Part shown: piece by piece, positions 1 through 64,000 of the stretch | Layout of the letters: each line of letters opens with the position of its first letter | Numbering within the stretch: position 1 is the first letter of the stretch | Assembly: GCA_037441345.1 (NCBI GenBank) | Contig: JBBISJ010000001.1 | Location: 67,660-131,659, forward strand | Source of the DNA: Chloroflexota bacterium | GTDB lineage: Bacteria; Chloroflexota; Dehalococcoidia; SM23-28-2; RBG-16-64-32 | Direction of reading: 5' to 3' | Length of the DNA stretch: 64,000 nucleotides | The notes under the pieces: generated by a model | Databases searched by the model: none | The model's input: the letters and a program-made list of their open reading frames with translations, nothing else | Told to the model about the DNA's origin: nothing | Translations under genes and position numbers: made by a program

Positions 1-123
1 ATCGAGCAGCGACGGCTCCTGGTGGAGCGGATGCTGACAGGCGAACTCCCTGACGACGTTCCCGACCCCGAGGAACTGAGCCGGCAGCTCGATGCTACAT
101 ATGACCTCCCGGATATTTATTGA
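1..123 (+). CDS. partial CDS (C-terminal ~40 codons), putative antitoxin partner of downstream PIN gene
   Basis: open frame running off window start, stop at 121-123, overlaps PIN ORF start by ~30 nt as in vapB-vapC pairs; no domain recognisable. Confidence 0.25.
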   Translation: MEQRRLLVERMLTGELPDDVPDPEELSRQLDATYDLPDIY

Positions 124-544
124 CACGAGCGTCGCGATCTACGCGTGGGGCCGCGATCACTCCCTGCGTGACCCCAGCCGCGAAGTGTTCAGACTGGCCC
201 AGGGCGACCCGGAGAGGTACTTCATCAACGCCGAGGTCCTGCAGGAATTGCTGCATCGGTACATGTCGCTGCGGATCTGGGAACTGGCGAAACCGAAGTA
301 CCTCGATTTGATAGACGTGTTTCGCAATTGGACCGAGCCGGTGTTAGCTTCCGACGCCGAAGTCGCCGGACATCTGGCCGATATCCATCCGCAGCTCTCC
401 GCCCGCGACCTGGTGCACGTAGCGGTCATGAAGCGCGTCGGCGCCACGGCGATTGTGTCGGCGGACAGGGGCTTTGACCAGGTGCCGGACATCCAGCGGC
501 TGGACCCCGCGGACGTCATGAAGTGGCGCAGGCTTCTCGACTAG
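92..544 (+). CDS. PIN-domain ribonuclease (VapC-like toxin)
   Basis: ORF 92..544; N-terminal IFIDTSVAIYAW with acidic residues typical of PIN fold; alternative ATG at 101. Confidence 0.65.
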   Translation: MLHMTSRIFIDTSVAIYAWGRDHSLRDPSREVFRLAQGDPERYFINAEVLQELLHRYMSLRIWELAKPKYLDLIDVFRNWTEPVLASDAEVAGHLADIHPQLSARDLVHVAVMKRVGATAIVSADRGFDQVPDIQRLDPADVMKWRRLLD

Positions 545-1062
545 CTGTGTCGCCTCGACGACCTGTTCCGGAAACGGCTTCGCATTGAGGGCTTTCTACC
601 GTCATCGGCCCGCTCCAATGCGGCCGGCACGTTGCCGCGTTCCATCTCGATGATCGGCTGACAGACGGTGATCAAGCGCGCGAAGCGCTGTGCGAGGTCT
701 TCTGCCAGTTCTTCGGAAGGAGGGTCGTAAGGCACGGTGGTGTGAAGGCGGGCCCACGAGGCGGTCCATTCCTCCAGCTCGAACTCCGGTCCGAGATTGG
801 CCTGGACCTCTTCCATATGCCCGGCGAGGAGTTCCGCCCAGCGATAGGAGAACTCACGGGGGCCCTCGAAATGCAGTCCGATCTCGATCCGCTCAGTCTT
901 GCGTGCGAGCCAGACTTCGTAGTGCACCTTTGGGCTGTGGAAGTGGGCCTGGAACCAGACAAAGCGGACGCGCGAGGTGCATGCAGCGCGTAGTTCATCC
1001 GGCAGTAGCTCCAGGGTGCGGTCGTGAAGGACGGCCATGAAGTCGCGAACGCGCAGGGGCAT
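541..1062 (-). CDS. hypothetical protein
   Basis: 173-aa ORF with non-biased composition filling the gap between PIN gene and lemA; no family recognised. Confidence 0.35.
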   Translation of the reverse strand: MPLRVRDFMAVLHDRTLELLPDELRAACTSRVRFVWFQAHFHSPKVHYEVWLARKTERIEIGLHFEGPREFSYRWAELLAGHMEEVQANLGPEFELEEWTASWARLHTTVPYDPPSEELAEDLAQRFARLITVCQPIIEMERGNVPAALERADDGRKPSMRSRFRNRSSRRHS

Positions 1063-1169
1063 GTTGCAAGGGTCGCGGGGTCAGGGGGCGCGGGTCAAGT
1101 GAAGCGCGCGTGCTACAATTCGGTGGATTTGGACGGTTTCGGCTGGGCCCGCAAGGCCGGGAGGAGTGA

Positions 1170-1748
1170 ATGAGCACTCTCATCGTTCTCGCAATCATCG
1201 TCGTCATCGTCGTTGTCGCCGGGCTGATATTTGTCGGGATGTACAACGGCCTTGTGCGGTCGCGCAACCGCTGCAAGGAGGCGTGGTCCGGCATCGACGT
1301 CCAGCTCCGCCGCCGCGCCAGCCTGGTCCCCAACCTCGTGGAGACCGTCCGTGGATATGCCGAGCACGAGCGCGGAACGTTCGAAGAAGTGACTCGCGCC
1401 CGGGCTCAACTCGAACAGGCGGGTACGCCCGGAGACGCCGCCGCCGCGAACAACATGCTGACAGGCGCGCTGCGTCACCTGTTCGCCGTGGCGGAAAACT
1501 ACCCGCAGCTCCAGGCCGCGGAGAACTTCCGCCAGCTCCAGGCGGAGCTCGCCGACATCGAGGAGAAGATCGCTTTCGCGCGGCAGTTCTACAACACCAA
1601 CGTCCTCGACTACAACAACCGGATCCAGACTGTACCGTCCAACATCATCGCCGGTATGTTCGGCTTCACGCCGGAAGAGTTTTTCGAGGCGGACGAAGAG
1701 GGGCGCGCCGAGGTGAAGGTTGACTTCGGCGCAAGGGCGGGCGACTGA
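1170..1748 (+). CDS. lemA: LemA family protein
   Basis: N-terminal TM helix then LemA-like region (…[13 protein letters not shown]…NYPQL…[19 protein letters not shown]); SD GGGAGGAG upstream. Confidence 0.85.
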
Positions 1749-1776
1749 TCGCACGGAACAACATCGCTGAGGCGCC

Positions 1777-3168
1777 GTGATGGAAGACGATCGGACCGCG
1801 CAGGGCGCCGCCGACGCCGGCCGGTCGGCATTCCAGGTTTCCGCTGAGACGCCTCTGCTGGAGCGCGCCGATGCCGGATCACCAGTGCTGGAGACGCTGC
1901 CCGCCGGGTCCAGGCTCGTCGTATCCCGGGACGAAGGTCCGTTCCTCTACGTGGTCACGGCGGATGACCGGTACGGCTACATCGCGGACGGGACGCCGGT
2001 CCAGCCTCTGACCTGGACGCCGGATGTCGAGCGGCAGGCTGCGGCGTCCATGGAGCGCCACCTTTACCCCCAGCGCCCGGTGTCGGCGCGAGACCTGTTT
2101 GCAGCGGGGCTGACCGGCCCCCTGGTTTCCGGCGCCGGGAGTGCCATGCCCGCGGCGGCCGCTCCGCTCTCCGTTCGAGATGACGAGCCGTTCACGCCGG
2201 CTGCGCCGCCGACGCCGGAAGAGCGGGTGTTGATCTACGACCGGATCGGCGCCAACAAGCGCCGGACGCTGCTCCTGTTGATGGCCTTCGTCGTATTCAC
2301 CACCCTTTTTTTCCTGGCGATTGGCGTCCTGCTCACGGCTAACTCCGGCTACGATCCCGCCGCCGACTGGCCCCTGGTCGTGCAGATGGGAGCGTTCGCC
2401 GCCATCCTCGCCGGGGGCATCGGCATCTTCCTCTATTTCGTGTCCAGCGCGGCCGTCCTCGCCATCTCCGGCGCGCACGAAGTGACGAAGGAGCAGGCGC
2501 CGGTACTCTACCGGATCGTCGAGAACCTGAGCATTGGGTCGGGGTTGCCGATGCCGAAGGTGTACATCATCGAGGACAGCGCGCCGAACGCTTTTGCCAC
2601 AGGCCGTAACCCCGAGAACGCCGTCGTCGCCGCGACCAGAGGGCTGCTGGACAAGCTGGAGAAACGTGAACTGGAAGCGGTGATGGCGCATGAGATGTCC
2701 CACGTCGGCAACTACGACATCCGGCTCATGACCACTGTGGCCGTGCTGATCGGCCTGGTCGCGCTCCTGGCCGACTACGCGCTGCGCTTCACCTGGTACG
2801 GCGCTGGTGCCCGGTCCAGCAACAAAGAGAAGGGTGGCGGCGCGCTCGGATTGGTCATCCTCGCCGTGGCCATCGTCTTCATCGCGGTCTCGCCGATCAT
2901 CGCTTCCATCATGCGGTCGGCGCTGTCACGGCAGCGGGAGTACCTGGCCGACTCATCCGGCGCCCTATTGTGTCGCAACCCGGACGCGCTGGCCGATGCA
3001 CTGGAGAAGATCTCGGCGGACCCCGAGCCGCTGGAGGTGGCGAACAAGGCGACGGCGCACCTGTACGTCGCCAATCCGCTGAAGGAACACGGCAGCTTCC
3101 TGAACAACCTGTTCTCCACCCACCCGCCGGTCGCGGAGCGGATCAAGCTGCTCCGCGCGATGGCGTGA
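1777..3168 (+). CDS. htpX: M48-family zinc metalloprotease (HtpX-like) with N-terminal extension
   Basis: HEMSHVGNYD (HExxH) plus downstream TM segments and C-terminal FSTHPPVAERI; classic LemA-HtpX neighbourhood. Confidence 0.8.
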   Translation: MMEDDRTAQGAADAGRSAFQVSAETPLLERADAGSPVLETLPAGSRLVVSRDEGPFLYVVTADDRYGYIADGTPVQPLTWTPDVERQAAASMERHLYPQRPVSARDLFAAGLTGPLVSGAGSAMPAAAAPLSVRDDEPFTPAAPPTPEERVLIYDRIGANKRRTLLLLMAFVVFTTLFFLAIGVLLTANSGYDPAADWPLVVQMGAFAAILAGGIGIFLYFVSSAAVLAISGAHEVTKEQAPVLYRIVENLSIGSGLPMPKVYIIEDSAPNAFATGRNPENAVVAATRGLLDKLEKRELEAVMAHEMSHVGNYDIRLMTTVAVLIGLVALLADYALRFTWYGAGARSSNKEKGGGALGLVILAVAIVFIAVSPIIASIMRSALSRQREYLADSSGALLCRNPDALADALEKISADPEPLEVANKATAHLYVANPLKEHGSFLNNLFSTHPPVAERIKLLRAMA

Positions 3169-3620
3169 TGGCGCGCGCCACCCTGAGACCCGCGCGCCCG
3201 GAGGACGTGCCGGCGATCGAGGATCTGTTGAAAGCGGAGTCGCTGCCTCCGCTGGAGATCCGGGAATGGCTCGAAACGTTCTGGGTGATCGAACGGGACG
3301 CGAGGGTTCTTGGATGCGCCGGGATCGAGTTGTACGGCGAATCGTCCGTGCTGCGGTCTGTGGCCGTTGACCCGGCTCTGCGTGGAGCAGGCGAGGGCAT
3401 GAACCTGGTGCAGCGCGCCCTCGATGAAGCGAAACGCCGCGGCGCACGACGGGCGTATCTGTTCACGGCGTCAGCGGCCGGTTTCTTCGAGCGGTTTGGC
3501 TTCCGCGCGTGCGCCGTTGAGGACTTCGACTTCGAGGCGCGGCAGTCGTGGCAGTGGCGGTTCCTGTCGACGAACGAAGCGGCCCGGAACTACGTCACCG
3601 CGATGCAGGCCGATCTCTAA
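3168..3620 (+). CDS. GNAT family N-acetyltransferase (ArsN2/amino-acid N-acetyltransferase-like)
   Basis: ATG at 3168 overlapping upstream stop (TGATG); acetyl-CoA motif VDPALRGAGEGMNLV, ~150 aa. Confidence 0.7.
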   Translation: MARATLRPARPEDVPAIEDLLKAESLPPLEIREWLETFWVIERDARVLGCAGIELYGESSVLRSVAVDPALRGAGEGMNLVQRALDEAKRRGARRAYLFTASAAGFFERFGFRACAVEDFDFEARQSWQWRFLSTNEAARNYVTAMQADL

Positions 3621-4057
3621 CCGGCCGATTCGATCCGGAACACGGGGTGCCGGCTGGCGATCCTCTCGAACTCCGCGATAGGCGCGTCGGGCTCGATGCC
3701 GAACTCTCGCTTTGTGACCAGCGCGTTCTCCCCGAGGTACTTCTTGATGATCGGCGCACGCTCGCCTTCGGCCACCTCCGAAAGGCGCACGCTTTCCGGC
3801 TTGCCGCGATGGATGACCCCTTCGCCGGCGGCGCGGGCGTTGCGCGACCACTCCGTGTCGCCGCGCGGCGCGACCAGGTAGCGTGTCCCCTCGACCTCAA
3901 CGATGTTGACGGCCGTCCGCCGGGGCTGGCCGCTCTTCCGGCCGCGGACCTCCAGGTCAACCGTCTTTCGCGGCCCGACGCCTCTGGCAGCGAGCCAGCC
4001 GAACAGCCGGTTGCTGAACTGGATCAGCCTGGAAGGACGGTTGTAGAACCTTGACAT
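3617..4057 (-). CDS. nitroreductase-family deazaflavin (F420)-dependent oxidoreductase (DUF385)
   Basis: 146 aa, characteristic YLVAPRGDTEW…NARAAGEGV pattern of DUF385/Ddn family. Confidence 0.6.
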   Translation of the reverse strand: MSRFYNRPSRLIQFSNRLFGWLAARGVGPRKTVDLEVRGRKSGQPRRTAVNIVEVEGTRYLVAPRGDTEWSRNARAAGEGVIHRGKPESVRLSEVAEGERAPIIKKYLGENALVTKREFGIEPDAPIAEFERIASRHPVFRIESAG

Positions 4058-4081
4058 CGGGCCACCTCCATTTCCGCGTTA

Positions 4082-5800
4082 TCAGGGTGCAGATGGGGCG
4101 TAGTCTGCGATGCGAAGTTCCATTCCCCGGTCCGCGCCGCTATCGGCGGAGAAAGTATACACAACGTCCAGCCTGTGCCCGGCCTCCAGGCCGTGGTCGC
4201 CGCCGTTGGCAAGACCGAAGGCGATCGCCGGCCAGGTGATGCGTCCTGCTTTCAGCTTGAGCTTCAAGTGAGTCCCGTCGTTGCCGACGGTGCGGGCGTC
4301 TGCCACTTCTACCCCCCGGCTCAAGAACATGGGCTCCGGGTTGTCGACGCCGAACGGCGCCATCTGCTTCAGTGGCGGGAACAGCCTGCCGCTGACCTTT
4401 TCGAGCGGGATCATCGCGTCGATCTCGGTAACCGGCGTCAGGTCGATGCCGCCAAGCTCCGCGGCCGTGGTTGCGCCCATGGCCTCCTTCAGCGCCTCCA
4501 GGTTCTCGTTGCGGGCCGTGAACCCGGCTGCCGCGCGGTGGCCGCCGAAGCGAACAAGGAGATCGCCAGACTTGCGCAACGCTGCGGTGATGTCGAACTC
4601 GGGAATGCTGCGGCAGGAGGCGCGGCTGGTGTCGGGGCCGCGCTCGTACACGATCGCCGGCTTGTTGTGGCTCTCTGCGAGGCGGCCCGCGACGAGTCCG
4701 ACGATGCCCGACGGGATGTCCGGGTGGCCGATGAAGATAAGGGGCGCGCCCGGATCCTCGTCCGCCAGCAACTCCTGCGCCAGGTCCATCGCTTTCTGGG
4801 TCTCGGCCTGGCGGAGCTGGTTCAGGCGGTTCAATTCGCCGGCGGTCTCCCGCGCGCGGTCTTCGTCCTGTTCCAGCAGCAGTTCGAGGGCGAGGCGGGC
4901 GTGGGCGAGCCGGCCCGCGGCGTTCAGACGCGGGCCGAGCGCGTAGCCAATAGTGTCAGTGCCCACGCCGCCGGTTCCCCCGTTGGCGGTCTCCAGGAGG
5001 GCGCGGATTCCGGGCCGCGCGGTCGCATTCAGGGCACGCAGGCCCTCGCGAACGAGCCAGCGGTTTTCGCCCCGGAGTGGCGCCATGTCACAGACCGTGC
5101 TGAGTGCGACCAGGTCGATGTAACGGCCGCCGTCCCAGGGGCGGTTCTCAGCGGCGTACAGCGCTTCCATCACCCGGTATGCCAGCCCGCCGGATGCCAG
5201 CTCGGGCTCAGGATAGCTGCTGTCTGCCCGCTTTGGGTTGATGACGGCAACCGCGTTGGGAAGCTCCGGCGGGACGGTGTGATGGTCCAGCACAATCGTG
5301 TCGGCGCCCAGGTGGGTGGCGAGCGCGATCTCGTCGACCGAACCCGTGCCGCAGTCAGCGGTGATGATCAGCGATACCCCGCCGGCCGCCAGCTTCTCGA
5401 TGGCAGGCGGGTTGACGCCGTACCCCTCTGTGAAGCGGTCGGGGATGTAAGACTCGACGTGTGCGCCGAGGCCCTGCAGCGCCTCGATCAGGATGGCGGA
5501 CGCAGTCACTCCGTCGACGTCAAAGTCACCGTAGACGGCGATCGCTTCACCGCTGTGCGTGGCACGCCACAGGCGCTCGACGGCCGGGCCGATGTCCGGG
5601 AGAAGCGAAGCGTCGTGCCGGGGGTTGGCGGCGGACATGTAGGCCTCCGCCTGCGAAGCATTGCGGATCCCGCGGTGCCACAGGAGGTGGCGTATGAGCG
5701 GCTCCCAGGGGGCATCCCCGAGCGCGTCTTCCGGAAACCGCCCGCGCAATCGCCAGCGCCGCCCGGAGACTCCCGTCATTGGTGGGGCAGTCGTCACCAT
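4082..5800 (-). CDS. recJ: single-stranded-DNA-specific exonuclease RecJ
   Basis: DHH motifs (IAVYGDFDVDGVTASAIL, …DHH…), DHHA1 region; start chosen at ATG 5800 (MVTTAPP…) rather than ORF-track 5944. Confidence 0.85.
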   Translation of the reverse strand: MVTTAPPMTGVSGRRWRLRGRFPEDALGDAPWEPLIRHLLWHRGIRNASQAEAYMSAANPRHDASLLPDIGPAVERLWRATHSGEAIAVYGDFDVDGVTASAILIEALQGLGAHVESYIPDRFTEGYGVNPPAIEKLAAGGVSLIITADCGTGSVDEIALATHLGADTIVLDHHTVPPELPNAVAVINPKRADSSYPEPELASGGLAYRVMEALYAAENRPWDGGRYIDLVALSTVCDMAPLRGENRWLVREGLRALNATARPGIRALLETANGGTGGVGTDTIGYALGPRLNAAGRLAHARLALELLLEQDEDRARETAGELNRLNQLRQAETQKAMDLAQELLADEDPGAPLIFIGHPDIPSGIVGLVAGRLAESHNKPAIVYERGPDTSRASCRSIPEFDITAALRKSGDLLVRFGGHRAAAGFTARNENLEALKEAMGATTAAELGGIDLTPVTEIDAMIPLEKVSGRLFPPLKQMAPFGVDNPEPMFLSRGVEVADARTVGNDGTHLKLKLKAGRITWPAIAFGLANGGDHGLEAGHRLDVVYTFSADSGADRGMELRIADYAPSAP

Positions 5801-5885
5801 CCTGCCAATGATTATGGGGGCCAGCCGGTGGACGTGACAGGGGCGAGTGGCAGCCGGTTGTTGAGAATGTGGGTGGCGATGCCGA

Positions 5886-6530
5886 TTAACGCGAGAGTGC
5901 GTCGATCTCCGGGTCCGCCATGCCAAGCAGCGAACCCAGCACATAGCGGTTGTGCTCGCCCAGGGCGGGGGCGGGAAGCCGGAGGTGCAGCGGCGTTTCG
6001 CTGAGGCGCCAGGGCGAAGCCGGGACCGCGGTCACTCCGGTAAGGGTCGAGACTGGCTCGGTTGCGCCGGCGGCCGCGCGGTCGGTTGCGGTCGCCTCGC
6101 CGTGATCCGCGGTCACTTCGATCAGGCCGCCCAGTCCGGTGCGGCGGCGGTCCCAGAGGGCGAGACCGACGGCTCCCACAGCAGCGACGGCATCTGCTGG
6201 GCTGCCTCCGGGTGGCAGGAGCACGAGGATCAGAGCCTCGTTGGCATTTCTCATCCCTTCGCTGGCGATCGAACCCGCCGTGGCGATGAGGACGTCCGAG
6301 AGCCCCGCCAGGCGGGTGAGGACGTCCGGTCGCTTCGAGACGTCGAAAGCGCAGCAGTACTTGTTGGCGTTGAGCGCCTGGAATCCGTCCGTCCCGCGGA
6401 GGCTATCCCCGGACGGCGGCTCGACCTTGATCACCTCCGCGCCGAGGTCGCCAAGGAGGCGGCCGGTGAGCGCCGACGCGCCGTCGGTGAGGTCCAGCAC
6501 GCGGTGGTCAAAGAGGGGTAGCCTGTACAC
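5886..6530 (-). CDS. CoA-transferase family III (CaiB/BaiF)-like mini protein, paralog 1
   Basis: GTG start 6530; N-terminal VLDLTDGASALTGRLLGDLGAEVIKVEPPSGD and C-terminal ALGEHNRYVLGSLLG motifs of family III CoA-transferases but only ~214 aa. Confidence 0.55.
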   Translation of the reverse strand: MYRLPLFDHRVLDLTDGASALTGRLLGDLGAEVIKVEPPSGDSLRGTDGFQALNANKYCCAFDVSKRPDVLTRLAGLSDVLIATAGSIASEGMRNANEALILVLLPPGGSPADAVAAVGAVGLALWDRRRTGLGGLIEVTADHGEATATDRAAAGATEPVSTLTGVTAVPASPWRLSETPLHLRLPAPALGEHNRYVLGSLLGMADPEIDALSR

Positions 6531-6531
6531 G

Positions 6532-7200
6532 TCAGATTACCCCCGCCGCGCGGAGCCGGGTAAGGTCTCCCGCTTCCAGGCCCATCTCTCCGCAGTAAAT
6601 CTCGTGGTTGTGCTCGCCCGTGGCCGGGGCCGGCCCCGAAAGTCGTTCAATCTGCGACATGCGGAAGGGCGACGACTCGATGGGTGGTGCTTCGATCCGG
6701 TCCGCGAATGCGGCCGCGAACGCTGCGCAGTCCTGCGCGGCGATCTCGATGTGTTGCGGCACCTCGTAAGCGTCGGCGTTGTACACGGCGATGGCGGTGG
6801 CAGCGAAGGCGTTCAGCCCGGCCAGTAGCCCTGTCTGCGGCAGGTCATCCGCGTCCGATGGAATCGAAGTGAGGATAATCCGGCGCTTGATGCCGTACAG
6901 GGTCGTGTACCCGAGGTCCATTGCTTCCATCCGGTCGCCTGCAAAGCTCTCCACCACCACGTTTGCCTGCTCCACCATCTTGCGGAACAGGCGCCGCCCG
7001 GTTTCGGTTCCAATGTCGAGCGTGACGCTTCGTTTGTTTGTGCCCAGCCGGAACCAGTCCGCGAATTCACGCAGGCGGCTACCCCCGGGCGGCTCGACGA
7101 CGATGACATCGGCGCCGTGGTCCGCGAAGAGCTTCGTGCAGTATGCGCCGGCGACGCTGTTGGACAGGTCCAGCACGCGCAGGTCTTCGAGCGTTGTCAT
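6532..7200 (-). CDS. CoA-transferase family III (CaiB/BaiF)-like mini protein, paralog 2
   Basis: start ATG 7200 ([40 protein letters not shown]); C-terminal ATGEHNHEIYCGEMGL motif; 1-nt gap to paralog 1. Confidence 0.6.
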   Translation of the reverse strand: MTTLEDLRVLDLSNSVAGAYCTKLFADHGADVIVVEPPGGSRLREFADWFRLGTNKRSVTLDIGTETGRRLFRKMVEQANVVVESFAGDRMEAMDLGYTTLYGIKRRIILTSIPSDADDLPQTGLLAGLNAFAATAIAVYNADAYEVPQHIEIAAQDCAAFAAAFADRIEAPPIESSPFRMSQIERLSGPAPATGEHNHEIYCGEMGLEAGDLTRLRAAGVI

Positions 7201-7958
7201 CAGATGTTCGACCAGCTCTGCCCGCCGTCTACCACGATCGTCGCGCCGGTAACCCAGGACGAGCGCGGCGAACAGAGGAAGGCGACGACGTTCGCCACTT
7301 CCTCGGCTGTACCGAAGCGGCCCATCGGGATGTTCTCCTTCACGAACCGTCCCATCCCTTCCGGGTCTTCCTGCTGGCGTCGCCACCAGCTGCCGCCGGG
7401 GTGGCTGATTGATCCTGGAGCGACCGTGTTGACCCGGATGCCGTCCGGAGCGAGAGCGCGGGCCATCGACTTGGCGCTGCTGATGAGCGCGGCCTTGGCG
7501 GCGTTGTAGCCGGGCTGGCCTCCGGCTTCCTTTCCCCAGATGGAGGAGAGGTGGACGATCGAGCCGCCGCCGGTCGCCTTCATTCGGTCGGCGCAGAGAC
7601 GAGCCAGTCGGACCGCGGGCAGGAACAGCGTGCCCATCGACTCGTGCCAGACAGCGTCCTCGAACCCGGGGGCGGAGAAGTGAATGCTCGTCACGAGGGC
7701 GTCGACGCGCCCGAAGCGATCCACGGCGGTCGAGATGAGTTGCTCCGCGCCTTCGGGCAGGGTGACGTCCGCCGCGACCGCAGCCGTTTCGACGCCGAGT
7801 GCACCGGCCGCATCGACTGTCTCCCGCAGGGCATCTTCGCCCCGTGCCGCGAGCACCAGGTGGCAGCCCTCACCTGCCAGCGCCTGCGCCGACGCGCGGC
7901 CGATGCCGCGCGAAGCCCCGGCGATGACGGCGACCTTACCGGAGAGCTGAAGGTCCAC
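7200..7958 (-). CDS. SDR family oxidoreductase
   Basis: [16 protein letters not shown] Rossmann motif, YNAAK catalytic motif; stop overlaps start of CoA-transferase paralog 2. Confidence 0.8.
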
Positions 7959-8039
7959 GCTTCACCGCGTTACGCACAACGCGCTCTATCGTATGGCAAA
8001 CAGAGGCACGGTCAAGCCGGCCGTGCCAGGCGCATCGGG

Positions 8040-8795
8040 CTACCGGCCGGTGTAGGCGTCCCAGATCTCGGGGCCCCAGAACGTGGCGACAAGGGCGCCC
8101 AGCGCCAGGAACGGGCCGTGGGGGATGTGGTCCTTGCGCCCCCGGATCCTGGTGGCGATCAGCAGGATGGAGACGGCCGCCGCTGCGAGAGTTCCGACGA
8201 ACACGGCGACGAAGATCCCGGGAGCACCGACGACGAAGCCGATGAGGATGATCATCTTAACGTCGCCCATGCCGAACGCGCCGGCCCCGAAGGGCAGCGA
8301 CAGGAGGAACAGGACGACTCCGATGCTTATCCCGATCAGACCGCCGGCGATCACCTCCGCAGTCCCGCTGTCCGGCCAGGCCCAGCTCAGGGCGATCGCG
8401 ATCAGCGTCGATGGGTAGACGATGCGGTTGGGCAGGAGACGGCGGTCAAAGTCGGTGAAGGTGAGGGTCAGGAAGACCGTGAGGAAGAGGCCGCCCATGA
8501 GCCCTCCGGCCAGGTTTTCGTCGGAGGCGAAGTACGAGGCGGCGGCCAGGGCGGCGCCGCCGAGTGGGAGCAGGACCGCTCGCACCGGCAGCCACCGCCC
8601 GCAGTCCGGGCAACGGGCGCCGGCGGCGAGCCAGCCGGCCAGCGGGAGGGCGAACCGGGCGCGCAACGGCGACCGGCAATTGGCGCAGCGTGACAGTGGA
8701 CCGCCGACCGGTTCGTCCGTGTAGAAGCGGAGAAAGTTAAGGTCCATAGCGTGGCCGAGGGCCAGCCCGAACGCGATGCAGAGAGCAAGTTCCAT
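8040..8795 (-). CDS. tadV: prepilin peptidase (A24 family, TadV/CpaA-like) with N-terminal CxxC zinc-binding region
   Basis: CANC…CPDC pairs, polytopic membrane protein with conserved Asp residues (FTDFD, GMGDVK); divergent from flp gene. Confidence 0.8.
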   Translation of the reverse strand: MELALCIAFGLALGHAMDLNFLRFYTDEPVGGPLSRCANCRSPLRARFALPLAGWLAAGARCPDCGRWLPVRAVLLPLGGAALAAASYFASDENLAGGLMGGLFLTVFLTLTFTDFDRRLLPNRIVYPSTLIAIALSWAWPDSGTAEVIAGGLIGISIGVVLFLLSLPFGAGAFGMGDVKMIILIGFVVGAPGIFVAVFVGTLAAAAVSILLIATRIRGRKDHIPHGPFLALGALVATFWGPEIWDAYTGR

Positions 8796-9085
8796 CAGTC
8801 GCTACAGACGCCCGCGCGGGCCGATTCGTAACTGGCAGAGCAACGGGTGCCCGGGCGCGCCGTCTTACCAGGTGATTCTGAGGGCCAATGGGCTTCCTGG
8901 GAAGTGACCGCTCCGGGTTAACGGCCTTTCAACCCGAATCGGTGACGACACGGTGAAAAAGGCTGGCGACATAAGGAGCGCCTGTAACAGGGGAAACGGG
9001 GCAGCATCTTAGCTATCGGAAAGTGTCCGGACAAACACAAGCCAACAAGTCACCCAGTCAACACAAAGGGAAAGGAGGAGGGTAG

Positions 9086-9274
9086 ATGCTCTCCAACATT
9101 AACGAGGCGATCCTTCGCTTGTTCGTCCGCGCCAAGGACGAGGAAGGCCAGGCTCTGGCGGAGTACGGTCTGATCCTCGGTCTGATCGCGGTGGTAGCGA
9201 TCGCCGCGCTGACCCTGATGGGCACGCTCATCAGCGGCAAGCTGGACGACATTACGACCGCCCTCGGCGGCTAA
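9086..9274 (+). CDS. flp: Flp family type IVb pilin
   Basis: 62 aa; Flp motif G/QALAEYGLILGLIAVV; strong SD GGAGGAGGG. Confidence 0.8.
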   Translation: MLSNINEAILRLFVRAKDEEGQALAEYGLILGLIAVVAIAALTLMGTLISGKLDDITTALGG

Positions 9275-9290
9275 GGCAATCCAGTACAGG

Positions 9291-9320
9291 TGCAGGGCGG
9301 GCCCGCCACGGCGGGTCCGC
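9291..9320 (+). terminator. 13-bp GC-rich hairpin immediately after flp stop (putative attenuator/terminator)
   Basis: GGGCGGGCCCGCC-ACG-GCGGGTCCGCCC; no U-tract so partial/readthrough terminator as often seen after pilin genes. Confidence 0.4.
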
Positions 9321-9370
9321 CCGTTCGCCTGAACAAGAGGGACTCAGGTAAGGGCCATCGGAGAACAAAC

Positions 9371-9799
9371 ATGAAGCTCGCAAGACTCGTCCGCAAGCCG
9401 AAGGATGTGAGGGAGCGCGGCCAGGCGATGGTGGAATTCGCCCTGATCGTGCCGATCTTCCTGCTTCTGGTGTTCGCAATCGTCGACTTCGGCATGGGGT
9501 TTCACGCCTGGATAACCGTCACTAATGCCGCCCGCGAGGGGGCGCGAGTGGGCGCGGTGGGCGCCGACTCCGCCACGATCCAGGCGAAGGTCACTGACAC
9601 GGCGGCATCCCTGGACGCCGCCCAGTTGACCTCAACAGTCACCAACGCCCAGGGAGCTCCGGGAGAGTCGGTCACGGTAAAGGTCGACTACGACTACCAG
9701 TTGATCACACCGCTCTCCAGCATCATGGGGTTCGTGTCGGGCGATACCATCGGCCCGGACATCGTCTTCAGCTCCACCGCAAAGATGCGGATCGAATAA
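9371..9799 (+). CDS. tadE: TadE-like pseudopilin
   Basis: start ATG 9371; G/QAMVEFALIVPIFLLLVF prepilin-peptidase-type leader. Confidence 0.75.
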   Translation: MKLARLVRKPKDVRERGQAMVEFALIVPIFLLLVFAIVDFGMGFHAWITVTNAAREGARVGAVGADSATIQAKVTDTAASLDAAQLTSTVTNAQGAPGESVTVKVDYDYQLITPLSSIMGFVSGDTIGPDIVFSSTAKMRIE

Positions 9800-9859
9800 G
9801 CTCGGGGTCCCCGAACTTGCGGGGCCGTAACGGCCCTGAATACGTCAGGAGGTCGCGAT

Positions 9860-11179
9860 ATGCAGTCGCCCCAACGCTGCATCCGGCAGAGAATTCACAC
9901 TGAATTCGGTCAGACCCTGGTCGTCTTCACGTTCGCCATCGCGGCGCTTGTTGCGATCGGCGCGATGGTGATCGACGCGGGGCTTGCGTACGACGAGCGG
10001 CGCCAGGCGCAGAACGCCGCGGACGCCGCTGCCCTCGCCGCCGCCCAGGAGCTGGCGGAAACCGGCTCCGTGGATGCCGCGCGCAGCGAAGCGCTGAACT
10101 ACCTGTCGCTCAACGGCTACACCGTCGCCGACTCCGACATCACCGTTAATATCCCGCCCCTCAGCGGGCCACACCAGGGCGATTCAGCCTTCGTGGAGGT
10201 GCTGGTGTCGCGCGGGAAAGAGCCGGTCCTCCGCGGCGTCGTGAACGACTCCCTCTGGAGCGTGGGCGCCCGTGCTGTGGGCGGCGCCACATCCGCGGAG
10301 GAGATCCCGCTGGTCTTCGGGTCCCTGCGGGATGACTGTAAGAACCACACCCTGCTGATCGACGCGGGCGGCAACCTGATCGTGAACGGCGCCATCTACA
10401 CTAACTCCTGCAATCTTTCCCACGCCGGCGAGCCCGGCAAGTGCGCCTCGGGCGACGCCTTCGATGTGTTTGGAGGCGGCAGCATCCAGGCCGAAGCCAT
10501 CTACGTCGTGGGTGGCTGGGAAGTAGACGGTGGCAGTTGCAACCCGTCCAGCTGGGTAACGCCCGACCCCTACATCCACCAGCAGCCGATCCCGGACCCC
10601 GCGGCAGATCTTCTGCCGCCCGATATCGCGACGCTGCCCGTCAGGAATGGCAGCGCAGCCGCTCCCTCCAAGCTGACAATATCGAGCGGGACAGCAACAC
10701 TGCAGCCCGGCGTCTACTACGGTGGGATAACGCTTAGGGGAACCGCCAATGTGACGCTGGCGGAAGGCATCTACTACATAGCTGGAGGTGGATTCACTGT
10801 AAAGGAAAGTGCCAGGCTGACGGCGCCACACGTGCTCATCTACAACAGTAAGTCCGCGAACTCGGCCTTTGGCACGATGCCGATCACGACCACAGGGTCC
10901 GTCACGCTGGGCCCGCTCATGTACGGCCCCTACCGGGGGATGACAGTGTTCCAGGACCGGGCCAGCGCGACGGCGATCACCCTGGGGCCGGGAAACGGAA
11001 TCAACGGCCTCTCCGGCACGTTCTACGCGGCAAATGACCTCGCCTGGGTGATCGTGACCGCCAGCGGCACCGCGAACATGAACATCCTCTCCGGGATGAT
11101 CAAGATCAGCGGTGCCGACGCCACGTTCATTCACGATCAATCTGGCTTGTTCGATTCCAAGACCGTGCTCGCCGAGTAG
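9860..11179 (+). CDS. tadG: TadG-like pilus assembly protein (Tad_N domain)
   Basis: N-terminal TEFGQTLVVFTFAIAALVAIGAMVIDAG… Tad N-terminal helix; SD AGGAGG. Confidence 0.7.
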   Translation: MQSPQRCIRQRIHTEFGQTLVVFTFAIAALVAIGAMVIDAGLAYDERRQAQNAADAAALAAAQELAETGSVDAARSEALNYLSLNGYTVADSDITVNIPPLSGPHQGDSAFVEVLVSRGKEPVLRGVVNDSLWSVGARAVGGATSAEEIPLVFGSLRDDCKNHTLLIDAGGNLIVNGAIYTNSCNLSHAGEPGKCASGDAFDVFGGGSIQAEAIYVVGGWEVDGGSCNPSSWVTPDPYIHQQPIPDPAADLLPPDIATLPVRNGSAAAPSKLTISSGTATLQPGVYYGGITLRGTANVTLAEGIYYIAGGGFTVKESARLTAPHVLIYNSKSANSAFGTMPITTTGSVTLGPLMYGPYRGMTVFQDRASATAITLGPGNGINGLSGTFYAANDLAWVIVTASGTANMNILSGMIKISGADATFIHDQSGLFDSKTVLAE

Positions 11180-11290
11180 ACCGTCCCCGGACCGGCCGCG
11201 CAAGGCGGCGCCTGTAACGGCGTTGCAGCGCGGGCGTCTTCCTCACGACGACAACCTGCGAAGCGGCCGGTGTTACTGGAAGGACAGAAG

Positions 11291-11899
11291 ATGGCCCAGA
11301 GCCAAGGACATATGCAACCCGCAAAGATCCCGATCCTGTTGATCATGGGAGGGGCCCTTCTGCTGGCTGCCTGCGCTTCGGGAGAGGCGAAGCCGGCGCC
11401 GACGACCACGCCCGAGGGGGGCCCGCCTCCTCGGCCGGGCGCGCCGCCATCCGCCACCCCGGCGGCCACGCCGACTGCTATTCCGCGCCGCACCCCGAAT
11501 CCCGACGGTAACGACGGCTTGCCGGGACTCATAGCCGTGAAGACCACCGTGCACGTCTCCAACGGCAGGCTGACGATCGCCGATTCCGTCATGGAGGCGG
11601 AGGAGGTGTACTTCGATGTCTGGTTTGACGGCGAGGACGAGGAACACCAGGTGTCCGTGGTCCGCTGGCCCGGCGACCCGGCGGCTCTGCCGGTGGACTG
11701 GGCCACGGACCAGGTCATCACCGGCGGTGACCTCATGTACGCCACCGAGCCGGCGACGAGCGGGGGCTACGAGCTGTTCGAGATCGACCCCATCGCCCCG
11801 GGACGTTACGTAATACTGTGCAATCTGCCGGGCCACTATCGCTCCGGTGAGTTCGCTGGATTCGAAGTCGTCAGCCCCCCACCTGGCGCGCCGCGCTGA
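11291..11899 (+). CDS. lipoprotein with cupredoxin-like C-terminal domain, embedded in tad operon
   Basis: lipobox LLAAC; Pro/Thr-rich linker; C-terminal CNLPGHYRSG matches azurin C-x2-PGH copper-ligand spacing but axial Met position is not Met. Confidence 0.5.
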   Translation: MAQSQGHMQPAKIPILLIMGGALLLAACASGEAKPAPTTTPEGGPPPRPGAPPSATPAATPTAIPRRTPNPDGNDGLPGLIAVKTTVHVSNGRLTIADSVMEAEEVYFDVWFDGEDEEHQVSVVRWPGDPAALPVDWATDQVITGGDLMYATEPATSGGYELFEIDPIAPGRYVILCNLPGHYRSGEFAGFEVVSPPPGAPR

Positions 11900-11999
11900 T
11901 TTGATGAAGGGCCGACAAATTGCGGTAACGATAGGGCATGACCGGCGTCATTTATTTCGACACCTGTGATCCAGAGACCACAAAGACAAGGGGATTCGC

Positions 12000-12824
12000 A
12001 TGATTAAGAACTTGGCTATTCGCGATGCGAGCAACCGCACGCTCCTGCTGCTCGCGCTGGTGCTGGGCCTGGTGACGGCAGCCCTGGTAGGGGTCTATCT
12101 GAAGGGGCTCGACAAGGACGGCGGTGGCAGCTCCGGCGGGCCCACGCTGGGCGTTGTCGTCGCCACCACGGATATCCCGGCCCTGACACGGGTGACCGCG
12201 GACATGGTCACCGTCAAGCAGTTGCCGACGGAGGCCGTGGTGGAAGGCGGTTTCACGAAGGTTGACCAGGTGGTGGGGCAGATCGCCCAGGTCCAGGTGG
12301 TCGCCGGCGAGCAGGTGCTACCCGCCAAGGTTGCGGCCACCGGTGACGCGGCGCAGGTGGCGTTCGGTGAGAACGCTTCGCTGTCGCTGGTGATCCCGGA
12401 AGGAAAGCGCGCCTTCTCCATATATACAACCAAGGTCGGTTCCGTTGGCGGACTGGCGCGCCCGGGTGACTACGTGGACGTCGTCCTCAGCGGGGCCAAA
12501 CCGGAAAACGCCGGCGCCGACATGCTGACGCCGGGTTCGGCGTGCTACGTCCTGCAGGATGTCCTTGTGCTGGCCACGGGCGAATCCCTCAAGGGGTCCG
12601 CGGGCGAAGGCGAGGCCGGCGCGATCGCGGCGGCCTCGAATGCGGGCGACGCATCCACCGCGACGGTAGCTGTGTCACCGGAAGAGGCCTGGTGGCTGGC
12701 CGCGGCGCAGCAGAACGTGAACGGCGAAGGCGTCGGCAACCAGCTCTGGATCGTGCTGCGCCCGTTCGGCGAGCACGGCCAGGACTCCAGCCTCCCACTC
12801 TGCGGCATAGTCCCTGGTTCGTGA
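12000..12824 (+). CDS. cpaB: Flp pilus assembly protein CpaB (SAF domain)
   Basis: N-terminal TM anchor then CpaB/RcpC-like region (…VVVATTDIPALTRVTADMV…). Confidence 0.8.
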   Translation: MIKNLAIRDASNRTLLLLALVLGLVTAALVGVYLKGLDKDGGGSSGGPTLGVVVATTDIPALTRVTADMVTVKQLPTEAVVEGGFTKVDQVVGQIAQVQVVAGEQVLPAKVAATGDAAQVAFGENASLSLVIPEGKRAFSIYTTKVGSVGGLARPGDYVDVVLSGAKPENAGADMLTPGSACYVLQDVLVLATGESLKGSAGEGEAGAIAAASNAGDASTATVAVSPEEAWWLAAAQQNVNGEGVGNQLWIVLRPFGEHGQDSSLPLCGIVPGS

Positions 12825-12831
12825 TTGAGTC

Positions 12832-14076
12832 ATGACACGTAATCCGCGCGTTGCAATTATTGATCAAGACCTGAACAGCAGGTCTGACATAGACAAGCTC
12901 CTTGCCTCCGCCGGCTTTTCGGTGGCGGGCGAGGCGGGTTACGGCATTGAGGCGGTGACGCTCGCCAAGGCTTCGGAGCCCGACGTCGTCGTCATCGCCA
13001 TCGAAGAGCCGATCATCCGCGCCCTGCAGACGGTTGAGGCGTTGAAGGACTTGCTCCCGAACGCTGCGATCATCGGCTATTCCACCATCCGCGATCCGCA
13101 GGGAATGCGGAAGGCGGTGCTGGCCGGGGTCAACGACTACATCCTCGCGCCTGTGAAGGAAGAGGAGATTGTCAACTCCATCTACACGGTGCTGGCCCAG
13201 GAAGAGCGGCGTCGCGCCCGGATCGCCGGGGATACCGAAGACCTGGTGGCCGCCGGCACCGTCATCACCGTGTTCGGCGCCAAGGGCGGCATCGGCAAGA
13301 CGACGATCTCCACCAACCTGGCCACGGCCATCGTGCAGAAGACCAACCAGTCGGCCGTGCTGGTCGACCTGGACACGCGATTCGGAGACGTGGGCATCCT
13401 GATGGATATCCCCGTGGAGCGGAGCATCGCGGACCTGGCGGTGCGCGAAGACGACATCACCCGCGAAATGGTGCAGGAATGCCTTTACCTGCACAACAGC
13501 GGCGTCTACATCTTGCCTGCTCCAATCCGCCCGACCGACTGGCGCAACGTCCATGCCGGGCACATCGAGCGCATCGTCAACGTGCTGACCCAGACCTACG
13601 ACTACGTCATCCTCGACACGCCGGGCACCTTCAACGATATCGTCGCCCGGGCGCTGGAGATGGCGTCCATGGTCGTCCTGGTGGCGACGGTGGATATGGC
13701 CAGCCTGAAGGACACTCTGCTGGCGGTGGACATGTTGCGGTCATGGAACTTCCCCCAGGAGAAGATCAAGCTCGTCATCAACGCGACAAATGAAGCGAGC
13801 AACGTCCAGCCCCAGGAAGTGAAGCGGATGCTGGGCCGGGATGTCTTCTGGTCAATCCCCTACGACCGCAACATCAGCACTGCAACGCAGCTCGGGATGC
13901 CGGTGGTGGTGGCGAAGCCGCAGTCCAAGGCATCGGAAAGCATCGTTGAGATGGCCTACGCCCTCAGCGGCGTGCGCAACCAGCGTCCCGTCAAACCGAA
14001 GGAGCCCCAGAAGAGCGGCATCTTCAGCCGGATCCTGGGGAACGTGCAGGAACAAGCAGAAGCTGGAGTGGAGTAA
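12832..14076 (+). CDS. cpaE: CpaE/TadZ pilus assembly protein (receiver-like domain + ParA/MinD ATPase)
   Basis: N-terminal REC-like fold, deviant Walker A VFGAKGGIGKTT. Confidence 0.8.
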   Translation: MTRNPRVAIIDQDLNSRSDIDKLLASAGFSVAGEAGYGIEAVTLAKASEPDVVVIAIEEPIIRALQTVEALKDLLPNAAIIGYSTIRDPQGMRKAVLAGVNDYILAPVKEEEIVNSIYTVLAQEERRRARIAGDTEDLVAAGTVITVFGAKGGIGKTTISTNLATAIVQKTNQSAVLVDLDTRFGDVGILMDIPVERSIADLAVREDDITREMVQECLYLHNSGVYILPAPIRPTDWRNVHAGHIERIVNVLTQTYDYVILDTPGTFNDIVARALEMASMVVLVATVDMASLKDTLLAVDMLRSWNFPQEKIKLVINATNEASNVQPQEVKRMLGRDVFWSIPYDRNISTATQLGMPVVVAKPQSKASESIVEMAYALSGVRNQRPVKPKEPQKSGIFSRILGNVQEQAEAGVE

Positions 14077-14082
14077 ACAACT

Positions 14083-15441
14083 ATGACGTCCTGGCAGCCT
14101 GGACGATACAACCCGTCACGCCCCGGCGCCCCCGGCGCCGGCACTGCGTCGCGCACGACCCCGGGGCGATACAACGAGGACATGGAGCAGCTGATCTTCC
14201 GCATGCACCAGATCCTCATTGATGAGCTGGATGCGGAGCAGATCGCCTCTATCCCCGCTGAAGAGCGCCGGAAGGTTGTTGAGCAGGCCTCGGAGACGGT
14301 CCTGCGCCGGGAACTTCCCAACGTCGGCGGGATCACCCGCGACCAGATCGTTTCGCGGGTGGTGGATGAAGTCGTCGGCCTCGGGCCGATCGATGCACTC
14401 CTCCGCGACGCGTCGATCTCGGAAGTCATGGTGAACGCCCCGGATGAGGTGTTCTTTGAGCGTGAGGGCATCATCTACCTGAGCGACGTCCGCTTTCGCG
14501 ACACCGCCCACATCATGCGGGTTATCGAGCGCATCATCGCGCCGATCGGCCGTCGCGTAGACGAATCGTCGCCGATGGTGGACGCGAGACTTCCAGACGG
14601 ATCGCGCGTTAATGTGATCATCCCGCCGATCTCCCCGAAGAGCCCGACGATCACCATCCGAAAGTTCCGCGCAGACAAGCTCAAGATGGAGGACCTGGTC
14701 GCCGTCGGGTCTGTGATCCCGGAGATGGCGGAGTTTTTGAAAGCTTGCGTCAAGGTCAAGCTGAACATCCTGATCTCCGGCGGTACGGGTACCGGTAAGA
14801 CCACTTTCCTCAACGCCCTCTCGGCGTTCATTCCCGAGAGCGAGCGCATTGTGACGATCGAGGACCCGATTGAAATCAAGCTCCAGCAGCCGCATGTGGT
14901 GGCGCTGGAAGCGCGCCCCCCCAACATCGATGGCAAGGGCGAGATCGCCCAGCGCGACCTGCTGCGCAACTCCCTGCGCATGCGGCCGGACCGGATCATC
15001 ATCGGCGAGGTCCGCGGCTCCGAGGCGTTTGACATGCTCAACGCTATGAACACCGGCCACGAGGGCTCGCTTTCCACGGTTCACGCCAACTCTCCCCGTG
15101 ACGCGCTTTCTCGTGTCGAGAACATGGTTCTCATGGCCAACCTGGAGTTGCCTGACCGCGCCATCCGCGAGCAGATGTCATCTGCGCTGGACTTGATCAT
15201 CCAGCTGCAGCGCGGGTCGGACGGTGTCCGCCGGGTCACCGCCATCACGGAATGCACGGGTATGGAAGGGCAGATCGTCACCCTGCAGGACCTGTTCAAG
15301 TTCCAGCAGACGTCAGTGGATTCGGACGGCAAGATCGTGGGCATCATGACGCCCACGGGCATCCGCCCAACGTTCACGCACCGCTTCGAGGCGGCGGGGA
15401 TCGACTTGCCCGATGGGATCTTCCTAAAGAGGGCGGCATAG
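14083..15441 (+). CDS. cpaF: CpaF/TadA type II/IV secretion ATPase
   Basis: Walker A GGTGTGKTT, Asp box, His box; alternative start MEQLIF at ~14182. Confidence 0.9.
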   Translation: MTSWQPGRYNPSRPGAPGAGTASRTTPGRYNEDMEQLIFRMHQILIDELDAEQIASIPAEERRKVVEQASETVLRRELPNVGGITRDQIVSRVVDEVVGLGPIDALLRDASISEVMVNAPDEVFFEREGIIYLSDVRFRDTAHIMRVIERIIAPIGRRVDESSPMVDARLPDGSRVNVIIPPISPKSPTITIRKFRADKLKMEDLVAVGSVIPEMAEFLKACVKVKLNILISGGTGTGKTTFLNALSAFIPESERIVTIEDPIEIKLQQPHVVALEARPPNIDGKGEIAQRDLLRNSLRMRPDRIIIGEVRGSEAFDMLNAMNTGHEGSLSTVHANSPRDALSRVENMVLMANLELPDRAIREQMSSALDLIIQLQRGSDGVRRVTAITECTGMEGQIVTLQDLFKFQQTSVDSDGKIVGIMTPTGIRPTFTHRFEAAGIDLPDGIFLKRAA

Positions 15442-15444
15442 GCC

Positions 15445-16434
15445 ATGGATCCCGTCGTCATCGTCATATCCGTTTTCGTCTTCCTCACCTTCTTCGTCTT
15501 CATGCTGTCGCTGGGGGCGGGCAAGAAGGACCTGAACTCGAAAGCCATGCGCCAGAGGCTGGCCGCGTTTCAGTCGGTGGACGCGCCAGTTGCCGCTGAG
15601 CCCTCCGCCGAGGCGCACCTGAAGCAGCAGCGAGAGTACAGCGGTCTTCCCATCCTGTCGGCGTTCTTCCAGGGCCGCAAGGGTGCGGACGAAGTTGCAC
15701 TGCACCTCGAGCGCGCGGGGATCCCGCTGCGCGTGGGTGAGTACTACATGATCCGCTGGTGCGTGGCCGGCGTTTTCCTCCTGGCCCCGTTCGTATTCGG
15801 ATTCTCGATCTTCAACCTGGGGCTGGGCGTCGGTCTTTCGATCGTCGGCTACTGGCTCCCGGCGCAATGGGTGTCCAACCAGCGGAAGAAGCGCATGAAC
15901 CAGGTAAACGGTCAGCTGGTCGATCTCCTGGGGCTGGTTTCGAACTCACTCAAGTCCGGCTACGGCCTCATGCAGGGGTTCGAGTTCGCCAGCAAGCAGC
16001 TGCCTGACCCGCTGGGCATGGAGGTGCGCCGCATGCTGCGCGAGGCAAACCTCGGACTGAGCGCCGAGCAGTCGCTGGCGGCACTGGGCGCCCGCATCGA
16101 CAGCAAAGACATGGACATGGTGATCACGGCCATTAACATCCAGCGCGCGGTCGGCGGAAACCTGGCAGAGATCCTGGACTCTGTTGCGCACACGATGAGG
16201 GAGCGCGAACGGATCCGGGGAGAGATCAACACGCTGACGGCTCAGCAGAAGATGACGGGTGTAGTCATCGGCATGTTGCCGGTATTCATGTTCCTGATCT
16301 TCATGGTCGTGAACCCCGATTACATGAGCTTGCTGTTCGAGACGACAGCGGGCCGCCTGATCATCGTGTTCTCCGCTGTACTGGAGGTCCTGGGCTACTT
16401 CTCAATCAAGAAGATCATCGCGATCGAGGTCTAG
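15445..16434 (+). CDS. tadB: TadB (type II secretion system F family)
   Basis: polytopic membrane protein with T2SSF domain. Confidence 0.8.
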   Translation: MDPVVIVISVFVFLTFFVFMLSLGAGKKDLNSKAMRQRLAAFQSVDAPVAAEPSAEAHLKQQREYSGLPILSAFFQGRKGADEVALHLERAGIPLRVGEYYMIRWCVAGVFLLAPFVFGFSIFNLGLGVGLSIVGYWLPAQWVSNQRKKRMNQVNGQLVDLLGLVSNSLKSGYGLMQGFEFASKQLPDPLGMEVRRMLREANLGLSAEQSLAALGARIDSKDMDMVITAINIQRAVGGNLAEILDSVAHTMRERERIRGEINTLTAQQKMTGVVIGMLPVFMFLIFMVVNPDYMSLLFETTAGRLIIVFSAVLEVLGYFSIKKIIAIEV

Positions 16435-16443
16435 GAGAGAGCA

Positions 16444-17355
16444 ATGCTGATCACGTTGATTATGCTCGGGTTCTTTGGAACGGTATCCCTCGCAGCGCTG
16501 TCGTTCGCCGGCAGGGCGCGCACCTCGGTCATGGCGTCCCGGATCGCGGAGTTCAGGAACCGCACCGCGTCGGACGAGGACTACGGTCCGGACCTGGACA
16601 TTGCGTTCTCGGAACGCGTTCTGAAGCCGACGCTGGAGAGCCTGGCCCGGCTGGTGAGCCGCATTCTGCCCCAGTCCGTCCTGGCAGACGTACAGCAGCA
16701 GCTGGCCCAGGCCGGGTACCCGATGAGGTTCAATACGTTCCTGTCGTTCTGGGCCGTGTCGATCTTCGGCTGCGGTTCCCTGGCGCTCATGATCTTTGTC
16801 TCCGCGCCCGGGGACGCGCTCATCCAGAAGGTACTTGCGGGGGTCCTCTTCGTGTTCCTTGGCTTCAGCGCTCCGCGCATGTGGCTGAAGGGCAAGGTCA
16901 AGACGAAGCAGAAGGCAGTGATCCTCGCGCTTCCGGACACCCTGGACATGATCACGACCTGCGTTGAGGCCGGACTCGGCCTGGACGCCGCGCTCGCCCG
17001 CGTGGCCGAAAAGGGCGAAGGGCCCCTGGCCGAAGAACTCCAGAGGATGCTGCGCGACGTGGCGATGGGAAAACTCCGGCGTGAGGCGATGACCGAGCTG
17101 AGCGAGCGCGTCTGCGTCGAGGAGTTGACCAGCTTCGTCAACTCGATCATCCAGGCCGAGCAGCTTGGTGTCGGCATCGGCCAGGTCCTCCGGGTGCAGT
17201 CGGAGCAGCTCCGGACGCGTCGGCGTCAGAGGGCTGAGCGCACCGCGCACGAAGCTCCCATCAAGATGCTGTTTCCGCTGGTGCTCTTCGTGTTCCCGGC
17301 GTTCCTCGCTGTGATCCTGGGCCCGGCGGCCATCCGCATCGTGCAGGCGTTTTAG
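16444..17355 (+). CDS. tadC: TadC (type II secretion system F family)
   Basis: second T2SSF-domain membrane protein directly after tadB. Confidence 0.8.
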   Translation: MLITLIMLGFFGTVSLAALSFAGRARTSVMASRIAEFRNRTASDEDYGPDLDIAFSERVLKPTLESLARLVSRILPQSVLADVQQQLAQAGYPMRFNTFLSFWAVSIFGCGSLALMIFVSAPGDALIQKVLAGVLFVFLGFSAPRMWLKGKVKTKQKAVILALPDTLDMITTCVEAGLGLDAALARVAEKGEGPLAEELQRMLRDVAMGKLRREAMTELSERVCVEELTSFVNSIIQAEQLGVGIGQVLRVQSEQLRTRRRQRAERTAHEAPIKMLFPLVLFVFPAFLAVILGPAAIRIVQAF

Positions 17356-17368
17356 GGGGTAATCTGTC

Positions 17369-17779
17369 ATGCCACTTGGAAAGCGAATCAGGGGACTCAG
17401 GGAAGAACTGGGGATGAGCCAGGCCCAGCTATCCGCGCATGGCGGGCTGAGCCAGGGCTATCTCTCCCAGCTGGAGAATGACGAAGTCCAGAACCCAAGT
17501 GCGGCCGTGATCTTCCGCCTGGCCCAGGCGCTACATGTTGACCCGCGGATCCTGATGCGGGCGGCCGGGTACGGCGCCCAGGGCGAGGACGGCGACGACG
17601 AGTACGAGGTCACCGTGGACCCGGAGCTTCTCCGGTTCCTGGCGCGCTTCCCGCGGGAACAGCAGGCGTCGCTGCTGCAGCTGCTGAAGGGGCTGGACCA
17701 GCGGGAGACGAATCCGGCGCCGGCAGGCCCCAGGGCATCGCATGGCGGCCGCAAGCGTGCCCGTGTGGCGACGCGATAA
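17369..17779 (+). CDS. SinR-like XRE-family HTH regulator with C-terminal dimerisation-like domain (paralog 1)
   Basis: HTH region GKRIRGLREELGMSQAQLSAHGGLSQGYLSQLENDEVQNPSAAVIFRLAQAL closely resembles B. subtilis SinR HTH; C-terminal DPELLRFLARFPREQQASLLQLLKGL; 13 nt after tadC. Confidence 0.7.
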   Translation: MPLGKRIRGLREELGMSQAQLSAHGGLSQGYLSQLENDEVQNPSAAVIFRLAQALHVDPRILMRAAGYGAQGEDGDDEYEVTVDPELLRFLARFPREQQASLLQLLKGLDQRETNPAPAGPRASHGGRKRARVATR

Positions 17780-17861
17780 ACAGGAATATTGGCGGCGGTA
17801 AGTTGACAACTTCTGTGAGAGCGTTCAACAATCACACCGCCTGGATTGAGATGGGTAGACC

Positions 17862-18281
17862 ATGAATCTGGGTGACAGGATCCGGCAGTTAAGGGAGGAG
17901 TGCAGCCTGACGCAGGGGCAACTCGCGCAAGACTCAGCTGTGAGCCAGGGTTACCTTTCGCAGCTTGAGAACGGCGAAGTGAAGAACCCGTCCGCCGCCG
18001 TGTTGCTGCGCGTGGCGAAGGCGATGCGTGTCAATGCCGACGAGCTGTTCGAGGCTGCGGGTTATCCCACGGTGCGCACTCTCCGGCGCGTCTACCAGGA
18101 TTACGCGGCGACGGTCAACCCCGAACTACTGCACTACCTCGCCGGCCTGCCGCGCGACCGCCAGCGGCGGTTGCTGTCACTCCTTCAAGGTATCGCCGAC
18201 CTCCTGGCCGCAGACGAAACCATGAGCCGCTCACCGGCGGCGCTCGCCGCCGAACTGGGCTTCGCGCGACTCCCAGGCTGA
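17862..18281 (+). CDS. SinR/SlrR-like XRE-family HTH regulator (paralog 2)
   Basis: same architecture as 17369 gene (SQGYLSQLENGEVKNPSAAV… / NPELLHYLAGLPRDRQRRLLSLLQGI). Confidence 0.7.
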   Translation: MNLGDRIRQLREECSLTQGQLAQDSAVSQGYLSQLENGEVKNPSAAVLLRVAKAMRVNADELFEAAGYPTVRTLRRVYQDYAATVNPELLHYLAGLPRDRQRRLLSLLQGIADLLAADETMSRSPAALAAELGFARLPG

Positions 18282-18284
18282 CAG

Positions 18285-18464
18285 ATGGCTGATTTCGGAG
18301 AAGGCCGGCGGGCGCTCGCGGAGAAGATCGATCCCGAACTCCTCGCAATGCTGGGCCGCATGTCGCGTCGCCAGCAGCGGCAGGTACTGCTCCTCCTGAT
18401 GGTTGTCGAGAACCTGCTCTTCGAAATGATGCGCGAGCGGCGCGCGCGCGAAGACCTTGAATAG
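18285..18464 (+). CDS. small (59 aa) SinI-like protein homologous only to the C-terminal domain of the two upstream regulators
   Basis: ATG 18285, not in ORF track (<60 aa); IDPELLAMLGRMSRRQQRQVLLLLMVV aligns with the C-terminal motifs of both paralogs; no HTH. Confidence 0.45.
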   Translation: MADFGEGRRALAEKIDPELLAMLGRMSRRQQRQVLLLLMVVENLLFEMMRERRAREDLE

Positions 18465-18473
18465 CCGCCCCTG

Positions 18474-18900
18474 CTAGGGGGTTGGCGTTGGTTCTGGTGT
18501 AGGCGTATCCGGCGCCGGCGTGTCGGGTGGCGGCGTTTCCGTTGGTGTTTCAGTAGGGGCCGGTGTTGCCGTGTCCGTGGGCGCAGGGCTCTCCGTACCA
18601 GCAGGTTCGGGCGTAGGCGTGTCCTGGGGCGATGGCGCCGGCGTTTCTCCGGCGGGCGTGGCGCTGGGCCTTGCACACGGTGGCAGGGTGGCCTCCGGCG
18701 CCGCGGAAGCCGTGGGCGTGGCCAGGCTCCCCGTCGGTGTGGGTTCTGGCGGCGGCGTCGCCGTGTCCGTGGGTGTCTCAGACACGGCCGGCGTTGCCGT
18801 TTCCGTCGGCTCAGCAGACGGCGACCCCGACGGCGTCGGCGTGTTGGACGGCGAACCCCGCGGCGCAACCATGCAGGGGCCATCGCCGGGTCCGACGACG
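18474..18900 (-). repeat. low-complexity Pro/Thr/Glu-coding repeat (3' end of M23/vWA gene)
   Basis: repetitive ccggcg/ggtgtc units encoding TPTPEPTP…. Confidence 0.6.
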
Positions 18901-20444
18901 GGCGTCACCGTGGGCGTGGCGTCCAGTTTCAGGTACGGCGGCGCCTGGGGGATCGTGCTGGCGGAAAAGGTGACGTAGATTCCCTCGGGCGGGAGTTTCT
19001 CGCCGGCGGCAACCATCAGTTTCCATTCGCCAGTCTCCGGGTAGGACACGATGTACCGGATCGACCCGTCTTCCGTCTCGCGCTTGATGCCCGGTGCGGG
19101 GGTCTTCAACAGCTTCCGGTCCGGGTCCACGATGCTCGCGCGCACGGGCATCACTTCTGCTTCCACCCGGTCGCTGGTGCGGCGGTCTCGCCAGCGGATC
19201 TGGAGTACCGCCTGGTCCTGGTCGGCCGGTATCTTGAACGGCAGTGAGAGCTTTTCGCCGGGCTTCAGCGGGAACGTGGTGCAGAGCCCCGGAGGGTCGC
19301 CGCTCAGGATGGTGCGGACGCGGAGGAACTCGCAGTACAGGTTGTCGATATCGGCCAGGCGGTGGAACTCCCCGCCTGTCCGCGCCGCGATGCGCCGCAG
19401 CAGATACGAATTGGCGACACCGGTGGAGTACGAGAAGACCGGGATGCCGGCCTCCTGGAGACATTCCTCCGCCGCCACCATCGGGCCGACGTTGTGACGG
19501 CCGTCGCTCACCAGGATCGCTGCCTTGGTGGGCGCCTTGCCGTGCGTCAGCAGCTCTGCGCAGCCCGTGACCAGCCCGAGGCGCAGGTTCGTGCGGCCCG
19601 ATGCGCGCGGATCGTCCACCGCGTCGGCAAGTTCCGGGTCCAGGGCCCCTTCCAACACCGACGCGCGCAGGTCCGTCCGGACCGTCGCCTTCGAATTGAA
19701 CTCGATGACGGACACGCGGTCGTCCGCGCGGCTCGCCTGGAGCAGCGCCATCCCGACGTCGCTCGCCGACTGCCCCGGCGCTGCGGTGTCCTTGTGCGAG
19801 GTGTCGATGATCAACGCCAGGTCGGCGGGCGTTGACGGCGAACTCTGCCCCTGGCGGGGGGAGTTGGAGACGATACGTCCCTGCAGCGGGCAGGACGTTT
19901 GCTCGTTCCGGCGAAGGCAGCCGTCCTCGCCGACACGCCACCCGCCCAGGTTAAGCCCCACGATGCTGGGGCTGGCGCCGTTGCGCAGGGTGTAGAAATG
20001 CAGATGCGGAGCTTCGGACCAGCAGCCGTATAACCCCCATCCGTCAGGGCAGCACCCGGGTGATCCCAGCGGGTCGCCTGCATTCACGGTGTCGCCTGTG
20101 CTTACCAGGCGGTTTTCAACGTGCATGTAGCCCGTCGAAAAGCCATTTCCGTGGTCGATCTCGATCGTATTGGGTTTGACGTAGACCCGGCCCGGCGCTG
20201 CCGCCACGATCTTGAACGACGAGTGGAACAGGTCGCACGGCTTCGCGATCGCATCGGGCGGCTGAAAATCGAGGCCGTTGAGGTTGGCGTGCGGTCCCTG
20301 GTTGTACGTCCAGAGCGTGCCGCCCTCCCATGGCAGCCACAGGTTGATCGGTTGATCAGCCTCCGCCTTGCCGGTGCTCGAAAGGAAAAGCAGCACCGTG
20401 GCGAGCGCGAGCAGCGGGGCGGCCGACAGCAGTCGCTTCATCAT
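18474..20444 (-). CDS. secreted multidomain protein: signal peptide, M23 (LytM) peptidase domain, vWA-like domain, Pro/Thr-rich C-terminal tail
   Basis: signal peptide MMKRLLSAAPLLALATVLL; M23 motifs IDHGNGFSTGYMHVE and APHLHFY; vWA-like LIIDTS…ILVSDGRHN; C-terminal PTPEPTPTP low complexity. Confidence 0.7.
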   Translation of the reverse strand: MMKRLLSAAPLLALATVLLFLSSTGKAEADQPINLWLPWEGGTLWTYNQGPHANLNGLDFQPPDAIAKPCDLFHSSFKIVAAAPGRVYVKPNTIEIDHGNGFSTGYMHVENRLVSTGDTVNAGDPLGSPGCCPDGWGLYGCWSEAPHLHFYTLRNGASPSIVGLNLGGWRVGEDGCLRRNEQTSCPLQGRIVSNSPRQGQSSPSTPADLALIIDTSHKDTAAPGQSASDVGMALLQASRADDRVSVIEFNSKATVRTDLRASVLEGALDPELADAVDDPRASGRTNLRLGLVTGCAELLTHGKAPTKAAILVSDGRHNVGPMVAAEECLQEAGIPVFSYSTGVANSYLLRRIAARTGGEFHRLADIDNLYCEFLRVRTILSGDPPGLCTTFPLKPGEKLSLPFKIPADQDQAVLQIRWRDRRTSDRVEAEVMPVRASIVDPDRKLLKTPAPGIKRETEDGSIRYIVSYPETGEWKLMVAAGEKLPPEGIYVTFSASTIPQAPPYLKLDATPTVTPVVGPGDGPCMVAPRGSPSNTPTPSGSPSAEPTETATPAVSETPTDTATPPPEPTPTGSLATPTASAAPEATLPPCARPSATPAGETPAPSPQDTPTPEPAGTESPAPTDTATPAPTETPTETPPPDTPAPDTPTPEPTPTP

Positions 20445-20636
20445 GGTTTGCCGGGACGGGGTAATGCGGGGACGGGCGTTGATGGGTAGATTAGCCAGAT
20501 TTTTGGGGCTAAGTCAAGGCGACGGGTTATCGGGGGATATCGGGATTATCCGCCCGGGTGGGTGGCGCGCTCATGATCGGCGCCGGGTGGCTCACCGCCA
20601 GACGCCACGCCCGGTAATCCAGTTTCTCGAGAGAAG

Positions 20637-20663
20637 GAAACGGGGCGGATTATCCGCCCCGTT
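20637..20663. promoter_or_regulatory. perfect 27-nt palindrome AAACGGGGCGGATTATCCGCCCCGTTT in divergent aspS / M23 intergenic region
   Basis: perfect inverted repeat centred on T; core GGATTATCC recurs at 20543-20555. Confidence 0.4.
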
Positions 20664-20728
20664 TCTGCGTGCCTGAACCGGACACGTCGACTCTCGACCC
20701 CCAACCCTCGACCCCATACACTCTCCTC

Positions 20729-22543
20729 ATGCTCAAAGACCGTTCCTGCGGCGAACTGCGCGCTTCGGACGAAGGGGCATCCGTCACGCTCGCCGGATGG
20801 GTGCACCGACGCCGCGACCACGGTGGCCTCATCTTCATCGACCTGCGTGACCACACCGGCCTCGTGCAGGTCGTGTTCAACCCCAGGGAGGCAGCGGACG
20901 CCCACACGGTCGCTGAGCAGTTCCGCGGGGAGTATGTCGTGCAGGTGAAGGGCGCTGTCGCGAAGCGGCGTCCTGGTACGGAGAACGCGGACCTGGCCAC
21001 GGGCGAAATCGAAATAAAGGCCATGGAGGCGCGGGTACTGAACCCGGCGAAGACACCGCCCTTCTACATAACCGAGGACACGGAGGTGGAGGAGTTGCTG
21101 CGCCTCCGCTACCGGTACCTCGATCTCCGGCGGGACGGAATGCACGCCAACATTGTGATGCGCGCCCGCATGAACCAGCTGATCCGCGACTTCATGGCAG
21201 GCCGCGGTTTCATCGAAATCGAAACGCCCATCCTCACGGCGCCGACGCCGGAGGGCGCGCGCGACTACGTCGTTCCCAGCCGCGTCAACCCCGGGCGCTT
21301 CTACGCGCTGCCGCAGAGCCCGCAGCAGATGAAGCAGATCCTGATGGTCGCGGGGTTCGAGCGGTACTACCAGATCGCCCGCTGCTTTCGCGACGAGGAC
21401 GTGCGGGCAGACCGCCAGCCGGAGTTCACGCAGCTTGACATCGAGATCAGCTTTGCGGAGGAAGAAGACCTCCTGGAGCTGATGGAATCCCTCTACACCA
21501 AGATGTTCCGGGAGCTGCGTCCGGACCTGGAACTGGTGACGCCGTTTCCGCGGCTCACGTATGAAGAGGCGATGCGCCGCTGGGGAAGCGATAAGCCGGA
21601 CCTGAGGTTTGGCATGGAGCTTGTCACCTTCAACGAGGCCCTGGAGGAGTCGGAGTTCCAGGTGTTCCGCAACGTCATCGGTTCCGGCGGCGTCATCCGC
21701 GGCCTCACCGTGCCCGGTGGCGCGGAGATGAGCCGCAAGCAGGTCGACGATCTGACGACGTTCGTACAGCAGTACGGGGCGCGCGGCCTGGTCTCCATGC
21801 AACTCACCGGCGAAGGCGATATCGGATCGCTCACCACGGATGACGTCAAGTCTCCGGTCGCGAAGTTCTTCTTGGCCGAGCAAGTCCGGGAGATGGCGCG
21901 GATGGCCGGGGCGAAACGCGGCGACATGCTCCTCATGGTCGCGGACAGGCTGGATGCGGCCAACAAGACGCTGGACGCGCTCAGGCGGGAACTCGGTCGG
22001 CGGCTGAATCTCATCGACGACTCGGTACGGCACTTCGCCTTCGTGACAAACTTCCCGCTGTTTGAGTGGAGCGCGGAGGACGAGCGCTGGTACTCCGTCA
22101 CGCATCCGTTCACGGCCGCACTTCCGGCCGAGGAGCACCTGCTGGACACCGACCCCGGCGCAATCCACAGCCGCTCGTACGACCTGATCTGCAACGGCTG
22201 GGAGCTGGGCGGCGGCAGCATCCGTATCCACGGCAGGGAGATGCAGTCGAAGGTCTTCGGAATCCTCGGCATCGGCGAAGAGGAGGCCCAGCGCAAGTTC
22301 GGCCACATGCTGGAGGCGTTCGAGTTTGGCGCCCCGCCCCACGGTGGCACGGCGATGGGGATGGACCGCACTGCGGCCCTCCTTGTCGGCACGGATGACA
22401 TCCGTGACGTCATGGCGTTCCCCAAGACCAAGTCCGCGTCCGACCCGATGACCGGCGCGCCGGCTCGGGTCAGCGGCGATCAGCTGGATGAGCTGCACAT
22501 CGAGGTGGGGGACGTCGAGGACGTGGGGGAGGGGGAAGATTGA
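20729..22543 (+). CDS. aspS: aspartate--tRNA ligase
   Basis: collinear with E. coli AspS from MLKDRSCGELR…; class II motifs (FRDEDLRADRQPEFTQLD, GGGSIRIH, GLDRT); start at ATG 20729 by N-terminal alignment. Confidence 0.9.
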   Translation: MLKDRSCGELRASDEGASVTLAGWVHRRRDHGGLIFIDLRDHTGLVQVVFNPREAADAHTVAEQFRGEYVVQVKGAVAKRRPGTENADLATGEIEIKAMEARVLNPAKTPPFYITEDTEVEELLRLRYRYLDLRRDGMHANIVMRARMNQLIRDFMAGRGFIEIETPILTAPTPEGARDYVVPSRVNPGRFYALPQSPQQMKQILMVAGFERYYQIARCFRDEDVRADRQPEFTQLDIEISFAEEEDLLELMESLYTKMFRELRPDLELVTPFPRLTYEEAMRRWGSDKPDLRFGMELVTFNEALEESEFQVFRNVIGSGGVIRGLTVPGGAEMSRKQVDDLTTFVQQYGARGLVSMQLTGEGDIGSLTTDDVKSPVAKFFLAEQVREMARMAGAKRGDMLLMVADRLDAANKTLDALRRELGRRLNLIDDSVRHFAFVTNFPLFEWSAEDERWYSVTHPFTAALPAEEHLLDTDPGAIHSRSYDLICNGWELGGGSIRIHGREMQSKVFGILGIGEEEAQRKFGHMLEAFEFGAPPHGGTAMGMDRTAALLVGTDDIRDVMAFPKTKSASDPMTGAPARVSGDQLDELHIEVGDVEDVGEGED

Positions 22544-22899
22544 CGCGCGGGTGCTCGTCCGCTCATCCTGGGCCCGTCGAAGGACCGTCCGCGGAGCGGA
22601 CTGCACGGACTGAGCTCGCCGAAGTCCTTCCGGGGGTCAAGGCTTCCTCGTAGGTAGTTACCCTTGATAAGCGCTTCCTTCTTCGTGCGTGACCATCCCT
22701 TCAACTGCCGCTCTCGCGCGAAGGCCTGTTCCCTGTCGGGGAAGTCCTCCACGTACGCCAGCCTGAGCGGACGGCGCTCTCTGGTGCAACCGTCATATTC
22801 GCCCGCTTTGTGCTGCGCCTGGCGGCAGTCAATGTCGTCGGTGTGGCCGGCGTAGTATGAACCGTCCCGGCACCTCAGCAGATAGACGTAGAACGTCAT
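22480..22899 (-). CDS. GIY-YIG domain nuclease family protein
   Basis: FYVYLLRCRDGSYYAGHTDDIDCRQAQH; 3' end overlaps aspS 3' end (convergent); upstream ATTGTAGGG element shared with other GIY-YIG genes. Confidence 0.7.
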   Translation of the reverse strand: MTFYVYLLRCRDGSYYAGHTDDIDCRQAQHKAGEYDGCTRERRPLRLAYVEDFPDREQAFARERQLKGWSRTKKEALIKGNYLRGSLDPRKDFGELSPCSPLRGRSFDGPRMSGRAPARQSSPSPTSSTSPTSMCSSSS

Positions 22900-23122
22900 G
22901 GCCCCCTCCTCCTGTGGCTGGTCGCAGCTTCGGCAGGCTCAGCTGATTGTAGGGGCGTCCTTCGACAGGCTCAGGATGAGCGGAGTGGAACGCGACGCGC
23001 AACGAATCCCCGATTGCCCCGTCTATAACTGTGGTTCGCGGACGCAATTGCCTGTCCCGCCGCCGTTAAATATGATTCAGCAAACTATCGGCGCACCCCG
23101 CGCGTTCTCTAGGTAGGCACGA

Positions 23123-24796
23123 ATGGAATCCCGCAGACTCGTTTACGTACTCACAGGCATTGCCGTGGCGCTCATCCTGGTGCTTGGCGGACTCACCCTT
23201 ATCGTTGTAGCCGGCGGCGGCGATGACGACGACGGCGGTTCATCTGCCCAGAACGGCGACGACGAGTCGCCCGGCCCCGACCTGGGCGAGCGCGTCCAGG
23301 GCGAACTGCGGTTGTTCGGGCCTGACCCCCTGTCTATCGACCCCGCATGCGCTTCTGACGCCGGTTCCGCGGAGTACATTGTAGAGATCTTCTCCGGGCT
23401 GGTGTCCTTCGACCGCGACCTCAAGGTAATCCCCGACATTGCCGAGAAATGGGATGTCAGTCCGGACGGGAAGGTGTACACCTTCCATCTGCGCACGAAT
23501 GTCACCTTCCATGACAACTCACGACGCGTCACGGCCGACGACTTCAAATTCTCGATGGAGCGCGCGCTGAACCCGAGCACCCAGTCCACCGTGGCGGAGG
23601 TGTACCTGGACGATATCGTCGGGGTCGACGACTTCATCAACGGCGACGCGGAGGAAGTCACCGGCATCAAGGTGGTCAATCCTGACACCCTGGAGCTGAC
23701 GATCAACGAGCCGAGCGAAGTCTTTATCGAGAAGCTCACCTATCCGACCGCCTACGTCGTGGACTCACGCGAAGTAGGCGACTCGACTTGCTTCGAGGGC
23801 AACTGGACCCTGACGCCGAACGGCACCGGGCCGTTCAAGCTGGCGGACTGGGAGCTGGGTACAAAGATCGTCCTGGAGCCAAACGAGAACTTCTACCTGG
23901 ACCCGAAGCCTTCGCTGGCCAGGGTTACGTACATCCTCTCCGGCGGTTCATCGTTCACCATGTACGAGAACGACGAGGTGGACCTCACGGGCGTCGGCAT
24001 CAACAACATCGAGAGCGTCCGCGAAACCAGCAACCCGCTGAACGCGGAGTACCATCAGTCACCGTCGCTGGATGTCTTCTACATCGGCTTCAACGTCAAC
24101 CGGCCGCCGTTCGACGACCCGGACGTCCGCAAGGCGCTCAACATGGCGGTGGACAAGGAGTTCCTGGCCAACGAGTTCCTGATGAAGCTGGCGTCGCCGG
24201 CCAAAGGAATCCTGCCGCCCGGCATGCCCGGCTATAACGAGGACCTGGATGCGCCCGAATTCGACAAGGACGCGGCGAGCGAGCTGCTGGATTCCACCGG
24301 GAAGAAGGACGAACTGGACGGCCTCAAGATCCTGACCTCGGGCCAGGGGGCGGCGCCTTCGGACATCCTGCAGGCGGTCGTCGCTATGTGGGAGGAGAAC
24401 CTGGGCATCACGATCGAGATCGAGCAGGAGGACTTTGGCCTCTTCCTCCGCGACCTGGACGAAGGCAACTTCGACCTGTTCTCGCTCGGCTGGATCGCGG
24501 ACTACCCGGACCCGCAGAACTTCCTCGACATCAAGTTCCACTCAGACAGCGCGAACAACGAGACCGGCTACTCGAACGCGGAGGTCGATGACCTGCTGGA
24601 ACAGGCGCGCGCCGAGAAGGACGAGGCGAAGCGGTTGGAGCTGTACGGGCAGGCGGAGGAGCTGATCGCCAACGACGCCCCCTGGGTGCCTCTGTACCAC
24701 GGCACCAACAGCTACCTGGTGAAGCCGTACGTGGAGGGGTACGATGTGCCCGCGTTTGTCCTTCCCAACCTGCGCTACGTAACGATCAAAGAGTAG
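23123..24796 (+). CDS. ABC transporter substrate-binding protein, family 5 (peptide/nickel type)
   Basis: N-terminal TM/signal anchor, SBP_bac_5 signature regions. Confidence 0.85.
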   Translation: MESRRLVYVLTGIAVALILVLGGLTLIVVAGGGDDDDGGSSAQNGDDESPGPDLGERVQGELRLFGPDPLSIDPACASDAGSAEYIVEIFSGLVSFDRDLKVIPDIAEKWDVSPDGKVYTFHLRTNVTFHDNSRRVTADDFKFSMERALNPSTQSTVAEVYLDDIVGVDDFINGDAEEVTGIKVVNPDTLELTINEPSEVFIEKLTYPTAYVVDSREVGDSTCFEGNWTLTPNGTGPFKLADWELGTKIVLEPNENFYLDPKPSLARVTYILSGGSSFTMYENDEVDLTGVGINNIESVRETSNPLNAEYHQSPSLDVFYIGFNVNRPPFDDPDVRKALNMAVDKEFLANEFLMKLASPAKGILPPGMPGYNEDLDAPEFDKDAASELLDSTGKKDELDGLKILTSGQGAAPSDILQAVVAMWEENLGITIEIEQEDFGLFLRDLDEGNFDLFSLGWIADYPDPQNFLDIKFHSDSANNETGYSNAEVDDLLEQARAEKDEAKRLELYGQAEELIANDAPWVPLYHGTNSYLVKPYVEGYDVPAFVLPNLRYVTIKE

Positions 24797-24805
24797 GCCT
24801 GTCCC

Positions 24806-25786
24806 ATGCCCTCGGGCCTGGCATCCTATATCATCCGGCGCCTGGCGGTGATTCCGCTGGTCTTGCTGGTCGTCTCATTCGTTACGTTCTCCCTCGGCCG
24901 CTTCGCGCCCAGCGACTACGTTGAACTCCAGGCGGGCCCCCGCGCCAAGCCGGAGACCATCGAGCGTATCCGGGAGGATCGCGGCTTGAATGATCCGGTG
25001 TACGAGCAGTATGTGCGGTACCTGGGGAACTTCCTCACGGGTGATTTCGGCACCAGCACGAAGTACCGGTTGCCGGTCGAAGACGTGATTCTGCCGAAGC
25101 TCTGGATCACGGTTCAGCTCAATGTTGTGGTCGTGATCATCAGCTGGCTGATCGCCCTGCCCATTGGCACATGGGCGGCGCTGAGGCGAGGCACATGGCT
25201 GGACCCGCTCACCATCGGGCTCTTCCTTGTCCCCGCATCGATCCCGGTGCTTGTCGCGACGCCGATCATCCAGTGGTTGCTGGTGGTGAAGCTGTCGCTG
25301 CTGCCCAGCGGCGGCTGGTCGGACGCCGAGTACTTCGGGATTGAACTCGGCATCTTCTCGAAGCGGGCGATAATGCCCGTCCTGATCATGGCGGTGCCTT
25401 CCATCGCCGGCATCGCACGCTACATGCGGACGCAGGTGATCGATGTGCTGGACCAGGACTTCGTCCGGACGGCGAAGGCCAAAGGACTGGCGGCCAACGT
25501 TGTTGTGGTGCGCCACGTCATCCGGAACGCGATGCTGCCCATCATCACCCTGTTCGGGTTTGAGCTGGCGGCGCTGACCGCAGGATCGATCTTCGTGGAG
25601 ACACTGCTGGGTATTCCCGGCATCGGGCAGTTTGCGTTTGAGGCCGTCAACACCCGCGACTATGACGTGATCATGGCCGTAGTCATGCTGGGATCGGTGA
25701 TGTTTATGACGGCGATGCTGATCGTGGACGTCGCGTACGGATTTATTGACCCGCGCGTCCGCCTTGGCGAGGGGTTGAAGGAGTGA
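24806..25786 (+). CDS. ABC transporter permease (DppB/OppB-like)
   Basis: 6 TM, EAA-type loop …AKGL…. Confidence 0.85.
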   Translation: MPSGLASYIIRRLAVIPLVLLVVSFVTFSLGRFAPSDYVELQAGPRAKPETIERIREDRGLNDPVYEQYVRYLGNFLTGDFGTSTKYRLPVEDVILPKLWITVQLNVVVVIISWLIALPIGTWAALRRGTWLDPLTIGLFLVPASIPVLVATPIIQWLLVVKLSLLPSGGWSDAEYFGIELGIFSKRAIMPVLIMAVPSIAGIARYMRTQVIDVLDQDFVRTAKAKGLAANVVVVRHVIRNAMLPIITLFGFELAALTAGSIFVETLLGIPGIGQFAFEAVNTRDYDVIMAVVMLGSVMFMTAMLIVDVAYGFIDPRVRLGEGLKE

Positions 25787-26742
25787 GCACGTTCGAGAGC
25801 GTCGCCCAGGCGCCTTTCGCCCCTGCGGCGTCGGGTGTGCCGAGGCTGCTGCGGCGGATCATCACGCGGCCGGTGGCTGTCGGCGCGATCATGGTTATCG
25901 TCGCGATCTACATGGCAGGCATACTCGCTCCCCTGATCGCTCCGCACGGGTTTAACGAGACGGACCTGATGCACGGAAACGAAGGGCCCTCGTCAGCGCA
26001 TCTCCTGGGGACCGATCGATTGGGCCACGACCTGCTGTCGCGCTCGATCTGGTCGGCGCAGACGACAGTGATCATCTCGGTCGCCACCCTGATCAACGGT
26101 GGCCTGATCATGGGCGTCTCGCTCGGTCTGCTCGCCGGGTACCGGCGGGGGACGACTGACTTCGCCATCATGCGGCTCGGCGACATCTTTCATTCGGTGC
26201 CCACGATCCTCCTCCTGCTCATCATCAACGCCTCGCTGCGCGACCGGGTGGAACTGTGGGCGGAACAGATCAGCGATTTCACGGGAATTGGCTGGATCGG
26301 CGAGTCCGGGATGGCCAGCTACTTCCTCGTATTCGGCACGCTGTCGTTGTTCGGCTGGGTCGGCATCGCGCGCCTGGTCCGGTCACAGGTCCTTGCCCTC
26401 AGGGAGTCGCAGTATGTGATCTCCGCGCGGGCGTCTGGCGCTTCCACGGGGCGCATCCTGTTCCGCCACCTCCTGCCCAACGTCAGCAACCTCTTGATCG
26501 TGGCGCTGACGATATCGCTCGGAGGCGTGGCTGCCGCCGAGGTGGGGCTTTCGTTCCTCGGTATCGGTATCCAGGACCGGCCGACGTTTGGGCTGATGAT
26601 CGCGGAGGCCGTGGGACTCCAGAACGTCCGCGAGCACACTCACCTGATCCTGGTGCCGGGGGCCGTCATCGTCGCGCTGGTGCTCTCCTTCAATCTCCTG
26701 GGGGACCAGTTGACGGACATCCTCTCGCCCCGCCGCCGGTAG
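25783..26742 (+). CDS. ABC transporter permease (DppC/OppC-like)
   Basis: overlapping start with upstream permease; BPD_transp_1 topology. Confidence 0.85.
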   Translation: MSTFESVAQAPFAPAASGVPRLLRRIITRPVAVGAIMVIVAIYMAGILAPLIAPHGFNETDLMHGNEGPSSAHLLGTDRLGHDLLSRSIWSAQTTVIISVATLINGGLIMGVSLGLLAGYRRGTTDFAIMRLGDIFHSVPTILLLLIINASLRDRVELWAEQISDFTGIGWIGESGMASYFLVFGTLSLFGWVGIARLVRSQVLALRESQYVISARASGASTGRILFRHLLPNVSNLLIVALTISLGGVAAAEVGLSFLGIGIQDRPTFGLMIAEAVGLQNVREHTHLILVPGAVIVALVLSFNLLGDQLTDILSPRRR

Positions 26743-26789
26743 GCCGCCTGGCCATATAATACCCCCCTGCTATGGAGGGGCGACTCGAA

Positions 26790-27031
26790 CCCGCAGATCC
26801 CGTGTACCCCCGCGAACGCGTATCAGTGAGGATGAGTACCGCGACTGTGGCCTCGCGGCGCTGATTTTCGAGAGATTTGCTGACGAAGAGGTGTTCGCCA
26901 GACGCCGCTGTGCGGAAGCGGTGGTCGCGCCGAGTCCGCACAGCCTGCGGGCGATCCACGTGTACGAAAAGGCGGGATTCCAGTACCTGAAGACCGTGTG
27001 GGTGCGCAGGGACAGGCGCACGAGCATTTGA
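26790..27031 (+). pseudogene. remnant of GNAT acetyltransferase C-terminus (gene fragment)
   Basis: frame encodes …HSLRAIHVYEKAGFQYLKTVWVRRDRRTSI* resembling GNAT C-terminal motif but no N-terminal part or start; coordinates approximate. Confidence 0.3.
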
Positions 27032-27122
27032 TGGTGAAGCGGGCGCCCGCCCCCGGCTGACCGCTCGCCCGAGGTGCCACCGGCGTCGTTCCTCAACGTA
27101 CCCCCGTGCTACACTGAATTGC

Positions 27123-28499
27123 GTGAAGGTCTCGACCCAACAACTGCCTGAGAGCCAGGTCCTCCTCGAGATCGAAGTCGACTCCGAACAGCTCGAAAAG
27201 TCGATGGACCGCGCCTACCGCAAACTGGCGCAGCGAGTTGATGTTCCCGGCTTCCGTAAGGGCAAGACCCCGCGCAACATGCTGGAACGGCACGTCGGGC
27301 GCGGCCGCATCCTCGAGGAAGCGATCGATATCGCCGTCCCCGAGGCCTACAACAAGGCCCTTTTAGACCACGACATCGACGCCATCGGCCAGCCGCAGAT
27401 AGAACTGACCAGCGCCGAGCCGCTCGCCTTCAAGGCCACCGTGCCGATCCGGCCGACCGTGGAACTGGGCGATTACTCGTCGATCCGGGTGCCGCGCGAA
27501 GCGGTTGAGGTGGACGAAGGCGACGTGGACAAGACCATCGACGAGCTGCGGCGCCGCTACGCCGTGCACGAGCCGGTAGAACGCGCGGTGCAGGTGAACG
27601 ACATCATCCGCGCAGACGTACGGATCCTCGTGGACGAGAAAGAGGTCTACAAGGACGACGACGCCGAGTTGCACCTGCGCGAGGGCAAGACAGTGCTGCT
27701 GCCGGGTTTCGTCGAGGGTGTCGCCGGCGCGAAAAAGGGCACGCCAACGCAGGTGACGGTCACGGTCCCCGAGGATGCCGGCGGTTCCCTGGCCGGGAAG
27801 ACCGCGACTGTTGAAATCACCATCAAGGAAGTGAAGGAAGAGCGTCTGCCGGACCCGGACGACGACTTCGCCCAGCAGGTGGGCGAAGGGTTTGCCGGAA
27901 TCGAAGCGTTGAAGGAGCGTCTCCGCGGCGATATCCGCGAGCGCGCCGAAGGCATGGCCGAAGAGAAGTACCGCGAGGACGCGCTTACCGCGCTCGTCGA
28001 GAATGCCGCGAAGATCGAGTTCCCGCCCGTCCTGGTGGACCGGGAAATCGACCACTTCCTGCATGACCAGGCGCGCAACTCCGGCATGGACCTCGAACGC
28101 TACCTCCAGCTCGTCGGCAAGACCCCGGAAGCAGTCCGGGAGGAGTTGACGCCGAGCGCCACGCAGCGCGTCCGGCGTTCGCTGGCGCTGAGTGAGCTGG
28201 CCGAACAGGAGAAGATCGAGGTGGACGACGCTGACATCGGCGCCGAGATCGACAGCATGGTTGCGCAGGCGTCCGGCGGAAACGAAGAGCAGGCGCAGCA
28301 GTACCGGCAGCTGTTCCAGTCGCCTGAGGCGCGGGCCTCGGTGGGCCGGTCGCTGCTGACTCGCAAGACGATGGAGCGGCTGGTGGAGATCGCCGGCCAG
28401 GCGGACGGAGCGGCATCGCCAACGAAGGCAGGCGCCCGGCCGTCTAACAAGAAGGTGAAGTCCGGCGCGAAAGCCGGCAAGGGTAAGGAGGAGAAGTGA
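27123..28499 (+). CDS. tig: trigger factor
   Basis: GTG start; N-terminal ribosome-binding GFRKGK motif, PPIase middle domain. Confidence 0.9.
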
Positions 28500-29143
28500 G
28501 CCCCGACACTAAGAACATCATCCCCTATGTCATCGAGACCAGCGCCCGCGGCGAGCGCGCATTCGATATCTTCTCGCTGCTGCTGAAGGAGCGCATCGTC
28601 TTCCTCGGCACGCCGATAGACGACCAGATCGCCAACGTCATCATCGCGCAGCTCCTGTACCTGGACCGCGAAGACCCGGACAAGGATGTCAACCTGTACA
28701 TCCACTCGCCCGGTGGCGTGGTCAGCGCCGGGCTGGCAATCTACGACACGATGCAGCTGATGCGATGTGACGTCGCCACCATCTGCGTCGGCAGTTGCGC
28801 GAGCATGGGTACGGTTCTCCTGGCGGCGGGTACGAAGGGCAAGCGATACGCCCTTCCCAACAGCACCATCCACATCCACCAGGCGATCATCCGCGGCGTC
28901 GGCGGCCAGGCAAGCGATGTCGAGATCCACGCCCGCGAAGTCCTGCGCCAGAACCAGCTGATCCGCGAGATCCTGGCGAAGCACACCGGCCAGCCGATCG
29001 AAACTATCATCCGCGACACGGACCGCGACTTCTTCATGGACGCGCCGTCCGCCAGGGAATACGGCCTTATCGATGAAATCCTGCAGTCCGCAAGCGTGGA
29101 AAAAGAGGCGGCCGCATCTGCCAAGGACGGCGCAAAGGGGTAA
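28496..29143 (+). CDS. clpP: ATP-dependent Clp protease proteolytic subunit
   Basis: Ser-His-Asp triad context (GSCASMGT, …HQ…), tig-clpP-clpX synteny. Confidence 0.9.
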
Positions 29144-29172
29144 ACTTGTATACATCGGGCAGGGAAGCGTAG

Positions 29173-30471
<1,299 letters not shown>

Positions 30472-30518
30472 GCGCAAGTAGCCAGTAGCAAGGAGCCAGC
30501 ACCCAGGTTTGGTTCGCA

Positions 30519-30548
30519 TTGCTCCCTGCGAGTGCGCGTTGATACACT
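30519..30548 (+). promoter_or_regulatory. candidate sigma70-type promoter for tRNA-Met
   Basis: -35 TTGCTC (30519-24), 18-nt spacer, -10 TACACT (30543-48), 10 nt before tRNA 5' end. Confidence 0.3.
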
Positions 30549-30558
30549 CGATTCCCGT

Positions 30559-30633
30559 GGCAGGGTAGCTCAGCGGCAGAGCAGGGGCTTCATAAGCCCT
30601 GTGTCGCGGGTTCGAATCCCGCCCCTGCCACCA
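30559..30633 (+). tRNA. tRNA-Met (anticodon CAT), CCA encoded
   Basis: manual cloverleaf: acceptor GGCAGGG/CCCTGCC, D-arm GCTC…GAGC, anticodon stem GGGGC/GCCCT loop TTCATAA, T-arm GCGGG-TTCGAAT-CCCGC. Confidence 0.85.
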
Positions 30634-30681
30634 AACCTTGGGCTCAGCTGGTCAACCGGGCTAGGCGAGTCCGGTCAGACC

Positions 30682-31056
30682 TCAGTGGCCTCCGAATACC
30701 CTGTAGCCCCTTGCGCGCAGCCCCCTCGCCAAGCGTGCCTCAGCATTCCTGGATTCCCCACGAGTCCGGTATGGCCCGTAGTTCCGGAAGAGTCGCTCCT
30801 TAAGCTTCAGGCCGAATTGCTTCACCTTCCCCGATGCCCTGCACCCACACAAATGCTGTTGGAATCTACACTTGGGCTCATGTGCGCTCTCGCCAACGTA
30901 CACACAAGGCTTACGGGGATCCACGCGCCCACCCGCTCCGTCCGATAACTCGATAACGTAGACGTAGAACAGAGGATCGCCTGAGCGGAATGGATTCTCG
31001 CAGATGCAGGGACAGGGCTTACTCACTGGTTTGGCTTCGAGTCTAACAGTCTGCAA
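30682..31056 (-). CDS. GIY-YIG-like nuclease family protein (divergent)
   Basis: LFYVYVIELSDG…VYVGESAHEPKCRFQQH; convergent with tRNA-Met; N-terminal extent uncertain. Confidence 0.45.
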   Translation of the reverse strand: MQTVRLEAKPVSKPCPCICENPFRSGDPLFYVYVIELSDGAGGRVDPRKPCVYVGESAHEPKCRFQQHLCGCRASGKVKQFGLKLKERLFRNYGPYRTRGESRNAEARLARGLRARGYRVFGGH

Positions 31057-31128
31057 TGGGAATTGAATGAGCCACTACCCAATTTCCCCTTGACCCTCAA
31101 CCCCAGACCCCCGACGCTCTTACCCATG

Positions 31129-32355
31129 GCGTCCATATTCGACACCCTCCAGTCCGTCATGCGGTTCGGGCCGTTGCAGGCCGATCCCGTGGAGCGGCGG
31201 CTTTCCCGGGCGGCGAACGTCGCGGACCTGCGCCGGATCGCCCGACGGCTCCTCCCCCGCGGCGTCTTCGACTACGTTGACGGCGCGGCCGAGGACGAGC
31301 TGACGATGCGCCGCAACGCGGCCGCGTTCCGCCGGGTGCAGTTCCGGCCGCGCGTGCTGTGCAACGTCAGCGACGTGGACGTCTCGACGACCCTGCTTGG
31401 CAAGCCACTGGCCTACCCGCTCGTCCTCGCCCCCACCGGCTTCACGCGCATGGTGGAGCCGCAGGGCGAGCTGGCCGTCGCGCGGGCGGCGGCGCGGGCG
31501 GAGATTCCGTACACCCTGTCCACGATGGGCACGCGTTCGATCGAGGAGGTCGCGGCCGTCTCCTCGGGCCGCAAGTGGTTCCAGGTCTATGTCTGGCGGG
31601 ACCGAGACCTGGTGAAGGACATGCTTGATCGCGCCGCTGCCGCGGACTATGAGGCGATCGTCATCACCGTCGATGTCCCCGTGCTGGGGCGGCGCGAGCG
31701 CGATATCCGCACGGGCTTCACGCTCCCCCCGCGGCTGGGGATCGACACGATCATCGACGGGTTGCTGCATCTCGGCTGGACACTGAATTTCATGCGGGCC
31801 GAGCCGATCTCGTTCGCGAACATCTTCCACATGGAGGGCGTCAGTTCCACCAGCCCCGTGTCCCTGGCCCAGCACGTGAACAGCCAGTTCGACCCGCGCC
31901 TCTCCTGGGACGATATCGGCTGGTTCCGCTCGAACTGGCAGGGCCCGATCGTCATCAAGGGCATCCAGACCGTCGAGGACGCGCGCATCGCCGCAGACGT
32001 TGGCGTCGAAGCGATTGCCCTCTCGAACCACGGCGGCCGCCAGATGGACGGCGCCCCGCCGCCGCTCGAACTGGTCGCGCCTGTCGCGGAAGCTGTTGGA
32101 GACCGCGTCGAGATCATCTGCGACGGCGGCGTCCGCCGGGGGAGCGATATTGCGAAGGCCGTGGCCCTGGGCGCGCGGGCGTGCATGGCCGGCCGCCCCT
32201 ATCTGTACGGCCTCGCCGCCGGCGGCGAACGCGGCGTCGACTTCGTGCTCGCCATGCTCCGCGCCGGCCTGAAACAGACGTTGGCCCTGGCCGGCGTGAC
32301 ACGCATCGAGGAGCTGACGCCGGAACTTGTGGAGTGGCGGACGCCACGCCCATAA
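31129..32355 (+). CDS. FMN-dependent alpha-hydroxy-acid dehydrogenase/oxidase (LldD/glycolate oxidase family)
   Basis: start MASIFDTL; family motifs …SNHGGRQ…, TIM-barrel FMN site. Confidence 0.8.
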   Translation, partial: ASIFDTLQSVMRFGPLQADPVERRLSRAANVADLRRIARRLLPRGVFDYVDGAAEDELTMRRNAAAFRRVQFRPRVLCNVSDVDVSTTLLGKPLAYPLVLAPTGFTRMVEPQGELAVARAAARAEIPYTLSTMGTRSIEEVAAVSSGRKWFQVYVWRDRDLVKDMLDRAAAADYEAIVITVDVPVLGRRERDIRTGFTLPPRLGIDTIIDGLLHLGWTLNFMRAEPISFANIFHMEGVSSTSPVSLAQHVNSQFDPRLSWDDIGWFRSNWQGPIVIKGIQTVEDARIAADVGVEAIALSNHGGRQMDGAPPPLELVAPVAEAVGDRVEIICDGGVRRGSDIAKAVALGARACMAGRPYLYGLAAGGERGVDFVLAMLRAGLKQTLALAGVTRIEELTPELVEWRTPRP

Positions 32356-32403
32356 CACCCTTTACTCTTCACTCTCTACTCTTCACCATTCACTATTAAC
32401 CCC

Positions 32404-33324
32404 ATGTCCGCCCTCGCCGCCGCCTGGCGCGACCCGTCCCCGCTCGCCGCTCGGCTGATGCTGTTTGCCGCGGCCTGCTTCTGGAGCATCGGCGGGTTGC
32501 TGATCAAGGAGATCGACACAGGTGCGCTCAACATCGTCTTCTTCCGCTGCCTCTTCTCGGCCCTGCTGCTCGTGCCCTTTCTCCGGGGCCGCAGATTCCC
32601 CACCGGGCGTGACACCGGGATTGCCGTCGCCGTCTTCGCGCTGCTGCTCGTCCTCTTCGTAGCGGCGACCAAGGAGACGACGGCCGCCAACGCCATATTT
32701 CTCCAGTACACCGCGCCTGTCTGGGTCGTCGTCTTCGCGCCGCTCCTGCTCAACGAACACCTCCGCCGGAGCGACGCCCTGCCGCTCGCCGTCTGCCTCG
32801 GCGGCATCGCCGTCCTCTTCGCCGGGAACTGGAGCAGCGGCGACGAGCTGGGCCTGGTGATGGGCACGGGAAGCGGCCTCTTCTTCGGTCTCTACTTCAT
32901 CTGGTTGCGCCGGATGCGCTACGCCCACCCCGTCGCGATCACCGCAGTGAGCTGCGCCGGCGTGGCGGCCCTCCTCTTGCCCGTGCCGTTCTTCCAGGCG
33001 GTCAGTCTGGAGGCCCTCGGCCTGCTCGTGGTGATGGCGGCGTTCCAGTTCGCGCTGCCCTACGTGCTGGTCGCGCGGGGAATGGCGCACGTCGGCGGCG
33101 CCGAGGCCAGCCTGATCGCCCTGGTCGAGCCGGTCCTCAATCCGGTCTGGGTCGCCCTGTTTTACGGTGAAGACCCGTCGGCCGCCACGATCATCGGCGG
33201 CGCTGTGATCCTGGCCGGGCTCGGCCTGAGATACTCCGTCTTCCGGCCCCCCTCGGAGGAGGCGCCAGCAGAGCCGGCAGCGGAGGCCGGTGGCGGGCCG
33301 CTCTTCAGTGGGCCGTCGGGCTAG
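32404..33324 (+). CDS. DMT superfamily (EamA) transporter
   Basis: two EamA repeats, 10 predicted TM helices. Confidence 0.75.
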   Translation: MSALAAAWRDPSPLAARLMLFAAACFWSIGGLLIKEIDTGALNIVFFRCLFSALLLVPFLRGRRFPTGRDTGIAVAVFALLLVLFVAATKETTAANAIFLQYTAPVWVVVFAPLLLNEHLRRSDALPLAVCLGGIAVLFAGNWSSGDELGLVMGTGSGLFFGLYFIWLRRMRYAHPVAITAVSCAGVAALLLPVPFFQAVSLEALGLLVVMAAFQFALPYVLVARGMAHVGGAEASLIALVEPVLNPVWVALFYGEDPSAATIIGGAVILAGLGLRYSVFRPPSEEAPAEPAAEAGGGPLFSGPSG

Positions 33325-33347
33325 GCCATCGCTGTCGCGCCCTTATA

Positions 33348-34058
33348 ATGGATAGCGAGGAGCCGCCCGCTTCATCCGTGAAGAAGATCCTGGTAGTCGA
33401 CGACGAGCCCACGCTGCTCGCGGCGCTCAAGTACAACCTGGAGCGGGAGAACTTCCAGGTCGACACGGCAGCCGATGGCGAACAGGCGCTCCACGTGGCC
33501 CGTACCCTGAATCCCGACCTGGTGATCCTCGACCTGATGCTGCCAGGGATGAGCGGCCTCGACGTCTGCCGTGTCCTGCATAAGGAGATGACGGTGCCCA
33601 TTCTCATGCTCACCGCCAGGGACTCGGAGGTCGACAAGGTGGTCGGCCTGGAGATCGGCGCGGACGACTACGTGACCAAGCCGTACAGCACGCCGGAGCT
33701 GATGGCGCGGGTACGTGCCCTGCTCCGGCGGGCTGATACCGGCGGCGCAGTTACCCGGGACGTGGTGACGTGCGGGGACATACGCATCGACCCCGCCCGT
33801 CACGAGGCCAGGCGTGGCTCGGAGACGATGCACCTGAAGCCGAAGGAGTTCGACCTCCTGCTCCACTTCGCGCGGCACCCGGGCCGTGCTTTCACCCGTG
33901 AGCAACTGCTGAGCGAGATCTGGGGCTACGACTTCGCCGGCGACACGCGCACGGTGGACGTGCACGTGCGCTGGCTGCGGCAGAAGATCGAGGATTCACC
34001 GGGGGAGCCCCGCCGCCTTGTGACGGTGCGAGGCACCGGGTACAGGTTCGAAGGCTGA
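33348..34058 (+). CDS. OmpR-family response regulator
   Basis: receiver domain (ILVVDDEP…D…K) and winged-helix trans_reg_C (…RVDVHVRWLRQKIE…VRGTGYRF). Confidence 0.9.
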   Translation: MDSEEPPASSVKKILVVDDEPTLLAALKYNLERENFQVDTAADGEQALHVARTLNPDLVILDLMLPGMSGLDVCRVLHKEMTVPILMLTARDSEVDKVVGLEIGADDYVTKPYSTPELMARVRALLRRADTGGAVTRDVVTCGDIRIDPARHEARRGSETMHLKPKEFDLLLHFARHPGRAFTREQLLSEIWGYDFAGDTRTVDVHVRWLRQKIEDSPGEPRRLVTVRGTGYRFEG

Positions 34059-35443
34059 TGGTGCGCCGGTTCCGCTGGCAGGCGCTGCTTGCTTACGTGC
34101 TGGCGGTTGCGGCTGTCGCGTTGGCCCTCGCCGCCGGCAACGGTACGGCCGTGATCATCGCGGCGGCGGTCCTCCTGGCGCTGTCGGCGCTGCTCCTCTG
34201 GCGCGCGACCGGTAAGGTGGCGGGCTTCGCGCGGATGCTGGCCGGCGCTTCCCGGGAAGTCGCGGACGGCGTGCTGACCACGCGCCTGGACCTGCCCGCG
34301 GGTGACGAGATGGGGCACGTGGCCGACGAGTTCAACCGCATGGCGTCGAAGTTGGAGAAGCGCGTGGCCGCCGCCGCCCAGGAGCGTAACCGCCTGATCG
34401 CCGCGATCAACGCCAGCGTGGACGGACTGGTCGCCGTGGACGCGCACAACACGATCACGTTTGCCAACTCCGCCGTGAAGACGCTGCTGGGCAAAGACCC
34501 GGAGCAGATGACCGGCGAAGGGTTCGCCTGGCTGATGTCCGACCCCGCCGTCATCCAGGGGTTGAAGGAGTGCCGCGCCAACCGCGTGCGCAGCAGCCAC
34601 GTGATCGAGCGGCCGGGCCGCCGATATCTGCGGGCAATCATCACTCCGATCCAGGGCGGCGGCGACTGGTCGGCGCTCGTCGTCTTCCACGACCTCACCG
34701 ACATCCGCCGGTCCGAAGTGATGCGCCGGGACTTCGTCGCCAACGTCTCGCACGAGTTACGCACGCCGCTGGCCGCAATAAAGGCGGTGGTCGAGACGCT
34801 ACAGGGAGGCGCCATCGACGAGCGGGCGACCGCCCTGGACTTCCTCCGCCGCGCCGACGACGAGGTCGACCGCCTGGTGCAGATGGTGGAGGAACTGCTC
34901 GACCTCTCCCGCCTCGAGGCCGGCGAACTCACGCTCTCGGCCGAAGGGATCGACCTCGCCGCTCTCGCCGCGATGGCCGTCGACCGGCTGCGCCCCCAGG
35001 CGGACCTGTGCGACGTTGCGATGACCCTGCATGCCCCTGACCCGGTGCCGCCGGTCCAGGGCGACCGCGCCACCCTTGAGCGCGCCATCGTGAACCTGGT
35101 GCATAACGCCGTCAAGTTCACGCCGGACGGCGGCCGGATTGACGTCTCCGTGGAGCCGGTCCGCGGCGGCGTCCTCGTCTCCGTCTCCGACACCGGCGTC
35201 GGCATCGACGAGGCCGACCTGCCGCGCGTCTTCGAGCGCTTCTACAAGGCCGACCGCGCCCGCCGGGCCGGAGGCACGGGCCTCGGGCTGGCGCTGGTCA
35301 AGCACACGGTCGAGGCGCACGGCGGTCACGTCGAGGCGCACAGCGAGGCGGGCCACGGCGCCACGTTCACGGTATGGCTTCCTGCCGTTCCTGCGGAGGA
35401 AGCGCCCGAACCGGCCACCTCAACTACGAGCCGGCGTCAGTAA
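34058..35443 (+). CDS. sensor histidine kinase (HAMP-PAS-HisKA-HATPase_c)
   Basis: H-box SHELRTPL, N/G1/G2 boxes (LVHNAVKFTP, DTGVGI, GGTGLGL); ATGGTG overlap with regulator. Confidence 0.85.
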   Translation: MVRRFRWQALLAYVLAVAAVALALAAGNGTAVIIAAAVLLALSALLLWRATGKVAGFARMLAGASREVADGVLTTRLDLPAGDEMGHVADEFNRMASKLEKRVAAAAQERNRLIAAINASVDGLVAVDAHNTITFANSAVKTLLGKDPEQMTGEGFAWLMSDPAVIQGLKECRANRVRSSHVIERPGRRYLRAIITPIQGGGDWSALVVFHDLTDIRRSEVMRRDFVANVSHELRTPLAAIKAVVETLQGGAIDERATALDFLRRADDEVDRLVQMVEELLDLSRLEAGELTLSAEGIDLAALAAMAVDRLRPQADLCDVAMTLHAPDPVPPVQGDRATLERAIVNLVHNAVKFTPDGGRIDVSVEPVRGGVLVSVSDTGVGIDEADLPRVFERFYKADRARRAGGTGLGLALVKHTVEAHGGHVEAHSEAGHGATFTVWLPAVPAEEAPEPATSTTSRRQ

Positions 35444-35533
35444 GACCGGCCCCGACGGCAGCGGGAAGCTGTCCTACAGCTCCTTCGCTCACGTGGCGAG
35501 GGCCGCACGATGAGAGGCGACGCCTGGAACCAC

Positions 35534-35610
35534 TGGTGGGCGATGCTGGACTCGAACCAGCGACCTTCTCGGTGTAAGCGAGACGCTCTGACCAACTGAG
35601 CTAATCGCCC
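35534..35610 (-). tRNA. tRNA-Val (anticodon TAC), CCA encoded
   Basis: manual cloverleaf on minus strand: GGGCGAT-TA-GCTC-AGTTGGTCA-GAGC-G-TCTCG-CTTACAC-CGAGA-AGGTC-GCTGG-TTCGAGT-CCAGC-ATCGCCC-A-CCA. Confidence 0.85.
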
Positions 35611-35778
35611 GTATTTGTGGCCTTTGTGTAGGCGAGACGCTCTGACCCCCGCCAGAGGCGGGTCCGCCTCCGGCGGAAACTGAGCTAATCGCCCGTATTT
35701 GTGGCCTTTGTGTAGGCGAGACGCTCTGACCCCCGCCAGAGGCGGGTCCGCCTCCGGCGGAAACTGAGCTAATCGCCC
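35611..35778 (-). repeat. two identical tandem 84-nt units, each a tRNA-Val 5' half (acceptor 5' strand, D-arm, anticodon stem/loop) carrying a 30-nt hairpin insertion in the D-loop plus a 15-nt spacer
   Basis: 35611-35694 and 35695-35778 identical; minus-strand reading GGGCGATTAGCTCAGTT[TCCGCCGGAGGCGGACCCGCCTCTGGCGGG]GGTCAGAGCGTCTCGCCTACAC+AAAGGCCACAAATAC. Confidence 0.85.
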
Positions 35779-35819
35779 ACGCTTGCTCCTATTGTAGGGT
35801 GGGCGTCGCGTGACGGGAA
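35779..35819 (-). promoter_or_regulatory. 41-nt conserved element (GATTCCCGTCACGCGACGCCCACCCTACAATAGGAGCAAGCGT on minus strand) with TACAAT -10-like box immediately upstream of the tRNA-half repeats
   Basis: begins directly after GIY-YIG stop; second copy at 36164-36204; TACAAT 12 nt before repeat 5' end; -35 not convincing. Confidence 0.35.
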
Positions 35820-36074
35820 TCAGGACCCGTCGCCAGCAATCTGATCGCGCAGCTTCCTGCCTGCACCCGATTTGAGGAATCGCTCACGCTGAGCTGCCTC
35901 AAAGCGAGTCGCGTATTCCTCAAAGAACAGCAGCTTGAGGGGCCGGTTTGCCCTGGTCCAGGCGTTGGAGCCGTTGTTGTGCTCACGGAGCCGGAGACCT
36001 GGGTTCCTGCTTGTCATTCCAACATACCGCTTGCCGTTCCGGAGGCTTTCGAGGACGTACACGAAGTGGGGCAT
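35820..36074 (-). CDS. GIY-YIG nuclease family protein (84 aa)
   Basis: FVYVLESLRNGKRYVGMTSRNPGLRLREHN – canonical GIY…YVG…R…E/H…N motif set. Confidence 0.8.
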   Translation of the reverse strand: MPHFVYVLESLRNGKRYVGMTSRNPGLRLREHNNGSNAWTRANRPLKLLFFEEYATRFEAAQRERFLKSGAGRKLRDQIAGDGS

Positions 36075-36096
36075 GGAAGAACTTTGTTTGTTCGAG

Positions 36097-36163
36097 TGTG
36101 CGAGACGCTCTGACCCCCCGCCAGGGGCGGGTCCGCCTCCGGTGGAGACTGAGCTAATCGCCC
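36097..36163 (-). repeat. third, diverged copy of the tRNA-Val 5'-half element with D-loop insertion, acting as 5' leader of the GIY-YIG gene
   Basis: minus-strand GGGCGATTAGCTCAGTCTCCACCGGAGGCGGACCCGCCCCTGGCGGGGGGTCAGAGCGTCTCGCAC then 22 nt to GIY-YIG ATG. Confidence 0.7.
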
Positions 36164-36204
36164 ACGCTTGCTCTATTGTAGGGCGGGCGTCGCGTGTCGG
36201 GAAT
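36164..36204 (-). promoter_or_regulatory. second copy of the 41-nt TACAAT-containing element, immediately after transporter stop codon
   Basis: GATTCCCGACACGCGACGCCCGCCCTACAATAGAGCAAGCGT (minus strand), ~90% identical to 35779-35819. Confidence 0.35.
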
Positions 36205-37596
36205 CTACGTCGGCGGCGCCGGCCCCTTTGACAGCCTCGGCACTGGCGGCCGCCAGCTCTCCCGCGCCGCTGCCCAGAAGTCGCGCATGAACGGGACGTC
36301 GCGCGCCAGGACGAATGCCGCGATGACGCAGTACACCACCGCGTATCCCACCCGGATGCTCGTGTCCGTGAACGCGAACTGCGTCACGAACATCGCCGCC
36401 AGCAGCAGCGCCTCCCAGCGGCTCATCGTCAGGCTCACCAGGATCGCCACCGCAAACAGCGATTGCGCCGCCGTCAGGAACACCTCCTCCGACTGGCGGC
36501 CGTCGAAGTCCAGCGGCGTGATCGCGCCCCCCGAAACGGCGTAGGCCAGCGGCAGGCTGCCGATCAGCAGCGTCCACTGGTTCACCTTGGACGAGATCAG
36601 GATCGTCATTCCGGCGTCGTAACGCCCTCTCACCGCCAGCATCCCGGCCAGGATGAACTCCGGTGACTCCGAGGCCAGCGGCGCCACCCACTGCACGAGG
36701 ATGAACTCGTCGATGCCGAGGTTCGCGCCGCTCTCTTTGAGGCTCTCGGCGAACGGCTCTGCTGCCGCGAAGATAACGGTGGCTGCGTAGGCGAAGATGG
36801 CGAGCACCGTGATCCGCCGCGAAATCCGCGGCAGCGCGCCGATCGCCGCCGCCGGTCCCACGAACTCCCGATCGTGCTCCGGTGGTGAGCGGGAAGCGAT
36901 GTAGAGGTACGTGGCGAAGAGCGAGAACATGACCGTGGTGTCGATCAGCGAGAGGTGGCCGCGGATCGGGATGCTGAAGCTGTAGACGGTGGCCCCGCCG
37001 AGGAAGAGGATGCCGAGGGCGTTGCTCCGCTCGACGGGCATCACGTGCTTCTTGAGCTTGCGCCAGAAGATGAAGAAGATCACCGGCCACGCGAGTCCAA
37101 CGAGCAGCCGGTTGCCGCCCGTCATGTTCGCGATCGCGAAGTGCGCGTTGTCCGGGTTATCCGGCGCTGTCCAGGCGAAGTACAGGTCCACGGCGTACTC
37201 CGGCAGCACCGCGATGAGCGCCAGCACGACCAGCGCCAGCCCGGCCGAGATCTCCGTCTCCGCCACTTCCGAAGCCCAGGTCAACAACGTGGCCGCGGCG
37301 AACACGCCGAACCCGAAGATGGCCGCTTCCAGCAGGGGTGGCAGGTGCGGGTCCCAGGCGCCGGTCACGTTCAGTATCCGCAGCAGCGGGGCAGGGAGCG
37401 CCGCCAGCGCCGCGGTGATAAGCAGTAACCATTCGCGCACGAGCAGCCGGTCCACCTCGCGGATCGGCTCGATTACGTCGTAGTGCGGTCGGTCTGCGGG
37501 GCCGTGCGCCATACAACATTCGAGTATATCCGCGGGCAGTTTGTGGGGGAACGCGAGTTTCTGGATAATAGAGTGCACCCACCGCCCTGCCCTCAC
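36205..37596 (-). CDS. CaCA-family cation/Ca2+ antiporter-like membrane protein
   Basis: polytopic; alpha-repeat-like …[10 protein letters not shown]…; true start probably internal (MAHGPADRP… ~37512). Confidence 0.55.
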
Positions 37597-37644
37597 GGGG
37601 GATGCGCCAGGCGCGCCGCGGTGCCGGAAGGAGGAACGGGCGCC

Positions 37645-39312
37645 TTGACCGAGCCCAACGGAAGCAAGAACAAACAGGACTGGCTGGAAGGCCGCTACGC
37701 TCGCACTGTCCAGAAGTCAGCCGAGCGCGAGTACCCGTTCGAGACGTCGGACGGCATGAAGGTCGAGCCCCTCTACACGCCGGACGACCTCAACGGCTGG
37801 GACTACGAGAAGCAACTGGGCTACCCGGGCGATTTCCCCTTCACCCGCGGCGTCCAACCCACGATGTACCGCGGCCGCCTCTGGACGATGCGCCAGTACG
37901 CCGGCTTCGGCGACGCGGAGGAGTCCAACCAGCGCTATCGTTACCTGCTCGGCCAGGGCCAGACCGGCCTCTCTGTCGCCTTCGACCTGCCGACCCAGAT
38001 CGGCTACGACTCGGACCACGCGATGGCCGAGGGCGAGGTCGGCAAGGTCGGCGTCGCGATCTCCTCCCTGGCGGACATGGAGCTCCTGATGAAGGAGATC
38101 CCGCTGGAGAAGGTCACGACGTCGATGACGATCAACGCTACCGCCGCCGTCCTGCTGGCGTTCTACGTGGCGCTGGCGAAGAAGCAGGGTGCGGACCTCT
38201 CGAAGATCGGCGGCACCACCCAGAACGACATCCTGAAGGAGTACATCGCCCGCGGCACCTACATCTACCCGCCCGAGGGCTCGATGCGCCTGATTACGGA
38301 CACCTTCTCCTTCTGCAAGGACAACCTGCCCGCCTGGAACACGATCAGCGTCAGTGGCTACCACATGCGCGAGGCCGGTTGCACGGCCGTGCAGGAGGTC
38401 GCCTTCACCCTGGCGAACGGCATCACCTATTGCGAGGCAGCGCTCAAAGCCGGGCTCGAGTTCGACGAGTTCGCCCCGCGCGTCGCCTTCTTCTTCGCGT
38501 CCTTCACCAACCTGATCGAGGAGGTCGCCAAGTTCCGCGCGGCCCGGCGCCTCTGGGCGCGAATCGCGAAGGAGCGGTTCGGCGCGAAAGACCAGCGCAG
38601 CATGATGCTCCGCTTCCACACCCAGACAGGCGGCTCCACCCTGACGGCTCAGCAGGTCGAGAACAACATCGTCCGAACGGCGATCCAGGCGCTCGCGGCT
38701 GTCCTCGGCGGCACGCAATCACTCCACACTAATTCGATGGACGAGGCGCTGGCCCTGCCGACCGAGAAGGCCGTGCAGATCGCGCTCCGTACGCAGCAGG
38801 TCATCGCCTTCGAGAGCGGCGTCGCCGACGTCATCGACCCGCTGGCCGGTTCCTACTACGTTGAGAAGATGACTGACCGGATCGAATCTGAGGCGATGAA
38901 GTATATCGACCGGATCGAGGACATGGGCGGCTCGCTGCGCGCTATCGAAAGCGGCTACCAGCAGCGCGAGATCCAGGAGGCCTCCTACCGCTACCAGAGG
39001 TCCGTCGACGAAGGCTACCGCTACGTCGTCGGCGTCAACAAGTTCACCACCGACGAGGAAGAGCGGCCGGAGATCCTGCGCGTCCGCGAGGAGGTCGTCC
39101 GGCGGCAGATCGAGCGCCTGAACCGCGTCCGGGCCGAGCGCGACGAGGCGAAGGCGCAACAGATGCTGCGGTTGCTCGGCGATGCGGCTCGGTCGGACGC
39201 CAACCTGATGCCGGTGCTGATCGAGGCGGTCGAGAACTACGTGACGCTGGGCGAGATCTGCGACGTGCTGCGCGGCGTCTTCGGCACCCAGCACGAATTC
39301 ATGGTGTTCTAG
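37645..39312 (+). CDS. methylmalonyl-CoA mutase (or related acyl-CoA mutase) catalytic subunit, no B12-binding domain
   Basis: TTG start with GGAGGA SD; [45 protein letters not shown] near-identical to MCM consensus; ends before cobalamin-binding domain. Confidence 0.85.
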
Positions 39313-39380
39313 TGCAACGCCTCGGAGGTGGCGGCAACCTGCGCACTCCGCATGAACGCCATAGCAGGGTGCCGGACAGC

Positions 39381-39515
39381 GGGGTGTGCACAGGGGCGGA
39401 GGCCCCGCCGCGGGGGTCTGGGTGTGTCCCCCACGTTCAATTTCTATCTCTGGGGAGGGGTGAGGTGGAGGGCCGGAACTTCGCCATCCACTATCAATCT
39501 ACTCAGGTGACACTC
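39381..39515 (+). repeat. ~135-nt structured repeat, copy 1 (5' of PPOX-family gene)
   Basis: GGGGTGTGCACAGGGGCGGAGGCCCC…GGGGGTCTGGGTGTGTCCCCC…AATCTACTCAGGTGACACTC; three internal GC hairpins. Confidence 0.6.
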
Positions 39516-39532
39516 CGGGAACGGCCTTCGTC

Positions 39533-39955
39533 ATGCGCGCGATGACGGACGCTGAGCGCGATGCCTTCCTGGCCGAACCCCGCTACGCCATTCTTACAAC
39601 GCTCCGCAAAGACGGATCGCCCGTCAGCGTGCCCGTCTGGTTCGAGTGGGACGACAACGTCGTCAGAATGTTTACCCACATCGTCACGGCGAAGCTGAAG
39701 CGCATCCAGCATGACCCCCGCGCTTCCGTCCTCGTCGCCAACCGCGTGGACGAGCCGGAAACATGGGTCGCGTTCGACGGCCGGTTGACCGTGCGCGAAG
39801 ACGGCGGCCTGGATCTCGCCGAGCGCCTCGCGCCGAGGTACTGGAACCTGGACGACCCGGCGCGCTCGGGCGCCCTGGAAGCGTGGCGGCAGATGGCGTC
39901 CGGCTGGCGCCTGCTCGAGCTTGTGCCGGAGCGTATCCGCACCTACGTGGACTAG
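39533..39955 (+). CDS. pyridoxamine 5'-phosphate oxidase family protein (PPOX class, probable F420-dependent)
   Basis: RYAILTTLRKDGSPVSVPVWFEWDDN split-barrel FMN/F420-binding signature. Confidence 0.7.
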   Translation: MRAMTDAERDAFLAEPRYAILTTLRKDGSPVSVPVWFEWDDNVVRMFTHIVTAKLKRIQHDPRASVLVANRVDEPETWVAFDGRLTVREDGGLDLAERLAPRYWNLDDPARSGALEAWRQMASGWRLLELVPERIRTYVD

Positions 39956-39987
39956 TGTATTGTCGCGGGATGGCGAAAGAACGGCGC

Positions 39988-40103
39988 GTGCAGAGAAGGC
40001 GGAGCCCCGGCGCCTGTCCTGAGCGTAGCCGCGGGGCCGGGATTTGGCGGTGTCCCGACGTTCGATTTCGGCCACTGCGAGAGGGGTGTGGCGGGCGAAT
40101 CGC
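39988..40103 (+). repeat. structured repeat copy 2 (diverged, with internal insertion)
   Basis: GTGCAGAGAAGGCGGAGCCCC…GGTGTCCCGACGTTCGATTTCGG…GAGGGGTGTGGCGGGCGAATCGCC. Confidence 0.5.
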
Positions 40104-40167
40104 CTGTTTGCGGATGGCGGTGACCGGCTCGGCCTGCGCCAACGGCTTCCGCACGCTGTCGGCAAAC

Positions 40168-40305
40168 GGGGTGTGCAGAGGGGCGGAGCCCCTCGCCGGG
40201 GGTTTGGGGGTGTCCCCCAGGCTCATTTCCACCCGTGGGGAGGGGTGGGGCGGGGAACCGGAACTTCGTCTTCCAGTACCCCAATCTACTCAGGAGACAC
40301 TACAC
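40168..40305 (+). repeat. structured repeat copy 3 (5' of DfsB-like gene)
   Basis: GGGGTGTGCAGAGGGGCGGAGCCCC…GGGGGTTTGGGGGTGTCCCCC…CCAATCTACTCAGGAGACACTACAC, ~75% identical to copy 1. Confidence 0.6.
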
Positions 40306-40331
40306 TAGAGAGACACCAGAAAGGTGGCGTT

Positions 40332-40793
40332 ATGAGCCGCATCGATGATCTCCTCGCTGACCTCGAAGCCGCCTTCGCCGAACTGAAGCAGTCGATGGCG
40401 GGACTCACCCACCAGCAATTGCTGGAACGCTGGTTCGGCGAGTGGTGCGTGTACGACATCTGCAGCCACATCATCGGCTGGCACCACGAGATGGACGACG
40501 CGCTTGACCGCATCTCGCGCGGTGAAAGACCGACGCCGGAGGGCGTCGACTACAGCGACGAGGACGCCTGGAACGCGCGGTTCATTGAGACCTGGGTCCA
40601 GTCCAGCGGCGAGGCCGTGCTCCAGGAGCTTGACGTGAGCAAGGACCTCTTCGTCGAGGCGGCCCGCCAGGTGCCAGACGAGAAGTACAAGGAAGGGCGC
40701 GCCGCCTACCGCATTCTCACCGACACCGGCGCCAACCACTACCGGGAACACGCGGCGAACATCCGGGAATGGCGGGAGCGAGTGGGGATATGA
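40332..40793 (+). CDS. DfsB/ClbS-like (DUF1706) four-helix-bundle protein, paralog 1
   Basis: ATG 40332 with AAGGTGG SD; motif CSHIIGWHHEM comparable to ClbS SYLIGW…HWH. Confidence 0.5.
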   Translation: MSRIDDLLADLEAAFAELKQSMAGLTHQQLLERWFGEWCVYDICSHIIGWHHEMDDALDRISRGERPTPEGVDYSDEDAWNARFIETWVQSSGEAVLQELDVSKDLFVEAARQVPDEKYKEGRAAYRILTDTGANHYREHAANIREWRERVGI

Positions 40794-41257
40794 GGGAGAC
40801 CGGCCTCCACCAGCAGCTGGTTGCGATCCTTGACGAGGCTGCGCAGCGGGTCAGCCGGGCGATTGAGGGTCTGACTGACGAGCAAGCATCGCGACCGGCT
40901 GATGACGGCTGGTCTGTGAAGGACCAGCTCACGCACATGACGTTCTGGCACGAGATGCGCTTCTTTGAGATCAGCCGCATCGCCCGTGGCGGGCGCGCGG
41001 CGTTCCCGGACACAGAGGAGAAGTACATCTGGCACGTGAACAACCAGATGGCGGAAAACCGCCGCGGACTCCCACTCTTGCAGGTCATAGCGGACCTGGA
41101 CTTCGCGCGGGAAATGGTGAAGCAGGCGGTAATGGCGGCGCCGGAAGACCGCCTGGACCAGTCGCTGTACGGGGAGATCGGCATCCAGGGAGGGGCGGCC
41201 CACGAGATCGAGCACGCCGGGCTGATCGAGTCCTGGCGCAAGAAGGAAGGCGTATGA
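40789..41257 (+). CDS. DfsB/ClbS-like protein, paralog 2
   Basis: ATGA overlap with paralog 1; shares W-x-V-x-D-x3-H-x3-WHEM-x5-RI motif (WSVKDQLTHMTFWHEM). Confidence 0.5.
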
Positions 41258-41676
41258 TTGACAAGATTCACCACATAGGAATCGCCGTCCATGACCTGGA
41301 CAAGTCGCTGGAGTTCTACCGTGACACGCTCGGCCTCCACGTCCACGCGATGGACACCGTGGAGGACCAGGGCGTCCGCGCCGCTCTCCTGACGATCGGC
41401 GAGAGCGAGATCGAGCTGCTGGAGCCGACCCACCCCGGCGCCAACATGGCGAAGTTCCTCGAACGCAAGGGCGAGGGCCTGCACCACATCTGCTTCCAGA
41501 CTGCCGACGTGGACGGCGAACTGGAAACGCTGAAGGCTAAGGAAGTCGAGCTGGTCGACCAGAAGTCGCGCCTCGGCCTTGCCGGGATGATCTGCTTCCT
41601 CCACCCGAAGGCGAGCCGGGGCGTCCTCGTCGAACTGGCGACCCCGCTGGAGATCTACGAGGGGCCGCGCCCGTAG
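41254..41676 (+). CDS. methylmalonyl-CoA epimerase (VOC/glyoxalase family)
   Basis: IHHIGIAVHDLDKSLEFYRDTLG…HHICF typical MCEE. Confidence 0.75.
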   Translation: MIDKIHHIGIAVHDLDKSLEFYRDTLGLHVHAMDTVEDQGVRAALLTIGESEIELLEPTHPGANMAKFLERKGEGLHHICFQTADVDGELETLKAKEVELVDQKSRLGLAGMICFLHPKASRGVLVELATPLEIYEGPRP

Positions 41677-41709
41677 CCGAGGGCCCCAGCCCTCGGGAGG
41701 AGACCGCTG

Positions 41710-42114
41710 ATGAAACTGAACAAGATAGACCACGTAGTAATCGCGACGAACGACCTGGACGACGCGCTTCGCCTCTGGGAGCGCAACGTGGGCCTGGCGC
41801 CGGACGCCGGCCTCGACCGCCCGCTCGGCGCGGGCTTCAAGGTGGCGCGTCTGCCAATCGGGGACGCCTTCCTTGAGCTGGTGCAGCCGGAAGACCCGGG
41901 CGGCCGCTTCGCCCGGCAGGTCGCCGAGCGCGGCGAGGGTCTGTTCTCGATCAGCGTGCAAGTCGACGGCCTGGACGAGGCCGTGGGGTATCTGCGCGGC
42001 AAAGGCGCGACGGTCTCCGATCCCGAGCCCAGCATCTGGCCGGGGGCGCGCGTGGCGCGAGTGAACGCGGCGTCTGCCCACGGCGTCTCTATCCAGCTCA
42101 TCGAGCGTTCGTAG
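41710..42114 (+). CDS. VOC family protein (second epimerase/glyoxalase-like paralog)
   Basis: IDHVVIATNDLDDALRLWERNVGL…; tandem to 41254 gene. Confidence 0.7.
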   Translation: MKLNKIDHVVIATNDLDDALRLWERNVGLAPDAGLDRPLGAGFKVARLPIGDAFLELVQPEDPGGRFARQVAERGEGLFSISVQVDGLDEAVGYLRGKGATVSDPEPSIWPGARVARVNAASAHGVSIQLIERS

Positions 42115-42121
42115 GCGAAGG

Positions 42122-42769
42122 ATGGGCCGCCTTCTCCGAATTGGCCTGATCGCCGGCGCGATCGCAGCGGGGTACGGCGCAGTGCGCGGCGTCGCCGCCT
42201 GGCGGGAGGAGCGGCGCCGAAAGAACGTCTTTCCGGCGTCGGAGGCGCGGTTCTTGCTCCAGCCGTTGCGCCACCTCGTGATGCCGGTGCGGCGCACGCT
42301 GGAGCGGTTCAAGGTGGGTTCGGGCCGGACGGTGCTCGAAGTTGGGCCGGGGCCGGGCTACTACACGCTCGAAACCGCGTCGATGGTGGGTCCTAAAGGA
42401 CGCGTGATCTGCCTCGACATCCAGCGAGGGATGCTGGAAATCCTCCGTGACCGGCTGGCCGACCGGGGCGTCGGCAACGTTGACCTCATCGTCGCGGACG
42501 CGACGCACCTGCCATTGCGCGAGTCATGCGCCGACACGGCGTTCCTGGTTACAGTCCTCGGCGAAGTGCCCGACCCAGGCGCCGCCCTGCGGGAGCTGCG
42601 GCGTGTAGTGCGCGACGGAGGTCACCTGGGCTTCAGCGAATCGTTCGGAGATCCGGACTACGTGCGTACGGGCACGCTGGAGGCGCTGTGCGCGGGCGTC
42701 GGCTTCCGGGAGGAGCGCCGCTGGCGGGAATTCATGGGCTACACGAGTCGGTTCGTGGCGGCGAATTGA
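42122..42769 (+). CDS. class I SAM-dependent methyltransferase
   Basis: motif I VLEVGPGPGYYTLE. Confidence 0.75.
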   Translation: MGRLLRIGLIAGAIAAGYGAVRGVAAWREERRRKNVFPASEARFLLQPLRHLVMPVRRTLERFKVGSGRTVLEVGPGPGYYTLETASMVGPKGRVICLDIQRGMLEILRDRLADRGVGNVDLIVADATHLPLRESCADTAFLVTVLGEVPDPGAALRELRRVVRDGGHLGFSESFGDPDYVRTGTLEALCAGVGFREERRWREFMGYTSRFVAAN

Positions 42770-42861
42770 GCGAGTTCGTGTAGCCTTGACACCTTCTCCT
42801 GTCCCTTGGTAACCTATCTCTGAAGGAGAAAGTGTACAACGTACACTAACTCAACAGAGAT

Positions 42862-44088
42862 ATGACGATGGTCACGCAGACCCGCCGCGAACCGGTCTTG
42901 ATCGACGAACTCGATGTCCTCAACGAGGCGAACGAGTGCGTGATCGACCGGCCCCTCGACACGAAGCCCCTCTCCACCGAGCACGCCTTCGCCTTCTGGC
43001 AGAAGGACATCCCCGAGGAGTACTGGGACCTCGATGGCGGGCAGCTCCGTGAGCGTATCGCCGCGGCGCGGGCGAAGCTGGGAACGCGGGCGGTGGTGCT
43101 TGGCCATCACTATCAGCGCGAGGACATCATCCAGTTCGCCGACTACCGTGGCGACTCCTTCAACCTCTCCCGCTGGGCCGCCGAGCGCGCCGAGGCCGAG
43201 TTCATCGTCTTCTGCGGCGTCCACTTCATGGCCGAGTCCGCCGCCATCCTCTCGAAGCCGCACCAGAAGGTTGTGCTGCCGAACATGTCCGCCGGCTGCT
43301 CGATGGCCGACATGGCGGACCCGGAGGACGTTTACGCCTGCTGGGACGAGCTGGGGGAGGCCGGCATCATCGGTATCGTCCCCGTCACGTACATGAACTC
43401 CGCCGCCGCGCTGAAGGCGTTCTGCGGAAAGAACGGCGGCATCGTCTGCACGTCCTCCAACGCGCCGAAAGTCTACGACTGGGCGTTCGAGCGCGGCGAG
43501 AAGGTGCTCTTCTTCCCGGACCAGCACCTGGGCCGCAATACGGGCCTCAAGAAGGGCATCCCGCTCGGCGAGATGGTCGTCTGGGACTACACGCTCCCGT
43601 ACGGCTCCCTCGGCGGCAACACCCGCGAGCAGCTTGAGCGCGCAAAGGTGATCCTCTGGCGCGGCTGGTGCTCCGTCCACCGCCGCTTCACGGTGAAGCA
43701 GGTCGAGAAGGCCCGCGCCGAGTACCCCGGCGTAAACGTGATCGTCCATCCGGAGTGCACGATGGAAGTTGTGCAGGCCTCGGACATGGACGGCTCCACC
43801 GAGTTCATCGCCCGCACGATCACCGAAGCCGCGCCCGGCACGGCCTGGGCCGTCGGCACCGAGATCAACCTCGTCTCCCGCCTCGCGCGCGAGAACCCGG
43901 ACAAGACCGTCTTCTGCCTCGACCCTGTGGTCTGCCCCTGCGCCACCATGTACCGCATCCACCCGGCCTACCTCGCCTGGGCGCTGGACGAACTGGCCGC
44001 CGGCCGTATCGTCAACCAGGTCACCGTGGACGACGAGACGGCGCGCTACGCGAAGGTAGCGCTCGAACGCATGCTCAGCGTGCGGTAG
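42862..44088 (+). CDS. nadA: quinolinate synthase (long type)
   Basis: …CGVHFMAESAAIL…VHPEC… Cys ligands for 4Fe-4S. Confidence 0.85.
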   Translation: MTMVTQTRREPVLIDELDVLNEANECVIDRPLDTKPLSTEHAFAFWQKDIPEEYWDLDGGQLRERIAAARAKLGTRAVVLGHHYQREDIIQFADYRGDSFNLSRWAAERAEAEFIVFCGVHFMAESAAILSKPHQKVVLPNMSAGCSMADMADPEDVYACWDELGEAGIIGIVPVTYMNSAAALKAFCGKNGGIVCTSSNAPKVYDWAFERGEKVLFFPDQHLGRNTGLKKGIPLGEMVVWDYTLPYGSLGGNTREQLERAKVILWRGWCSVHRRFTVKQVEKARAEYPGVNVIVHPECTMEVVQASDMDGSTEFIARTITEAAPGTAWAVGTEINLVSRLARENPDKTVFCLDPVVCPCATMYRIHPAYLAWALDELAAGRIVNQVTVDDETARYAKVALERMLSVR

Positions 44089-44103
44089 TAAACTGGAGGC
44101 GAG

Positions 44104-44292
44104 ATGGCGAAGATTCGGGAGACGCTCGACGGTTGGGCGGAGGATTTCTTGCGCCGGCGGAAGCCGCGTACGCCTGAGGAACTCCGAAGGGGACGCGAGG
44201 CGTTCGAGCGTGCGTGGAAGAACCGGCCAAATCTCGATATACGGCCCCTGACGACCAGTCAACTCATCCGCTCCATCCGAGAAGAACACTGA
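44104..44292 (+). CDS. putative antitoxin (62 aa) upstream of PIN gene
   Basis: small basic ORF with SD, position relative to PIN gene; fold not recognisable. Confidence 0.4.
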   Translation: MAKIRETLDGWAEDFLRRRKPRTPEELRRGREAFERAWKNRPNLDIRPLTTSQLIRSIREEH

Positions 44293-44741
44293 TCGACCCG
44301 CCGCGCTACCTGCTCGATAGCTCGGTCATCAGCAAAGTCTTTCTGCTGGACGAGGAATTGGTCGGCGAGACCCGCGCACTGTTCGAAGCCTTCTACTCAG
44401 GCGAAGTGAGCCTGCTAACGCCACCGATCGCTTATTTTGAGGTGGCAAATGCAATTGTGAAGGCGACGCGACAGCACCGAATAACGGTGGAAGCCGGACG
44501 GAGGGCAATCGAGCAGCTGTTTGACCTGGCGATTGAAACGGTCGGCGATGAGTATCCTGAACTGGCTGTCCGGGCCGACTACCCGGTCGCCGAGGAGCTT
44601 AATCGCAGCATTTTCGACAGTGTCTTTCTCGTCGTCGCCAGGGCAATTGATGCCCCCTTCGTCACGGCAGATAGGCCAACCTGGGAAGTAGCGAAGGCTA
44701 ACTTCAACGTAATCTACTTGACTGACCTGCCGATCCTGTGA
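44214..44741 (+). CDS. PIN-domain protein (VapC-like)
   Basis: LLDSSVISKVFLLDE…acidic residues; GTG 44214 gives 79-nt overlap with antitoxin; PIN core begins ~44289 where no canonical start codon exists. Confidence 0.55.
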   Translation: MEEPAKSRYTAPDDQSTHPLHPRRTLIDPPRYLLDSSVISKVFLLDEELVGETRALFEAFYSGEVSLLTPPIAYFEVANAIVKATRQHRITVEAGRRAIEQLFDLAIETVGDEYPELAVRADYPVAEELNRSIFDSVFLVVARAIDAPFVTADRPTWEVAKANFNVIYLTDLPIL

Positions 44742-46312
44742 CCACTTCCTACGACTACGTCATCGTCGGCTCCGGCATCGCCGGCCTCTACGCTGCCATC
44801 CTCGCCCGTGAGCACAGCCTGTCCGCCGGCCGGCGGAGCTCCGTCCTCGTCCTCACCAAGGGCAGCATCGACGACTGCAACACGCGCTGGGCGCAGGGCG
44901 GCATTGCGGCGCCCGTCGGTCCCGGCGACTCGCCGGAAAAGCACCTTCTCGACACGATCGAGGCCGGCGCCGGCCTGGTGGACGTCGAGGCGGCGCGCGT
45001 CCTAACTTCGGAAGCCGCCGACCGCATCAAGGACCTGATCGCCCTCGGCGTCGAGTTCGACACACTCCACGGCGAGGTCGCGCTCGGCATGGAGGGCGCG
45101 CACTCGCAACCGCGCATCCTCCACTCCGGCGGCGACCAGACCGGCGCCCGCATCGAGCTGACGCTTTCGTCGGTCGCGCGCCTCGAAGGCATCACGGTGC
45201 TGGAATACACGATCGCGACCGAGATCACCGTAGGGGCGCGTCATGATGCGCCCCTACGCCGCGCAACCGGTATCCGCGCACTCAACACTCTCACCGGTGA
45301 ATCCGCCGAATACGCCGCCCGCTTCCTGATTCTGGCGACAGGTGGCGCGGGCCAGCTCTACGCCGTATCGACCAACCCCGAGGTCGCCACTGGGGACGGG
45401 ATCGCGCTCGCCTACCGTGCCGGCGCCGAGATCATGGACATGGAGTTCGTCCAGTTCCACCCGACAGCGCTGAAACTGCCCGGCGTCCAGCCGTTCCTCA
45501 TCTCTGAAGCAGTCCGCGGTGAGGGCGGCATCCTGCGGGACATCGCAGGCGAGCGATTCATGCCGGGCTACGACGCGCGCGCCGAGCTTGCCCCCCGCGA
45601 CATCGTCGCCCGCGCCATCATCGACCGGATGCGCCGGACGGACTCCGACCACGTGCTCCTGGACGTGACGCACCTTGAACCCGGCCGCGTCGCGGCCCGG
45701 TTTCCGCAGATCTACCGCTTCTGCTGCGACGCGGGCCTGGACATTGCGCGAGAGCCGATTCCAGTTTCGCCGGCGGCGCACTACACGATGGGCGGCATCC
45801 GCACCAACACCTGGGGCGAGACGACTATCCCCGGCCTCTATGCTGCGGGTGAGTGCGCCTGCACCGGTGTCCACGGCGCCAACCGGCTCGCGTCCAATTC
45901 GCTGCTGGAGACGGTGGTGTTCGCAAAGCGGGTCATCCAGCGCACGGTCGAGTCGCCCGGTACGTCCGCCGAATCGAGCCGGGACGCAATCGACCTTTCC
46001 GCCCCGGAGTCCGCCGAGGCGCCGCCGCCACTGACCCGCGCTGCGCTCCAGGAGCTGATGTGGGGCGACGTCGGCATCGTACGCGATCGCGAGTCGCTCG
46101 CGGGAGCGAAGGCGACCCTGTCGGCGTGGCAGGCCTCCCTGGAGAACCCGCACGACCGGGAGACGCAGGAGCTGGCAGACCTGCTCACGTGCGCCAGGCT
46201 GGTAACCGGGGCTGCCTTGCTGCGCGAGGAGTCGCGCGGCGCGCACTACCGCACGGACTTCCCCGAGCCGCGCGACGAATGGCGGCGGCACCAGGTGTTT
46301 CGGCGCGGATGA
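44738..46312 (+). CDS. nadB: L-aspartate oxidase
   Basis: FAD motif DYVIVGSGIAGL, RGEGG, succinate DH/fumarate reductase flavoprotein C-terminal. Confidence 0.9.
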   Translation: MTTSYDYVIVGSGIAGLYAAILAREHSLSAGRRSSVLVLTKGSIDDCNTRWAQGGIAAPVGPGDSPEKHLLDTIEAGAGLVDVEAARVLTSEAADRIKDLIALGVEFDTLHGEVALGMEGAHSQPRILHSGGDQTGARIELTLSSVARLEGITVLEYTIATEITVGARHDAPLRRATGIRALNTLTGESAEYAARFLILATGGAGQLYAVSTNPEVATGDGIALAYRAGAEIMDMEFVQFHPTALKLPGVQPFLISEAVRGEGGILRDIAGERFMPGYDARAELAPRDIVARAIIDRMRRTDSDHVLLDVTHLEPGRVAARFPQIYRFCCDAGLDIAREPIPVSPAAHYTMGGIRTNTWGETTIPGLYAAGECACTGVHGANRLASNSLLETVVFAKRVIQRTVESPGTSAESSRDAIDLSAPESAEAPPPLTRAALQELMWGDVGIVRDRESLAGAKATLSAWQASLENPHDRETQELADLLTCARLVTGAALLREESRGAHYRTDFPEPRDEWRRHQVFRRG

Positions 46313-46672
46313 GGCAGACCTGAAGGTCTGCGCCTGCGAAAGCGACACCCGCAACTGTGCATTTGTGGACGCTGTGGACAAAGGGATTGGCGCCTTTCCG
46401 GACACACGCGATACTCCCGTCAGCTTCTCGATCCGAGTCGAAGCGACCGGGCGAGGGACTCAAGGGAACAACGGACGGGCGACCGAGACGGACTCCTGAG
46501 AGCCACCCCACCAGTTCCGGGAGCTGCGGTGAGGCCCAGAGGACTGGCCCAGGCCAACGGGGGCAACCCCAATGCCGGGCTCAGACCCGAGGGATCCTCC
46601 TCCCGCGCCGGCGAGTGTCGAGAAGCTTTTCTTTTGCTCCCGGATGGCAAAAGCGGGTCGGCGGCGCAGTCG

Positions 46673-46708
46673 CTATGGATTCCGGCTTTTCGCCGGAATG
46701 ACTGGGGT
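46673..46708. other. conserved 30-nt hairpin element TATGGATTCCGGCTTTTCGCCGGAATGAC, copy 1 (3' of M20 gene)
   Basis: stem TTCCGGC/GCCGGAA; near-identical copy at 48927-48962. Confidence 0.5.
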
Positions 46709-46733
46709 GAGCGCGGGATGACGGCGTGGGCGA

Positions 46734-47900
46734 CTACCGCCGGGCGCCGCCGAAGGCCCGCTTGATGTCGTCCAGGAGCCCCGGCTGCAACGCCACGTCG
46801 ATCCCCGTCATCGCCAGCGCCTGTGCCACCTGCACCATGTTGTTGTGCGCCGAGTCTGTCGCCGAAATCTCCGTGAAGCCGGCCGTGTGGTTTATGGCGA
46901 AGGCGCCGATCTGGAACGTCGGGTGGATTGACGGCACCACCCAGCTCACGTTGCCCATATCGGTGCTGCCTGTGCTCTCCGGCTTGACGGGCAGGAAGCT
47001 GCGGCCCAGGCCTTCCGCGTTTGCCTTGTAGGCCGCTGCCAGCGGCGCGTTGTTATTCATCGGCTCGTAAGTCGTTGTCCACTCCATCTCGATCGTGGTC
47101 CCGCTGGCCTGCGCGCCGGCCTCCAGGCAGGCGATCAGGCGGCGCTTCAGGTCTGCCAGGTAGTCCGGCGTCAGCGCGCGTACCTCGAACTTGCCCACGG
47201 CGCGGTCCGGGATGATGTTGCTGGCCGCTCCGCCGTACAGGATCACCCCCGCCAGTCGCGAGTCGCGGCGGATGTGCTGCCGTAGCTGCGCCACCGCCTG
47301 GTACGCCGACACCAGGCCGTCCAGCGCGTTGACGGCGGTCTCGGGGGCAACCGCCGCGTGGGCGCCACGGCCGCGGTAGGTCACGGTCACCTGCTCCACG
47401 CCGAACATCGGAGGATCGGCGATATCGACGGCGATCGGGTGCGCCATCATCGCCACGTCAACCCCCTCGAAGGCGCCGGCTTCGATCAACATCACCTTGC
47501 CGCCGATATCCTCCTCCGCCGGCGAGCCCAGCGCCACGATCGTGACCTGCGACGGGTCAAGTACCGCCTTCGCCCCGAGTGCGCCCCCGAGGCTGGCCGT
47601 CGCGATCAGGTTGTGGCCGCAGGCGTGTCCGATCTCCGGGAGCGCATCGTATTCCAGGAGGTACGCGATCGTGAGCGGGCCCTCCCCCCACGTGCCCTTG
47701 AACGCCGTCTCGATGCCGTAGGCAGAACGCTCGACCTGGAAGCCGAACCCTTCCAGGCGGTCCGCCAGCAGCTTCGCCGCCCGGTGTTCCTGGAGCGCCA
47801 GCTCCGGGTTCTCATGGATCTCGTGGCTGATCTCCACGAGCGGTCCCTTCGCGGCTGCCACTGCCTGTTTTGCCTTCTCCTTCGCTGTCGTGATGTCCAT
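46734..47900 (-). CDS. M20D family amidohydrolase (aminoacylase/hippurate hydrolase-like)
   Basis: metal ligands in …GHACGHN…, …EEDIGG…, dimerisation domain. Confidence 0.85.
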   Translation of the reverse strand: MDITTAKEKAKQAVAAAKGPLVEISHEIHENPELALQEHRAAKLLADRLEGFGFQVERSAYGIETAFKGTWGEGPLTIAYLLEYDALPEIGHACGHNLIATASLGGALGAKAVLDPSQVTIVALGSPAEEDIGGKVMLIEAGAFEGVDVAMMAHPIAVDIADPPMFGVEQVTVTYRGRGAHAAVAPETAVNALDGLVSAYQAVAQLRQHIRRDSRLAGVILYGGAASNIIPDRAVGKFEVRALTPDYLADLKRRLIACLEAGAQASGTTIEMEWTTTYEPMNNNAPLAAAYKANAEGLGRSFLPVKPESTGSTDMGNVSWVVPSIHPTFQIGAFAINHTAGFTEISATDSAHNNMVQVAQALAMTGIDVALQPGLLDDIKRAFGGARR

Positions 47901-47908
47901 GTCTCTCC

Positions 47909-48862
47909 TTACTTGATCGCCAGCGCGTTTGGCGGCGATCCGACGCCACCCGGCACGTTCAGCGGCGCGGATGTGAAGAGGAACTCGAACACACCGTCGG
48001 CAGCGCAGTCATCGGCCAGGTCCGCCAGCCACCACAGCTCGCCGATCGGCATGCCGAAGTGGGGGATGAGCTTCCAGTGCATGAAGCCGCCGGATGTTTC
48101 TTCCGGAGGCCAGGCCTCGAGCGCCGGATTGTCCGCAGTCACCGCGGCGATGTGCAGGTCCCAGAGATACTCAGCCATCTCCAGCGCTGGGCCGAGGCCG
48201 GGCGCCCGCAGTTGTGAACGGTCGGTTAGCGCCAGGCGCGTCTGCGCAGTCGCTTCCTCCCGGTACCAGCGCAGCCAGCCGGTGTGCACGAGGAGGATGT
48301 CCCCCTCGGCGATCTCCACGCCCTGTTCCCGCCGGCACGCCTCCAGGTCCGCGACCGTGATCGGAGCCGAGGTGAGCTGATCCAGCGGCCGCCCCTGTGC
48401 GCGCAGATAGCGGTCCACGTCCAGCAGCACGCCGCGCCCGGCGATGCCACGGCGGGCGACGTTCTCGATGCCCAGTTTGCCGCCGCCCGCGACGATGTCG
48501 GAGTCCGGGACGCCGTTGTACCAGCCGTCGACCGGATGCCGGATGTGGCGGAGGCTGTCCCACTGGCTCGACGCCTGGGGCCAGAAGTTGTCCAGGTAAT
48601 CGTCGCGGCCGTTTCCGCCCTCGCCGACGATCGTCTGGCGCACCTTTCCGCGGCCGTACAGCGGCGGGTCCGGCTGATCGACCGGCAGGTTCAGAGTAAA
48701 GATCGCTCCTTTGCGCACCAACCGCGCGGCGCTGAGTGTCCGGTCGGGCGTGACGAGGTTCAGTGTCCCGAGCTGGTCATCGGGGCCCCAGACGCCCCAT
48801 GCGGACCCGGCGGGCGCGCCCGGAGTGACGGGGAGGTCGCGGTAGCGGGGCAGGGAGGGCAT
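47909..48862 (-). CDS. cyclase family protein (arylformamidase-like)
   Basis: HxGTHxD-type region DSLRHIRHPVD, cyclase fold length. Confidence 0.75.
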   Translation of the reverse strand: MPSLPRYRDLPVTPGAPAGSAWGVWGPDDQLGTLNLVTPDRTLSAARLVRKGAIFTLNLPVDQPDPPLYGRGKVRQTIVGEGGNGRDDYLDNFWPQASSQWDSLRHIRHPVDGWYNGVPDSDIVAGGGKLGIENVARRGIAGRGVLLDVDRYLRAQGRPLDQLTSAPITVADLEACRREQGVEIAEGDILLVHTGWLRWYREEATAQTRLALTDRSQLRAPGLGPALEMAEYLWDLHIAAVTADNPALEAWPPEETSGGFMHWKLIPHFGMPIGELWWLADLADDCAADGVFEFLFTSAPLNVPGGVGSPPNALAIK

Positions 48863-48926
48863 CGTGGCCGATGTTACAACAAACCCCGCGGATGCGAAGC
48901 GTGAATGTTAGGCGTGTAGGAGTTCG

Positions 48927-48962
48927 CGTTATGGATCCCGGCTTTCGCCGGAATGACGGTGG
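48927..48962. other. conserved hairpin element copy 2 (overlapping stop of GH38 gene)
   Basis: TATGGATCCCGGCTTTCGCCGGAATGACGGTGG. Confidence 0.5.
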
Positions 48963-51586
48963 CCAGGGCTGTCTCCGCCGAAACGAAGCGTGGCGATCTC
49001 GTTCGGCTTGAGCGACAACCTACCCGAGCCCGCGGGCTGGTCGTTCTCCTCGTTCAGGTCAACACGCTGCACCGGCCCGTGCAGGTCCTCGAAGGCAACC
49101 GTTGCTTCGACGGGCCCGCCGGCGATGTTGTACAACCGGACGATGACTGCGTCGTCATCCTCCGCCAGCTTGAGCGTCGACAGCACGAGCTCCGGGCGGT
49201 CGACCGCAAGCAACGAGTCCTCAGACGGCAGATTGCCTGTCCCCCCGGCCACTCGAACAGCGCGCAACGGCCGCGCGAAGCGGTGCGCCGCGGCGAACGC
49301 CGTCTCCCAGCCTCCCTCGTGAGGGATGATCGAGTACTCGAACCGCCAGCGCCCGGGCATCTGCGCTCCCGGCGTGTACATCCCCGGCCCAGCGTGGCCC
49401 GGCCGCTCTGGCAGGTCATCGCGCGAAAGCCATGACACGCAGCGGAGGAGGGTGAGGGCGAGCGTCGCCGTGCCGTCCGCTTCTGTTAGTACTTCGTACT
49501 CCGGCAGGCCTCGGTTCGCGATCATCAGGGCGTGCTCGCCGTCGCTGAGGTCGGTGAAGGACTTCTGCGGGTGGGTGTTGACCGGCTGCTCGTACCAGGT
49601 TGAGTCGTAATCCACCGGCGCCGTCGGTCGCTTAAGGACGCCGAAGTGCTGCTCCGCGTGCGAATACTCGCTGACAACGCCGGAGGGGAAGAGGACACGC
49701 AGACGGTGGTCTTCGGCCGGGTTGTCGACCTCGGTTTCGATGTCGATCCGAGGGACACCGGGGTAGAGTCGGACGCGGCTCACAATCTCGCAACCCACGT
49801 GCTCACCCGATCGCGATCGCCGGTCCGCGGATAGCCGCGCCGGGAGCGAGTACGTCTGGCGGACCTCCAGGATCCAGCGGGCGGGCCCCGACTCTGTCAC
49901 GCGCACGGCCACGGGGCGCGCAGGCGCGCGGACAGTCTCATCGTTCTCCGGCGGCGAATAGGTGTACTCGTCGCCGCGCTCGCCGCCGTCCTCGAGGCGA
50001 TTGAGGCCGGCCAGGGTGCGCCCGGTCCGCCTGTCGCGTACGGTGAGGGTGCCGTCAGACTCACCAGTGACCCGGAAGAACTCGTTCTCGATCGTCTCAG
50101 CGTCGCCAGGGACAGGCTGCGTCCCAGCCCCATGTTCTGGAGGTGACCCGTAGCGCACGGTAAACGCCTTGTAGCCGAAGCCGGGCACCTGCGGCGCGAC
50201 GCACCCGGCCAGCACGCGCTCACGCCTGTCGACCGGCGAGTGCAGGCCGCGCTCGATCACCTGGATCGGAATCCGGTCTCCGGCCGCGTCTTCCAGGTGC
50301 GTCGGCACGCCGTGGTCGCCGACGATGAGCCGCACGGTGCAGAAATCGGTGCGCGGGCCGTTCTCCGGGTTGAACACGACCACGGTTTCTTGTTCGGGCT
50401 TCGCCGCGCGCCGTCCCAGACCCCGCTCGTACTCCCCGAGCAACGACTCCGCGATCTGCTCCACCTTGTCGTACCGCAGGCCGACGTCTTCGTATACGGC
50501 GTCCACAGAGCAGCCGGTGACCGAGTCGTGCGGCCCGTTCTGGAGAAGGAGCTTCCACGCGTGCTGGAGCAGGGCGCGGTCGGACGCGGTGCGGCTGTCG
50601 TCCTCCCTGGCGCCGCGCAGTAGGTGCGCCCACACGACGATCGGCTCGGCGTAGCGGGCGAGCAGGTCCTCGCAAAGCACCTGCCGCTGCTTCAGCCAGA
50701 TGCGGGTCGAGAGCACACCAGCGAGGATGTTCGAGCGTGAGCTTGAGCGGAACTCGCCGGTGACGCGCGGGAGGTTCCGGTACTTGCCTTCGAGTTCCTC
50801 CAGCACGGCCGCCACGAAGTCCGGGTATGTGCTGTGCTCCATCGACGCGTCAGGCATGACGGCGTTCGCCGTGCGGATGGCTCGCGAAAGCCCTTCACGG
50901 GCGGGCAGGTGGTCGGTGCCGTTCGGGACCAGGACGTGGCTCGTGGTGGCGTACGGTTCCAGCGCGGCGCGCATGTTCGCCAGCACGTTGCCGAGCGCCG
51001 ACTCGTCTTCCGGCACCTCCGACAGGTAGCTGTACCCGGCGGGCGTCGGGAAGTGCACGACCAGCACTTCTGACCCATCGGGCGCGGCCCAGCGGAACTC
51101 GCTGGTGCTGACCTCTCGGCCGACGCCGCGCCAGATGACGACCGCGTCGAGCCCGAATCCGCGCAGGACCGCCGGCAGGTGCGCGATGTGCCCGAAGGCG
51201 TCCGGCGAGTAGCCGACGTTCATCACGGCGCCGTACCGCCGGGCCGACCGGATTCCCACCATCAGGTTGCGGACCCACGTCTCGCCGCCGATCAGGAACT
51301 CGTCCGGCAGGATGTAGTTCGGCCCGGCGAGCAGGCGGCCTTCGCGCACCAGGCGTTCCACCGTCTCCCGCCTGTCTGGACGGATCTCCAGGTAATCGTC
51401 CAGGGGCGCCGTCTGGCCGTCCATGACGAAGTGCTTGAACTCCGGGTCGCGCTCCAGCAGGTCGATCAGGGCGTCCATCATCCGCACAAGCCGCGTCCGG
51501 AACGCCTCGAACGGCTGGTACCACTCGCGGTCCCAGTGCGTGTGGGACACGACCATGAAGGTGCGCTTTGCGGGTTGTGCTGTCAT
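48929..51586 (-). CDS. glycoside hydrolase family 38 alpha-mannosidase
   Basis: N-terminal VVSHTHWDREW, …GPNYILPDEF…, GH38 central and C-terminal domains. Confidence 0.85.
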   Translation of the reverse strand: MTAQPAKRTFMVVSHTHWDREWYQPFEAFRTRLVRMMDALIDLLERDPEFKHFVMDGQTAPLDDYLEIRPDRRETVERLVREGRLLAGPNYILPDEFLIGGETWVRNLMVGIRSARRYGAVMNVGYSPDAFGHIAHLPAVLRGFGLDAVVIWRGVGREVSTSEFRWAAPDGSEVLVVHFPTPAGYSYLSEVPEDESALGNVLANMRAALEPYATTSHVLVPNGTDHLPAREGLSRAIRTANAVMPDASMEHSTYPDFVAAVLEELEGKYRNLPRVTGEFRSSSRSNILAGVLSTRIWLKQRQVLCEDLLARYAEPIVVWAHLLRGAREDDSRTASDRALLQHAWKLLLQNGPHDSVTGCSVDAVYEDVGLRYDKVEQIAESLLGEYERGLGRRAAKPEQETVVVFNPENGPRTDFCTVRLIVGDHGVPTHLEDAAGDRIPIQVIERGLHSPVDRRERVLAGCVAPQVPGFGYKAFTVRYGSPPEHGAGTQPVPGDAETIENEFFRVTGESDGTLTVRDRRTGRTLAGLNRLEDGGERGDEYTYSPPENDETVRAPARPVAVRVTESGPARWILEVRQTYSLPARLSADRRSRSGEHVGCEIVSRVRLYPGVPRIDIETEVDNPAEDHRLRVLFPSGVVSEYSHAEQHFGVLKRPTAPVDYDSTWYEQPVNTHPQKSFTDLSDGEHALMIANRGLPEYEVLTEADGTATLALTLLRCVSWLSRDDLPERPGHAGPGMYTPGAQMPGRWRFEYSIIPHEGGWETAFAAAHRFARPLRAVRVAGGTGNLPSEDSLLAVDRPELVLSTLKLAEDDDAVIVRLYNIAGGPVEATVAFEDLHGPVQRVDLNEENDQPAGSGRLSLKPNEIATLRFGGDSPGHRHSGESRDP

Positions 51587-51601
51587 GTACCCCCCTTTGT
51601 G

Positions 51602-53092
51602 TCAGGTTGAAACCCGACTTCCGGCCTCCGCCGTCCCCCAGATCGGGCTGGTCATCGCCCAGACCACCTCGCCGCGCTCCGGCCGCCCGCGGTATCCGCG
51701 CAGCTCGGCGCGTACGTACTTCCGCCCGGTCATGTCCAGCGTGAACTCGACGCGCGCGTCGTCTTGATCGATTGGAATGATGTCGATTGGTTCGCCGTCC
51801 GCCACCACCCACAGGCGCCGGTCCCGCCCGGCGGTGACACACACACGGAACCGGACCCTGCCGGCGACTTCGTCACCGATCATCTTCTCGAAGCGGCCGT
51901 CTGCGTCCTCGTCCGCCACCAGCGTCAGTCGCGTCGGCGCTCGCGGCGAATCGGTGATGAAGGTTCGTCCGGCGCGGATCGCTTCCAGTACGCCGCCCTC
52001 GGTTGCCTCGCTGGCGTAGACCCACGTCGTCGGCTCGGCCAGACCGTGCGGATGGCGCGGCTCGGCCGGCGGGATGGAGTGGACGTCGGAGCCGCCGACC
52101 GCGACTACGCGGTTGCCGCGGTTGAGGAGGCCGTCCCAGTGCTCCAGTGATTCCCAGTTGAAGAAGCGCCACGGCGCCTGCCACACCTCCATGCAGTCGA
52201 ACCCCACCCAACCCTTGAACAGCCACGGTGGCCCGACGCACTTGGCGTGGTTGATCGAGAAAAGGGCGTCGCGCCGTCGCAGGTATTCCCGGACTCCCGC
52301 CATCGCGTCCTCATCAGCGCAGCGGTATTCGACCCACTCGCGCAGGCCCCAGGTATTGGCGTGGCCCCAGTACGTCGTCACCTCTTCTCCCGGTACAAGG
52401 ACGATCGGCAGGGAGGACAGGGAGTCCATCTCGTTGTGATGGGTGTTCGTGTTGTGGTCGGTGATTGCGAGGAAGTCCAGGCCGAGTTCGATCGCGTGCT
52501 CGACGATCTCCCGCACGGTGTTGAGTCCGTCCGAGTGCACCGTATGGCAATGGAGGTCGCCCTTCAGCCAGCGGCCCTCGCCCGGCCTTGCGACTTCGGC
52601 GCGGGCCACGCTCGCCGGCTCGCCTGCACCCGCGGGATCCGGCAGGTCAAACCCAGATCCTCGTGGGTCAGGGCCCCAGCCCTGAGAGCCGCCATCCAAC
52701 TCGATCCGCACTGTCACTTCGTAGCGCGCGCCGTGCGGCTCCAGCCGCGCCATGCCCAGCATGATGTTCCACTCGCCGGGAAATAGGGCGCCCCTGATAT
52801 AGCCCGGCGTCGCCTCGTCCTCGGCGATGAAGAACTCGGACCGTGCACCGCCGCTCCAGCCGCGGAAACCCTGCGCTTCCAGGAAGCTGTGGCCGCGCGA
52901 GTCGAAGATGCCGATGTCGACGGTGTTTCCCGGGCCCATGCCGAAAGGTGCTGTTACCGGGTCCGTGTATTCGTACGCCACGCGAATCCGGCTTGCCCCG
53001 CGTGGGACGCTGAACGGGAGGTAGATGTACGGGTCCCGCCGCGCCTGTTCGGCCGTCACGCGCCCCGCGAGTTGGATCGTCTGCTCCTTCAT
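51602..53092 (-). CDS. PHP-domain metallohydrolase (CehA/McbA-like)
   Basis: GDLHCHTVHSDG…AITDHN PHP motifs; start set at MKEQTIQ (53092); candidate ATGs at 53110/53119 would abut or overlap nagA start. Confidence 0.65.
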   Translation of the reverse strand: MKEQTIQLAGRVTAEQARRDPYIYLPFSVPRGASRIRVAYEYTDPVTAPFGMGPGNTVDIGIFDSRGHSFLEAQGFRGWSGGARSEFFIAEDEATPGYIRGALFPGEWNIMLGMARLEPHGARYEVTVRIELDGGSQGWGPDPRGSGFDLPDPAGAGEPASVARAEVARPGEGRWLKGDLHCHTVHSDGLNTVREIVEHAIELGLDFLAITDHNTNTHHNEMDSLSSLPIVLVPGEEVTTYWGHANTWGLREWVEYRCADEDAMAGVREYLRRRDALFSINHAKCVGPPWLFKGWVGFDCMEVWQAPWRFFNWESLEHWDGLLNRGNRVVAVGGSDVHSIPPAEPRHPHGLAEPTTWVYASEATEGGVLEAIRAGRTFITDSPRAPTRLTLVADEDADGRFEKMIGDEVAGRVRFRVCVTAGRDRRLWVVADGEPIDIIPIDQDDARVEFTLDMTGRKYVRAELRGYRGRPERGEVVWAMTSPIWGTAEAGSRVST

Positions 53093-53117
53093 CGTCCTCG
53101 CCGGTATCATAAGCCGC

Positions 53118-54281
53118 ATGGCAGGGAAGACGCTCCTCCGCGGCGGTACGGTCGTTCTTCCCGGCGGCCGCGTCGAGCCTGGGGACGTCCTGGTCGAAGA
53201 CGACGTAATTCGCGCCGTCGGACAGGATCTTCCCACCGCGCAAGCCGACGACATCGTTGACCTCGGTGGCCTGACGCTGGCGCCCGGCTTCATCGACGTT
53301 CACGTCCACGGCGGCGGCGGCTTCTCACTGATCACGACCAGCCCAGAGCAGATCCGCGAATACGCGCGCTGGGTCGTGTCACGGGGCGTCACGTCCTTCC
53401 TCGCCACGGTCTGCGCCGATTCGATTGAGGCTGGGCTCGAATGCGTCCGTGCTGCCGCCGCGGTTGTTGGCCCGGTTGATGGCGGCGCTACACTCCTCGG
53501 CGTGAACCTCGAAGGCCCGTTCGTCTCCCCGGACCGGCGGGGCGCGCTGCCGCCCGCCTGGCTCGCGGCGCCCGACCTGCAGATGCTGGGGCGGTTCCTC
53601 GCCGCCGGCGTGGGTGCCATCCGCCTGATGACTGTGGCGCCGGAGCTTCCGGGTGCAGATGCCGCCATCCGCGCGCTACTCGACGCGGGCGTGCGCGTCG
53701 CGGTCGGCCACACCGACGCGAAATACGACCAGGCACTGGCAGCCTTCGAGGCCGGTGCCTCCCACGTTACGCACGCCTTCAACGCCATGCGCCCGCTTCA
53801 CCACCGCGAGCCGGGCCCGATCGGCGCCGCCCTCGACTCACCCGGCGTGACCGTCGAGGTGATCGCAGACGGCGTGCACCTCCACCCGGCGGTGGTTGGT
53901 CTGCTGGTCCGCGCATTCGGGACTGAACGCGTATGCCTCGTTACCGATGCCGTGCTCCCGGCCGGACTCGGTTCCGGCACGTTCGATATCGGCGGCGAGA
54001 GCGCCACCCTCCATGGCGGATCGATCAGGCTGCCGGACGGCACAATCGCAGGCAGCGCGGCGACGATGGATGTCGTGGTCCGCAACCTGGTCGAGTGGGG
54101 GACGGCGAGCCTGGGTGGTGCCATCGCGATGGCATCTGCGACGCCGGCCTTGGCCCTTGGTCTGGGCGGCCGGAAGGGCGCCATCGCGCCGGGGTACGAC
54201 GCCGACCTGGTCGCGCTCGATGCCGGGCTGAAGGTAGACGCCACGTGGGTGGCGGGACAGCTCGTCTACAGGCAGCAGTGA
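53118..54281 (+). CDS. nagA: N-acetylglucosamine-6-phosphate deacetylase
   Basis: start MAGKTLLRGG; GFIDVHVHGGGG, amidohydrolase metal ligands. Confidence 0.85.
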   Translation: MAGKTLLRGGTVVLPGGRVEPGDVLVEDDVIRAVGQDLPTAQADDIVDLGGLTLAPGFIDVHVHGGGGFSLITTSPEQIREYARWVVSRGVTSFLATVCADSIEAGLECVRAAAAVVGPVDGGATLLGVNLEGPFVSPDRRGALPPAWLAAPDLQMLGRFLAAGVGAIRLMTVAPELPGADAAIRALLDAGVRVAVGHTDAKYDQALAAFEAGASHVTHAFNAMRPLHHREPGPIGAALDSPGVTVEVIADGVHLHPAVVGLLVRAFGTERVCLVTDAVLPAGLGSGTFDIGGESATLHGGSIRLPDGTIAGSAATMDVVVRNLVEWGTASLGGAIAMASATPALALGLGGRKGAIAPGYDADLVALDAGLKVDATWVAGQLVYRQQ

Positions 54282-54310
54282 TATCATCGGCCGCGATGGA
54301 GGCAGAGCGC

Positions 54311-54538
54311 ATGTCAGACGATGACGCCAGGCGGATCCTTGTACGAAACAACGGGCCGCTGAGGGTATACGGCGGGATCAAGCTGGTCGACGCCAACGGA
54401 GTGGAGTTTGCGGTTCCCGGGGGCGAGTGGTACGTGCTCTGCAGATGCGGTCATTCCAGCGAAAAGCCGTTCTGCGACGGCACCCACAAGAAGATCGAAT
54501 TCGACGCCCCCAGCGACGCGACCCTGCCCCGGGAATAA
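54311..54538 (+). CDS. CDGSH iron-sulfur domain protein
   Basis: CRCGHSSEKPFCDGTH; GGAGG SD 8 nt upstream. Confidence 0.75.
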   Translation: MSDDDARRILVRNNGPLRVYGGIKLVDANGVEFAVPGGEWYVLCRCGHSSEKPFCDGTHKKIEFDAPSDATLPRE

Positions 54539-54582
54539 CGCCGGCGGGCATTCCGGTCATTCGGATACCTATAAGTAGGTAT

Positions 54583-54612
54583 TGATTGCCCGTTCGTGGC
54601 GTTCCTATAATT
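54583..54612 (+). promoter_or_regulatory. sigma70-like promoter
   Basis: TTGATT-17 nt-CTATAAT ~45 nt upstream of zinc-ribbon gene. Confidence 0.5.
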
Positions 54613-54658
54613 TGCGCCAGCCTACGCCCCGGTTACATAACAGCCACAGGAGTCGCCC

Positions 54659-55021
54659 GTGCCCTACATAGACCGCCCGCTTACCTGCCGCCAGTGCGGC
54701 AATCCGTTCACGTTCACAGCCGGCGAGCAGAGCTTCTACGCCGAGCGCGGCCTCCAGAATGTGCCGGCCCGCTGTCCATCGTGCCGCGATTCCCGCCGCC
54801 AGGGGGCCTCGCCCGGTGAGGGCTACGTCCGCTACGGCGCGTTCGCCAGCTTCGGCGGGCGCACGCCGCGCCAGATGCACCCTGCCACCTGCGCCAGTTG
54901 CAACCAGTTGACCGAGGTCCCGTTCGCTCCCAAGGGCGACCGCCCCGTCTACTGCTCTGAGTGCTTCGCGTCCCTCCGCGCCCCCGCCCCCGCACCGGTG
55001 CGCCGCGTGGCCGGCGCGTAA
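54659..55021 (+). CDS. zinc-ribbon domain protein (two CxxC…CxxC pairs)
   Basis: GTG start; CRQCGNPFTFTAGEQSFY…CPSC and CASC…CSEC. Confidence 0.6.
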   Translation: MPYIDRPLTCRQCGNPFTFTAGEQSFYAERGLQNVPARCPSCRDSRRQGASPGEGYVRYGAFASFGGRTPRQMHPATCASCNQLTEVPFAPKGDRPVYCSECFASLRAPAPAPVRRVAGA

Positions 55022-55110
55022 CGCTAGACGTAACAACAAATCGTTTGACGCTCATAGGATTTGCGCCGGATACTGGGTTGAGCATTACGACGCACTGAAG
55101 GGAGACAGCC

Positions 55111-56379
55111 ATGTCCATGTTTGGGGCATTATCTCTGCGTACCTCCGTCATTCCCGCGCTGGCTTTGCTTGCTGTCGCTGCCGCCGTGCTGGCGCTCGGC
55201 AACGGCCGTGAAGCGCGTGGCCAGGCCACCAGCCCACTCGCCTACATCTCGAACACCGGGTCCGACGAAGTGTGGGTTGTCGATATCGACGCCCAGGCCG
55301 TCGTTGACGTGGTGGATGTCGGCGACGACCCCCGCGGGATTGATATCACCCCCGATAACAGCAGGGTCTACGTCGCGAACCGATTCGATAACACGATCAG
55401 CGTGATCGATACCTCCACGAACACCGCACTGGCGCCAATCGATCTCGGGGCCAGTCCGACCGTAACGGCGACAGAGCCCTACGATGTCGTGGTAAGCGCC
55501 GATGGGAGTTACTTGTATGTCGCGATGAAGAACGGCGGCAGCGAGAACGGCGACGGGACAGTCGTCGTCGTGGATCTCCCGGCTGGCACTGTGCTTGCGG
55601 AGGAGGTGCTCGACTCGGCAGCCTCCCCGGAAGGCATCGCCGTGACACCTGATGGTCAGAAAGTGTACGTTGCCGCCCGCGGACCAATGTACGTTGTCGA
55701 CGTTTCTAACCCGGCTAGCCCCAACTTCACGGGCACCACTGGCCTTGCCGAACGGGAGCTCGTTGTGTCCCCCGACGGCGCCTGGGTCTACTCTGATGGC
55801 AACGTGATTCGCACCAGCGACGACCTCGCATTTGCTCTGAGCGACGTCATCGGCGTGCGCGGCGTCGCCATTTCGCCCGATGGGCTGACGCTCTATTGTA
55901 CGGACGATGACAGCTCCGTCGGGGTTCTCGGTGTGACTGCGGGCAACCCCCCGGATGCCACTTACAACCAGGTCATTACCGATGGGTCTCTGTTCGAGGC
56001 GTACGGCATTGACCTGACGGACGAAGGCGACAGGGGCGTCGTGTCGTTCCGGGGCAGCGATGCGGTGCGGATCTTCGACACGGCCACGAACACGTTTATC
56101 GGCTCGGCCATCGATATGCTCTTTCCGGCGGAACAGCGTGACGGTGACGAGCCGAAGCAGCTGGTGATCTCCCACACCATTCAGCCGACCGCAACGCCGA
56201 GTCCCACGCCGGTCGATGTCGGCGCCGGCGGTCAGGCCCCGTCGCCAACGCCGGCACAACTCCCCGAGACAGGAGGCTCAGGTGCGGACGGCGGCTCTGC
56301 CTGGCTGGTCGCGATGATCGCCGGGGCGATTGCCGCAGCTGCAGGCGCGGGTTCGTTTGCCCTGCTGCGCCGCCGGTAG
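55111..56379 (+). CDS. LPXTG-anchored surface protein with YVTN-type beta-propeller repeats
   Basis: signal peptide; repeated …VYVAN/…YVA… blades; C-terminal LPETGG + hydrophobic segment + RRR sortase signal. Confidence 0.75.
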   Translation: MSMFGALSLRTSVIPALALLAVAAAVLALGNGREARGQATSPLAYISNTGSDEVWVVDIDAQAVVDVVDVGDDPRGIDITPDNSRVYVANRFDNTISVIDTSTNTALAPIDLGASPTVTATEPYDVVVSADGSYLYVAMKNGGSENGDGTVVVVDLPAGTVLAEEVLDSAASPEGIAVTPDGQKVYVAARGPMYVVDVSNPASPNFTGTTGLAERELVVSPDGAWVYSDGNVIRTSDDLAFALSDVIGVRGVAISPDGLTLYCTDDDSSVGVLGVTAGNPPDATYNQVITDGSLFEAYGIDLTDEGDRGVVSFRGSDAVRIFDTATNTFIGSAIDMLFPAEQRDGDEPKQLVISHTIQPTATPSPTPVDVGAGGQAPSPTPAQLPETGGSGADGGSAWLVAMIAGAIAAAAGAGSFALLRRR

Positions 56380-56401
56380 ACAGCACCTTTCGCTCGAGTA
56401 A

Positions 56402-56442
56402 TCAGGGCGCGGGGCCCGGGTCCCGCGCCCTGCCATTTTGCG
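56402..56442 (+). terminator. intrinsic terminator after LPXTG gene
   Basis: AGGGCGCGGG-gcccgggt-CCCGCGCCCT followed by GCCATTTTGC. Confidence 0.5.
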
Positions 56443-56479
56443 GGCTTGAATCACCCCGGTTCTCCGGATACACTGCACA

Positions 56480-56790
56480 CAATTCGAATACAAAGGCGAA
56501 GACAGAGACGAGTACGGCGCAAATCGTCCGTTCAGCGAGTCCGGGGTGGTGCAAGCCGGACACGGAACGAGCGCCCGAAGATCCCTCCCGAGCCGCCGAC
56601 CGAAACCCGAACGGGGAGTAGACTCGGCCGGAAGCCCCCGTTAACAGAGGCAGGCGTATCGCTGACAGCAGCAAGGAGCCAGAAGCCGTACGCTGGGTTG
56701 AGAGCGCTCCGCCGAAAGCGGAGTGAACATGGGTGGTACCGCGAGCCAACAGGCCCGTCCCTTGGGGACGGGTTTTTTCGTTGGGCCGTC
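56480..56790 (+). promoter_or_regulatory. T-box riboswitch leader of ileS
   Basis: T-box sequence AACATGGGTGGTACCGCGAG at 56725-56744 (UGGU matching discriminator A) and terminator CCGTCCC-TTGG-GGACGG-GTTTTTT at 56753-56779. Confidence 0.7.
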
Positions 56791-56811
56791 GTGCCGCGAG
56801 GAGCGAACAGG

Positions 56812-59800
56812 ATGTTCAAACCAGTTGATAGCAGGCAGAGCTTCCCGAAGCTCGAGGAGGAAGTCCTCCGCTTCTGGAAGGACAACGATATCTTCCGCAA
56901 GAGCGTCGACAGCCGCCCGAAAGACAGACTGTACGTCTTCTACGAAGGGCCGCCCACGGCCAACGGCGCCCCGGGCGTCCACCACGTCCTCTCCCGAGCC
57001 TTCAAGGACCTCTTCCCGCGCTACAAGACCATGCGTGGCTACCGCGTCCCCCGCAAAGCGGGCTGGGACACCCACGGCCTGCCCGTCGAACTCCAGGTCG
57101 AGCGCGAACTGGGACTCAAGAGCAAGCCCGAGATTGAAGAGTTCGGCATCGAGGAGTTCAACCGCCGCTGCCGCGAGAACGTCTTCCGCTACGTCAAGGA
57201 CTGGGAGGCGCTCACCGAGCGCATGGCCTTCTGGGTGGACCTGGACGACGCCTACATCACCTACGACAACGAGTACATCGAGTCCGTCTGGTGGTTTGTC
57301 CGGAACCTCTGGGACAACGGCCTCCTGTACCTGGACTATCGCTCCACGCCCCACTGCCCGCGCTGCGGCACCTCGCTGTCTGATGCGGAGGTTGCTCTCG
57401 GCTACAAGGAGGACACGCCGGACCCCAGCATCTACCCCATGTTCCGCCTGACCGACCAGGCGTTGCAGTCCCTCTCATCCGGGGGTCAGGGCCCCAGCCC
57501 TGACCGGCCCGCCTGCATCCTCGCCTGGACCACCACGCCCTGGACCCTGCCCGGCAACACCGCCCTCGCCGTTGACCCGTCCTCCGAATACGCCGTATTC
57601 GACCTCGGTGGCAAGCAGATCATCCTCGCTGCCGCTCGTGCGGAGGAGATGCCGGAAGAAGCAACGCGCCTGGGGTCCGTCCGCGGCAGTGACCTCGTGG
57701 GCCTGAAATACGAGCCACTTTTCGAGCCGGAGGCCTGGGGCGTGCAGGCGATGACGTTCGACCGCGCGCAGTCCGGGCGGCTCGTCCCGGCGAAGGTCGC
57801 CGAGGTGGAGGCGGCATACACGATCCTGCCCGGCGGCTTCGTTTCCATGGAGGACGGCACGGGCGTCGTCCACATCGCGCCGGCGTTCGGCGGCGAGGAC
57901 TTCCAGCTCGGCAAGGACAACGGCCTGCTCTTCTTCCAGCCCGTCGACCTGCATGGCTGCATGCCCCAGGGCTCGCCGTGGGCCGGTCAGTTCGTGAAGG
58001 ACGCCGATGCTGCGATCACGGCCGACCTGACGGAGCGCGGACTGATGCTCCGAAGCGGCACGATCAAGCACACCTACCCGTTCTGCTGGCGCTGTGACAC
58101 GCCGCTCCTCTACTACGCCAAGCCCACCTGGTATGCCCGCACCACCGCCGTCAAAGAGAGCCTTATCGCCGGAAACGACCGCATCAACTGGTTTCCGGAA
58201 CACATCAAGACCGGCCGTTTCGGCGACTGGCTCCGCAATAACATCGACTGGGCGCTCTCCAGGGAGCGCTACTGGGGCACGCCGCTCCCCATCTGGCAAT
58301 GCACGTCATGCGGCGATCACGCCGTGATCGGATCGCGTGCGGACATGCGCGAGCGTGCCGTGGACCCGGCCGCGGTGGACGCCCTCCAGGACTTTCACCG
58401 CCCCTACATCGACGCCATCGAGCTGAAGTGCGGCGGGTGTGGTGGGGCGATGAAGCGCCTGCCGGAGGTTATGGACGCGTGGCTCGATTCGGGCGCCATG
58501 CCCTTCGCGCAATGGCACTACCCGTTCGAAAACCAGGACAGGTTCCGAGAGATGTTCCCGGCAGACTTCATCTGCGAGGCCGTGGACCAGACCCGCGGCT
58601 GGTTCTACACGCTCCACGCCGAGGCCGTCTTGCTGCACCGGACGGAGCAGGCCTCCGAGAACCTCTGCTACCGCAACGTCATTTGCCTGGGGCACATCCT
58701 CGACGATAAGGGCCGCAAGATGAGCACGTCGCTCGGCAACGTCGTCGAGCCGATGCCCGTCATGGACCACCACGGCTCCGACGCGCTGCGCTGGTACCTG
58801 TACACCGCCACGCGCCCGGGCGAGCCACGCCGCTTCTCCGACCAGCTCGTCGCCGAGTCGTTGCGGCGTTTCCTGCTGACGTACTGGAACACGTACAGCT
58901 TCTTTGTCACCTACGCCAACCTCGATGGCTTCGACCCGGCCGCTCCTTCCGCTCATCCTGGGGTATCGAAGGATGACCTCAGCGAGCTGGACCGCTGGGT
59001 GTTGTCCGAGCTGAACAATCTTGTCCAGCGGGTCACCGAGAACCTCGAGCACTACGACCCGACAACCGCCGGCCGCCTCGTCCAGGACTTCGTGGACGAC
59101 CTTTCCAACTGGTACGTCCGGCGCAGCCGCCGCCGCTTCTGGCGCGGTGAACTCGACGCGGATAAGCTCGCCGCCTACCGCACGTTATACACCTGCCTCA
59201 TCACGGTCGCGAAGCTGCTGGCCCCGTTCACGCCCTTCTTGGCCGAGGCGGTCTACCAGAACCTCGTCCGCTCGGCCGACGCCGCCGCGCCCGAATCCGT
59301 GCACCTCTGCGAATGGCCCGAAGCCGACACGGCGCTGATCGACGAGCGGTTGATGGCGGACACGCGGCTGGTCATGCGGGCGAGCAGCCTTGTGCGCGCC
59401 GCGCGCCAGAAGGCGCAGATGAAGGTGCGTCAGCCGCTGGCGTCGGCGACCGCCTTCGTTCTCACGACCCAGCAGAAGCAGGCGCTGGAGCGCCTGGCAG
59501 ACCAGGTCGTGGAGGAGACGAACGTCAAGGAGCTCCGCGTCAAGGCCCTGGTGGAGGAGTTCAAGACGACATATGAACGGCCCGGCGACCTATTGAAACT
59601 GGTCGGGGACGGACACGCCATAGCCGAGGATGACGCCGGCTATGCCGTGGCAGTGGATACCCGGCTTTCGGAGGAACTGCGCGACGAAGGGCTCTCCCGC
59701 GAACTGGTGCACCGCATCCAGAACCTGCGCAAGGCTGCCGGCTTCGAGATCTCAGACCGTATCGTGGTGTACTACAGCGGATCGGATCGGCTCGGCCGCG

Positions 59801-59940
59801 TCTTCACAGAGCACGGCGGTTACGTCCGCGAAGAAACGCTGTCCGACCGAATCCTGGAAGGCTCCGGGCCCGGGGGCGCGGCCTCCGAAACAGCGAAGAT
59901 CGATGGGCACGAGGTGACGCTGGCGGTGGTGAAGGCGTAG
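56812..59940 (+). CDS. ileS: isoleucine--tRNA ligase
   Basis: start MFKPVDSRQSFP; HVGH-type (PPTANGAPGVHHVLS) and KMSKS (KMSTS) motifs, zinc knuckle CPRCGTSL. Confidence 0.95.
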   Translation: MFKPVDSRQSFPKLEEEVLRFWKDNDIFRKSVDSRPKDRLYVFYEGPPTANGAPGVHHVLSRAFKDLFPRYKTMRGYRVPRKAGWDTHGLPVELQVERELGLKSKPEIEEFGIEEFNRRCRENVFRYVKDWEALTERMAFWVDLDDAYITYDNEYIESVWWFVRNLWDNGLLYLDYRSTPHCPRCGTSLSDAEVALGYKEDTPDPSIYPMFRLTDQALQSLSSGGQGPSPDRPACILAWTTTPWTLPGNTALAVDPSSEYAVFDLGGKQIILAAARAEEMPEEATRLGSVRGSDLVGLKYEPLFEPEAWGVQAMTFDRAQSGRLVPAKVAEVEAAYTILPGGFVSMEDGTGVVHIAPAFGGEDFQLGKDNGLLFFQPVDLHGCMPQGSPWAGQFVKDADAAITADLTERGLMLRSGTIKHTYPFCWRCDTPLLYYAKPTWYARTTAVKESLIAGNDRINWFPEHIKTGRFGDWLRNNIDWALSRERYWGTPLPIWQCTSCGDHAVIGSRADMRERAVDPAAVDALQDFHRPYIDAIELKCGGCGGAMKRLPEVMDAWLDSGAMPFAQWHYPFENQDRFREMFPADFICEAVDQTRGWFYTLHAEAVLLHRTEQASENLCYRNVICLGHILDDKGRKMSTSLGNVVEPMPVMDHHGSDALRWYLYTATRPGEPRRFSDQLVAESLRRFLLTYWNTYSFFVTYANLDGFDPAAPSAHPGVSKDDLSELDRWVLSELNNLVQRVTENLEHYDPTTAGRLVQDFVDDLSNWYVRRSRRRFWRGELDADKLAAYRTLYTCLITVAKLLAPFTPFLAEAVYQNLVRSADAAAPESVHLCEWPEADTALIDERLMADTRLVMRASSLVRAARQKAQMKVRQPLASATAFVLTTQQKQALERLADQVVEETNVKELRVKALVEEFKTTYERPGDLLKLVGDGHAIAEDDAGYAVAVDTRLSEELRDEGLSRELVHRIQNLRKAAGFEISDRIVVYYSGSDRLGRVFTEHGGYVREETLSDRILEGSGPGGAASETAKIDGHEVTLAVVKA

Positions 59941-59944
59941 GCCG

Positions 59945-60553
59945 CTACGCAGGCTGTCCGGCGCCGGGTGCAGCCGTCGACATGTCCAGGTCGAACGGCG
60001 GGTACTCGTCGACCAGCGATCCGTGGTACGCCAGCAGGCGCGCGCCCCAGCGCACAACGCCGGTGTGGAACGCGTACAGCCCGTCCGGGTAGTTCTCGCG
60101 GACCAGCACGAACACCGCCGCGATAATCGCCGTGATCGTCGCCGCAACGCTCAGAAGCGCCAGCACCAGCGCGCTCGGGATCGAGGTAATGAGCCGCATC
60201 AAGGCCGATCCGGTTGTCGGCGAACCCGATGCCGCGACCTCGTAGTGCGCGCCGGCTGGCGGATCCTCCGTCGGGATCCTGTCCGTCAGCAAAGTCAGAT
60301 ACGCGTCGAAAGCGACGATCCAGTGCAGGACGCGCTTGATCTGGACTGCCCCCTCGTCATGGAAGCGCTCCTTGTCGCGCGAAACGAGGGCAGCCGCGCC
60401 AACCGGAAGAACGAGGTAGATCAGGCCCACGACCCAGGTGAAGGCGAGGAACACCGAAATCACGACCAGGATCAGCAGCCGCAGGAACACGTGCGGCCGC
60501 TCGAACCGGTCCGGCCGCGTGACAGCGAAGATGACAGGGTAAGGATCGTTCAT
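59945..60553 (-). CDS. DUF4389 domain membrane protein
   Basis: characteristic two-TM architecture and RF/HWIVAFDAYLTLLTDRIP pattern. Confidence 0.55.
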   Translation of the reverse strand: MNDPYPVIFAVTRPDRFERPHVFLRLLILVVISVFLAFTWVVGLIYLVLPVGAAALVSRDKERFHDEGAVQIKRVLHWIVAFDAYLTLLTDRIPTEDPPAGAHYEVAASGSPTTGSALMRLITSIPSALVLALLSVAATITAIIAAVFVLVRENYPDGLYAFHTGVVRWGARLLAYHGSLVDEYPPFDLDMSTAAPGAGQPA

Positions 60554-61137
60554 GACAGCGGCGGGTCCTTACGGAAGAACTCCCGCGAAATCCGGGACGG
60601 CGTCGGGCCGGTCTGCCCCTGGTACTTCGAGCCCAGAGCAGGGCTACCGTACGGCCGGTCCACGGGCGTCGTGAGCGTGATGAAGCTGATCTGCGCGATC
60701 CGCATGCCGTAGTAGAGCGCGATCGGCATCTGCGACTGGTTGGACAGCTCCAGCGTTAGCTTGCCCGTCCAGCCCGGGTCGACATAACCTGCCGTCGCGT
60801 GCACCAGCAACCCGAGGCGCCCCAGCGACGACTTCCCATCGACGCGCGCCACGATGTCTTCCGGGATCGTGATCGTCTCCATCGTCGAGCCCAGGCAAAA
60901 CGTGCCGGGGTGGATCACGAACGGCTCCTCCGGCAGGATCTCAACCAGCTCGGTCAGGTCTTCCATCGGCTGCTGCACGTCCACGTACGGCCGGCTTGTC
61001 ACCCGGAAGATGCGGAACACCCAGTCCAGGCGCAGGTCTACGGAGGCCGGCTGGATTGCGTCTTCGTCCAGCGGGTCGATGCCAAGCCGGCCCGCCTCCA
61101 GCGCTTCCTTGATGCTGTGGTCGCTCAGGACGCTCAC
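60550..61137 (-). CDS. dcd: dCTP deaminase
   Basis: MSVLSDHSIKE…PASVDLRL… dUTPase-fold signature. Confidence 0.85.
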   Translation of the reverse strand: MSVLSDHSIKEALEAGRLGIDPLDEDAIQPASVDLRLDWVFRIFRVTSRPYVDVQQPMEDLTELVEILPEEPFVIHPGTFCLGSTMETITIPEDIVARVDGKSSLGRLGLLVHATAGYVDPGWTGKLTLELSNQSQMPIALYYGMRIAQISFITLTTPVDRPYGSPALGSKYQGQTGPTPSRISREFFRKDPPLS

Positions 61138-61268
61138 GGTTTCAAGGTCAAGGGTTTGGGGTCACAGGTCAAGGGCCAAAAGCACCGCAGGGGCGCCTAC
61201 CGTAGCGGACGCCCCTGCGACCCGGGCAATGCCTCAATACCTCAGCTCATGACCCGTGACCCTGGACC

Positions 61269-62270
61269 CTACTGGATCGCGTACGTCACCGAAACCTGGA
61301 CGAACACGCTGACGTCGCTCGCCTGACCCTCGGCGTAGGCGACGCCGCCCAGCGGGTACGGGCCGATGTAGCCGCCATCGCACGGCGTGCCGCCGTAAGG
61401 CGAGTACGAGTAGTTGCTGGCGCCGGTCACGTCGCCGAGCCCGACACCCAGCACGCTGGCGAGCTCCTGGCCCCGCGCGCTCGCGTCCTCGACAGCTGCC
61501 TCCATCGCTGCGCGCTCGAGGGCCGTGCAGTCATCCAGCGTGTATGAGACGTTGGTGCTCTGGAGCTGGACGTTCGGGATGCTGCCGGCGATATCCCGCA
61601 CGGCGCCGACGGCCGCCTCCACGGCGTCCAGGTTCGTCACTGTCGCCCGGATCGTCGCGCTGGCGTAGTACATGTCGTAGTACGACTGCCCGATGAACTC
61701 GATTTCCTCGCGGGCGATTCCCGCGCCGACGAGCGCGTCGATCACAGGCTGCAACTCGGCCTCGGTGATCGGCGTGACCTGGCCGCTCTGGACCGCGACG
61801 TCGGGGGCTGGTTCCACGCCCGTTGACGACCCTGATGATCCGCTGCCGTCAGATGACCGCGTGCCGTCGGGCTTGACCTCACCGTCGCCGCTCCGCCCGA
61901 AGTAGAACTCAATGATCGCGGTGTCCGCCGCTGCGGTTGCGGATCCGTAGCCGACCACCGTGATCCCGTCGTTGCTCTGCTGGAGCGCGAGCTCCGGGTA
62001 CGGGGCGAACGGGCTGAACTCTCGGTCCGCCCCGGCCATATCGCCGCCCAGCCCCGCCGCCGGTGGTGCGAACGGGTTGGCCGCGCCGTCGTCCGAGGCG
62101 CCGCCGCCTGTCTCGCTGCTCCGGCCCAGGTTCTGGCTGGCTGCCGCCACCACGAGCCCCTTCTGTGTGCGAATCTCAGACACCTGGTCTTCGCCACCGC
62201 CTCCGCCGCAGGCGACCCCCAGGATCAACACCAGTACCCCTGCCGCGGCTGCCAGATACTTGCCTTTCAT
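61269..62270 (-). CDS. SIMPL-domain (DUF541) lipoprotein
   Basis: start MKGKYLAAAAGVLVLILGVACGG with AAAGGAGG SD; SIMPL-like C-terminal region; ORF-track 605-aa frame upstream is run-on. Confidence 0.6.
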   Translation of the reverse strand: MKGKYLAAAAGVLVLILGVACGGGGGEDQVSEIRTQKGLVVAAASQNLGRSSETGGGASDDGAANPFAPPAAGLGGDMAGADREFSPFAPYPELALQQSNDGITVVGYGSATAAADTAIIEFYFGRSGDGEVKPDGTRSSDGSGSSGSSTGVEPAPDVAVQSGQVTPITEAELQPVIDALVGAGIAREEIEFIGQSYYDMYYASATIRATVTNLDAVEAAVGAVRDIAGSIPNVQLQSTNVSYTLDDCTALERAAMEAAVEDASARGQELASVLGVGLGDVTGASNYSYSPYGGTPCDGGYIGPYPLGGVAYAEGQASDVSVFVQVSVTYAIQ

Positions 62271-62334
62271 CACGAACCTCCTTTTCTGGCCCTTGCCCTG
62301 AAGCGATACGAACATCTGTGAAAGCTGTCCCTCG

Positions 62335-63120
62335 TCAATTTCGCCTCGCTTTCCGCGCAACGAGCACACTGCCTCCCGCGGTCGCCACGGCCCCTGCGAG
62401 CAACACTGCCTCCAGGATGCGCAGGCCGCTGTTGTCGTCGCCGGTCGCTTCCGCTCGAAGCTCCTCGGCTTCTGAACCTCCTGAATCATCGCCGACCGAG
62501 TCGTAGGAATTTGATTGCGTGACCTGATCCGTCGGCGGCGCATATTCGCCGGTCGGCTGGCGGTCCTCGCCGTCCGCTTCCGTTGCCGCAGGCGATGGCT
62601 CACTCCCGACTCCGCCCGGCGCCGGCGTGGAGGTACTGTATAGCTCACCCCCGGCGTCGGCCCCGCCGCCCATGGCGTCCGGGGCAGCCGGAGCAGCCGG
62701 AACACCGTCAGTTGTCGTCTTCGTGTCTGTTGCCGCCTCCATTTGCCTGTCGTCGCTTGAGTTGCCACCGCCGGGCTCCTGGCTGGCGTCGATGAAGACC
62801 ACCAGTGCCAGCGCCAGCGCCAGGCCGGCGCTCGCCATCCGCAGACCCATCCCCAGCGGCATCGCCGCGGGTTTTCCCGCCGTGGGGGTAGCCCGGCCGA
62901 CCATCTCCGGCGTGAGCGCGAAAGAGCGCGGAACTGCTTCCACCGGCGAACGCTGAAGGAGCGACCGGATTTCCCGCTGGACTTCGACGTCGGCGCGGCA
63001 GGCCTCGCAGGATACGAGATGCTCTTCGACGCGGCGGGCCTTGTCTGGTTCGAGCCGGCCGTCGGCAAAAGCGGCGAGGTCGCCATGCGGGTGGCGCCGG
63101 AAGATTGAAAATGGGCTCAT
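62335..63120 (-). CDS. membrane-anchored zf-HC2 anti-sigma factor
   Basis: HLVSCEACRADV zinc motif, one TM helix, acidic extracytoplasmic tail; ATGA overlap with sigma gene. Confidence 0.7.
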   Translation of the reverse strand: MSPFSIFRRHPHGDLAAFADGRLEPDKARRVEEHLVSCEACRADVEVQREIRSLLQRSPVEAVPRSFALTPEMVGRATPTAGKPAAMPLGMGLRMASAGLALALALVVFIDASQEPGGGNSSDDRQMEAATDTKTTTDGVPAAPAAPDAMGGGADAGGELYSTSTPAPGGVGSEPSPAATEADGEDRQPTGEYAPPTDQVTQSNSYDSVGDDSGGSEAEELRAEATGDDNSGLRILEAVLLAGAVATAGGSVLVARKARRN

Positions 63121-63728
63121 CTGTTCTCACCACTAGGACGGAAGCGGTCCGGCAAAAGTTCCCCGGCCTGTTCAGTCAGTAGTTCGCGCAGCCGCAGCCG
63201 GCCCCTGTTGATGCGCGACTTCACCGTCCCCAGGGAAGCGCGCGTGACCGCCGCGATCTCCGCGTACTCGAGTCCATGGACGTCGCAGAGCACGACCGCC
63301 GTCCGCTGTTCGATGGGCAGCCCGGCCAGCGCGCGGTTGAGCGCCGCCCGCAGTTCCGCCTGCTGCGCGTGCGCCTCCAGCGGCGGGGCGCAGTCCACGG
63401 CCTCTATCCGGCGTTCGCCGTCCCCGGTGGGCTCATCCAGGGAAACGGCCGGCCGGGACTTCCGCCGACGCATCTCGTCGTAGCAGGCGTTGCAGGCGAT
63501 CCGGTATAGCCACGAACGGAACACACCGTCGCGAAACCCGCCCAGGCTCCGGAATGCCGCTATAAAGGCATCCTGCGCCGCATCTTCCGCGGCCACGCGC
63601 GATCCAAGTATGCGCAGGCAGAGGTTGTAGACGGCTGTCTGGTAATGCTCAACGAGGAGATTGAAGGCACCGAGGTCGCCTTCGCGTGCGCGCGCCAGTA
63701 GCTGGGGTTCGTCGGGCCGCGTTTCCAC
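63117..63728 (-). CDS. ECF-subfamily RNA polymerase sigma factor
   Basis: region 2 (LLVEHYQTAVYNLCLRILG…DAFIAAF) and region 4 HTH; GTG start 63728 inferred. Confidence 0.8.
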   Translation of the reverse strand: METRPDEPQLLARAREGDLGAFNLLVEHYQTAVYNLCLRILGSRVAAEDAAQDAFIAAFRSLGGFRDGVFRSWLYRIACNACYDEMRRRKSRPAVSLDEPTGDGERRIEAVDCAPPLEAHAQQAELRAALNRALAGLPIEQRTAVVLCDVHGLEYAEIAAVTRASLGTVKSRINRGRLRLRELLTEQAGELLPDRFRPSGENR

Positions 63729-63857
63729 CTGCCGCCATTCTAGACGGCTCTGAGTCCTGCCCACCACGGGAAAATGGACTGTTCTGGTCCGCCAAACGAA
63801 ACCATCCACCCTTGAGTTACGTCTATCCAGTGAGGCCAGAGCTATAATGACAATTGC

Positions 63858-64000
63858 ATGACCCCCTTCGAAGACGTCGATCACCCCTTTTCCGCGCGTA
63901 AGGTTCGCGGAGAAGGGGAAACTGAAGCCACCTTCGATCCGCTGTTCATTCCCTGGGACGAACCGTATGCCCCCGTGGAGTCGGCGGCAGATGATCCCTT
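63858..64000 (+). CDS. partial CDS (N-terminal 47 codons), unknown function
   Basis: ATG 63858 preceded by TATAAT 9 nt upstream (possible leaderless transcript); runs off window. Confidence 0.25.
   Translation, partial: MTPFEDVDHPFSARKVRGEGETEATFDPLFIPWDEPYAPVESAADDP

Follow-up and report, generated by a model that had tools for sequence, protein, structure and literature searches.

Minimal Slx1-like GIY-YIG nuclease genes occur in two kinds of hairpin-bearing cassette, one of them built on tRNA genes

Transfer RNA genes are classical targets for integration, which leaves partial duplicates of the tRNA. The tyrosine-integrase islands and prophages that target them rebuild an intact tRNA and leave a partial copy behind. 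Organellar free-standing GIY-YIG ORFs, such as that of Allomyces atp6, bring with them a replacement for part of the host gene, and the displaced fragment stays as a pseudo-copy. Stand-alone proteins of the UPF0213/COG2827 family are widespread. Structures of this family have been available since 2005, including the NMR structures 1zg2 (BH0048) and 1ywl (EF2693); to our knowledge, a biological role is yet to be assigned.

A "minimal", single-domain GIY-YIG form of about 85–100 amino acids has been described, the UPF0213/COG2827 family has been treated as housekeeping proteins, inherited vertically and of unknown function, and a fusion of GIY-YIG to a TrmH-like methyltransferase, an enzyme that modifies the D loop of tRNA, has been recorded (PMC1564403). 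In phage T4, the GIY-YIG gene segB lies in a tRNA gene cluster and promotes inheritance of its own region (PMC2330249). SLX1-SLX4 cuts branched, flap and stem-loop DNA (PMC8287910, PMC4407285). REP/REPIN-RAYT systems have a usually single-copy nuclease gene between inverted short palindromic hairpins, sometimes in doublets or arrays (PMC3116915, PMC3337134). In the literature searched, we found neither a link of UPF0213-type proteins to tRNA-gene duplications or flanking hairpins, nor a published description of the cassettes presented here.

The window, a stretch of 64,000 nucleotides from a Chloroflexota bacterium, contains three small GIY-YIG ORFs, located where the preliminary description had placed them:

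22480–22899, minus strand: gene 1, GIY-YIG ORF (PF01541, E = 1.6e-16, 60.8 bits, cut-off 22.6; PDB 1zg2, E = 1.5e-16).
30682–31056, minus strand: gene 2, divergent GIY-YIG-like ORF, in neither cassette type (PF01541, E = 1.3e-3, 19.4 bits, under the cut-off of 22.6).
35820–36074, minus strand: gene 3, 84-residue minimal GIY-YIG nuclease of the Slx1-like/UPF0213 type (Pfam PF01541, E = 2.8e-15, 56.8 bits, above the cut-off of 22.6; PDB 1ywl, E = 5.6e-6).

Genes 1 and 3 belong to the GIY-YIG superfamily, with profile scores above the cut-off and invariant key residues. In the gene 3 alignment these are Tyr6, Tyr17, Arg28, His32 and Glu64, and the residues equivalent to this catalytic set are also invariant in the gene 1 alignment. 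In phmmer searches of the PDB, 1zg2 (gene 1) and 1ywl (gene 3) were the sole matches, which fits the bacterial Slx1-like/UPF0213 stand-alone branch; TIGR01453 matched gene 3 at 14 bits (E = 0.037), below its cut-off of 56. Homologues are 80–110 residues long (92–110 for gene 1), and genes 1 and 3 resemble the UPF0213/COG2827 stand-alone proteins in their single-domain organisation and in sequence. Among 1.84 billion cluster representatives, 3676 clusters are related to gene 3, the homologues of which are under purifying selection (dN/dS 0.10–0.37 in five close pairs). Eukaryotic SLX1 is from the same GIY-YIG (URI) domain branch, but it depends on SLX4, contains a RING domain, is a repair enzyme and has no tie to repeats or tRNA genes. 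Classical GIY-YIG homing endonucleases of the I-TevI/Seg kind were ruled out, the 84-residue and about 92-residue proteins being the domain only. Classical sequence-specific homing by these proteins of 84–139 residues is doubtful, because they do not contain a DNA-binding domain.

Gene 3 is part of cassette A, which spans 35534–36205 on the minus strand:

35534–35610, minus strand: intact tRNA-Val(TAC), the resident gene underlying the gene 3 cassette (ARAGORN; Rfam RF00005, 75 bits).
35611–35694, minus strand: ORF-less 84-nt unit nearest the tRNA, with a 15-nt spacer (35611–35625) and a partial tRNA-Val copy (35626–35694).
35695–35778, minus strand: second 84-nt unit, in tandem with the first and 100% identical to it, with its hairpin module at 35732–35761.
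35779–35821, minus strand: promoter-like copy B, GATTCCCGTCACGCGACGCCCACCCTACAATAGGAGCAAGCGT, with one ATTGTAGGG at 35791–35799.
36096–36163, minus strand: partial tRNA-Val copy A, upstream of gene 3, comprising tRNA positions 1–17, the module (36117–36146) and positions 18–38.
36164–36205, minus strand: promoter-like copy A, 94% identical to copy B, with ATTGTAGGG at 36175–36183.

Read from 5' to 3', cassette A starts with a putative promoter, tRNA-Val positions 1–17, a 30-nt module composed of two palindromic hairpins of 15 nt each, positions 18–38, a short leader and the GIY-YIG ORF. The ORF is followed by the second putative promoter, again positions 1–17, module and positions 18–38, a spacer, the same 84-nt unit once more and, at the end, the intact tRNA-Val; the 5' part of the tRNA is therefore directly repeated on either side of the gene 3 ORF. 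The three extra tRNA-Val 5' copies, which the preliminary description had missed, are each split in the D loop by the 30-nt hairpin insert (in the first 84-nt unit at 35648–35677, between positions 1–17 and 18–38). The modules are confined to these partial copies, and the working tRNA-Val is intact. The fold of the second 84-nt unit has an energy of −50.4 kcal/mol (z −7.5). Promoter-like copy A begins where the upstream gene (36205–37596) ends, at its stop codon; the TGA that terminates gene 3 is provided by the first bases of promoter-like copy B. A promoter role for copy B is suggested by its TACAAT, located 11–12 nt before tRNA position 1; a full sigma-70 consensus was searched for in this copy and not found. 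Gene 3 is probably transcribed from the copied tRNA promoter, and partial copy A would be the 5' leader of the predicted transcript. Rfam matches at this locus are to tRNA only, ruling out a group I intron in the tRNA gene.

The linkage of gene 3 to a tRNA gene, already pointed out in the preliminary description, holds up and shows strong conservation. Homologues of gene 3 occupy 46 loci that span at least six phyla (Chloroflexota, Patescibacteria, Omnitrophota, WOR-3, Planctomycetota and Pseudomonadota). In 45 of them the ORF abuts a tRNA gene in the same orientation, and these 45 also hold a hairpin-split partial copy of the adjoining tRNA. A same-strand tRNA is no more than 130 nt away in 41 loci, and four more have a tRNA split by a group I intron directly downstream; introns of this kind interrupt tRNAs at five related loci and are not part of the GIY-YIG cassette. 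Around homologues of gene 1, a nearby tRNA was found in none of the 60 loci scanned (Fisher p = 3e-24 for the comparison). At least eight tRNA species are occupied, patchily across phyla, and one metagenome-assembled genome has two occupied tRNA-Lys genes (L044 and L046). The duplicated tRNA part is mostly the 5' rather than the 3' part, and for the Dehalococcoidia tRNA-Val(gac) 5'-fragment and 3'-fragment arrangements both exist at the same tRNA. The ORF stop codon is formed by U8-A9-G10 of the tRNA in at least 16 loci (15, plus L024 by direct reading), and in tRNA-Lys loci the anticodon-stem AAGGAG comes directly after the hairpin module, at the Shine-Dalgarno position. ORF lineages follow tRNA type and host clade, making long vertical residence possible. 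The partial copy is, in most loci, closest to its own adjoining tRNA; this would also fit purely local duplication, and as such speaks against mobility.

In the ORF-adjoining partial copies, the 30-nt insert is placed after tRNA position 17, 12/13, 8, 36/37 or 63, and several partial copies contain two or three modules each. The two-hairpin structure is 99% paired, a value that is partly circular, as the modules of the covariation set were chosen as palindromic, and there are 71 compensatory cells versus 22.9 in shuffles; the inserts after the named tRNA positions were defined instead by alignment to tRNA. The pairing data gave no support to a single long hairpin as the structure of the module. 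Modules number 54 in gene-3-type loci, zero in gene-1-type loci and three in the window, all at tRNA-Val; unlike REPINs, they were seen only at these loci.

Like segB, the gene 3 cassette places a GIY-YIG nuclease gene among tRNA genes, but SegB-type enzymes have a DNA-binding domain, about 200 residues or more and a phage location, and come without partial tRNA duplication or hairpin module. With tRNA-targeting integrative elements it shares the intact tRNA beside a partial copy; it differs in having no integrase, a size of 0.3–0.4 kb rather than kilobases, a duplication that is mostly of the 5' part, and a module inside the partial copy. The likeness to ORFs of the Allomyces atp6 type is that the gene travels with a copy of part of its target and the target gene stays functional, whereas those ORFs have protein-coding targets, encode enzymes with DNA-binding regions and have no hairpin modules. 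The persistence of an intact tRNA target beside the nuclease gene is awkward for simple homing.

Gene 1 is surrounded by a different set of elements, which together make up cassette B (22558–22984):

22558–22585, unstranded: downstream arm of a 28-nt inverted repeat, 93% complementary, 15 nt from the aspS stop codon.
22610–22624, unstranded: inner downstream repeat core, part of a nested 15-nt pair and inverted relative to the upstream copy.
22928–22942, unstranded: inner upstream repeat core, CTGAGCCTGCCGAAG on the sense strand, at about −40 from the start codon, matching the position of the core in homologues.
22946–22951, minus strand: TACAAT −10-like box of gene 1, within the motif of the preliminary description, 33 nt upstream of the Shine-Dalgarno sequence at 22902–22912.
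22957–22984, unstranded: upstream arm of the 28-nt inverted repeat, TCCGCTCATCCTGAGCCTGTCGAAGGAC on the sense strand; one REP-like hairpin unit, its 3' stem half degenerate in the window.

In cassette B, the ORF, with its own −10-like box and Shine-Dalgarno sequence, lies between inverted copies of the gene 1 cis element, a REP-like hairpin of about 33 nt. The domain occupies residues 1–92 (22623–22899); the coding sequence of the 47-residue tail runs through the downstream hairpin repeat and, in antisense, into the 3' end of aspS. Many homologous ORFs finish in PSTSSG, with the stop codon within the hairpin. Gene 1 had been described as flanked by a direct repeat, but both exact CTTCGRCAGGCTCAG copies (22928–22942 and 22960–22974) are upstream of the gene, and the true flanks are the arms of the 28-nt inverted repeat. 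The supposed direct repeat corresponds to the loop core of the REP-like hairpin. The consensus unit folds with an 11-bp stem; the window's own copies are half-degenerate, and local folding was not found for them. Among 80 metagenomic loci of gene 1 homologues, the core is present upstream in 53, inverted downstream in 53 and on both sides in 41, and core matches total 201 in gene-1-type loci versus 4 in gene-3-type loci; the cis contexts of genes 1 and 3 differ and are mutually exclusive. The repeat is found in genomes of both Sphingomonadales and Chloroflexota, where the surrounding genes are unrelated. The window contains the flanking copies only, and arrays are present in some of the metagenomic loci (L105, L069 and L071).

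The inverted hairpin flanks (the 28-nt repeat in the window, 41–53 of the 80 loci) liken the gene 1 family to REP/REPIN-RAYT systems. RAYTs, however, are HUH/Y1 (TnpA_REP) transposases and the gene 1 protein is a GIY-YIG protein; REPINs number tens to hundreds of dispersed copies, whereas the gene 1 repeat is seen only beside its gene in the available sequence. A hairpin transposon of the IS200/IS605 type was ruled out: hairpins are present, but the sole protein is GIY-YIG.

Gene 2 has homologues (E down to 1e-13) most of which are annotated PF01541. It was correctly described as convergent on a tRNA gene:

30559–30633, plus strand: tRNA-Met, convergent with gene 2 and separated from it by 48 nt.

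This adjacency was not seen in five other loci of the gene 2 family and looks coincidental.

The likeliest reading of genes 1 and 3 is that each belongs to a selfish or domesticated cassette in which a minimal Slx1-like nuclease is paired with its hairpin cis-sites. The account we favour, and hold to be probable, is one of two different cassettes, each combining a minimal Slx1-like/UPF0213 GIY-YIG nuclease with its own short palindromic hairpins. The conserved hairpin cassettes suggest that the family is mobile, a property we infer from their architecture only. In the mechanism we propose, the nuclease would be structure-specific, targeting its own hairpin or cruciform modules or the hairpin loops of tRNA genes; the cleavage of stem-loop and branched DNA by SLX1 is the basis for this proposal. 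The break or nick may be repaired by recombination through the tRNA homology carried on the cassette, and repair would copy module, ORF and replacement tRNA piece into the tRNA loop. The outcome would be a rebuilt intact tRNA and a left-over partial copy disrupted by the hairpins, and tandem ORF-less units could stem from slippage or repeated events. Cassette B might work like a REP/RAYT pair with a GIY-YIG enzyme instead. A wider generalisation is put forward tentatively, as somewhat less probable than its opposite: UPF0213/Slx1-like GIY-YIG proteins may be the sole enzyme of an unrecognised class of prokaryotic mobile elements, with 15-nt (or about 33-nt REP-like) hairpins as cis-sites, insertion guided by DNA structure (D, anticodon and T loops of tRNA genes) and a replacement tRNA piece that spares the host gene.

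The preliminary description had read the three genes as paralogues within a single dispersed family of mini homing elements that share a promoter-like cis element, ATTGTAGGG(N)GGGCGTC. In its favour, the 9-mer ATTGTAGGG occurs three times (22946, 35791 and 36175) against 0.13 expected, always upstream of a GIY-YIG gene or tRNA-Val, and CGCCCCTACAATCAG is indeed found upstream of the Shine-Dalgarno sequence GGAGGAGGGGG of gene 1. The copies at 35791 and 36175, however, are both inside one direct repeat of about 115 nt that brackets gene 3, leaving only two independent occurrences; the motif is doubled because tRNA promoter and tRNA 5' part were duplicated together. The 9-mer is common to gene 1 and the tRNA-Val locus, but the 17-nt extended motif has no match at gene 1, and alignment of the gene 1 upstream region with the tRNA-Val locus copies gave no similarity past the 9-mer. 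With one mismatch allowed, CCTACAAT was only as frequent as background. The reverse complement, CCCTACAAT, contains TACAAT, a generic −10 box, for which a −35 partner was looked for at gene 1 and not found; the motif is missing at gene 2; and homologous loci in other organisms keep the hairpins without conserving ATTGTAGGG. Judged from these sequences, ATTGTAGGG is just the putative −10-like box of the promoters involved and not a conserved cis element. Nor do the proteins form one paralogue family: overall identity is 30–38% (38% between genes 1 and 3), gene 2 is barely alignable with gene 3, and the cis contexts are separate. The paralogue-and-motif model is largely refuted and carries very little probability; its idea of mini GIY-YIG cassettes with a conserved cis element holds insofar as genes 1 and 3 are cassette-like, the true cis elements being the hairpins. 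Slighter still is the chance that the locus is what remains of an integrase-mediated island or prophage that entered the tRNA gene, the GIY-YIG gene being a passenger. Partial duplicates at a tRNA gene are what such integration would give, but an integrase gene is absent, there is no other ORF between the repeats, the whole insert is 0.3–0.4 kb, mostly the 5' and not the 3' part is duplicated, the module splits the partial copy at fixed loop positions, and the same tiny architecture is present in 45 of the 46 loci. Least probable is a chance arrangement or repeat-assembly artefact at the tRNA-Val locus. Short-read assemblies do break in such repeats, and a Logan contig ends within unit B, but a second, independent assembly is 100% identical over ORF and unit A and the architecture recurs in dozens of unrelated assemblies, so that only the number of 84-nt units is open to an assembly effect.

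An RNA-level host function is unlikely, though of real weight. The ORF would be a stable tRNA-operon gene, the partial tRNA and hairpins a leader or trailer controlling processing, stability or translation, and the protein a participant in tRNA or RNA metabolism, without DNA movement. In favour of this role, ORF and tRNA always point the same way and often overlap, in which case RNase P cleavage would take off the ORF's stop codon; AAGGAG of the tRNA-Lys anticodon stem is at the Shine-Dalgarno position after the module; the ORFs are under purifying selection, their clades follow tRNA type, and a GIY-YIG domain is known fused to a TrmH-like methyltransferase (PMC1564403). On the other hand, the tRNA direct repeats flanking the ORF, the tandem ORF-less units and the mirror-image 5'/3' arrangements are hallmarks of DNA rearrangement. 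The occupied tRNAs belong to at least eight species and are spread patchily across phyla, several partial copies contain two or three modules, and the gene 1 family has flanking hairpins yet no tRNA. The GIY-YIG enzymes characterised to date are, as far as we know, DNA nucleases. The constant tRNA co-orientation and the leader hairpins fit an RNA-level role as well.

At least two UPF0213/COG2827 subfamilies are tied to specific hairpin repeats, and one of them to split and duplicated tRNA genes in at least six phyla; these ties provide a concrete, testable hypothesis for the function of the proteins. If the cassettes move DNA, their size of about 0.3–0.4 kb would make them the smallest autonomous nuclease-based mobile cassettes known, and their nucleases would be a new enzyme class for REP-like repeats. 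The cassette repeats break short-read assemblies at tRNA loci. The cassettes also yield pseudo-tRNA fragments and over-extended ORF calls that contaminate Patescibacteria and Chloroflexota annotation; examples of the latter are the tails PPEADQPLAE and PSTSSG and N-terminal extensions through tRNA fragments.

All three small GIY-YIG reading frames of the preliminary description were borne out at 22480-22899 (gene 1), 30682-31056 (gene 2) and 35820-36074 (gene 3), each on the minus strand, and tRNA-Met (30559-30633, plus strand) and tRNA-Val(tac) (35534-35610, minus strand) were both confirmed. Genes 1 and 3 encode clear Pfam GIY-YIG domains (E=1.6e-16 and E=2.8e-15, respectively), and by sequence their proteins fall in the bacterial Slx1-like/UPF0213 branch. 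Gene 2 is a member of a third, divergent GIY-YIG family, with a sub-threshold Pfam match (E=1.3e-3) and homologues mostly annotated PF01541. Its convergence on tRNA-Met is real, but five contexts of gene 2 homologues lack any tRNA within 1.5 kb, as well as a common inverted repeat. No repeats or hairpin modules were found around gene 2 and tRNA-Met in the window, and the convergence is best treated as coincidence.

The tRNA-Val locus was read on the minus strand, from 36205 down to 35534, and contains the following elements:

36205-36164, minus strand: promoter-like copy A, upstream of gene 3
Between copy A and the leader, minus strand: tRNA-Val positions 1-17, then a 30-nt insert, then positions 18-38
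36075-36095, minus strand: 21-nt leader
36074-35820, minus strand: gene 3
35821-35779, minus strand: promoter-like copy B
After copy B, minus strand: 84-nt unit (tRNA positions 1-17, insert, positions 18-38, 15-nt spacer)
Between the first unit and the intact tRNA, minus strand: second 84-nt unit, 100% identical to the first
Last element of the array, minus strand: intact tRNA-Val

The insert reads TCCACC-GGA-GGCGGA followed by CCCGCC-CCT-GGCGGG, and the tRNA sequence retained in the partial copies is nearly identical to the real tRNA-Val. The TGA stop of gene 3 arises at the junction with repeated host sequence, GATTCCCG, which in copy A follows the upstream gene's stop codon. The final codons of gene 3, GCT GGC GAC (Ala-Gly-Asp), appear similar to the acceptor strand of tRNA-Val; the same C-terminus is encoded by this strand in relatives, for instance GCG GGC GAT TAG in the homologous locus L003. 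An assembly artefact is unlikely: an independent Logan assembly equals window 35749-37129 at 100% identity, and breaks within the hairpin of unit B, the one following copy B. A plasmid search with this locus matched the tRNA part alone. Rfam searches of the window (gathering threshold), the tRNA-Val locus (permissive) and 26 related loci returned tRNA, tmRNA and group I introns only, with no family for the hairpins.

A shared promoter-like motif had been proposed to unite the genes. The word ATTGTAGGG does occur three times against 0.13 expected, but two of these copies sit in one ~115-nt direct repeat bracketing gene 3, and so come from one duplication, and a search for the extended 17-mer did not find it at gene 1. 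Aligned to the tRNA-Val units, the upstream region of gene 1 shares the 9-mer and no further similarity, while CCTACAAT, with one mismatch allowed, occurs at background frequency. The coding-strand form is CCCTACAAT, a TACAAT -10-like box, which at tRNA-Val lies 11-12 nt ahead of tRNA position 1, the expected place for a tRNA promoter. A sigma-70 consensus scan of both TACAAT sites gave no full promoter and no fitting -35 hexamer; the label "promoter" therefore denotes a -10 box and its position only. A promoter element uniting the genes is unlikely. The motif that prompted the analysis is ordinary, whereas the loci flagged by it are not.

A profile of gene 3 homologues yielded 46 full-length loci from one-genome-per-species contigs, in Dehalococcoidia and other Chloroflexota, many Patescibacteria, Omnitrophota, WOR-3, Planctomycetota and Pseudomonadota MAGs. 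ARAGORN places a same-strand tRNA at most 130 nt from the ORF in 41 of the 46, compared with 0/60 scanned gene-1-type loci (Fisher p=3e-24). Four loci without a call (L024, L027, L041, L042) have a group I intron directly downstream, which in L024, read directly, interrupts a tRNA-Asn gene; the remaining locus, L008, stops 91 nt past the ORF. The occupied tRNAs are Asn(gtt), Lys(ttt/ctt), Val(gac/tac), Ile(tat), Met, Ala, Pro and Arg, and in one MAG two tRNA-Lys genes are occupied (L044, L046). Most loci share one order, in which a partial 5' copy of the same tRNA precedes the ORF and the intact tRNA follows. Eight have the mirror order, intact tRNA, ORF and partial 3' copy, and both orders are seen at the same tRNA-Val(gac) locus in different Dehalococcoidia. 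In 15 loci the ORF enters the tRNA and stops at U8-A9-G10 (TAG), always in one register irrespective of which tRNA is involved; the L024 ORF stops likewise, and those of L041 and L042 end in TAG just ahead of D-arm-like sequence. Tandem ORF-less pseudo-fragments resembling the 84-nt units are present in L019, L009, L038, L044 and L046. The architecture is conserved, the intact tRNA is kept, and the ORFs are under purifying selection (dN/dS 0.10-0.37 among close pairs).

The insert was defined by aligning each intact tRNA to its own partial copy, independently of insert structure. Its length is exactly 30 nt in nearly every case; it is placed after tRNA position 17, 12/13 or 8 (D arm), 36/37 (anticodon loop) or 63 (T arm), and is present two or three times in some fragments. 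Its consensus is TC[C/A]GCC-RRA-GGC[G/T]GA then [T/C]C[C/A]GCC-TYN-GGC[G/T]G[A/G]. Across 48 distinct modules, a sample chosen for palindromy, the two-hairpin structure is 99% paired, and double-change cells number 71 against 22.9 in shuffles (0/500 reaching the observed value); the position-defined inserts show the same pattern. A single long hairpin, favoured by RNAfold for the window copy, was rejected, its comparative count being below the shuffles. A constant orientation read from the loops (RRA then TYN) was also rejected: the loop pattern is strand-symmetric, so that the module has approximate two-fold symmetry overall.

Gene 1 is accompanied by a different hairpin. Both copies of the "direct repeat" once thought to flank it lie upstream; the true flanks form a 28-nt inverted repeat with 93% complementarity (22558-22585 / 22957-22984), plus a nested 15-nt pair. 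The closest relatives of the protein, 60-65% identical, include Sphingomonadales and Chloroflexota proteins. In all four genomic contexts compared, with unrelated neighbouring genes, the repeat CCGCTCAKCCTGAGCYTGTCGAAGG is present, either 5' of the gene and inverted 3' of it or as inverted doublets. Eighty metagenomic gene-1-type loci were searched for the 16-nt core (up to 3 mismatches, 250 nt each side): it occurs forward upstream in 53/80, inverted downstream in 53/80 and on both sides in 41/80, most commonly -35 to -47 from the protein-match start and +25 to +60 past residue 82. The full REP-like unit is CCGCTCATCC-TGAGCYTGTCGAA-GGATGAGCGG, its consensus folding with an 11-bp stem (z -5.8); variants occur as doublets, as arrays and in nested form, one unit within another's loop. 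The ORFs of many homologues terminate with PSTSSG*, placing the stop codon inside the downstream hairpin. In the window the hairpin TGA is out of frame, so the gene 1 ORF runs 47 residues further, antisense to the aspS 3' end.

Each nuclease subfamily pairs exclusively with its own hairpin. Gene-3-type loci contain 54 modules over 243 kb, gene-1-type loci none over 203 kb, and the three in the window are all at tRNA-Val; matches to the gene 1 core number 201 in gene-1-type loci versus 4 in gene-3-type loci.

We rate these loci as most likely selfish nuclease cassettes with hairpin cis-sites. That a nuclease and its hairpin form a conserved cassette is very likely; that the cassette is, or once was, mobile is clearly less certain, though more likely than not. 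The gene 3 form would consist of module, short tRNA piece, ORF and replacement tRNA piece, placed at a tRNA loop, and this one scheme would cover both the 5' and the 3' arrangements; the window array would then read P-a / h-b-ORF-P-a / h-b-s-a / h-b-s-a / b-c. The ORF would be expressed from the tRNA promoter, which in the window is duplicated along with the tRNA 5' part. The cassette could have arisen through Campbell-type or gene-conversion recombination via tRNA homology, in which case only crossovers leaving the module in the partial copy would give a viable tRNA, or through local duplication, and tandem units might follow from slippage between 16-17-nt repeats. Eukaryotic members of the Slx1 branch are described as cutting branched and stem-loop DNA (PMC8287910, PMC4407285), and for this reason the nuclease may initiate such events by cleaving either its own hairpin or cruciform, or the loops of hairpins. 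This combination of hairpin cutting, tRNA-homology recombination and slippage is put forward tentatively and may well be wrong in its specifics.

The main rival, an RNA-level, host-integrated role, would account for the co-orientation, the tRNA overlap and the leader hairpins, but fits less well with repeats at the DNA level, with loci in mirror order and with a gene 1 family that lacks tRNAs; we consider it improbable. The remnant of an integrase island is unlikely too: tRNA-targeting integrative elements come near gene 3, but its cassette has no integrase. Homing endonuclease genes of the free-standing kind, for example T4 segB (PMC2330249), are also near, differing in that gene 3 lacks a DNA-binding domain. 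For gene 1, the closest functional analogue is REP/RAYT, although its cassette lacks an HUH transposase. The Slx1-like/UPF0213 branch has been described as minimal, mostly vertically inherited and of unknown role, and in one case as fused to a TrmH-like methyltransferase that acts on the tRNA D loop (Dunin-Horkawicz et al. 2006, PMC1564403). A literature search of partial coverage found no paper that connects small GIY-YIG genes of bacteria with duplicated tRNAs or with REP-like repeats, and an earlier description is possible. For a large family of orphan proteins, the cassettes offer a hypothesis that can be tested.

Among gene-1-type loci, the nested form occurs in L055, L057, L064, L074 and L109, both upstream and downstream of the ORF, with a related hairpin (e.g. 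TAGGGGCTGAGCTTGGCGAAGACCCGTA) within the loop of the first unit (CTCATCCTGAG...TCGAAGGAC), suggesting that REP-like units may insert into one another's loops. In L105 (~630-1130), an array of cores with a 99-nt period, six forward and five reverse in alternation, lies 3' of the ORF. In alphaproteobacterial loci, we read the hairpin loop as possibly giving a TTGTCG -35-like hexamer, 15-17 nt ahead of a CTAGnC or CTATnn -10-like box. Gene 1 itself (139 aa) overlaps the convergent aspS (20669-22543) by 64 nt, and its last ~47 residues (22480-22622) are a low-complexity read-through of the hairpin repeat; since its homologues terminate within the hairpin, this annotated C-terminal stretch probably does not represent functional protein.

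The partial tRNA copies mostly match another locus's tRNA no better than their neighbour's, and a foreign origin was rejected, with L012, L033 and L011 as exceptions. In L012 (3258-3437), the 5' fragment GGGCGGCTAGCTCAGT is more like another locus's tRNA than the neighbouring GGGCACTTAGCTCAGC, and in L033 (2837-2912) the partial copy is closest to the L038 tRNA-Lys; these fragments hint at possible import or replacement. Two full-length relatives were found in a scan of viral contigs, one adjoining tRNA-like sequence and a group I intron, with no sign of phages as main carriers.

Immediately 3' of the GIY-YIG ORF, group I introns (RF00028, 64-104 bits) are present at L024:1555-1826, L027:1406-1648, L041:3264-3591, L042:3348-3579 and L143:2108-2358. 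That of L024 splits the tRNA-Asn anticodon loop and is absent from the hairpin-laden partial copy 5' of the ORF; insertions of two kinds are therefore found in one and the same tRNA gene. At L003:~440-700, L034:~3310-3560 and L047:~3400-3600, an additional small GIY-YIG gene, from a different subfamily (with N-termini like VVYVLQSLKNGRYYIGYS or WYVYIIECSDNTLYVGVT), begins just 3' of the same tRNA, so some tRNAs are bracketed by two different GIY-YIG genes. Tandem partial 3' tRNA-Lys copies follow the intact gene at L019:3345-3600 (a 127-nt unit, repeated twice), L046:~640-800 and L038:~3340-3440; in these copies the 30-nt module occupies the anticodon loop, and the T loop carries another, distinct hairpin insert (e.g. 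CCTGCCCGTCCGTAGCTTTAGCGAAGGCGGG). At L019:4769-4799, 1.5 kb from the cassette, CCAGCC-CGA-GGCTGG then TCCGCC-TTG-GGCGGA fits the module; by eye it seems to fall where a DnaJ-like coding region on the opposite strand is rich in glycine, and may be due to chance.

The wider family comprises 3676 clusters at 50% identity (E<=1e-3), and peptides encoded by the hairpins are present in the N- or C-terminal extensions of 11 among the top 150 representatives. Gene calls for several homologues (P0019, P0229, P0256) start inside an upstream tRNA, N-terminal peptides such as GFKSPQVHH, GFESRP and VVGSNPS being translated tRNA T arm and acceptor end, and other calls run through hairpin modules (PPEADQPLAE, SAEGGSASGG). 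These tRNA- and module-derived N-termini are systematic over-extensions in public annotations.

Follow-up and report, generated by a model that had tools for sequence, protein, structure and literature searches.

The locus

On the minus strand of the window, the 64-kb stretch of Chloroflexota DNA analysed here, a gene for tRNA-Val is preceded by partial copies of itself and by a small ORF for a GIY-YIG nuclease. Read in the direction of the genes, the order is promoter, 5′ part of tRNA-Val with a 30-nt double hairpin (HP), 84-aa ORF, promoter copy, two 84-nt units and tRNA-Val. The features are:

35534-35610, minus strand: intact tRNA-Val gene, anticodon UAC (TAC in the DNA)
35611-35694, minus strand: 84-nt ORF-less unit 2
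35648-35677, minus strand: HP copy in unit 2, between tRNA nucleotides 17 and 18, in the D-loop
35695-35778, minus strand: 84-nt ORF-less unit 1, 100% identical to unit 2
35732-35761, minus strand: HP copy in unit 1
35779-35819, minus strand: P′, 41 nt, second copy of the apparent native tRNA-Val promoter region, with the −10-like hexamer TACAAT
35820-36074, minus strand: 84-aa single-domain GIY-YIG nuclease ORF, Slx1/UPF0213-like (ORF list, Pfam)
36075-36116, minus strand: leader of the GIY-YIG ORF, a remnant of tRNA-Val nucleotides 18-37, with one extra G, after which some 21 unrelated nt lead to the ATG
36117-36146, minus strand: diverged HP copy in the upstream tRNA fragment, with 2 mismatches, of which one disrupts pairing in a stem
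36147-36163, minus strand: tRNA-Val nucleotides 1-17 (T17C), the upstream displaced fragment
36164-36204, minus strand: P, the apparent native tRNA-Val promoter region (TACAAT), directly past the exchanger stop codon
36205-37596, minus strand: Na/Ca-exchanger-like gene (Pfam PF01699), flanking and outside the element

The tRNA gene (ARAGORN; Rfam RF00005, 75.1 bits, E 2e-16) is the sole functional copy at the locus and the orthologue of the tRNA at the empty sites L085 and L086 described below. The first-pass annotation was right to place two identical 84-nt units directly 5′ of it, and TRF and repeat comparison agree (period 84, 2.2 copies, 100% match). Its statement that they reproduce tRNA nucleotides 1-38 holds as to the 5′ part, the actual span being a trivially different 1-39 with one mismatch, T33C. 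Each unit consists of tRNA nucleotides 1-17, a 30-nt insert (TCCGCCGGAGGCGGACCCGCCTCTGGCGGG), nucleotides 18-39 and a 15-nt spacer. When the 8 nt on either side of the insert in unit 2 are joined, they match the intact tRNA with 0 mismatches, and the insert itself fits the HP family consensus given below. The 41-nt TACAAT element P′ does begin immediately past the TGA of the 84-aa ORF, as had been reported, and the third, diverged copy (36075-36204), whose own 41-nt element has 3 differences, occupies the entire gap from the stop codon of the exchanger-like ORF (36205) to the GIY-YIG ATG, again as described. No Shine-Dalgarno motif is evident in the ORF leader.

The observed counts of the repeat motifs of the locus were reached in 0 of 100 shuffled sequences, and none of these motifs, the HP included, occurs elsewhere in the 64-kb window. 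Neither the 84-nt units nor the third copy has an overlapping Rfam match, even at E≤10, and they are therefore not tRNA genes. Prediction of the secondary structure of the unit gives a very stable fold (−45.7 kcal/mol, z = −5.8), but it is drawn as one long hairpin because the two hairpins of the window HP are also mutually complementary; the comparative data favour two.

That the tract is an assembly artefact of the tRNA gene or of the repeat, a concern raised in the first-pass annotation, is hardly conceivable. The perfect tandem repeat spans 185 nt, more than a short read covers, and the copy number of two could therefore be mis-assembled; the independent Logan contig L001, identical through the ORF, ends inside the first unit. 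That contig nevertheless shows the same third copy, ORF and second promoter, and also the beginning of unit 1, and analogous arrays are present on a long-read-polished contig (L044). It is the exact number of units, not their existence, that is at risk.

The GIY-YIG protein

The window ORF scores 56.8 bits against Pfam PF01541, GIY-YIG (cutoff 22.6; E 2.8e-15), and no NCBIfam model matches its product. Across 22 family members, the window protein among them, residues Y6, Y17, G19, R28, H32 and E64 do not vary, and purifying selection on the catalytic residues of the family is clear. The AF2 model (pLDDT 91) has the predicted order E-E-H-H-E-H-H, in agreement with a three-stranded sheet and flanking helices. 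Profile searches of the PDB found the UPF0213 structures 1ywl (E 7.6e-11) and 1zg2 (E 4.1e-10), then Slx1 (7e-4 to 0.08), and the phage homing enzyme I-TevI weakly (E 0.22; 0.2-0.4 over the PDB searches as a whole) though it shares the catalytic fold. Foldseek with the model returned UPF0213, Slx1 and GIY-YIG domains (TMq 0.64-0.67; rmsd 2-3 Å to Slx1), the best sequence and fold matches being 1ywl, 1zg2, 7cq2, 4xm5 and 6sei. The window protein is thus modelled with an Slx1-like fold, and is a minimal Slx1/UPF0213-like predicted nuclease for which homologues suggest a preference for branched or hairpin DNA.

It is a single catalytic domain of 84 aa with no DNA-binding domain, which makes classical sequence-specific homing doubtful. 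The family is large, with 1,936 representatives at 50% identity (E≤1e-10), almost all of 70-130 aa. The exact window protein is in two contigs only, the ORF is present once in the 64 kb, and tblastn of the protein against a phage collection gave no match.

Empty sites and the native promoter

The flanking exchanger-like gene served as the anchor for finding orthologous empty sites. In L085, where the exchanger is 90% identical, and in L086/L087, where it is 78% identical, its stop codon is followed by about 45 nt containing TAGAAT and then by an intact tRNA-Val(TAC), with both ORF and HP absent between exchanger and tRNA. Since the promoter of these relatives directly abuts the tRNA, without ORF or HP, the ORF and repeat tract of the window are an insertion, and the site is polymorphic, occupied in the window and empty in L085 and L086/L087. 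The comparison of orthologous tRNA-Val loci that the first-pass annotation had proposed therefore has a clear outcome. An integrase-borne tRNA island was considered and rejected, the insert being of about 670 bp with one 84-aa ORF, a duplication of the 5′ part and no integrase.

The TAGAAT promoters of L085 and L086 lie at the place matching P, and the spacing of TA(C/G)AAT from the tRNA +1 in the window equals that at the empty sites. Comparison thus gives strong support to the 41-nt element being the native tRNA-Val promoter, and capture of a tRNA promoter is one of two, among the three ideas first put forward, that are strengthened in this way, the homing-type element being the other. The ORF stands between that promoter and the tRNA, and in the window the promoter has been duplicated along with the 5′ part; the GIY-YIG transcript would be driven by P (36164-36204). 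A simple sigma-70 scan called no promoter at the locus. The tRNA fragments and the intact tRNA of the window both carry a derived C21 relative to L085/L086, and no foreign-versus-native signal is visible.

Recurrence beside tRNA genes

Relatives of the ORF, 40-69% identical, were surveyed at 79 genome loci in Chloroflexota, Patescibacteria, WOR-3, Bdellovibrionales and Ignavibacteria. A tRNA was called within 100 nt of the ORF at 64 of them, always on the same strand, and in 54 of these 64 it lies at the ORF 3′ end; the other 15 are mostly contig ends, intron-containing tRNAs or cases with repeat units in between. Family ORFs adjoin tRNAs of at least 14 different isoacceptor types, across several phyla, and the distribution is sporadic. 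Fusion of the ORF to the tRNA +1 is very regular, and in many loci the ORF stop codon is the tRNA's own U8-A9-G10. Partial duplicates that keep the tRNA intact, with an adjacent remnant, are present in the window, L004, L009, L010-L022 and L044. ORF-less units of tRNA fragment and HP stand beside an intact tRNA in L044 (7 × 103 nt), L125 and L211, and tandem units that contain the GIY-YIG ORF are found in L002 and L008. Hairpin-bearing tRNA-Met copies in L002 appear as spurious extra tRNA calls.

The window copy is non-canonical, with its own ORF stop codon, unfused to the tRNA and separated from it by the second promoter and the two ORF-less units; no simple single event accounts for its promoter duplication.

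Transfer RNA genes do duplicate locally, and the units here are unrecognizable as tRNAs, so it might be asked whether local duplication and decay have by chance come to adjoin an unrelated small gene. Such an accident is very improbable, given that the same three-part architecture is found in dozens of unrelated genomes and that the 30-nt insert is near-identical across phyla with compensatory changes; the recurrence of the architecture effectively refutes it. Because the arrangement of ORF, tRNA fragment and HP recurs at many tRNAs and in several phyla, it has the appearance of a selfish DNA family not yet described, and no prior description of the arrangement was found in the searchable literature.

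The double-hairpin element

The HP was first regarded as a feature of the tRNA-half unit. It proves instead to be one copy of a double-hairpin mini-element that exists independently and is widely dispersed, is exactly 30 nt long, and has the consensus T-C-N-N-C-C-R-R-A-G-G-N-N-G-A / Y-C-N-N-C-C-T-Y-Y-G-G-N-N-G-R and invariant CC-NNN-GG apices, identical or near-identical across phyla. Rfam has no match for it. Under the two-hairpin model 98.8% of cells are paired, with 137 double-sided changes against 38.6 in shuffles (0/500), and this covariation test rejects the single-hairpin alternative. The stems are almost purely Watson-Crick with no excess of G:U, which suggests a structure at the DNA level.

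At 59 of the 79 loci a strict HP is present no more than 250 nt from the ORF, and HP density is 1.94 per kb near the ORF against 0.049 per kb in the remaining flanks, a 40-fold local enrichment. The 8 + 8 nt flanks, when joined, match the neighbouring tRNA with at most 3 mismatches for 70 of 97 HPs, and the HP is usually a precise insertion into a partial copy of the adjacent tRNA. In tRNA copies it lies mostly in the D, anticodon or T arm or next to it, and a single tRNA fragment may hold several independent HPs, those of L006, L008 and L009 being at positions 8 and 17. In most loci it is 10-60 nt 5′ of the start codon, and it also occurs 3′ of the ORF, in ORF-less arrays and in 3′ tRNA fragments. 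Beyond these loci, more than 120 metagenome HP loci among the matches listed, together with 12 viral contigs, give a wider view: 114 of the 131 HP copies among the metagenome matches listed, and 12 of 12 in viral contigs, are away from any GIY-YIG gene or tRNA. The HP is found in intergenic DNA, in the loops of larger hairpins, and in frame in coding sequences as a precise insertion without duplication, and it has a flank preference of its own, TTT|HP|AAA. As the HP lies mostly away from GIY-YIG genes and tRNAs, its link to the nuclease could be indirect.

These features bear on a rather doubtful reading in which the 30-nt HP is the primary mobile agent, as in REP/RAYT or IS200/605, with the small GIY-YIG protein its structure-specific mobilizer. 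Transfer RNA loops would be favoured targets, partial tRNA duplication the sole survivable outcome in an essential gene, and the nuclease gene would be parked at a tRNA, where DNA is HP-flanked, highly expressed and buffered by duplication. Dispersal of the HP mostly unlinked to tRNA or GIY-YIG genes, its own flank preference, the copies in hairpin loops and tRNA arms, the duplication-free insertions in proteins and the multiple HPs in one tRNA fragment would all fit, as would the presence of a strict HP at three of four GIY-YIG loci, the near-pure Watson-Crick stems and the likeness of the protein to Slx1, whose family cuts branched DNA. However, GIY-YIG enzymes hydrolyse DNA without covalent intermediates, and precise cutting and rejoining of a 30-mer would need further factors. 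The lack of any HP elsewhere in the 64-kb window also tells against it, and the regular fusion of the ORF to the tRNA +1 resembles an ORF-centred cassette, not a parked gene.

A tRNA half with a hairpin might alternatively benefit the host, as a cis-regulatory or processing leader of a domesticated nuclease expressed together with the tRNA. It might give entry to RNase P, E or III, protect the 5′ end by its structure, bind the protein in autoregulation, or act as a repeat RNA of the antitoxin type. The position of the HP shortly before most start codons, the stable fold of the unit and the purifying selection on catalytic residues are in keeping with this, and since the ORF often depends on a stop codon that lies within the tRNA, processing by RNase P would compete with translation of the whole ORF. 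Such a role is nonetheless distinctly unlikely: close relatives lack the element, its occurrence is sporadic over many tRNA species and phyla, HPs also follow the ORF, lie within ORF-less arrays and 3′ tRNA fragments and turn up at a distance from every ORF, and the G:U enrichment that an RNA helix would predict is not seen. The arrays, moreover, are inconstant and here not upstream of the ORF, unlike those of type III toxin-antitoxin loci. A ToxIN-like type III system was itself considered and rejected, with the array downstream of the ORF, a single HP and no array in most loci, and no PADLOC match.

A probable selfish insertion and its possible course

The tract of about 670 bp is probably a selfish insertion at tRNA-Val(UAC), one of a family with a minimal GIY-YIG protein of about 80 aa that resides 5′ of tRNAs in the same orientation. 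With the tRNA 5′ part present twice or more the tRNA stays intact, and in the window each redundant 5′ copy is broken exactly between nucleotides 17 and 18 by the HP. The ORF would be transcribed from the captured tRNA promoter with the tRNA half and HP as its leader, and the nuclease would break DNA in or beside tRNA genes. An Slx1-like fold and the absence of a DNA-binding domain make it probable that extruded or branched hairpin DNA, not a long sequence, is what it acts on. Recombinational repair between the repeated tRNA 5′ segments could then carry the cassette into empty alleles and multiply it as tandem copies. The two 84-nt units may be ORF-less derivatives of such amplification, and would now constitute a 168-nt leader of pre-tRNA-Val that RNase P could remove. 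The HP may serve both to inactivate the redundant copy and to disrupt a direct repeat that could otherwise delete the ORF. The suggestion of a mobile, homing-type element tied to tRNA 5′ segments is strongly supported by comparison, through the empty orthologous loci and the recurrence at 14 or more isoacceptors, though classical sequence-specific homing is doubtful; that the intact tRNA copy is still a potential target also counts against homing.

A more tentative possibility is that the Slx1-like protein and the HP form an unrecognized structure-directed mobile system, the GIY-YIG equivalent of REP/RAYT or IS200/605. In it, the nuclease would recognize hairpin or three-way-junction DNA and move the 30-mer, genome-wide, to places in or next to hairpin loops and to other T-rich sites. 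Targets would be arms of tRNA genes (D, anticodon and T), intergenic hairpins of larger size and protein genes, where the insert would be read in frame as a Ser/Ala/Gly decapeptide. The nuclease gene would be kept in tRNA genes by the gene-restoring duplication and the borrowed tRNA promoter, and the tRNA-derived flanks of the HP in the transcript may help to guide the enzyme to tRNA genes.

If the selfish reading is correct, a compact element colonizes essential tRNA genes non-lethally in many genomes, especially those of Patescibacteria/CPR and Chloroflexota, and several oddities of annotation would be explained: genes labelled "GIY-YIG nuclease family protein" that overlap a tRNA, pseudogenes of tRNAs, extra tRNA calls that are spurious, and short tandem arrays beside tRNAs. 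It would also offer a natural bacterial case of promoter capture with a stop codon borrowed from the universal tRNA U8-A9-G10, and a new example, in the 30-nt HP, of palindromic DNA inserting in frame into proteins. An Slx1-type nuclease linked to a defined, covarying DNA hairpin would give UPF0213/COG2827 a testable system of enzyme and substrate.

Comparison with known systems

The window protein shares its catalytic core with the structure-specific GIY-YIG nucleases Slx1 and UPF0213 (COG2827), its best sequence and fold matches, and differs from Slx1 in having no zinc-finger domain; among the loci that were read, none showed a gene for an Slx4 partner. We know of no UPF0213 protein with a genomic context of tRNA and HP. 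Integrase-mediated islands and prophages likewise use a tRNA gene as insertion site and keep it intact by a duplicated segment; here, in contrast, there is no integrase, the insert is of some 0.3-0.7 kb, the remnant carries an HP, and it is the 5′ part or internal loops that are duplicated, not the 3′ end.

Comparable in organization are the mORFs of fungal mitochondria (Allomyces macrogynus atp6; Glomus atp6, atp9, cox2 and nad3; PMC3630166), which bring a second copy of a gene end with them while the native fragment stays behind. Both they and the window have a free-standing endonuclease ORF in an essential gene, a replacement part, an adjacent remnant, and presence or absence among close relatives. 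The target in the window, however, is a bacterial chromosomal tRNA gene instead of a mitochondrial protein gene, the 5′ part and promoter are duplicated and not the 3′ end, the nuclease consists of one Slx1-like domain of 84 aa, and the remnant is systematically broken by a conserved 30-nt HP.

[quoted passage not shown] It is enriched beside tRNAs, and for tRNA-Tyr units of tRNA and segB have been found experimentally to amplify through the homology that the 3′ end of segB has with the 5′ end of the tRNA (PMC13096335). As with the window family, the GIY-YIG gene is statistically associated with tRNA genes, and the cleavage-triggered recombination that gives tandem repeats of tRNA and nuclease resembles the course proposed here. 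SegB differs in being a multi-domain, sequence-tolerant phage homing endonuclease, and its loci have neither the hairpin element nor partial tRNA copies.

The counterparts of the HP are short dispersed palindromes, among them the Rickettsia palindromic elements (RPEs), which Ogata et al. (2000) are said to have found in frame in protein genes. Others are the double-hairpin elements (DHEs) and GC clusters of fungal mitochondria (PMC10085805, PMC4478555) and the proteobacterial REPs with their RAYT proteins (PMC3733652). All are short, GC-rich, two-hairpin elements that are dispersed, highly conserved across species and suspected of mobility, and like them the HP stands in intergenic DNA and RNA genes, like RPEs also in frame in protein genes, and like REPs with a RAYT gene it has copies that cluster at one nuclease gene. 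Unlike DHEs, REPs and RPEs, to which it has no sequence relationship, the HP is a 30-nt element of Patescibacteria, Chloroflexota and other bacteria, tightly coupled to partial tRNA duplications, and its partner protein is a GIY-YIG enzyme, not an HUH enzyme of the RAYT kind.

Anatomy of the locus

The first-pass annotation described an intact tRNA-Val gene preceded by partial copies of itself, a repeated 41-nt element and a small GIY-YIG gene. That arrangement is borne out: all of its parts have been mapped, and Pfam assigns the ORF to GIY-YIG.

Features of the locus (window coordinates, all on the minus strand)
36205, minus: stop codon of the exchanger-like (Na/Ca-exchanger-like) ORF
36204-36164, minus: 41-nt element with TACAAT, upstream copy
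36163-36147, minus: tRNA-Val nucleotides 1-17
36146-36117, minus: 30-nt GC-rich insert
36116-36075, minus: tRNA nucleotides 18-37, then a short leader
36074-35820, minus: 84-aa ORF with GIY-YIG domain (Pfam, 56.8 bits)
35819-35779, minus: 41-nt element, second copy
35778-35695 and 35694-35611, minus: two identical 84-nt units
35610-35534, minus: intact tRNA-Val(TAC) (Rfam, 75 bits)

Each 84-nt unit consists of tRNA nucleotides 1-17, the 30-mer TCCGCCGGAGGCGGACCCGCCTCTGGCGGG (the double hairpin, HP), tRNA nucleotides 18-39 with one mismatch, and a 15-nt spacer. In a comparison of 35300-36400 with the curated Rfam covariance models (E ≤ 10) the intact tRNA is the sole match and neither the units nor HP score, Rfam having no model for HP. 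The motifs of the repeats are absent from shuffled sequence and from the rest of the 64-kb window. Chance decay of tRNA sequence beside an unrelated small gene is an unlikely origin, given how often the arrangement recurs in unrelated genomes. An independent Logan contig (L001) matches the locus as far as the first unit, where it breaks, and so speaks for the existence of the locus and makes an assembly artefact unlikely; the one thing that misassembly may have changed is how many 84-nt units there are. A D-loop intron of a functional tRNA is ruled out by the anatomy, the units having no tRNA 3′ half, and readings of the locus as a type III toxin-antitoxin system or an integrase island are excluded on anatomy as well. 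The 9-mer GATTCCCGT occurs both at 30548-30556, directly before tRNA-Met +1, and at 35812-35820, the junction of the ORF stop and the second promoter copy; this is probably coincidence, about 0.5 chance matches being expected per 64 kb.

Empty orthologous sites and the tRNA promoter

Orthologous loci were recovered with the flanking exchanger gene as anchor. In the relatives represented by L085 (90% identity) and L086/L087 (78%), only about 45 nt, with TAGAAT among them, separate the exchanger stop codon from an intact tRNA-Val(TAC), and this stretch holds neither ORF nor hairpin. Because these orthologous sites are empty, the window tract is an insertion. A TA(C/G)AAT hexamer lies 11-12 nt upstream of tRNA +1 in both empty sites and at both window copies, and from this shared spacing the 41-nt element is, on comparative grounds, the native tRNA-Val promoter, present twice in the window with its upstream copy now facing the GIY-YIG ORF. 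A scan of the locus for sigma-70 and terminator consensus sequences found nothing, so it is the comparison with the empty sites that carries the promoter reading. Of the tRNA promoter capture suggested earlier, the origin and position of the promoter are thereby supported; the ORF would be transcribed from the captured copy. A foreign-versus-native test of the kind used for Allomyces atp6 does not discriminate, as every window copy carries the same derived base.

Recurrence beside tRNA genes

Homologues of the window ORF that are 64-70% identical come mostly from Chloroflexota metagenome-assembled genomes, with the same anatomy in the contigs inspected. In one of these (L002) the ORF has upstream of it the fragment GGGCGATT, together with a double hairpin and a D arm that has degenerated, and its final codons GTG GGC GAT TAG double as bases 1-10 of an intact tRNA-Val(CAC). 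In another (L004) the ORF comes after an intact tRNA-Val(GAC) and ends in nucleotides 1-10 of a further tRNA copy, likewise full-length, with the double hairpin placed between nucleotides 17 and 18. A genome-wide scan with the family alignment gave 80 loci, 79 of them non-redundant, in Dehalococcoidia and other Chloroflexota, many Patescibacteria, WOR-3, Bdellovibrionales, Ignavibacteriaceae, Planctomycetes and others. ARAGORN places a tRNA within 100 nt of the ORF in 64/79, on the same strand in all 64 and at the ORF 3′ end in 54 of them; the other 15 are mostly accounted for by contig ends, group I-intron tRNAs missed by ARAGORN and intervening repeat units. At least 14 isoacceptors serve as hosts, Asn, Pro and Val foremost, so the proposed link between tRNA 5′ segments and the GIY-YIG gene extends well beyond tRNA-Val.

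The canonical order is promoter, tRNA nucleotides from 1 to the insertion point, hairpin, 5-20 further tRNA nucleotides, short leader, ORF and intact tRNA. That the sequence ahead of the ORF is simply a regulatory leader is unlikely, since close relatives do without it. Many of the ORFs lack a stop codon of their own and terminate at U8-A9-G10 of the tRNA, with the consequence that RNase P cleavage at +1 would strip the stop codon from the mRNA. The in-frame TAG supplied by this near-universal tRNA trinucleotide can be seen at L009 1660-1690, L018 2720-2745, L022 2725-2745 and many others.

Two further arrangements deserve mention. At L041 (about 2750-2950), L054 (about 2740-2950) and L063 (about 2730-2950) the tRNA-Asn directly 3′ of the GIY ORF has a group I-like intron in its anticodon loop, which is why ARAGORN missed it, and a single tRNA gene is there shared by two kinds of selfish element. 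On the minus strand of L002, at 2093-2842, two 337-bp tandem units come after an intact tRNA-Met. Each has an ORF of a different GIY-YIG subfamily that ends within a copy of tRNA-Met in which the single hairpin TCCGCCGGAGGCGGA takes the place of the D arm; the disrupted copies are reported by ARAGORN as tRNA-Met.

Structure of the double hairpin

HP comprises two stems of 6 bp, each with a 3-nt loop, and both apices are invariant CC-NNN-GG; loop 1 is purine-rich with A as its final base, and loop 2 is T-pyrimidine-pyrimidine. A search of 356 kb of GIY loci anchored only on the apices yielded 102 matches, with all eight outer pairs Watson-Crick in 84 and three or fewer in only 4. Folding the window copy as a single sequence gives one long hairpin, at odds with the double hairpin first described. 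Across 74 distinct variants, the long hairpin pairs no better than shuffles and is therefore rejected; two hairpins do beat shuffles, with 98.8% of cells paired and 137 double-sided changes against 38.6 in shuffles (0/500). Among 592 pairs the exceptions to Watson-Crick pairing are rare (8 G:T, 4 A:C and 7 other), G:T is not enriched, and the motif also reads as itself on the opposite strand. These two features of the sequences hint that the structure acts at the level of DNA rather than as RNA alone.

Variants on the theme exist. Expanded forms at L012 (2390-2455 and 2746-2811) and L031 (2415-2495) contain extra hairpins, which lengthen the two conserved ones or set them apart; the conserved helices tolerate variable insertions between them. 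In two Dehalococcoidia genomes, pseudo-tRNA copies (L005 1905-1975, L006 700-770) have anticodon arm and T arm replaced by another hairpin pair, CCCCGAT-GAA-ATCGGGG and CCCCGAT-TCT-ATCGGGG, with the same loop logic as HP.

Hairpins at tRNA copies and elsewhere

Of the 79 loci, 59 have a strict HP no more than 250 nt from the ORF, and HP density there is 1.94 per kb, compared with 0.049 per kb over the other flanks. When the 8 nt on either side of an HP are joined, they match the neighbouring tRNA with three or fewer mismatches in 70/97 cases, so that HP has been inserted precisely into a copy of the tRNA concerned. The sites are positions 8, 12/13, 17, 28/29, 34 and 39 and the T loop, and several Dehalococcoidia loci have two independent HPs, at positions 8 and 17.

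Among the copies listed in a metagenome search for the HP motif (below), those near tRNAs are of three kinds. The first are canonical GIY elements of other subfamilies (L102, L115, L118). The second, an ORF-less 5′ fragment with HP and spacer before an intact tRNA (tRNA-Tyr in L125, tRNA-Val in L211), is the exact counterpart of the window 84-nt units. The third is a 3′ fragment with HP behind an intact tRNA (L106, L143, L147, L168, L193). Also of the third kind, a long-read-polished Moraniibacteriota contig (L044, 2835-3560) has seven identical 103-nt units 3′ of an intact tRNA-Asn, each made of a 20-nt spacer and tRNA-Asn nucleotides 24-76, the anticodon stem of which harbours HP; the final unit is diverged and has a second HP in its T loop.

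HP is also dispersed. A motif search of metagenomes found at least 120 loci, with 131 HP copies among the matches listed; 114 of these 131 have no tRNA or detectable GIY gene within 1.5 kb, though GIY-linked copies are slightly undercounted because the tblastn query set misses some GIY subfamilies (such as those of L115 and L118). The flank consensus among the matches listed is TTT|HP|AAA, and 25/126 of these copies have flank complementarity of at least six pairs against 11.9 expected, so that some lie in the loop of a larger hairpin. Some copies are in frame within protein genes (L113 2736-2765, L175 5565-5594, L209 1225-1254, L154 3841-3870) and are read as S-A-x-G-G-S/P-A-S-G-G, for instance the decapeptide SAEGGSASGG, in CCA-adding-enzyme-like and ornithine-carbamoyltransferase-like genes and a DnaJ G/F region; Rickettsia palindromic elements likewise occur in frame. 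In some GC-rich genomes HP belongs to bigger repeat families too, inside larger units with conserved flanks such as TTCGACA|HP|GCTCAGG...TGAGCGG (L155 4911 and 6099, L173 4150, L188 3554 and 4277, L190 3699).

The main rival reading fits the dispersed copies better. There it is primarily HP that moves, with the GIY protein acting as its nuclease, as in REP/RAYT systems. That reading requires a rejoining activity, which GIY-YIG enzymes do not have, and we consider it rather improbable.

The protein and how the element may work

The catalytic residues are invariant across the family. By sequence, the nearest solved structures are UPF0213 proteins (E ~1e-10) and next Slx1, with I-TevI marginal, and the AF2 model (pLDDT 91) superposes on Slx1 nuclease domains at 2-3 Å and on UPF0213, a far better fit than to I-TevI or UvrC. 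The window protein has no second domain, and nearly all of the 1,936 representatives (50% identity) recovered by a full-library profile search at E ≤ 1e-10 are 70-130 aa. It matches no NCBIfam model and nothing in PADLOC, leaving a role in defence unsupported. Phage origin is unlikely, as tblastn against 50,697 phage records found no homologue and the HP motif search found only 12 viral contigs, with no tRNA or GIY gene near any copy.

On balance we favour, with moderate confidence, a selfish cassette centred on the ORF and living in tRNA genes. Comparison of the loci establishes its anatomy, recurrence and conservation as well as the empty orthologous sites. It would keep the tRNA intact through partial duplication and borrow the tRNA promoter, while HP would disable the redundant tRNA copy. 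Of the homing-type element envisaged at first, the selfish cassette is supported by empty sites and recurrence, and sequence-specific homing is doubtful, given the bare Slx1-like domain. Structure-directed cutting is more plausible, because of that domain and because HP is the sole constant among at least 14 tRNA targets. The best interpretation of the two 84-nt units is that they are derivatives without an ORF that arose by tandem expansion. The second promoter copy would be expected to drive their transcription, as a long leader on the pre-tRNA.

Relation to known systems

No description of a bacterial GIY-YIG, tRNA-fragment and hairpin arrangement was found in the searchable literature, subscription-only papers being outside its scope, and a 2026 survey of Patescibacteria tRNA genes and introns does not mention it. 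Within that literature, what appears new is the combination, a minimal Slx1-like GIY-YIG gene fused to bacterial tRNA 5′ ends together with partial tRNA copies and a 30-nt double hairpin, the components of which have analogues. Rickettsia palindromic elements are one such component analogue. The double-hairpin elements and GC clusters of fungal mitochondria (PMC10085805, PMC4478555) and REP/RAYT (PMC3733652) are others, and free-standing homing endonucleases and gene-restoring mORFs each parallel one component of the element. The phage GIY-YIG enzyme SegB is enriched beside tRNAs, and tandem tRNA-plus-segB repeats arise by recombination of the tRNA 5′ end with the segB 3′ end (PMC13096335); fungal mitochondrial mORFs bring their own replacement for the gene end, with the native fragment persisting as a remnant (PMC3630166). 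With these precedents it is easier to envisage that the bacterial element may be transcribed from its captured promoter, cleave its target, and be copied and amplified by recombination.

Follow-up and report, generated by a model that had tools for sequence, protein, structure and literature searches.

Within one kilobase of the stretch of DNA analysed here (64 kb of a Chloroflexota contig, hereafter the window), three similar GC-hairpin repeats stand in the same orientation between the genes of an operon, which raises the question of what they are. The original prediction offered two explanations, i.e., a repeated cis-regulatory RNA (riboswitch or attenuator) or a REP/MITE-like element; the second gained support in our analysis, and the first did not. 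We consider it probable that the repeats of the window descend from a small MITE-like mobile element without coding capacity, present in many copies in Dehalococcoidia, and that they have since decayed. As these copies are numerous and dispersed in Dehalococcoidia genomes, they are better regarded as genomic parasites or passengers than as a riboswitch.

The repeats of the window

The three predicted repeats are real, and all of them are intergenic and located on the + strand, as had been noted. Between copies 1 and 3, 79.1% of the positions are identical in a 153-nt alignment (blastn, 39364-39514 versus 40151-40301, E 1.8e-30), i.e., the two differ by 21%. Copy 2 is a genuine relative, but a degenerate one, with matches to copy 3 of 73% over 74 nt (E 7.6e-4) and 86% over 29 nt (E 0.003), and a score of only 7.3 bits with the covariance model of the family (68 positions, 18 pairs). 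Each of the three motifs quoted for the repeats occurs exactly twice in the window (0.00-0.06 occurrences expected by chance). The ends of copies 1 and 3, placed 18 and 27 nt before the start codons at 39533 and 40332, respectively, were correct, but the starts had to be moved, as the similarity begins about 17-27 nt further upstream, near 39354 and 40139. The window copies are about 143-163 nt long, and the indels between them, of 1, 1, and 2 nt, are not codon-like. The following features were distinguished:

39354..39514, +, copy 1, between the methylmalonyl-CoA mutase gene and the PNPOx-like gene (blastn versus copy 3; covariance model R1 match at 39375-39442, 53.4 bits, E 2.5e-12)
39365..39380, +, degenerate 5' arm-like sequence of copy 1, CAGGGTGCCGGACAGC, preceded by ATAG (aligns to the canonical 5' arm CAGGnTGnTGAAAnAC)
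39381..39435, +, core of copy 1: leader GGGGTGTG, hairpin 1, linker, hairpin 2 (covariance model alignment)
39393-39406, +, hairpin 1 of copy 1, GGGGC-GGAG-GCCCC (covariance model alignment)
39412-39432, +, hairpin 2 of copy 1 (covariance model alignment)
39452..39472, +, G-rich tract of copy 1, GGGGAGGGGTGAGGTGGAGGG, the G-rich half of hairpin 3 (aligned to the G-tracts of L038, L035, L003, and L068)
39473..39514, +, 3' arm-like segment of copy 1, AACTTCGCCATCCACTATCA, and tail CAATCTACTCAGGTGACACT (read against the consensus 3' arm TTTTTCAGCACCCTG and the individual-copy arm TTTTCCAGCACCCTG)
39533..39955, +, PNPOx-like (F420/FMN-type) gene flanked by repeats, context (Pfam PF01243, E 2.2e-15)
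39964..40106, +, copy 2, degenerate, ending with CGCCTG (blastn versus copy 3; alignments; covariance model)
39964-39982, +, 5' arm-like sequence of copy 2, CGCGGGATGGCGAAAGAAC (alignment)
40013..40037, +, optional insertion module of copy 2, CCTGTCCTGAGCGTAGCCGCGGGGC, about 25 nt (same module in family members of other genomes)
40043-40059, +, eroded hairpin 2 of copy 2 (alignment; hairpin 1 is eroded too)
40079-40097, +, G-rich remnant of copy 2 (alignment)
40139..40301, +, copy 3, directly upstream of the DinB/DUF1706 gene (blastn versus copy 1; covariance model R1 match at 40162-40228, 73.2 bits, E 7e-18)
40168..40221, +, core of copy 3: leader, hairpin 1, linker, hairpin 2 (covariance model alignment; structure counts of the family alignment)
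40178-40194, +, hairpin 1 of copy 3, GAGGGGC-GGA-GCCCCTC (covariance model alignment)
40203-40221, +, hairpin 2 of copy 3, TTTGGGGG-TGT-CCCCCAGG (covariance model alignment)
40237..40255, +, G-tract of copy 3, GGGGAGGGGTGGGGCGGGG, a G-quadruplex-type motif (sequence motif)
40260..40301, +, 3' arm-like segment of copy 3, GGAACTTCGTCTTCCAGTACCCCA, and tail CAATCTACTCAGGAGACACT, common to copy 1 (read from sequence)
40332..40793, +, DinB/DUF1706-like gene downstream of copy 3, context (Pfam PF08020, PF11716)

Three hairpins had been assigned to each repeat, which holds for the architecture of the family (hairpin 1, hairpin 2, and hairpin 3 or a G-rich tract), but hairpins 1 and 2 are partly eroded in the window copies, and single-sequence folding of these copies on the sense strand was no better than that of shuffled sequences (z -0.74, -0.70, and -0.05). 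Apart from the G-tract of copy 3, neither strand of the window contains a four-run G motif with 1-2-nt loops. Intact inverted arms and target duplications were not demonstrable in the window copies, which carry degenerate arm-like sequences only (e.g., TTCCAGTACCCCA of copy 3, similar, as read from the sequence, to the 3' arm TTCCAGCACCCTG of individual canonical copies).

The similarity of copies 1 and 3 extends about 20 nt past the putative 3' arm, so a segmental duplication, rather than transposition, may link the two. Their common tail, CAATCTACTCAGGTGACACT in copy 1, aligns with copy c of the closest relative (L068), with which the tail pattern CAATCTACTCAGGNGACAC is shared in a diverged form; a scan of JGI metagenomes for this 18-base pattern returned 11 matches, all of them chance ones in unrelated low-GC contexts without the core. 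Upstream of each window copy, remnants of the 3' end of the PNPOx gene gave a weak signal (P 0.01-0.04). Copy 2 carries a variant-specific insertion known in other genomes, so it did not simply arise by local copying of copy 1 or copy 3. This module, CCTG(T/C)CCTGAGC..G(C/T)CGAAGGG, is also present in L003, L029, L033, L045, L036, L017, and L019, where it is located between hairpins 1 and 2 or within hairpin 2.

A dispersed family and its full-length form

The exact core 21-mer was found in 53 loci, 51 of which come from Dehalococcoidia/Chloroflexota MAGs, with 11-16 and 13 matches, on both strands, within single genomes. Apparently, the family is present in marine (Tara Oceans-derived) MAGs too, while the viral collection scanned for the core contained no copies. 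Profile and covariance model searches revealed 104-106 copies in approximately 0.47 Mb of sampled DNA. Against genes called by a self-trained codon model, which reproduces the database gene calls, the 106 covariance model copies are localized at 81 intergenic spacers and none overlaps a gene. Dispersed in many copies, the family is confined to Dehalococcoidia/Chloroflexota MAGs, and its members are lineage-specific, non-coding, mosaic repeats of Dehalococcoidia (Chloroflexota). The spacers comprise 45 tandem, 12 convergent, and 11 divergent ones, i.e., background proportions (214/43/44), and the neighbours are functionally unrelated (219 Pfam families among 137 neighbouring proteins). Within the tandem (co-directional) spacers, the element is sense in 33 and antisense in 12 (sense bias p=0.0025), and mixed orientations never occur within one spacer.

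It was also borne out that the repeat is not a known Rfam family, as neither the window copies nor the canonical ones had a match. At the gathering threshold, the window and 18 loci yielded tRNAs, one T-box, and one SAM riboswitch, none of them on the elements; at E<=10, the best sub-threshold match in the window was BjrC80 (17.6 bits versus a threshold of 80). A search of the literature by names and by the core sequence found no prior description of the family.

The canonical copies, 140-168 nt between their flanks and so below the limit of about 500 bp for a MITE, have sharp boundaries and reveal the organization of the full-length element (about 140 nt between the target duplications): the 5' arm CAGGnTGnTGAAAnAC is followed by a highly conserved core with two GC hairpins, then by an A/T-rich stretch and a C-rich/G-rich hairpin 3, and finally by a 3' arm whose sequence complements that of the 5' arm. 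The terminal inverted arms (CAGGnTGnTGAAA...CCTG) are 13-16 nt long and take the form CAGGCTGCTGAAA / TTCCGCAGCCTG and variants in a canonical cluster of 41 copies. The 4-nt flanks, read by eye in 25 copies, are identical direct repeats in 11 of them, and seven of these pairs are non-palindromic (CTAA twice, CTAT, CCAG, TTAG, ATAG, and CTGG) versus 1.05 expected (P=5e-5), with one complementary-only pair versus 1.0 expected. A 4-bp YTAR duplication is the signature of IS5 (PMC5009759), and the inverted arms with such flanks read, at the level of sequence, as the signature of a MITE with an IS5-like target. It is these canonical ends, together with the dispersal in many copies, that speak for the REP/MITE-like alternative of the original prediction.

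We suppose that a DDE transposase supplied in trans would insert the element at YTAR-like sites, generating a 4-bp duplication as IS5-type enzymes do, and that the number of copies inside a spacer could then shift by tandem duplication or recombination. In the search for a cognate autonomous IS, no arm-bracketed segment of transposase size was found in the 53 loci (a sample of about 0.4 Mb). The only IS in the sampled loci, a 1.7-kb one with DDE_Tnp_1_4 in L007/L021, was rejected as a parent, since its ends are unrelated to the arms.

A different type of enzyme would be involved if the element were REP/BIME- or PATE-like and mobilised as ssDNA by an HUH tyrosine transposase (RAYT/TIRYT or IS200/IS605 TnpA), which would recognise the hairpins and not terminal inverted repeats. 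We find this improbable. Two short GC-rich imperfect palindromes are indeed the conserved unit, the family is mosaic with clusters and tandem arrays like those of BIMEs, the orientation bias fits strand-specific ssDNA transposition, and the core start, GGGG(T/A)GTG, recalls the GGGGWSAS motif that accompanies the double-palindromic TIRs of TIRtrons (PMC3733652). However, the core motif GGGGTGTG misfits GGGGWSAS at position 7, and the GTAG (or CGTC) tetranucleotide that defines REPs at one end of a 20-40-nt palindrome (PMC3733652) is missing from the consensus, in which hairpins 1 and 2 are flanked by GGGGTGTG, CCGGGAG, and ATAT. Moreover, HUH-type elements do not make 4-bp direct target duplications, which the canonical copies have next to their inverted arms; a PATE of the IS200/IS605 type (no TIRs, no target duplication, subterminal hairpins) was rejected for this reason. 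A REPtron/TIRtron was rejected too, since among the genes bracketed by inverted copies in this limited sample (encoding lipocalin-like, histidine kinase, sortase/FtsY, and pentapeptide/TIR/epimerase proteins) there was no Y1 transposase, and Y1_Tnp is absent from the recurrent neighbour families.

Orthologous spacers and the regulatory RNA reading

The order of genes in the window operon is mutase - PNPOx - DinB - DinB - glyoxalase..., and the same order was found in five contigs (L055/L056, L069, and the JGI contigs of P0003 and P0004) with no match to the covariance model; their spacers are 9-21 nt long versus 220 nt and 376 nt in the window. In the closest relative, L068 (PNPOx 76% identical), three sense copies (66-78 bits) occupy the same spacer, and two of them were made by a 217/218-nt tandem duplication, which takes in the 3' end of the PNPOx gene. 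Copy number varies also at another orthologous spacer, with one copy in L024 versus five in L053.

From the empty orthologous sites and the tandem duplication in L068, we infer that the window copies are old insertions, amplified locally. The MITE-like element would have inserted, in the common ancestor with this relative, into the spacers of an operon that had been tight before; in the window it would have been amplified locally and then decayed, with eroded arms and copies 21% apart, and these copies are probably no longer mobile. They are presumably co-transcribed with the operon as structured spacer RNA, because all are in sense orientation and located between a stop codon and a ribosome-binding site. 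Any effect on mRNA stability or termination would be a by-product and not the sensing of a dedicated ligand or signal.

In the competing view, the PNPOx/F420-type and DinB-like genes are controlled by the repeats acting as a cis-regulatory RNA (riboswitch, attenuator, or leader), and to this we assign hardly any probability. The sense copies ending so close to start codons would suit it, and no known family contradicts it, but the orthologous genes in the five related contigs have no such element upstream, and the family occupies 81 spacers by unrelated genes (12 of these spacers are convergent), is antisense in 12 of the 45 tandem spacers, has canonical copies with TIRs and target duplications, and is present at least 11-16 times in one genome. 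The view is already refuted as an explanation in general. The covariation of the hairpins, which also counts in its favour and had been proposed as a check, does exist (stems 94% paired, with compensatory changes); the repeat is palindromic, so covariation alone cannot separate a riboswitch from a REP/MITE-like element.

Several further readings were tried and rejected. A hammerhead (CTGATGAAA ... GTCGAAAG) is inconsistent with the variants CUGCUGA and AUGACGA, which break the invariant core, and with the geometry of the cleavage site, and there was no match to the Rfam hammerheads. A small ORF would have a frame that is not conserved between subfamilies, and a promoter found no sigma-70-like site in 39200-40500. 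For an integron attC/cassette array (R''/R' RYYYAAC ... GTTRRRY), the consensus contains no GTTRRRY core, the element ends are CAGG.../...CCTG flanked by CTAG, and in relatives these small genes are packed tightly in an operon without the repeats. In many relatives, a TATAAT-like hexamer, without a -35 partner, follows hairpin 2, and the T-rich run begins 5-8 nt past this hairpin.

The conserved core and relations to known elements

The internal core is better conserved than the arms (identity of 0.91 for the linker and 0.95 for hairpin 2 versus 0.78 for the arms), which is partly an ascertainment effect, as the family was sampled through an exact-match search for the core. In several copies, hairpin 1 has been swapped whole for the unrelated hairpin GATCCCGAC-AAG-TCGGGATT, and many copies comprise nothing but the core, single or in tandem arrays. 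The conservation of the core above the arms, the swaps of hairpin 1, the core-only and tandem copies, and the sense bias are a hint of core-centred constraint or activity beyond the plain MITE model.

We regard it as rather unlikely that the two-hairpin core, with hairpin 3 or the G-tract, is a domesticated or functional structured nucleic-acid module which, whatever spread it, is kept for its action in the transcript or on DNA. It might then serve as a 3'-exonuclease barrier or mRNA stabiliser, as a partial terminator that separates parts of the operon, or as a protein-binding site, and the repeats of the window would adjust how strongly the mutase, PNPOx, and DinB genes are expressed relative to each other. 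Apart from the conservation, the swapped hairpin, and the sense bias with uniform orientation within spacers, such a role is favoured by the well-paired stems with 18 double-sided changes (a number reached by 0 of 500 shuffles), an optional stem insertion with a UGA/GAA internal-loop pattern and a GCAA loop in L003, the A/T- or T-rich stretch after hairpin 2, the terminator-like site flagged at hairpin 2 of copy 1 (39419-39439), and a sense copy placed in L008 between a T-box leader and its gene. However, outside the consensus wobble the wobble pairs show no strand asymmetry (G.U 18 versus A.C 24), the sense-strand fold energies are not better than those of shuffles, the single terminator-like site is not above the 0.6 expected in them, and palindromes covary for DNA-level reasons too. 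Moreover, the orthologous operons lack the element and thus do not depend on it.

Similarly, there is a small chance that the core GGGGTGTG-hp1-CCGGGAG-hp2 (hp, hairpin) is itself the functional module and more than the cargo of a MITE, either a structured RNA or a signal recognised by a protein or enzyme, under purifying selection that may extend across marine and soil Dehalococcoidia. Such a core may be able to spread or reiterate without the inverted arms, as the core-only copies, arrays, hairpin 1 swaps, and optional GA-motif stem suggest. If true, the core would represent a hairpin-centred unit, mobile or regulatory, of a new kind, which may act together with the adjacent G-quadruplex-type tract.

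Under the favoured reading of decayed MITE-like insertions, the locus does not belong in catalogues of candidate riboswitches, and a repeat family widespread in uncultured Dehalococcoidia could be masked or annotated with the covariance model. Such repeats can break assemblies, mislead the discovery of ncRNAs, and mark recent genome rearrangements. The locus would exemplify how mobile hairpin elements invade tight operons in Chloroflexota and then expand by tandem duplication, and the core conservation, the hairpin swapping, and the G-quadruplex-type tract are leads on whether these inserts shape operon expression.

Among known systems, riboswitches and attenuators resemble the window copies in being structured sense-strand sequences just upstream of start codons, whereas the family is not conserved at orthologous loci, has no coherent regulon, occurs in both orientations and all spacer types, and has transposon-type ends. 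With REP/BIME elements and REPINs it shares extragenic, GC-rich imperfect palindromes, clusters, mosaics, and possible roles in mRNA stabilisation or termination, but it has no GTAG/CGTC tag, no RAYT association was found, and its two different hairpins stand in direct order, not as inverted REP pairs.

The pneumococcal BOX (boxA-boxB(n)-boxC) and the Neisseria Correia elements, which are often co-transcribed with flanking genes, are also modular, mosaic intergenic repeats with inverted ends, predicted stable hairpins, and an internal module reiterated in tandem. They are unrelated in sequence and come from other phyla, and Correia elements duplicate TA, whereas the Dehalococcoidia family duplicates 4 bp. 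IS5-derived bacterial MITEs differ from the family in that the latter yielded no parent IS with matching ends in the sampled loci, has a core more conserved than the arms, and includes many armless copies or core arrays, as well as window copies without demonstrable TIRs or target duplications. Nevertheless, they are like it in small size (about 140 nt), lack of coding capacity, terminal inverted arms, 4-bp YTAR direct flanks (CTAG, CTAA, TTAG, and TTAA), and multi-copy intergenic distribution with presence or absence between relatives.

Repeat copies in the window

The three GC-hairpin repeats of the window (copies 1, 2 and 3, at ~39354-39514, ~39964-40106 and ~40139-40301, respectively) were originally predicted to form a single family in a common orientation, and this was borne out for copies 1 and 3, which share 79.1% identity over 153 nt (39364-39514 vs. 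40151-40301, + strand; E 1.8e-30), while copy 2 is a degenerate relative (matching copy 3 at 73% over 74 nt, E 7.6e-4, plus 86% over 29 nt), with a ~25-nt insertion revealed by pairwise alignment. The three motifs described as shared indeed have exactly two occurrences each in the 64-kb window, where shuffles predict 0.00-0.06. No fourth copy was detected in the window by self-comparison or by an unfiltered covariance-model search. Each copy is intergenic and sense-oriented, lying after one gene's stop codon and ahead of the ribosome-binding site of the following gene, amid a run of + strand genes.

Genes surrounding the repeats
37483-39312, +, methylmalonyl-CoA mutase
39533-39955, +, PNPOx-like gene
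40332-40793 and 40790-41257, +, two adjacent DinB/DUF1706-like genes, both matching DinB-superfamily Pfam models
downstream in the same + run, two glyoxalase-like genes, then a methyltransferase

The DinB/DUF1706-like pair looks like tandem paralogues, and the repeat search found short DNA similarities between the first of these genes and both the second and the next glyoxalase-like gene.

The folding energies of the single copies did not improve on those of shuffles (z -0.74, -0.70 and -0.05), and a simple terminator scan gave one site versus 0.6 in shuffles, which is not above chance. The G-tract of copy 3 (GGGGAGGGGTGGGGCGGGG, 40237-40255) has four G runs and 1-2-nt loops, a motif that neither strand of the window repeats elsewhere; comparable tracts (GGGCGGGTGGGCGGG and others) are present in L003, L035 and L038 (family members at sampled database loci) as well as in a second repeat family. 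The claim that the repeats belong to no known Rfam family was upheld, as at gathering score the window contained two tRNAs only, and below threshold its top match reached 17.6 bits (cut-off 80). Literature searches found no published description of the family.

Elsewhere in the window, tRNA-Val (35534-35610, - strand) is adjoined by perfect 84-nt tandem repeats (35594-35677 and 35678-35761, 100% identity), with a further copy near 36091-36205. Each unit comprises AACTGAGCTAATCGCCC (the reverse complement of a tRNA 5' end, i.e., acceptor and D-arm), a GC hairpin and an anticodon-arm-like piece. These are reiterated partial tRNA-like units, which could be integration-site scars or pseudo-tRNAs.

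Family distribution and architecture

Scanning the 21-mer GGGGTGTGCANAGGGGCGGAG against one genome per bacterial and archaeal species yielded 53 loci, with exact matches on both strands; 51 of them came from Dehalococcoidia/Chloroflexota MAGs, two of which individually carried 11-16 and 13 matches. The genome of the window, a Dehalococcoidia relative according to homologue names, lies outside the species-representative set scanned. In the sampled DNA, 0.47 Mb in all, 104 copies were recognized by a profile built on the 5' part and 106 by R1, a covariance model of the family core (leader, hairpin 1, linker and hairpin 2). Of the two matches from outside Chloroflexota, the first (L026 2292-2357) is a core-like copy scoring 47 bits; its contig is binned as Crenalkalicoccus (Alphaproteobacteria), which mis-binning or transfer could explain. 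The other, in a Fraserbacteria MAG (L030 7923-7943), is an exact 21-mer followed by GAGGAAAGTCCGGAC; it seems to belong to the 5' portion of an RNase P RNA and is probably a chance match.

The anatomy of the family was read from the 41 best-preserved copies.

Elements of a canonical copy, 5' to 3'
flank, outermost at both ends, usually CTAG at the 5' side
5' arm, CAGG(C/A)TG(C/A)TGAAAnAC
leader, GGGGTGTG
hairpin 1, CAGAGGGGC-GGA-GCCCCTTTG, a 10-bp stem including a G-C pair with the last G of the leader
linker, CCGGGAG
hairpin 2, TCTGAGGG-TGT-CCCTCAGA, 8 bp
A/T-rich stretch, TATAATTTCT
hairpin 3, CCCCCTTCCTGG/CCAGGAAGGGGG, C-rich/G-rich, sequence variable
G-rich segment
3' arm, ...CAGCCTG or ...CACCCTG, complementary to the 5' arm, then flank

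This architecture is mosaic. The tails are either of the G-tract type, to which the window copies belong, or T-rich, the latter in MAGs apparently of marine origin (a Tara Oceans run, the CB9 set). Core-only copies and tandem core arrays (periods of 88-138 nt) are also present, an optional stem insertion (CCTGnCCTGAGC...GnCGAAGGG) is shared by window copy 2, and hairpin 1 is occasionally exchanged whole for the unrelated hairpin GATCCCGAC-AAG-TCGGGATT.

In a 53-sequence alignment of the core, 94.3% of the cells belonging to its two stems were paired and covariation was present, with 18 double-sided changes (e.g., CG to GC seven times, AU to GC six times); none of 500 shuffles reached these values, and therefore the hairpins are structurally maintained. 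No strand asymmetry was seen among wobble pairs outside the consensus wobble (18 G.U versus 24 A.C), and the covariation does not demonstrate a role of the structure as RNA.

Transposition marks

The arms are inverted repeats, and similarity between copies ends sharply outside CTAG...CTAG. The outermost four bases might either pair, as a helix end, or repeat directly, as a target-site duplication (TSD), and only deviant flanks are informative here, because the consensus CTAG is palindromic. Among the 25 copies retaining both arms, flanks were identical in 11, and in 7 of these they were non-palindromic (CTAA twice, CTAT, CCAG, TTAG, ATAG and CTGG), versus 1.05 expected on shuffling the 3' flanks (P=5e-5); complementary-only pairs remained at chance (1 versus 1.0 expected). 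Since a 4-bp duplication at (C/T)TA(A/G) is the signature of IS5 (PMC5009759), these direct repeats place the canonical copies among MITEs whose target is IS5-like.

No cognate transposase turned up in the sampled loci, nor did any long segment bracketed by the terminal inverted repeats (TIRs). The single resident IS, of 1.7 kb and encoding a 441-aa DDE_Tnp_1_4/DDE_Tnp_1 transposase (L007 198-1929, L021 1-3996), was rejected as the parent, as its ends (TIR AGCCCGAATCCACCGAA) are unrelated to the family arms. This IS has flank repeats of 4-5 bp (TTAG; GTAAG) and is present in one copy in the MAG of L007 and in three adjacent copies in that of L021, with 86-90% identity between MAGs.

The core, a double palindrome beginning with GGGG, prompted consideration of mobilisation of the REP/RAYT or TIRtron type (PMC3733652). 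However, the GTAG or CGTC tag is absent, and inverted copies enclose ordinary genes. The copies also carry TIRs together with TSDs, which HUH enzymes are not known to make, and these points count against this route.

Genomic placement and history of the window locus

Gene calls from a self-trained codon-model caller, which reproduced the database calls for the window, placed the 106 copies at 81 spacers, with no overlap with genes and orientations never mixed in multi-copy spacers. The spacer types (45 tandem, 12 convergent, 11 divergent) mirror the background (214/43/44), and co-directional spacers held 33 sense versus 12 antisense sites (p=0.0025). The 137 neighbour proteins matched 219 Pfam families, none in more than 4 proteins, and no recurrent transposase was found among them. 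This distribution marks a generic intergenic repeat rather than a leader RNA serving a regulon.

Several individual settings were also recorded. In L008 a sense element (4892-4959) follows a T-box leader (4448-4734, 104 bits) and precedes the start of a gene at 5035, and therefore lies inside a regulated 5' leader. A canonical copy (L047 2590-2748; 5' flank ...GGTTCGAGTCCCCCATCGCCCACCA) directly follows a tRNA gene at a locus with a five-tRNA cluster. Mutually homologous sigma-70-like promoters (TTGACA-17-TAATAT and TTGATC-17-TACGAT) lie downstream of G-tract-type copies in L035 (~3000-2880, - strand) and L024 (~7410-7500, + strand), overlapping a CGAAC-N4-GTGC motif that resembles the Gram-positive-type LexA (Cheo) box. 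MAGs with these elements also carry the second, different repeat family, in which the G-tract GGGCGGGTGGGCGGG is followed by AAGAGGGCACCCCAACGGGGGAGGTACGGG..AGTGGGAGAATGAAAAGGCCC.

Copies of the second repeat family
L016, 2033-2211
L051, 1320-1384 and 3471-3536
L027, 7496-7561

In relatives of the window locus, the same gene order comes with hardly any spacer: in L055/L056 (PNPOx 68% identical) it reads mutase-11 nt-DinB_2-overlap-PNPOx-10 nt-DUF1706, L069 (63%) has spacers of 13 and 21 nt, and the JGI contigs of P0004 (72%) and P0003 (73%) have spacers of 9-14 nt. The unfiltered covariance model found no element in L055, L056 or L069. The window spacers measure 220 nt (39313-39532) and 376 nt (39956-40331) and are filled by the repeats. 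L055 has an extra DinB_2 gene (5552-6001, 149 aa) between mutase and PNPOx, where the window has just the 220-nt spacer with copy 1; gene loss may have accompanied insertion there.

The closest relative, L068 (PNPOx 76%), carries three sense copies (78, 72 and 66 bits) directly after the PNPOx stop. Two of them belong to a 217/218-nt tandem duplication (364-788, 89-91% identity), whose unit includes the final ~70 nt of PNPOx along with spacer and element; this illustrates how a spacer accumulates copies in one orientation. The tail of the third aligns with those of window copies 1 and 3. These two share ~20 nt past the 3' arm-like sequence, and possible PNPOx 3'-end remnants upstream of each window copy are weakly significant (P 0.01-0.04); copies 1 and 3 may be related by segmental duplication. 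The same dynamics are shown by a second orthologous pair, in which one spacer holds one copy in L024 versus a five-module array in L053. The most economical history would comprise insertion in an ancestor that the window lineage shares with that of L068, local amplification through tandem duplication, at least one further event bringing the insertion-bearing variant that is now copy 2, and decay of the copies.

The original prediction had left two readings. A riboswitch or attenuator is rejected by the occurrence in all spacer types, the antisense sites, the mixed neighbours and the empty orthologous spacers; the REP/MITE-like alternative stood, and with the TIRs and TSDs it is refined to a MITE of mosaic architecture that makes a 4-bp YTAR duplication. 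A plain MITE is misfitted by the sense bias, the hairpin 1 swaps, the core-only copies and arrays, and a core more conserved (linker 0.91, hairpin 2 0.95) than the arms and hairpin 3 (0.78 each), part of which is inflated by exact-match ascertainment, with the linker and hairpin 2 lying outside the search pattern. Given these misfits, the core may be functional or recognised by an enzyme. The family is useful for annotation and calls for caution in ncRNA discovery in Dehalococcoidia.

The window repeats are members of this mobile-type family and lineage-specific additions to the operon. They are probably no longer mobile, because their arms are eroded and they have diverged by 21%. They would be co-transcribed with the operon as GC-rich hairpins, to which copy 3 would add its G-tract. 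As a side effect they may also influence mRNA decay or cause partial termination, as has been reported for REP, BOX and Correia elements.
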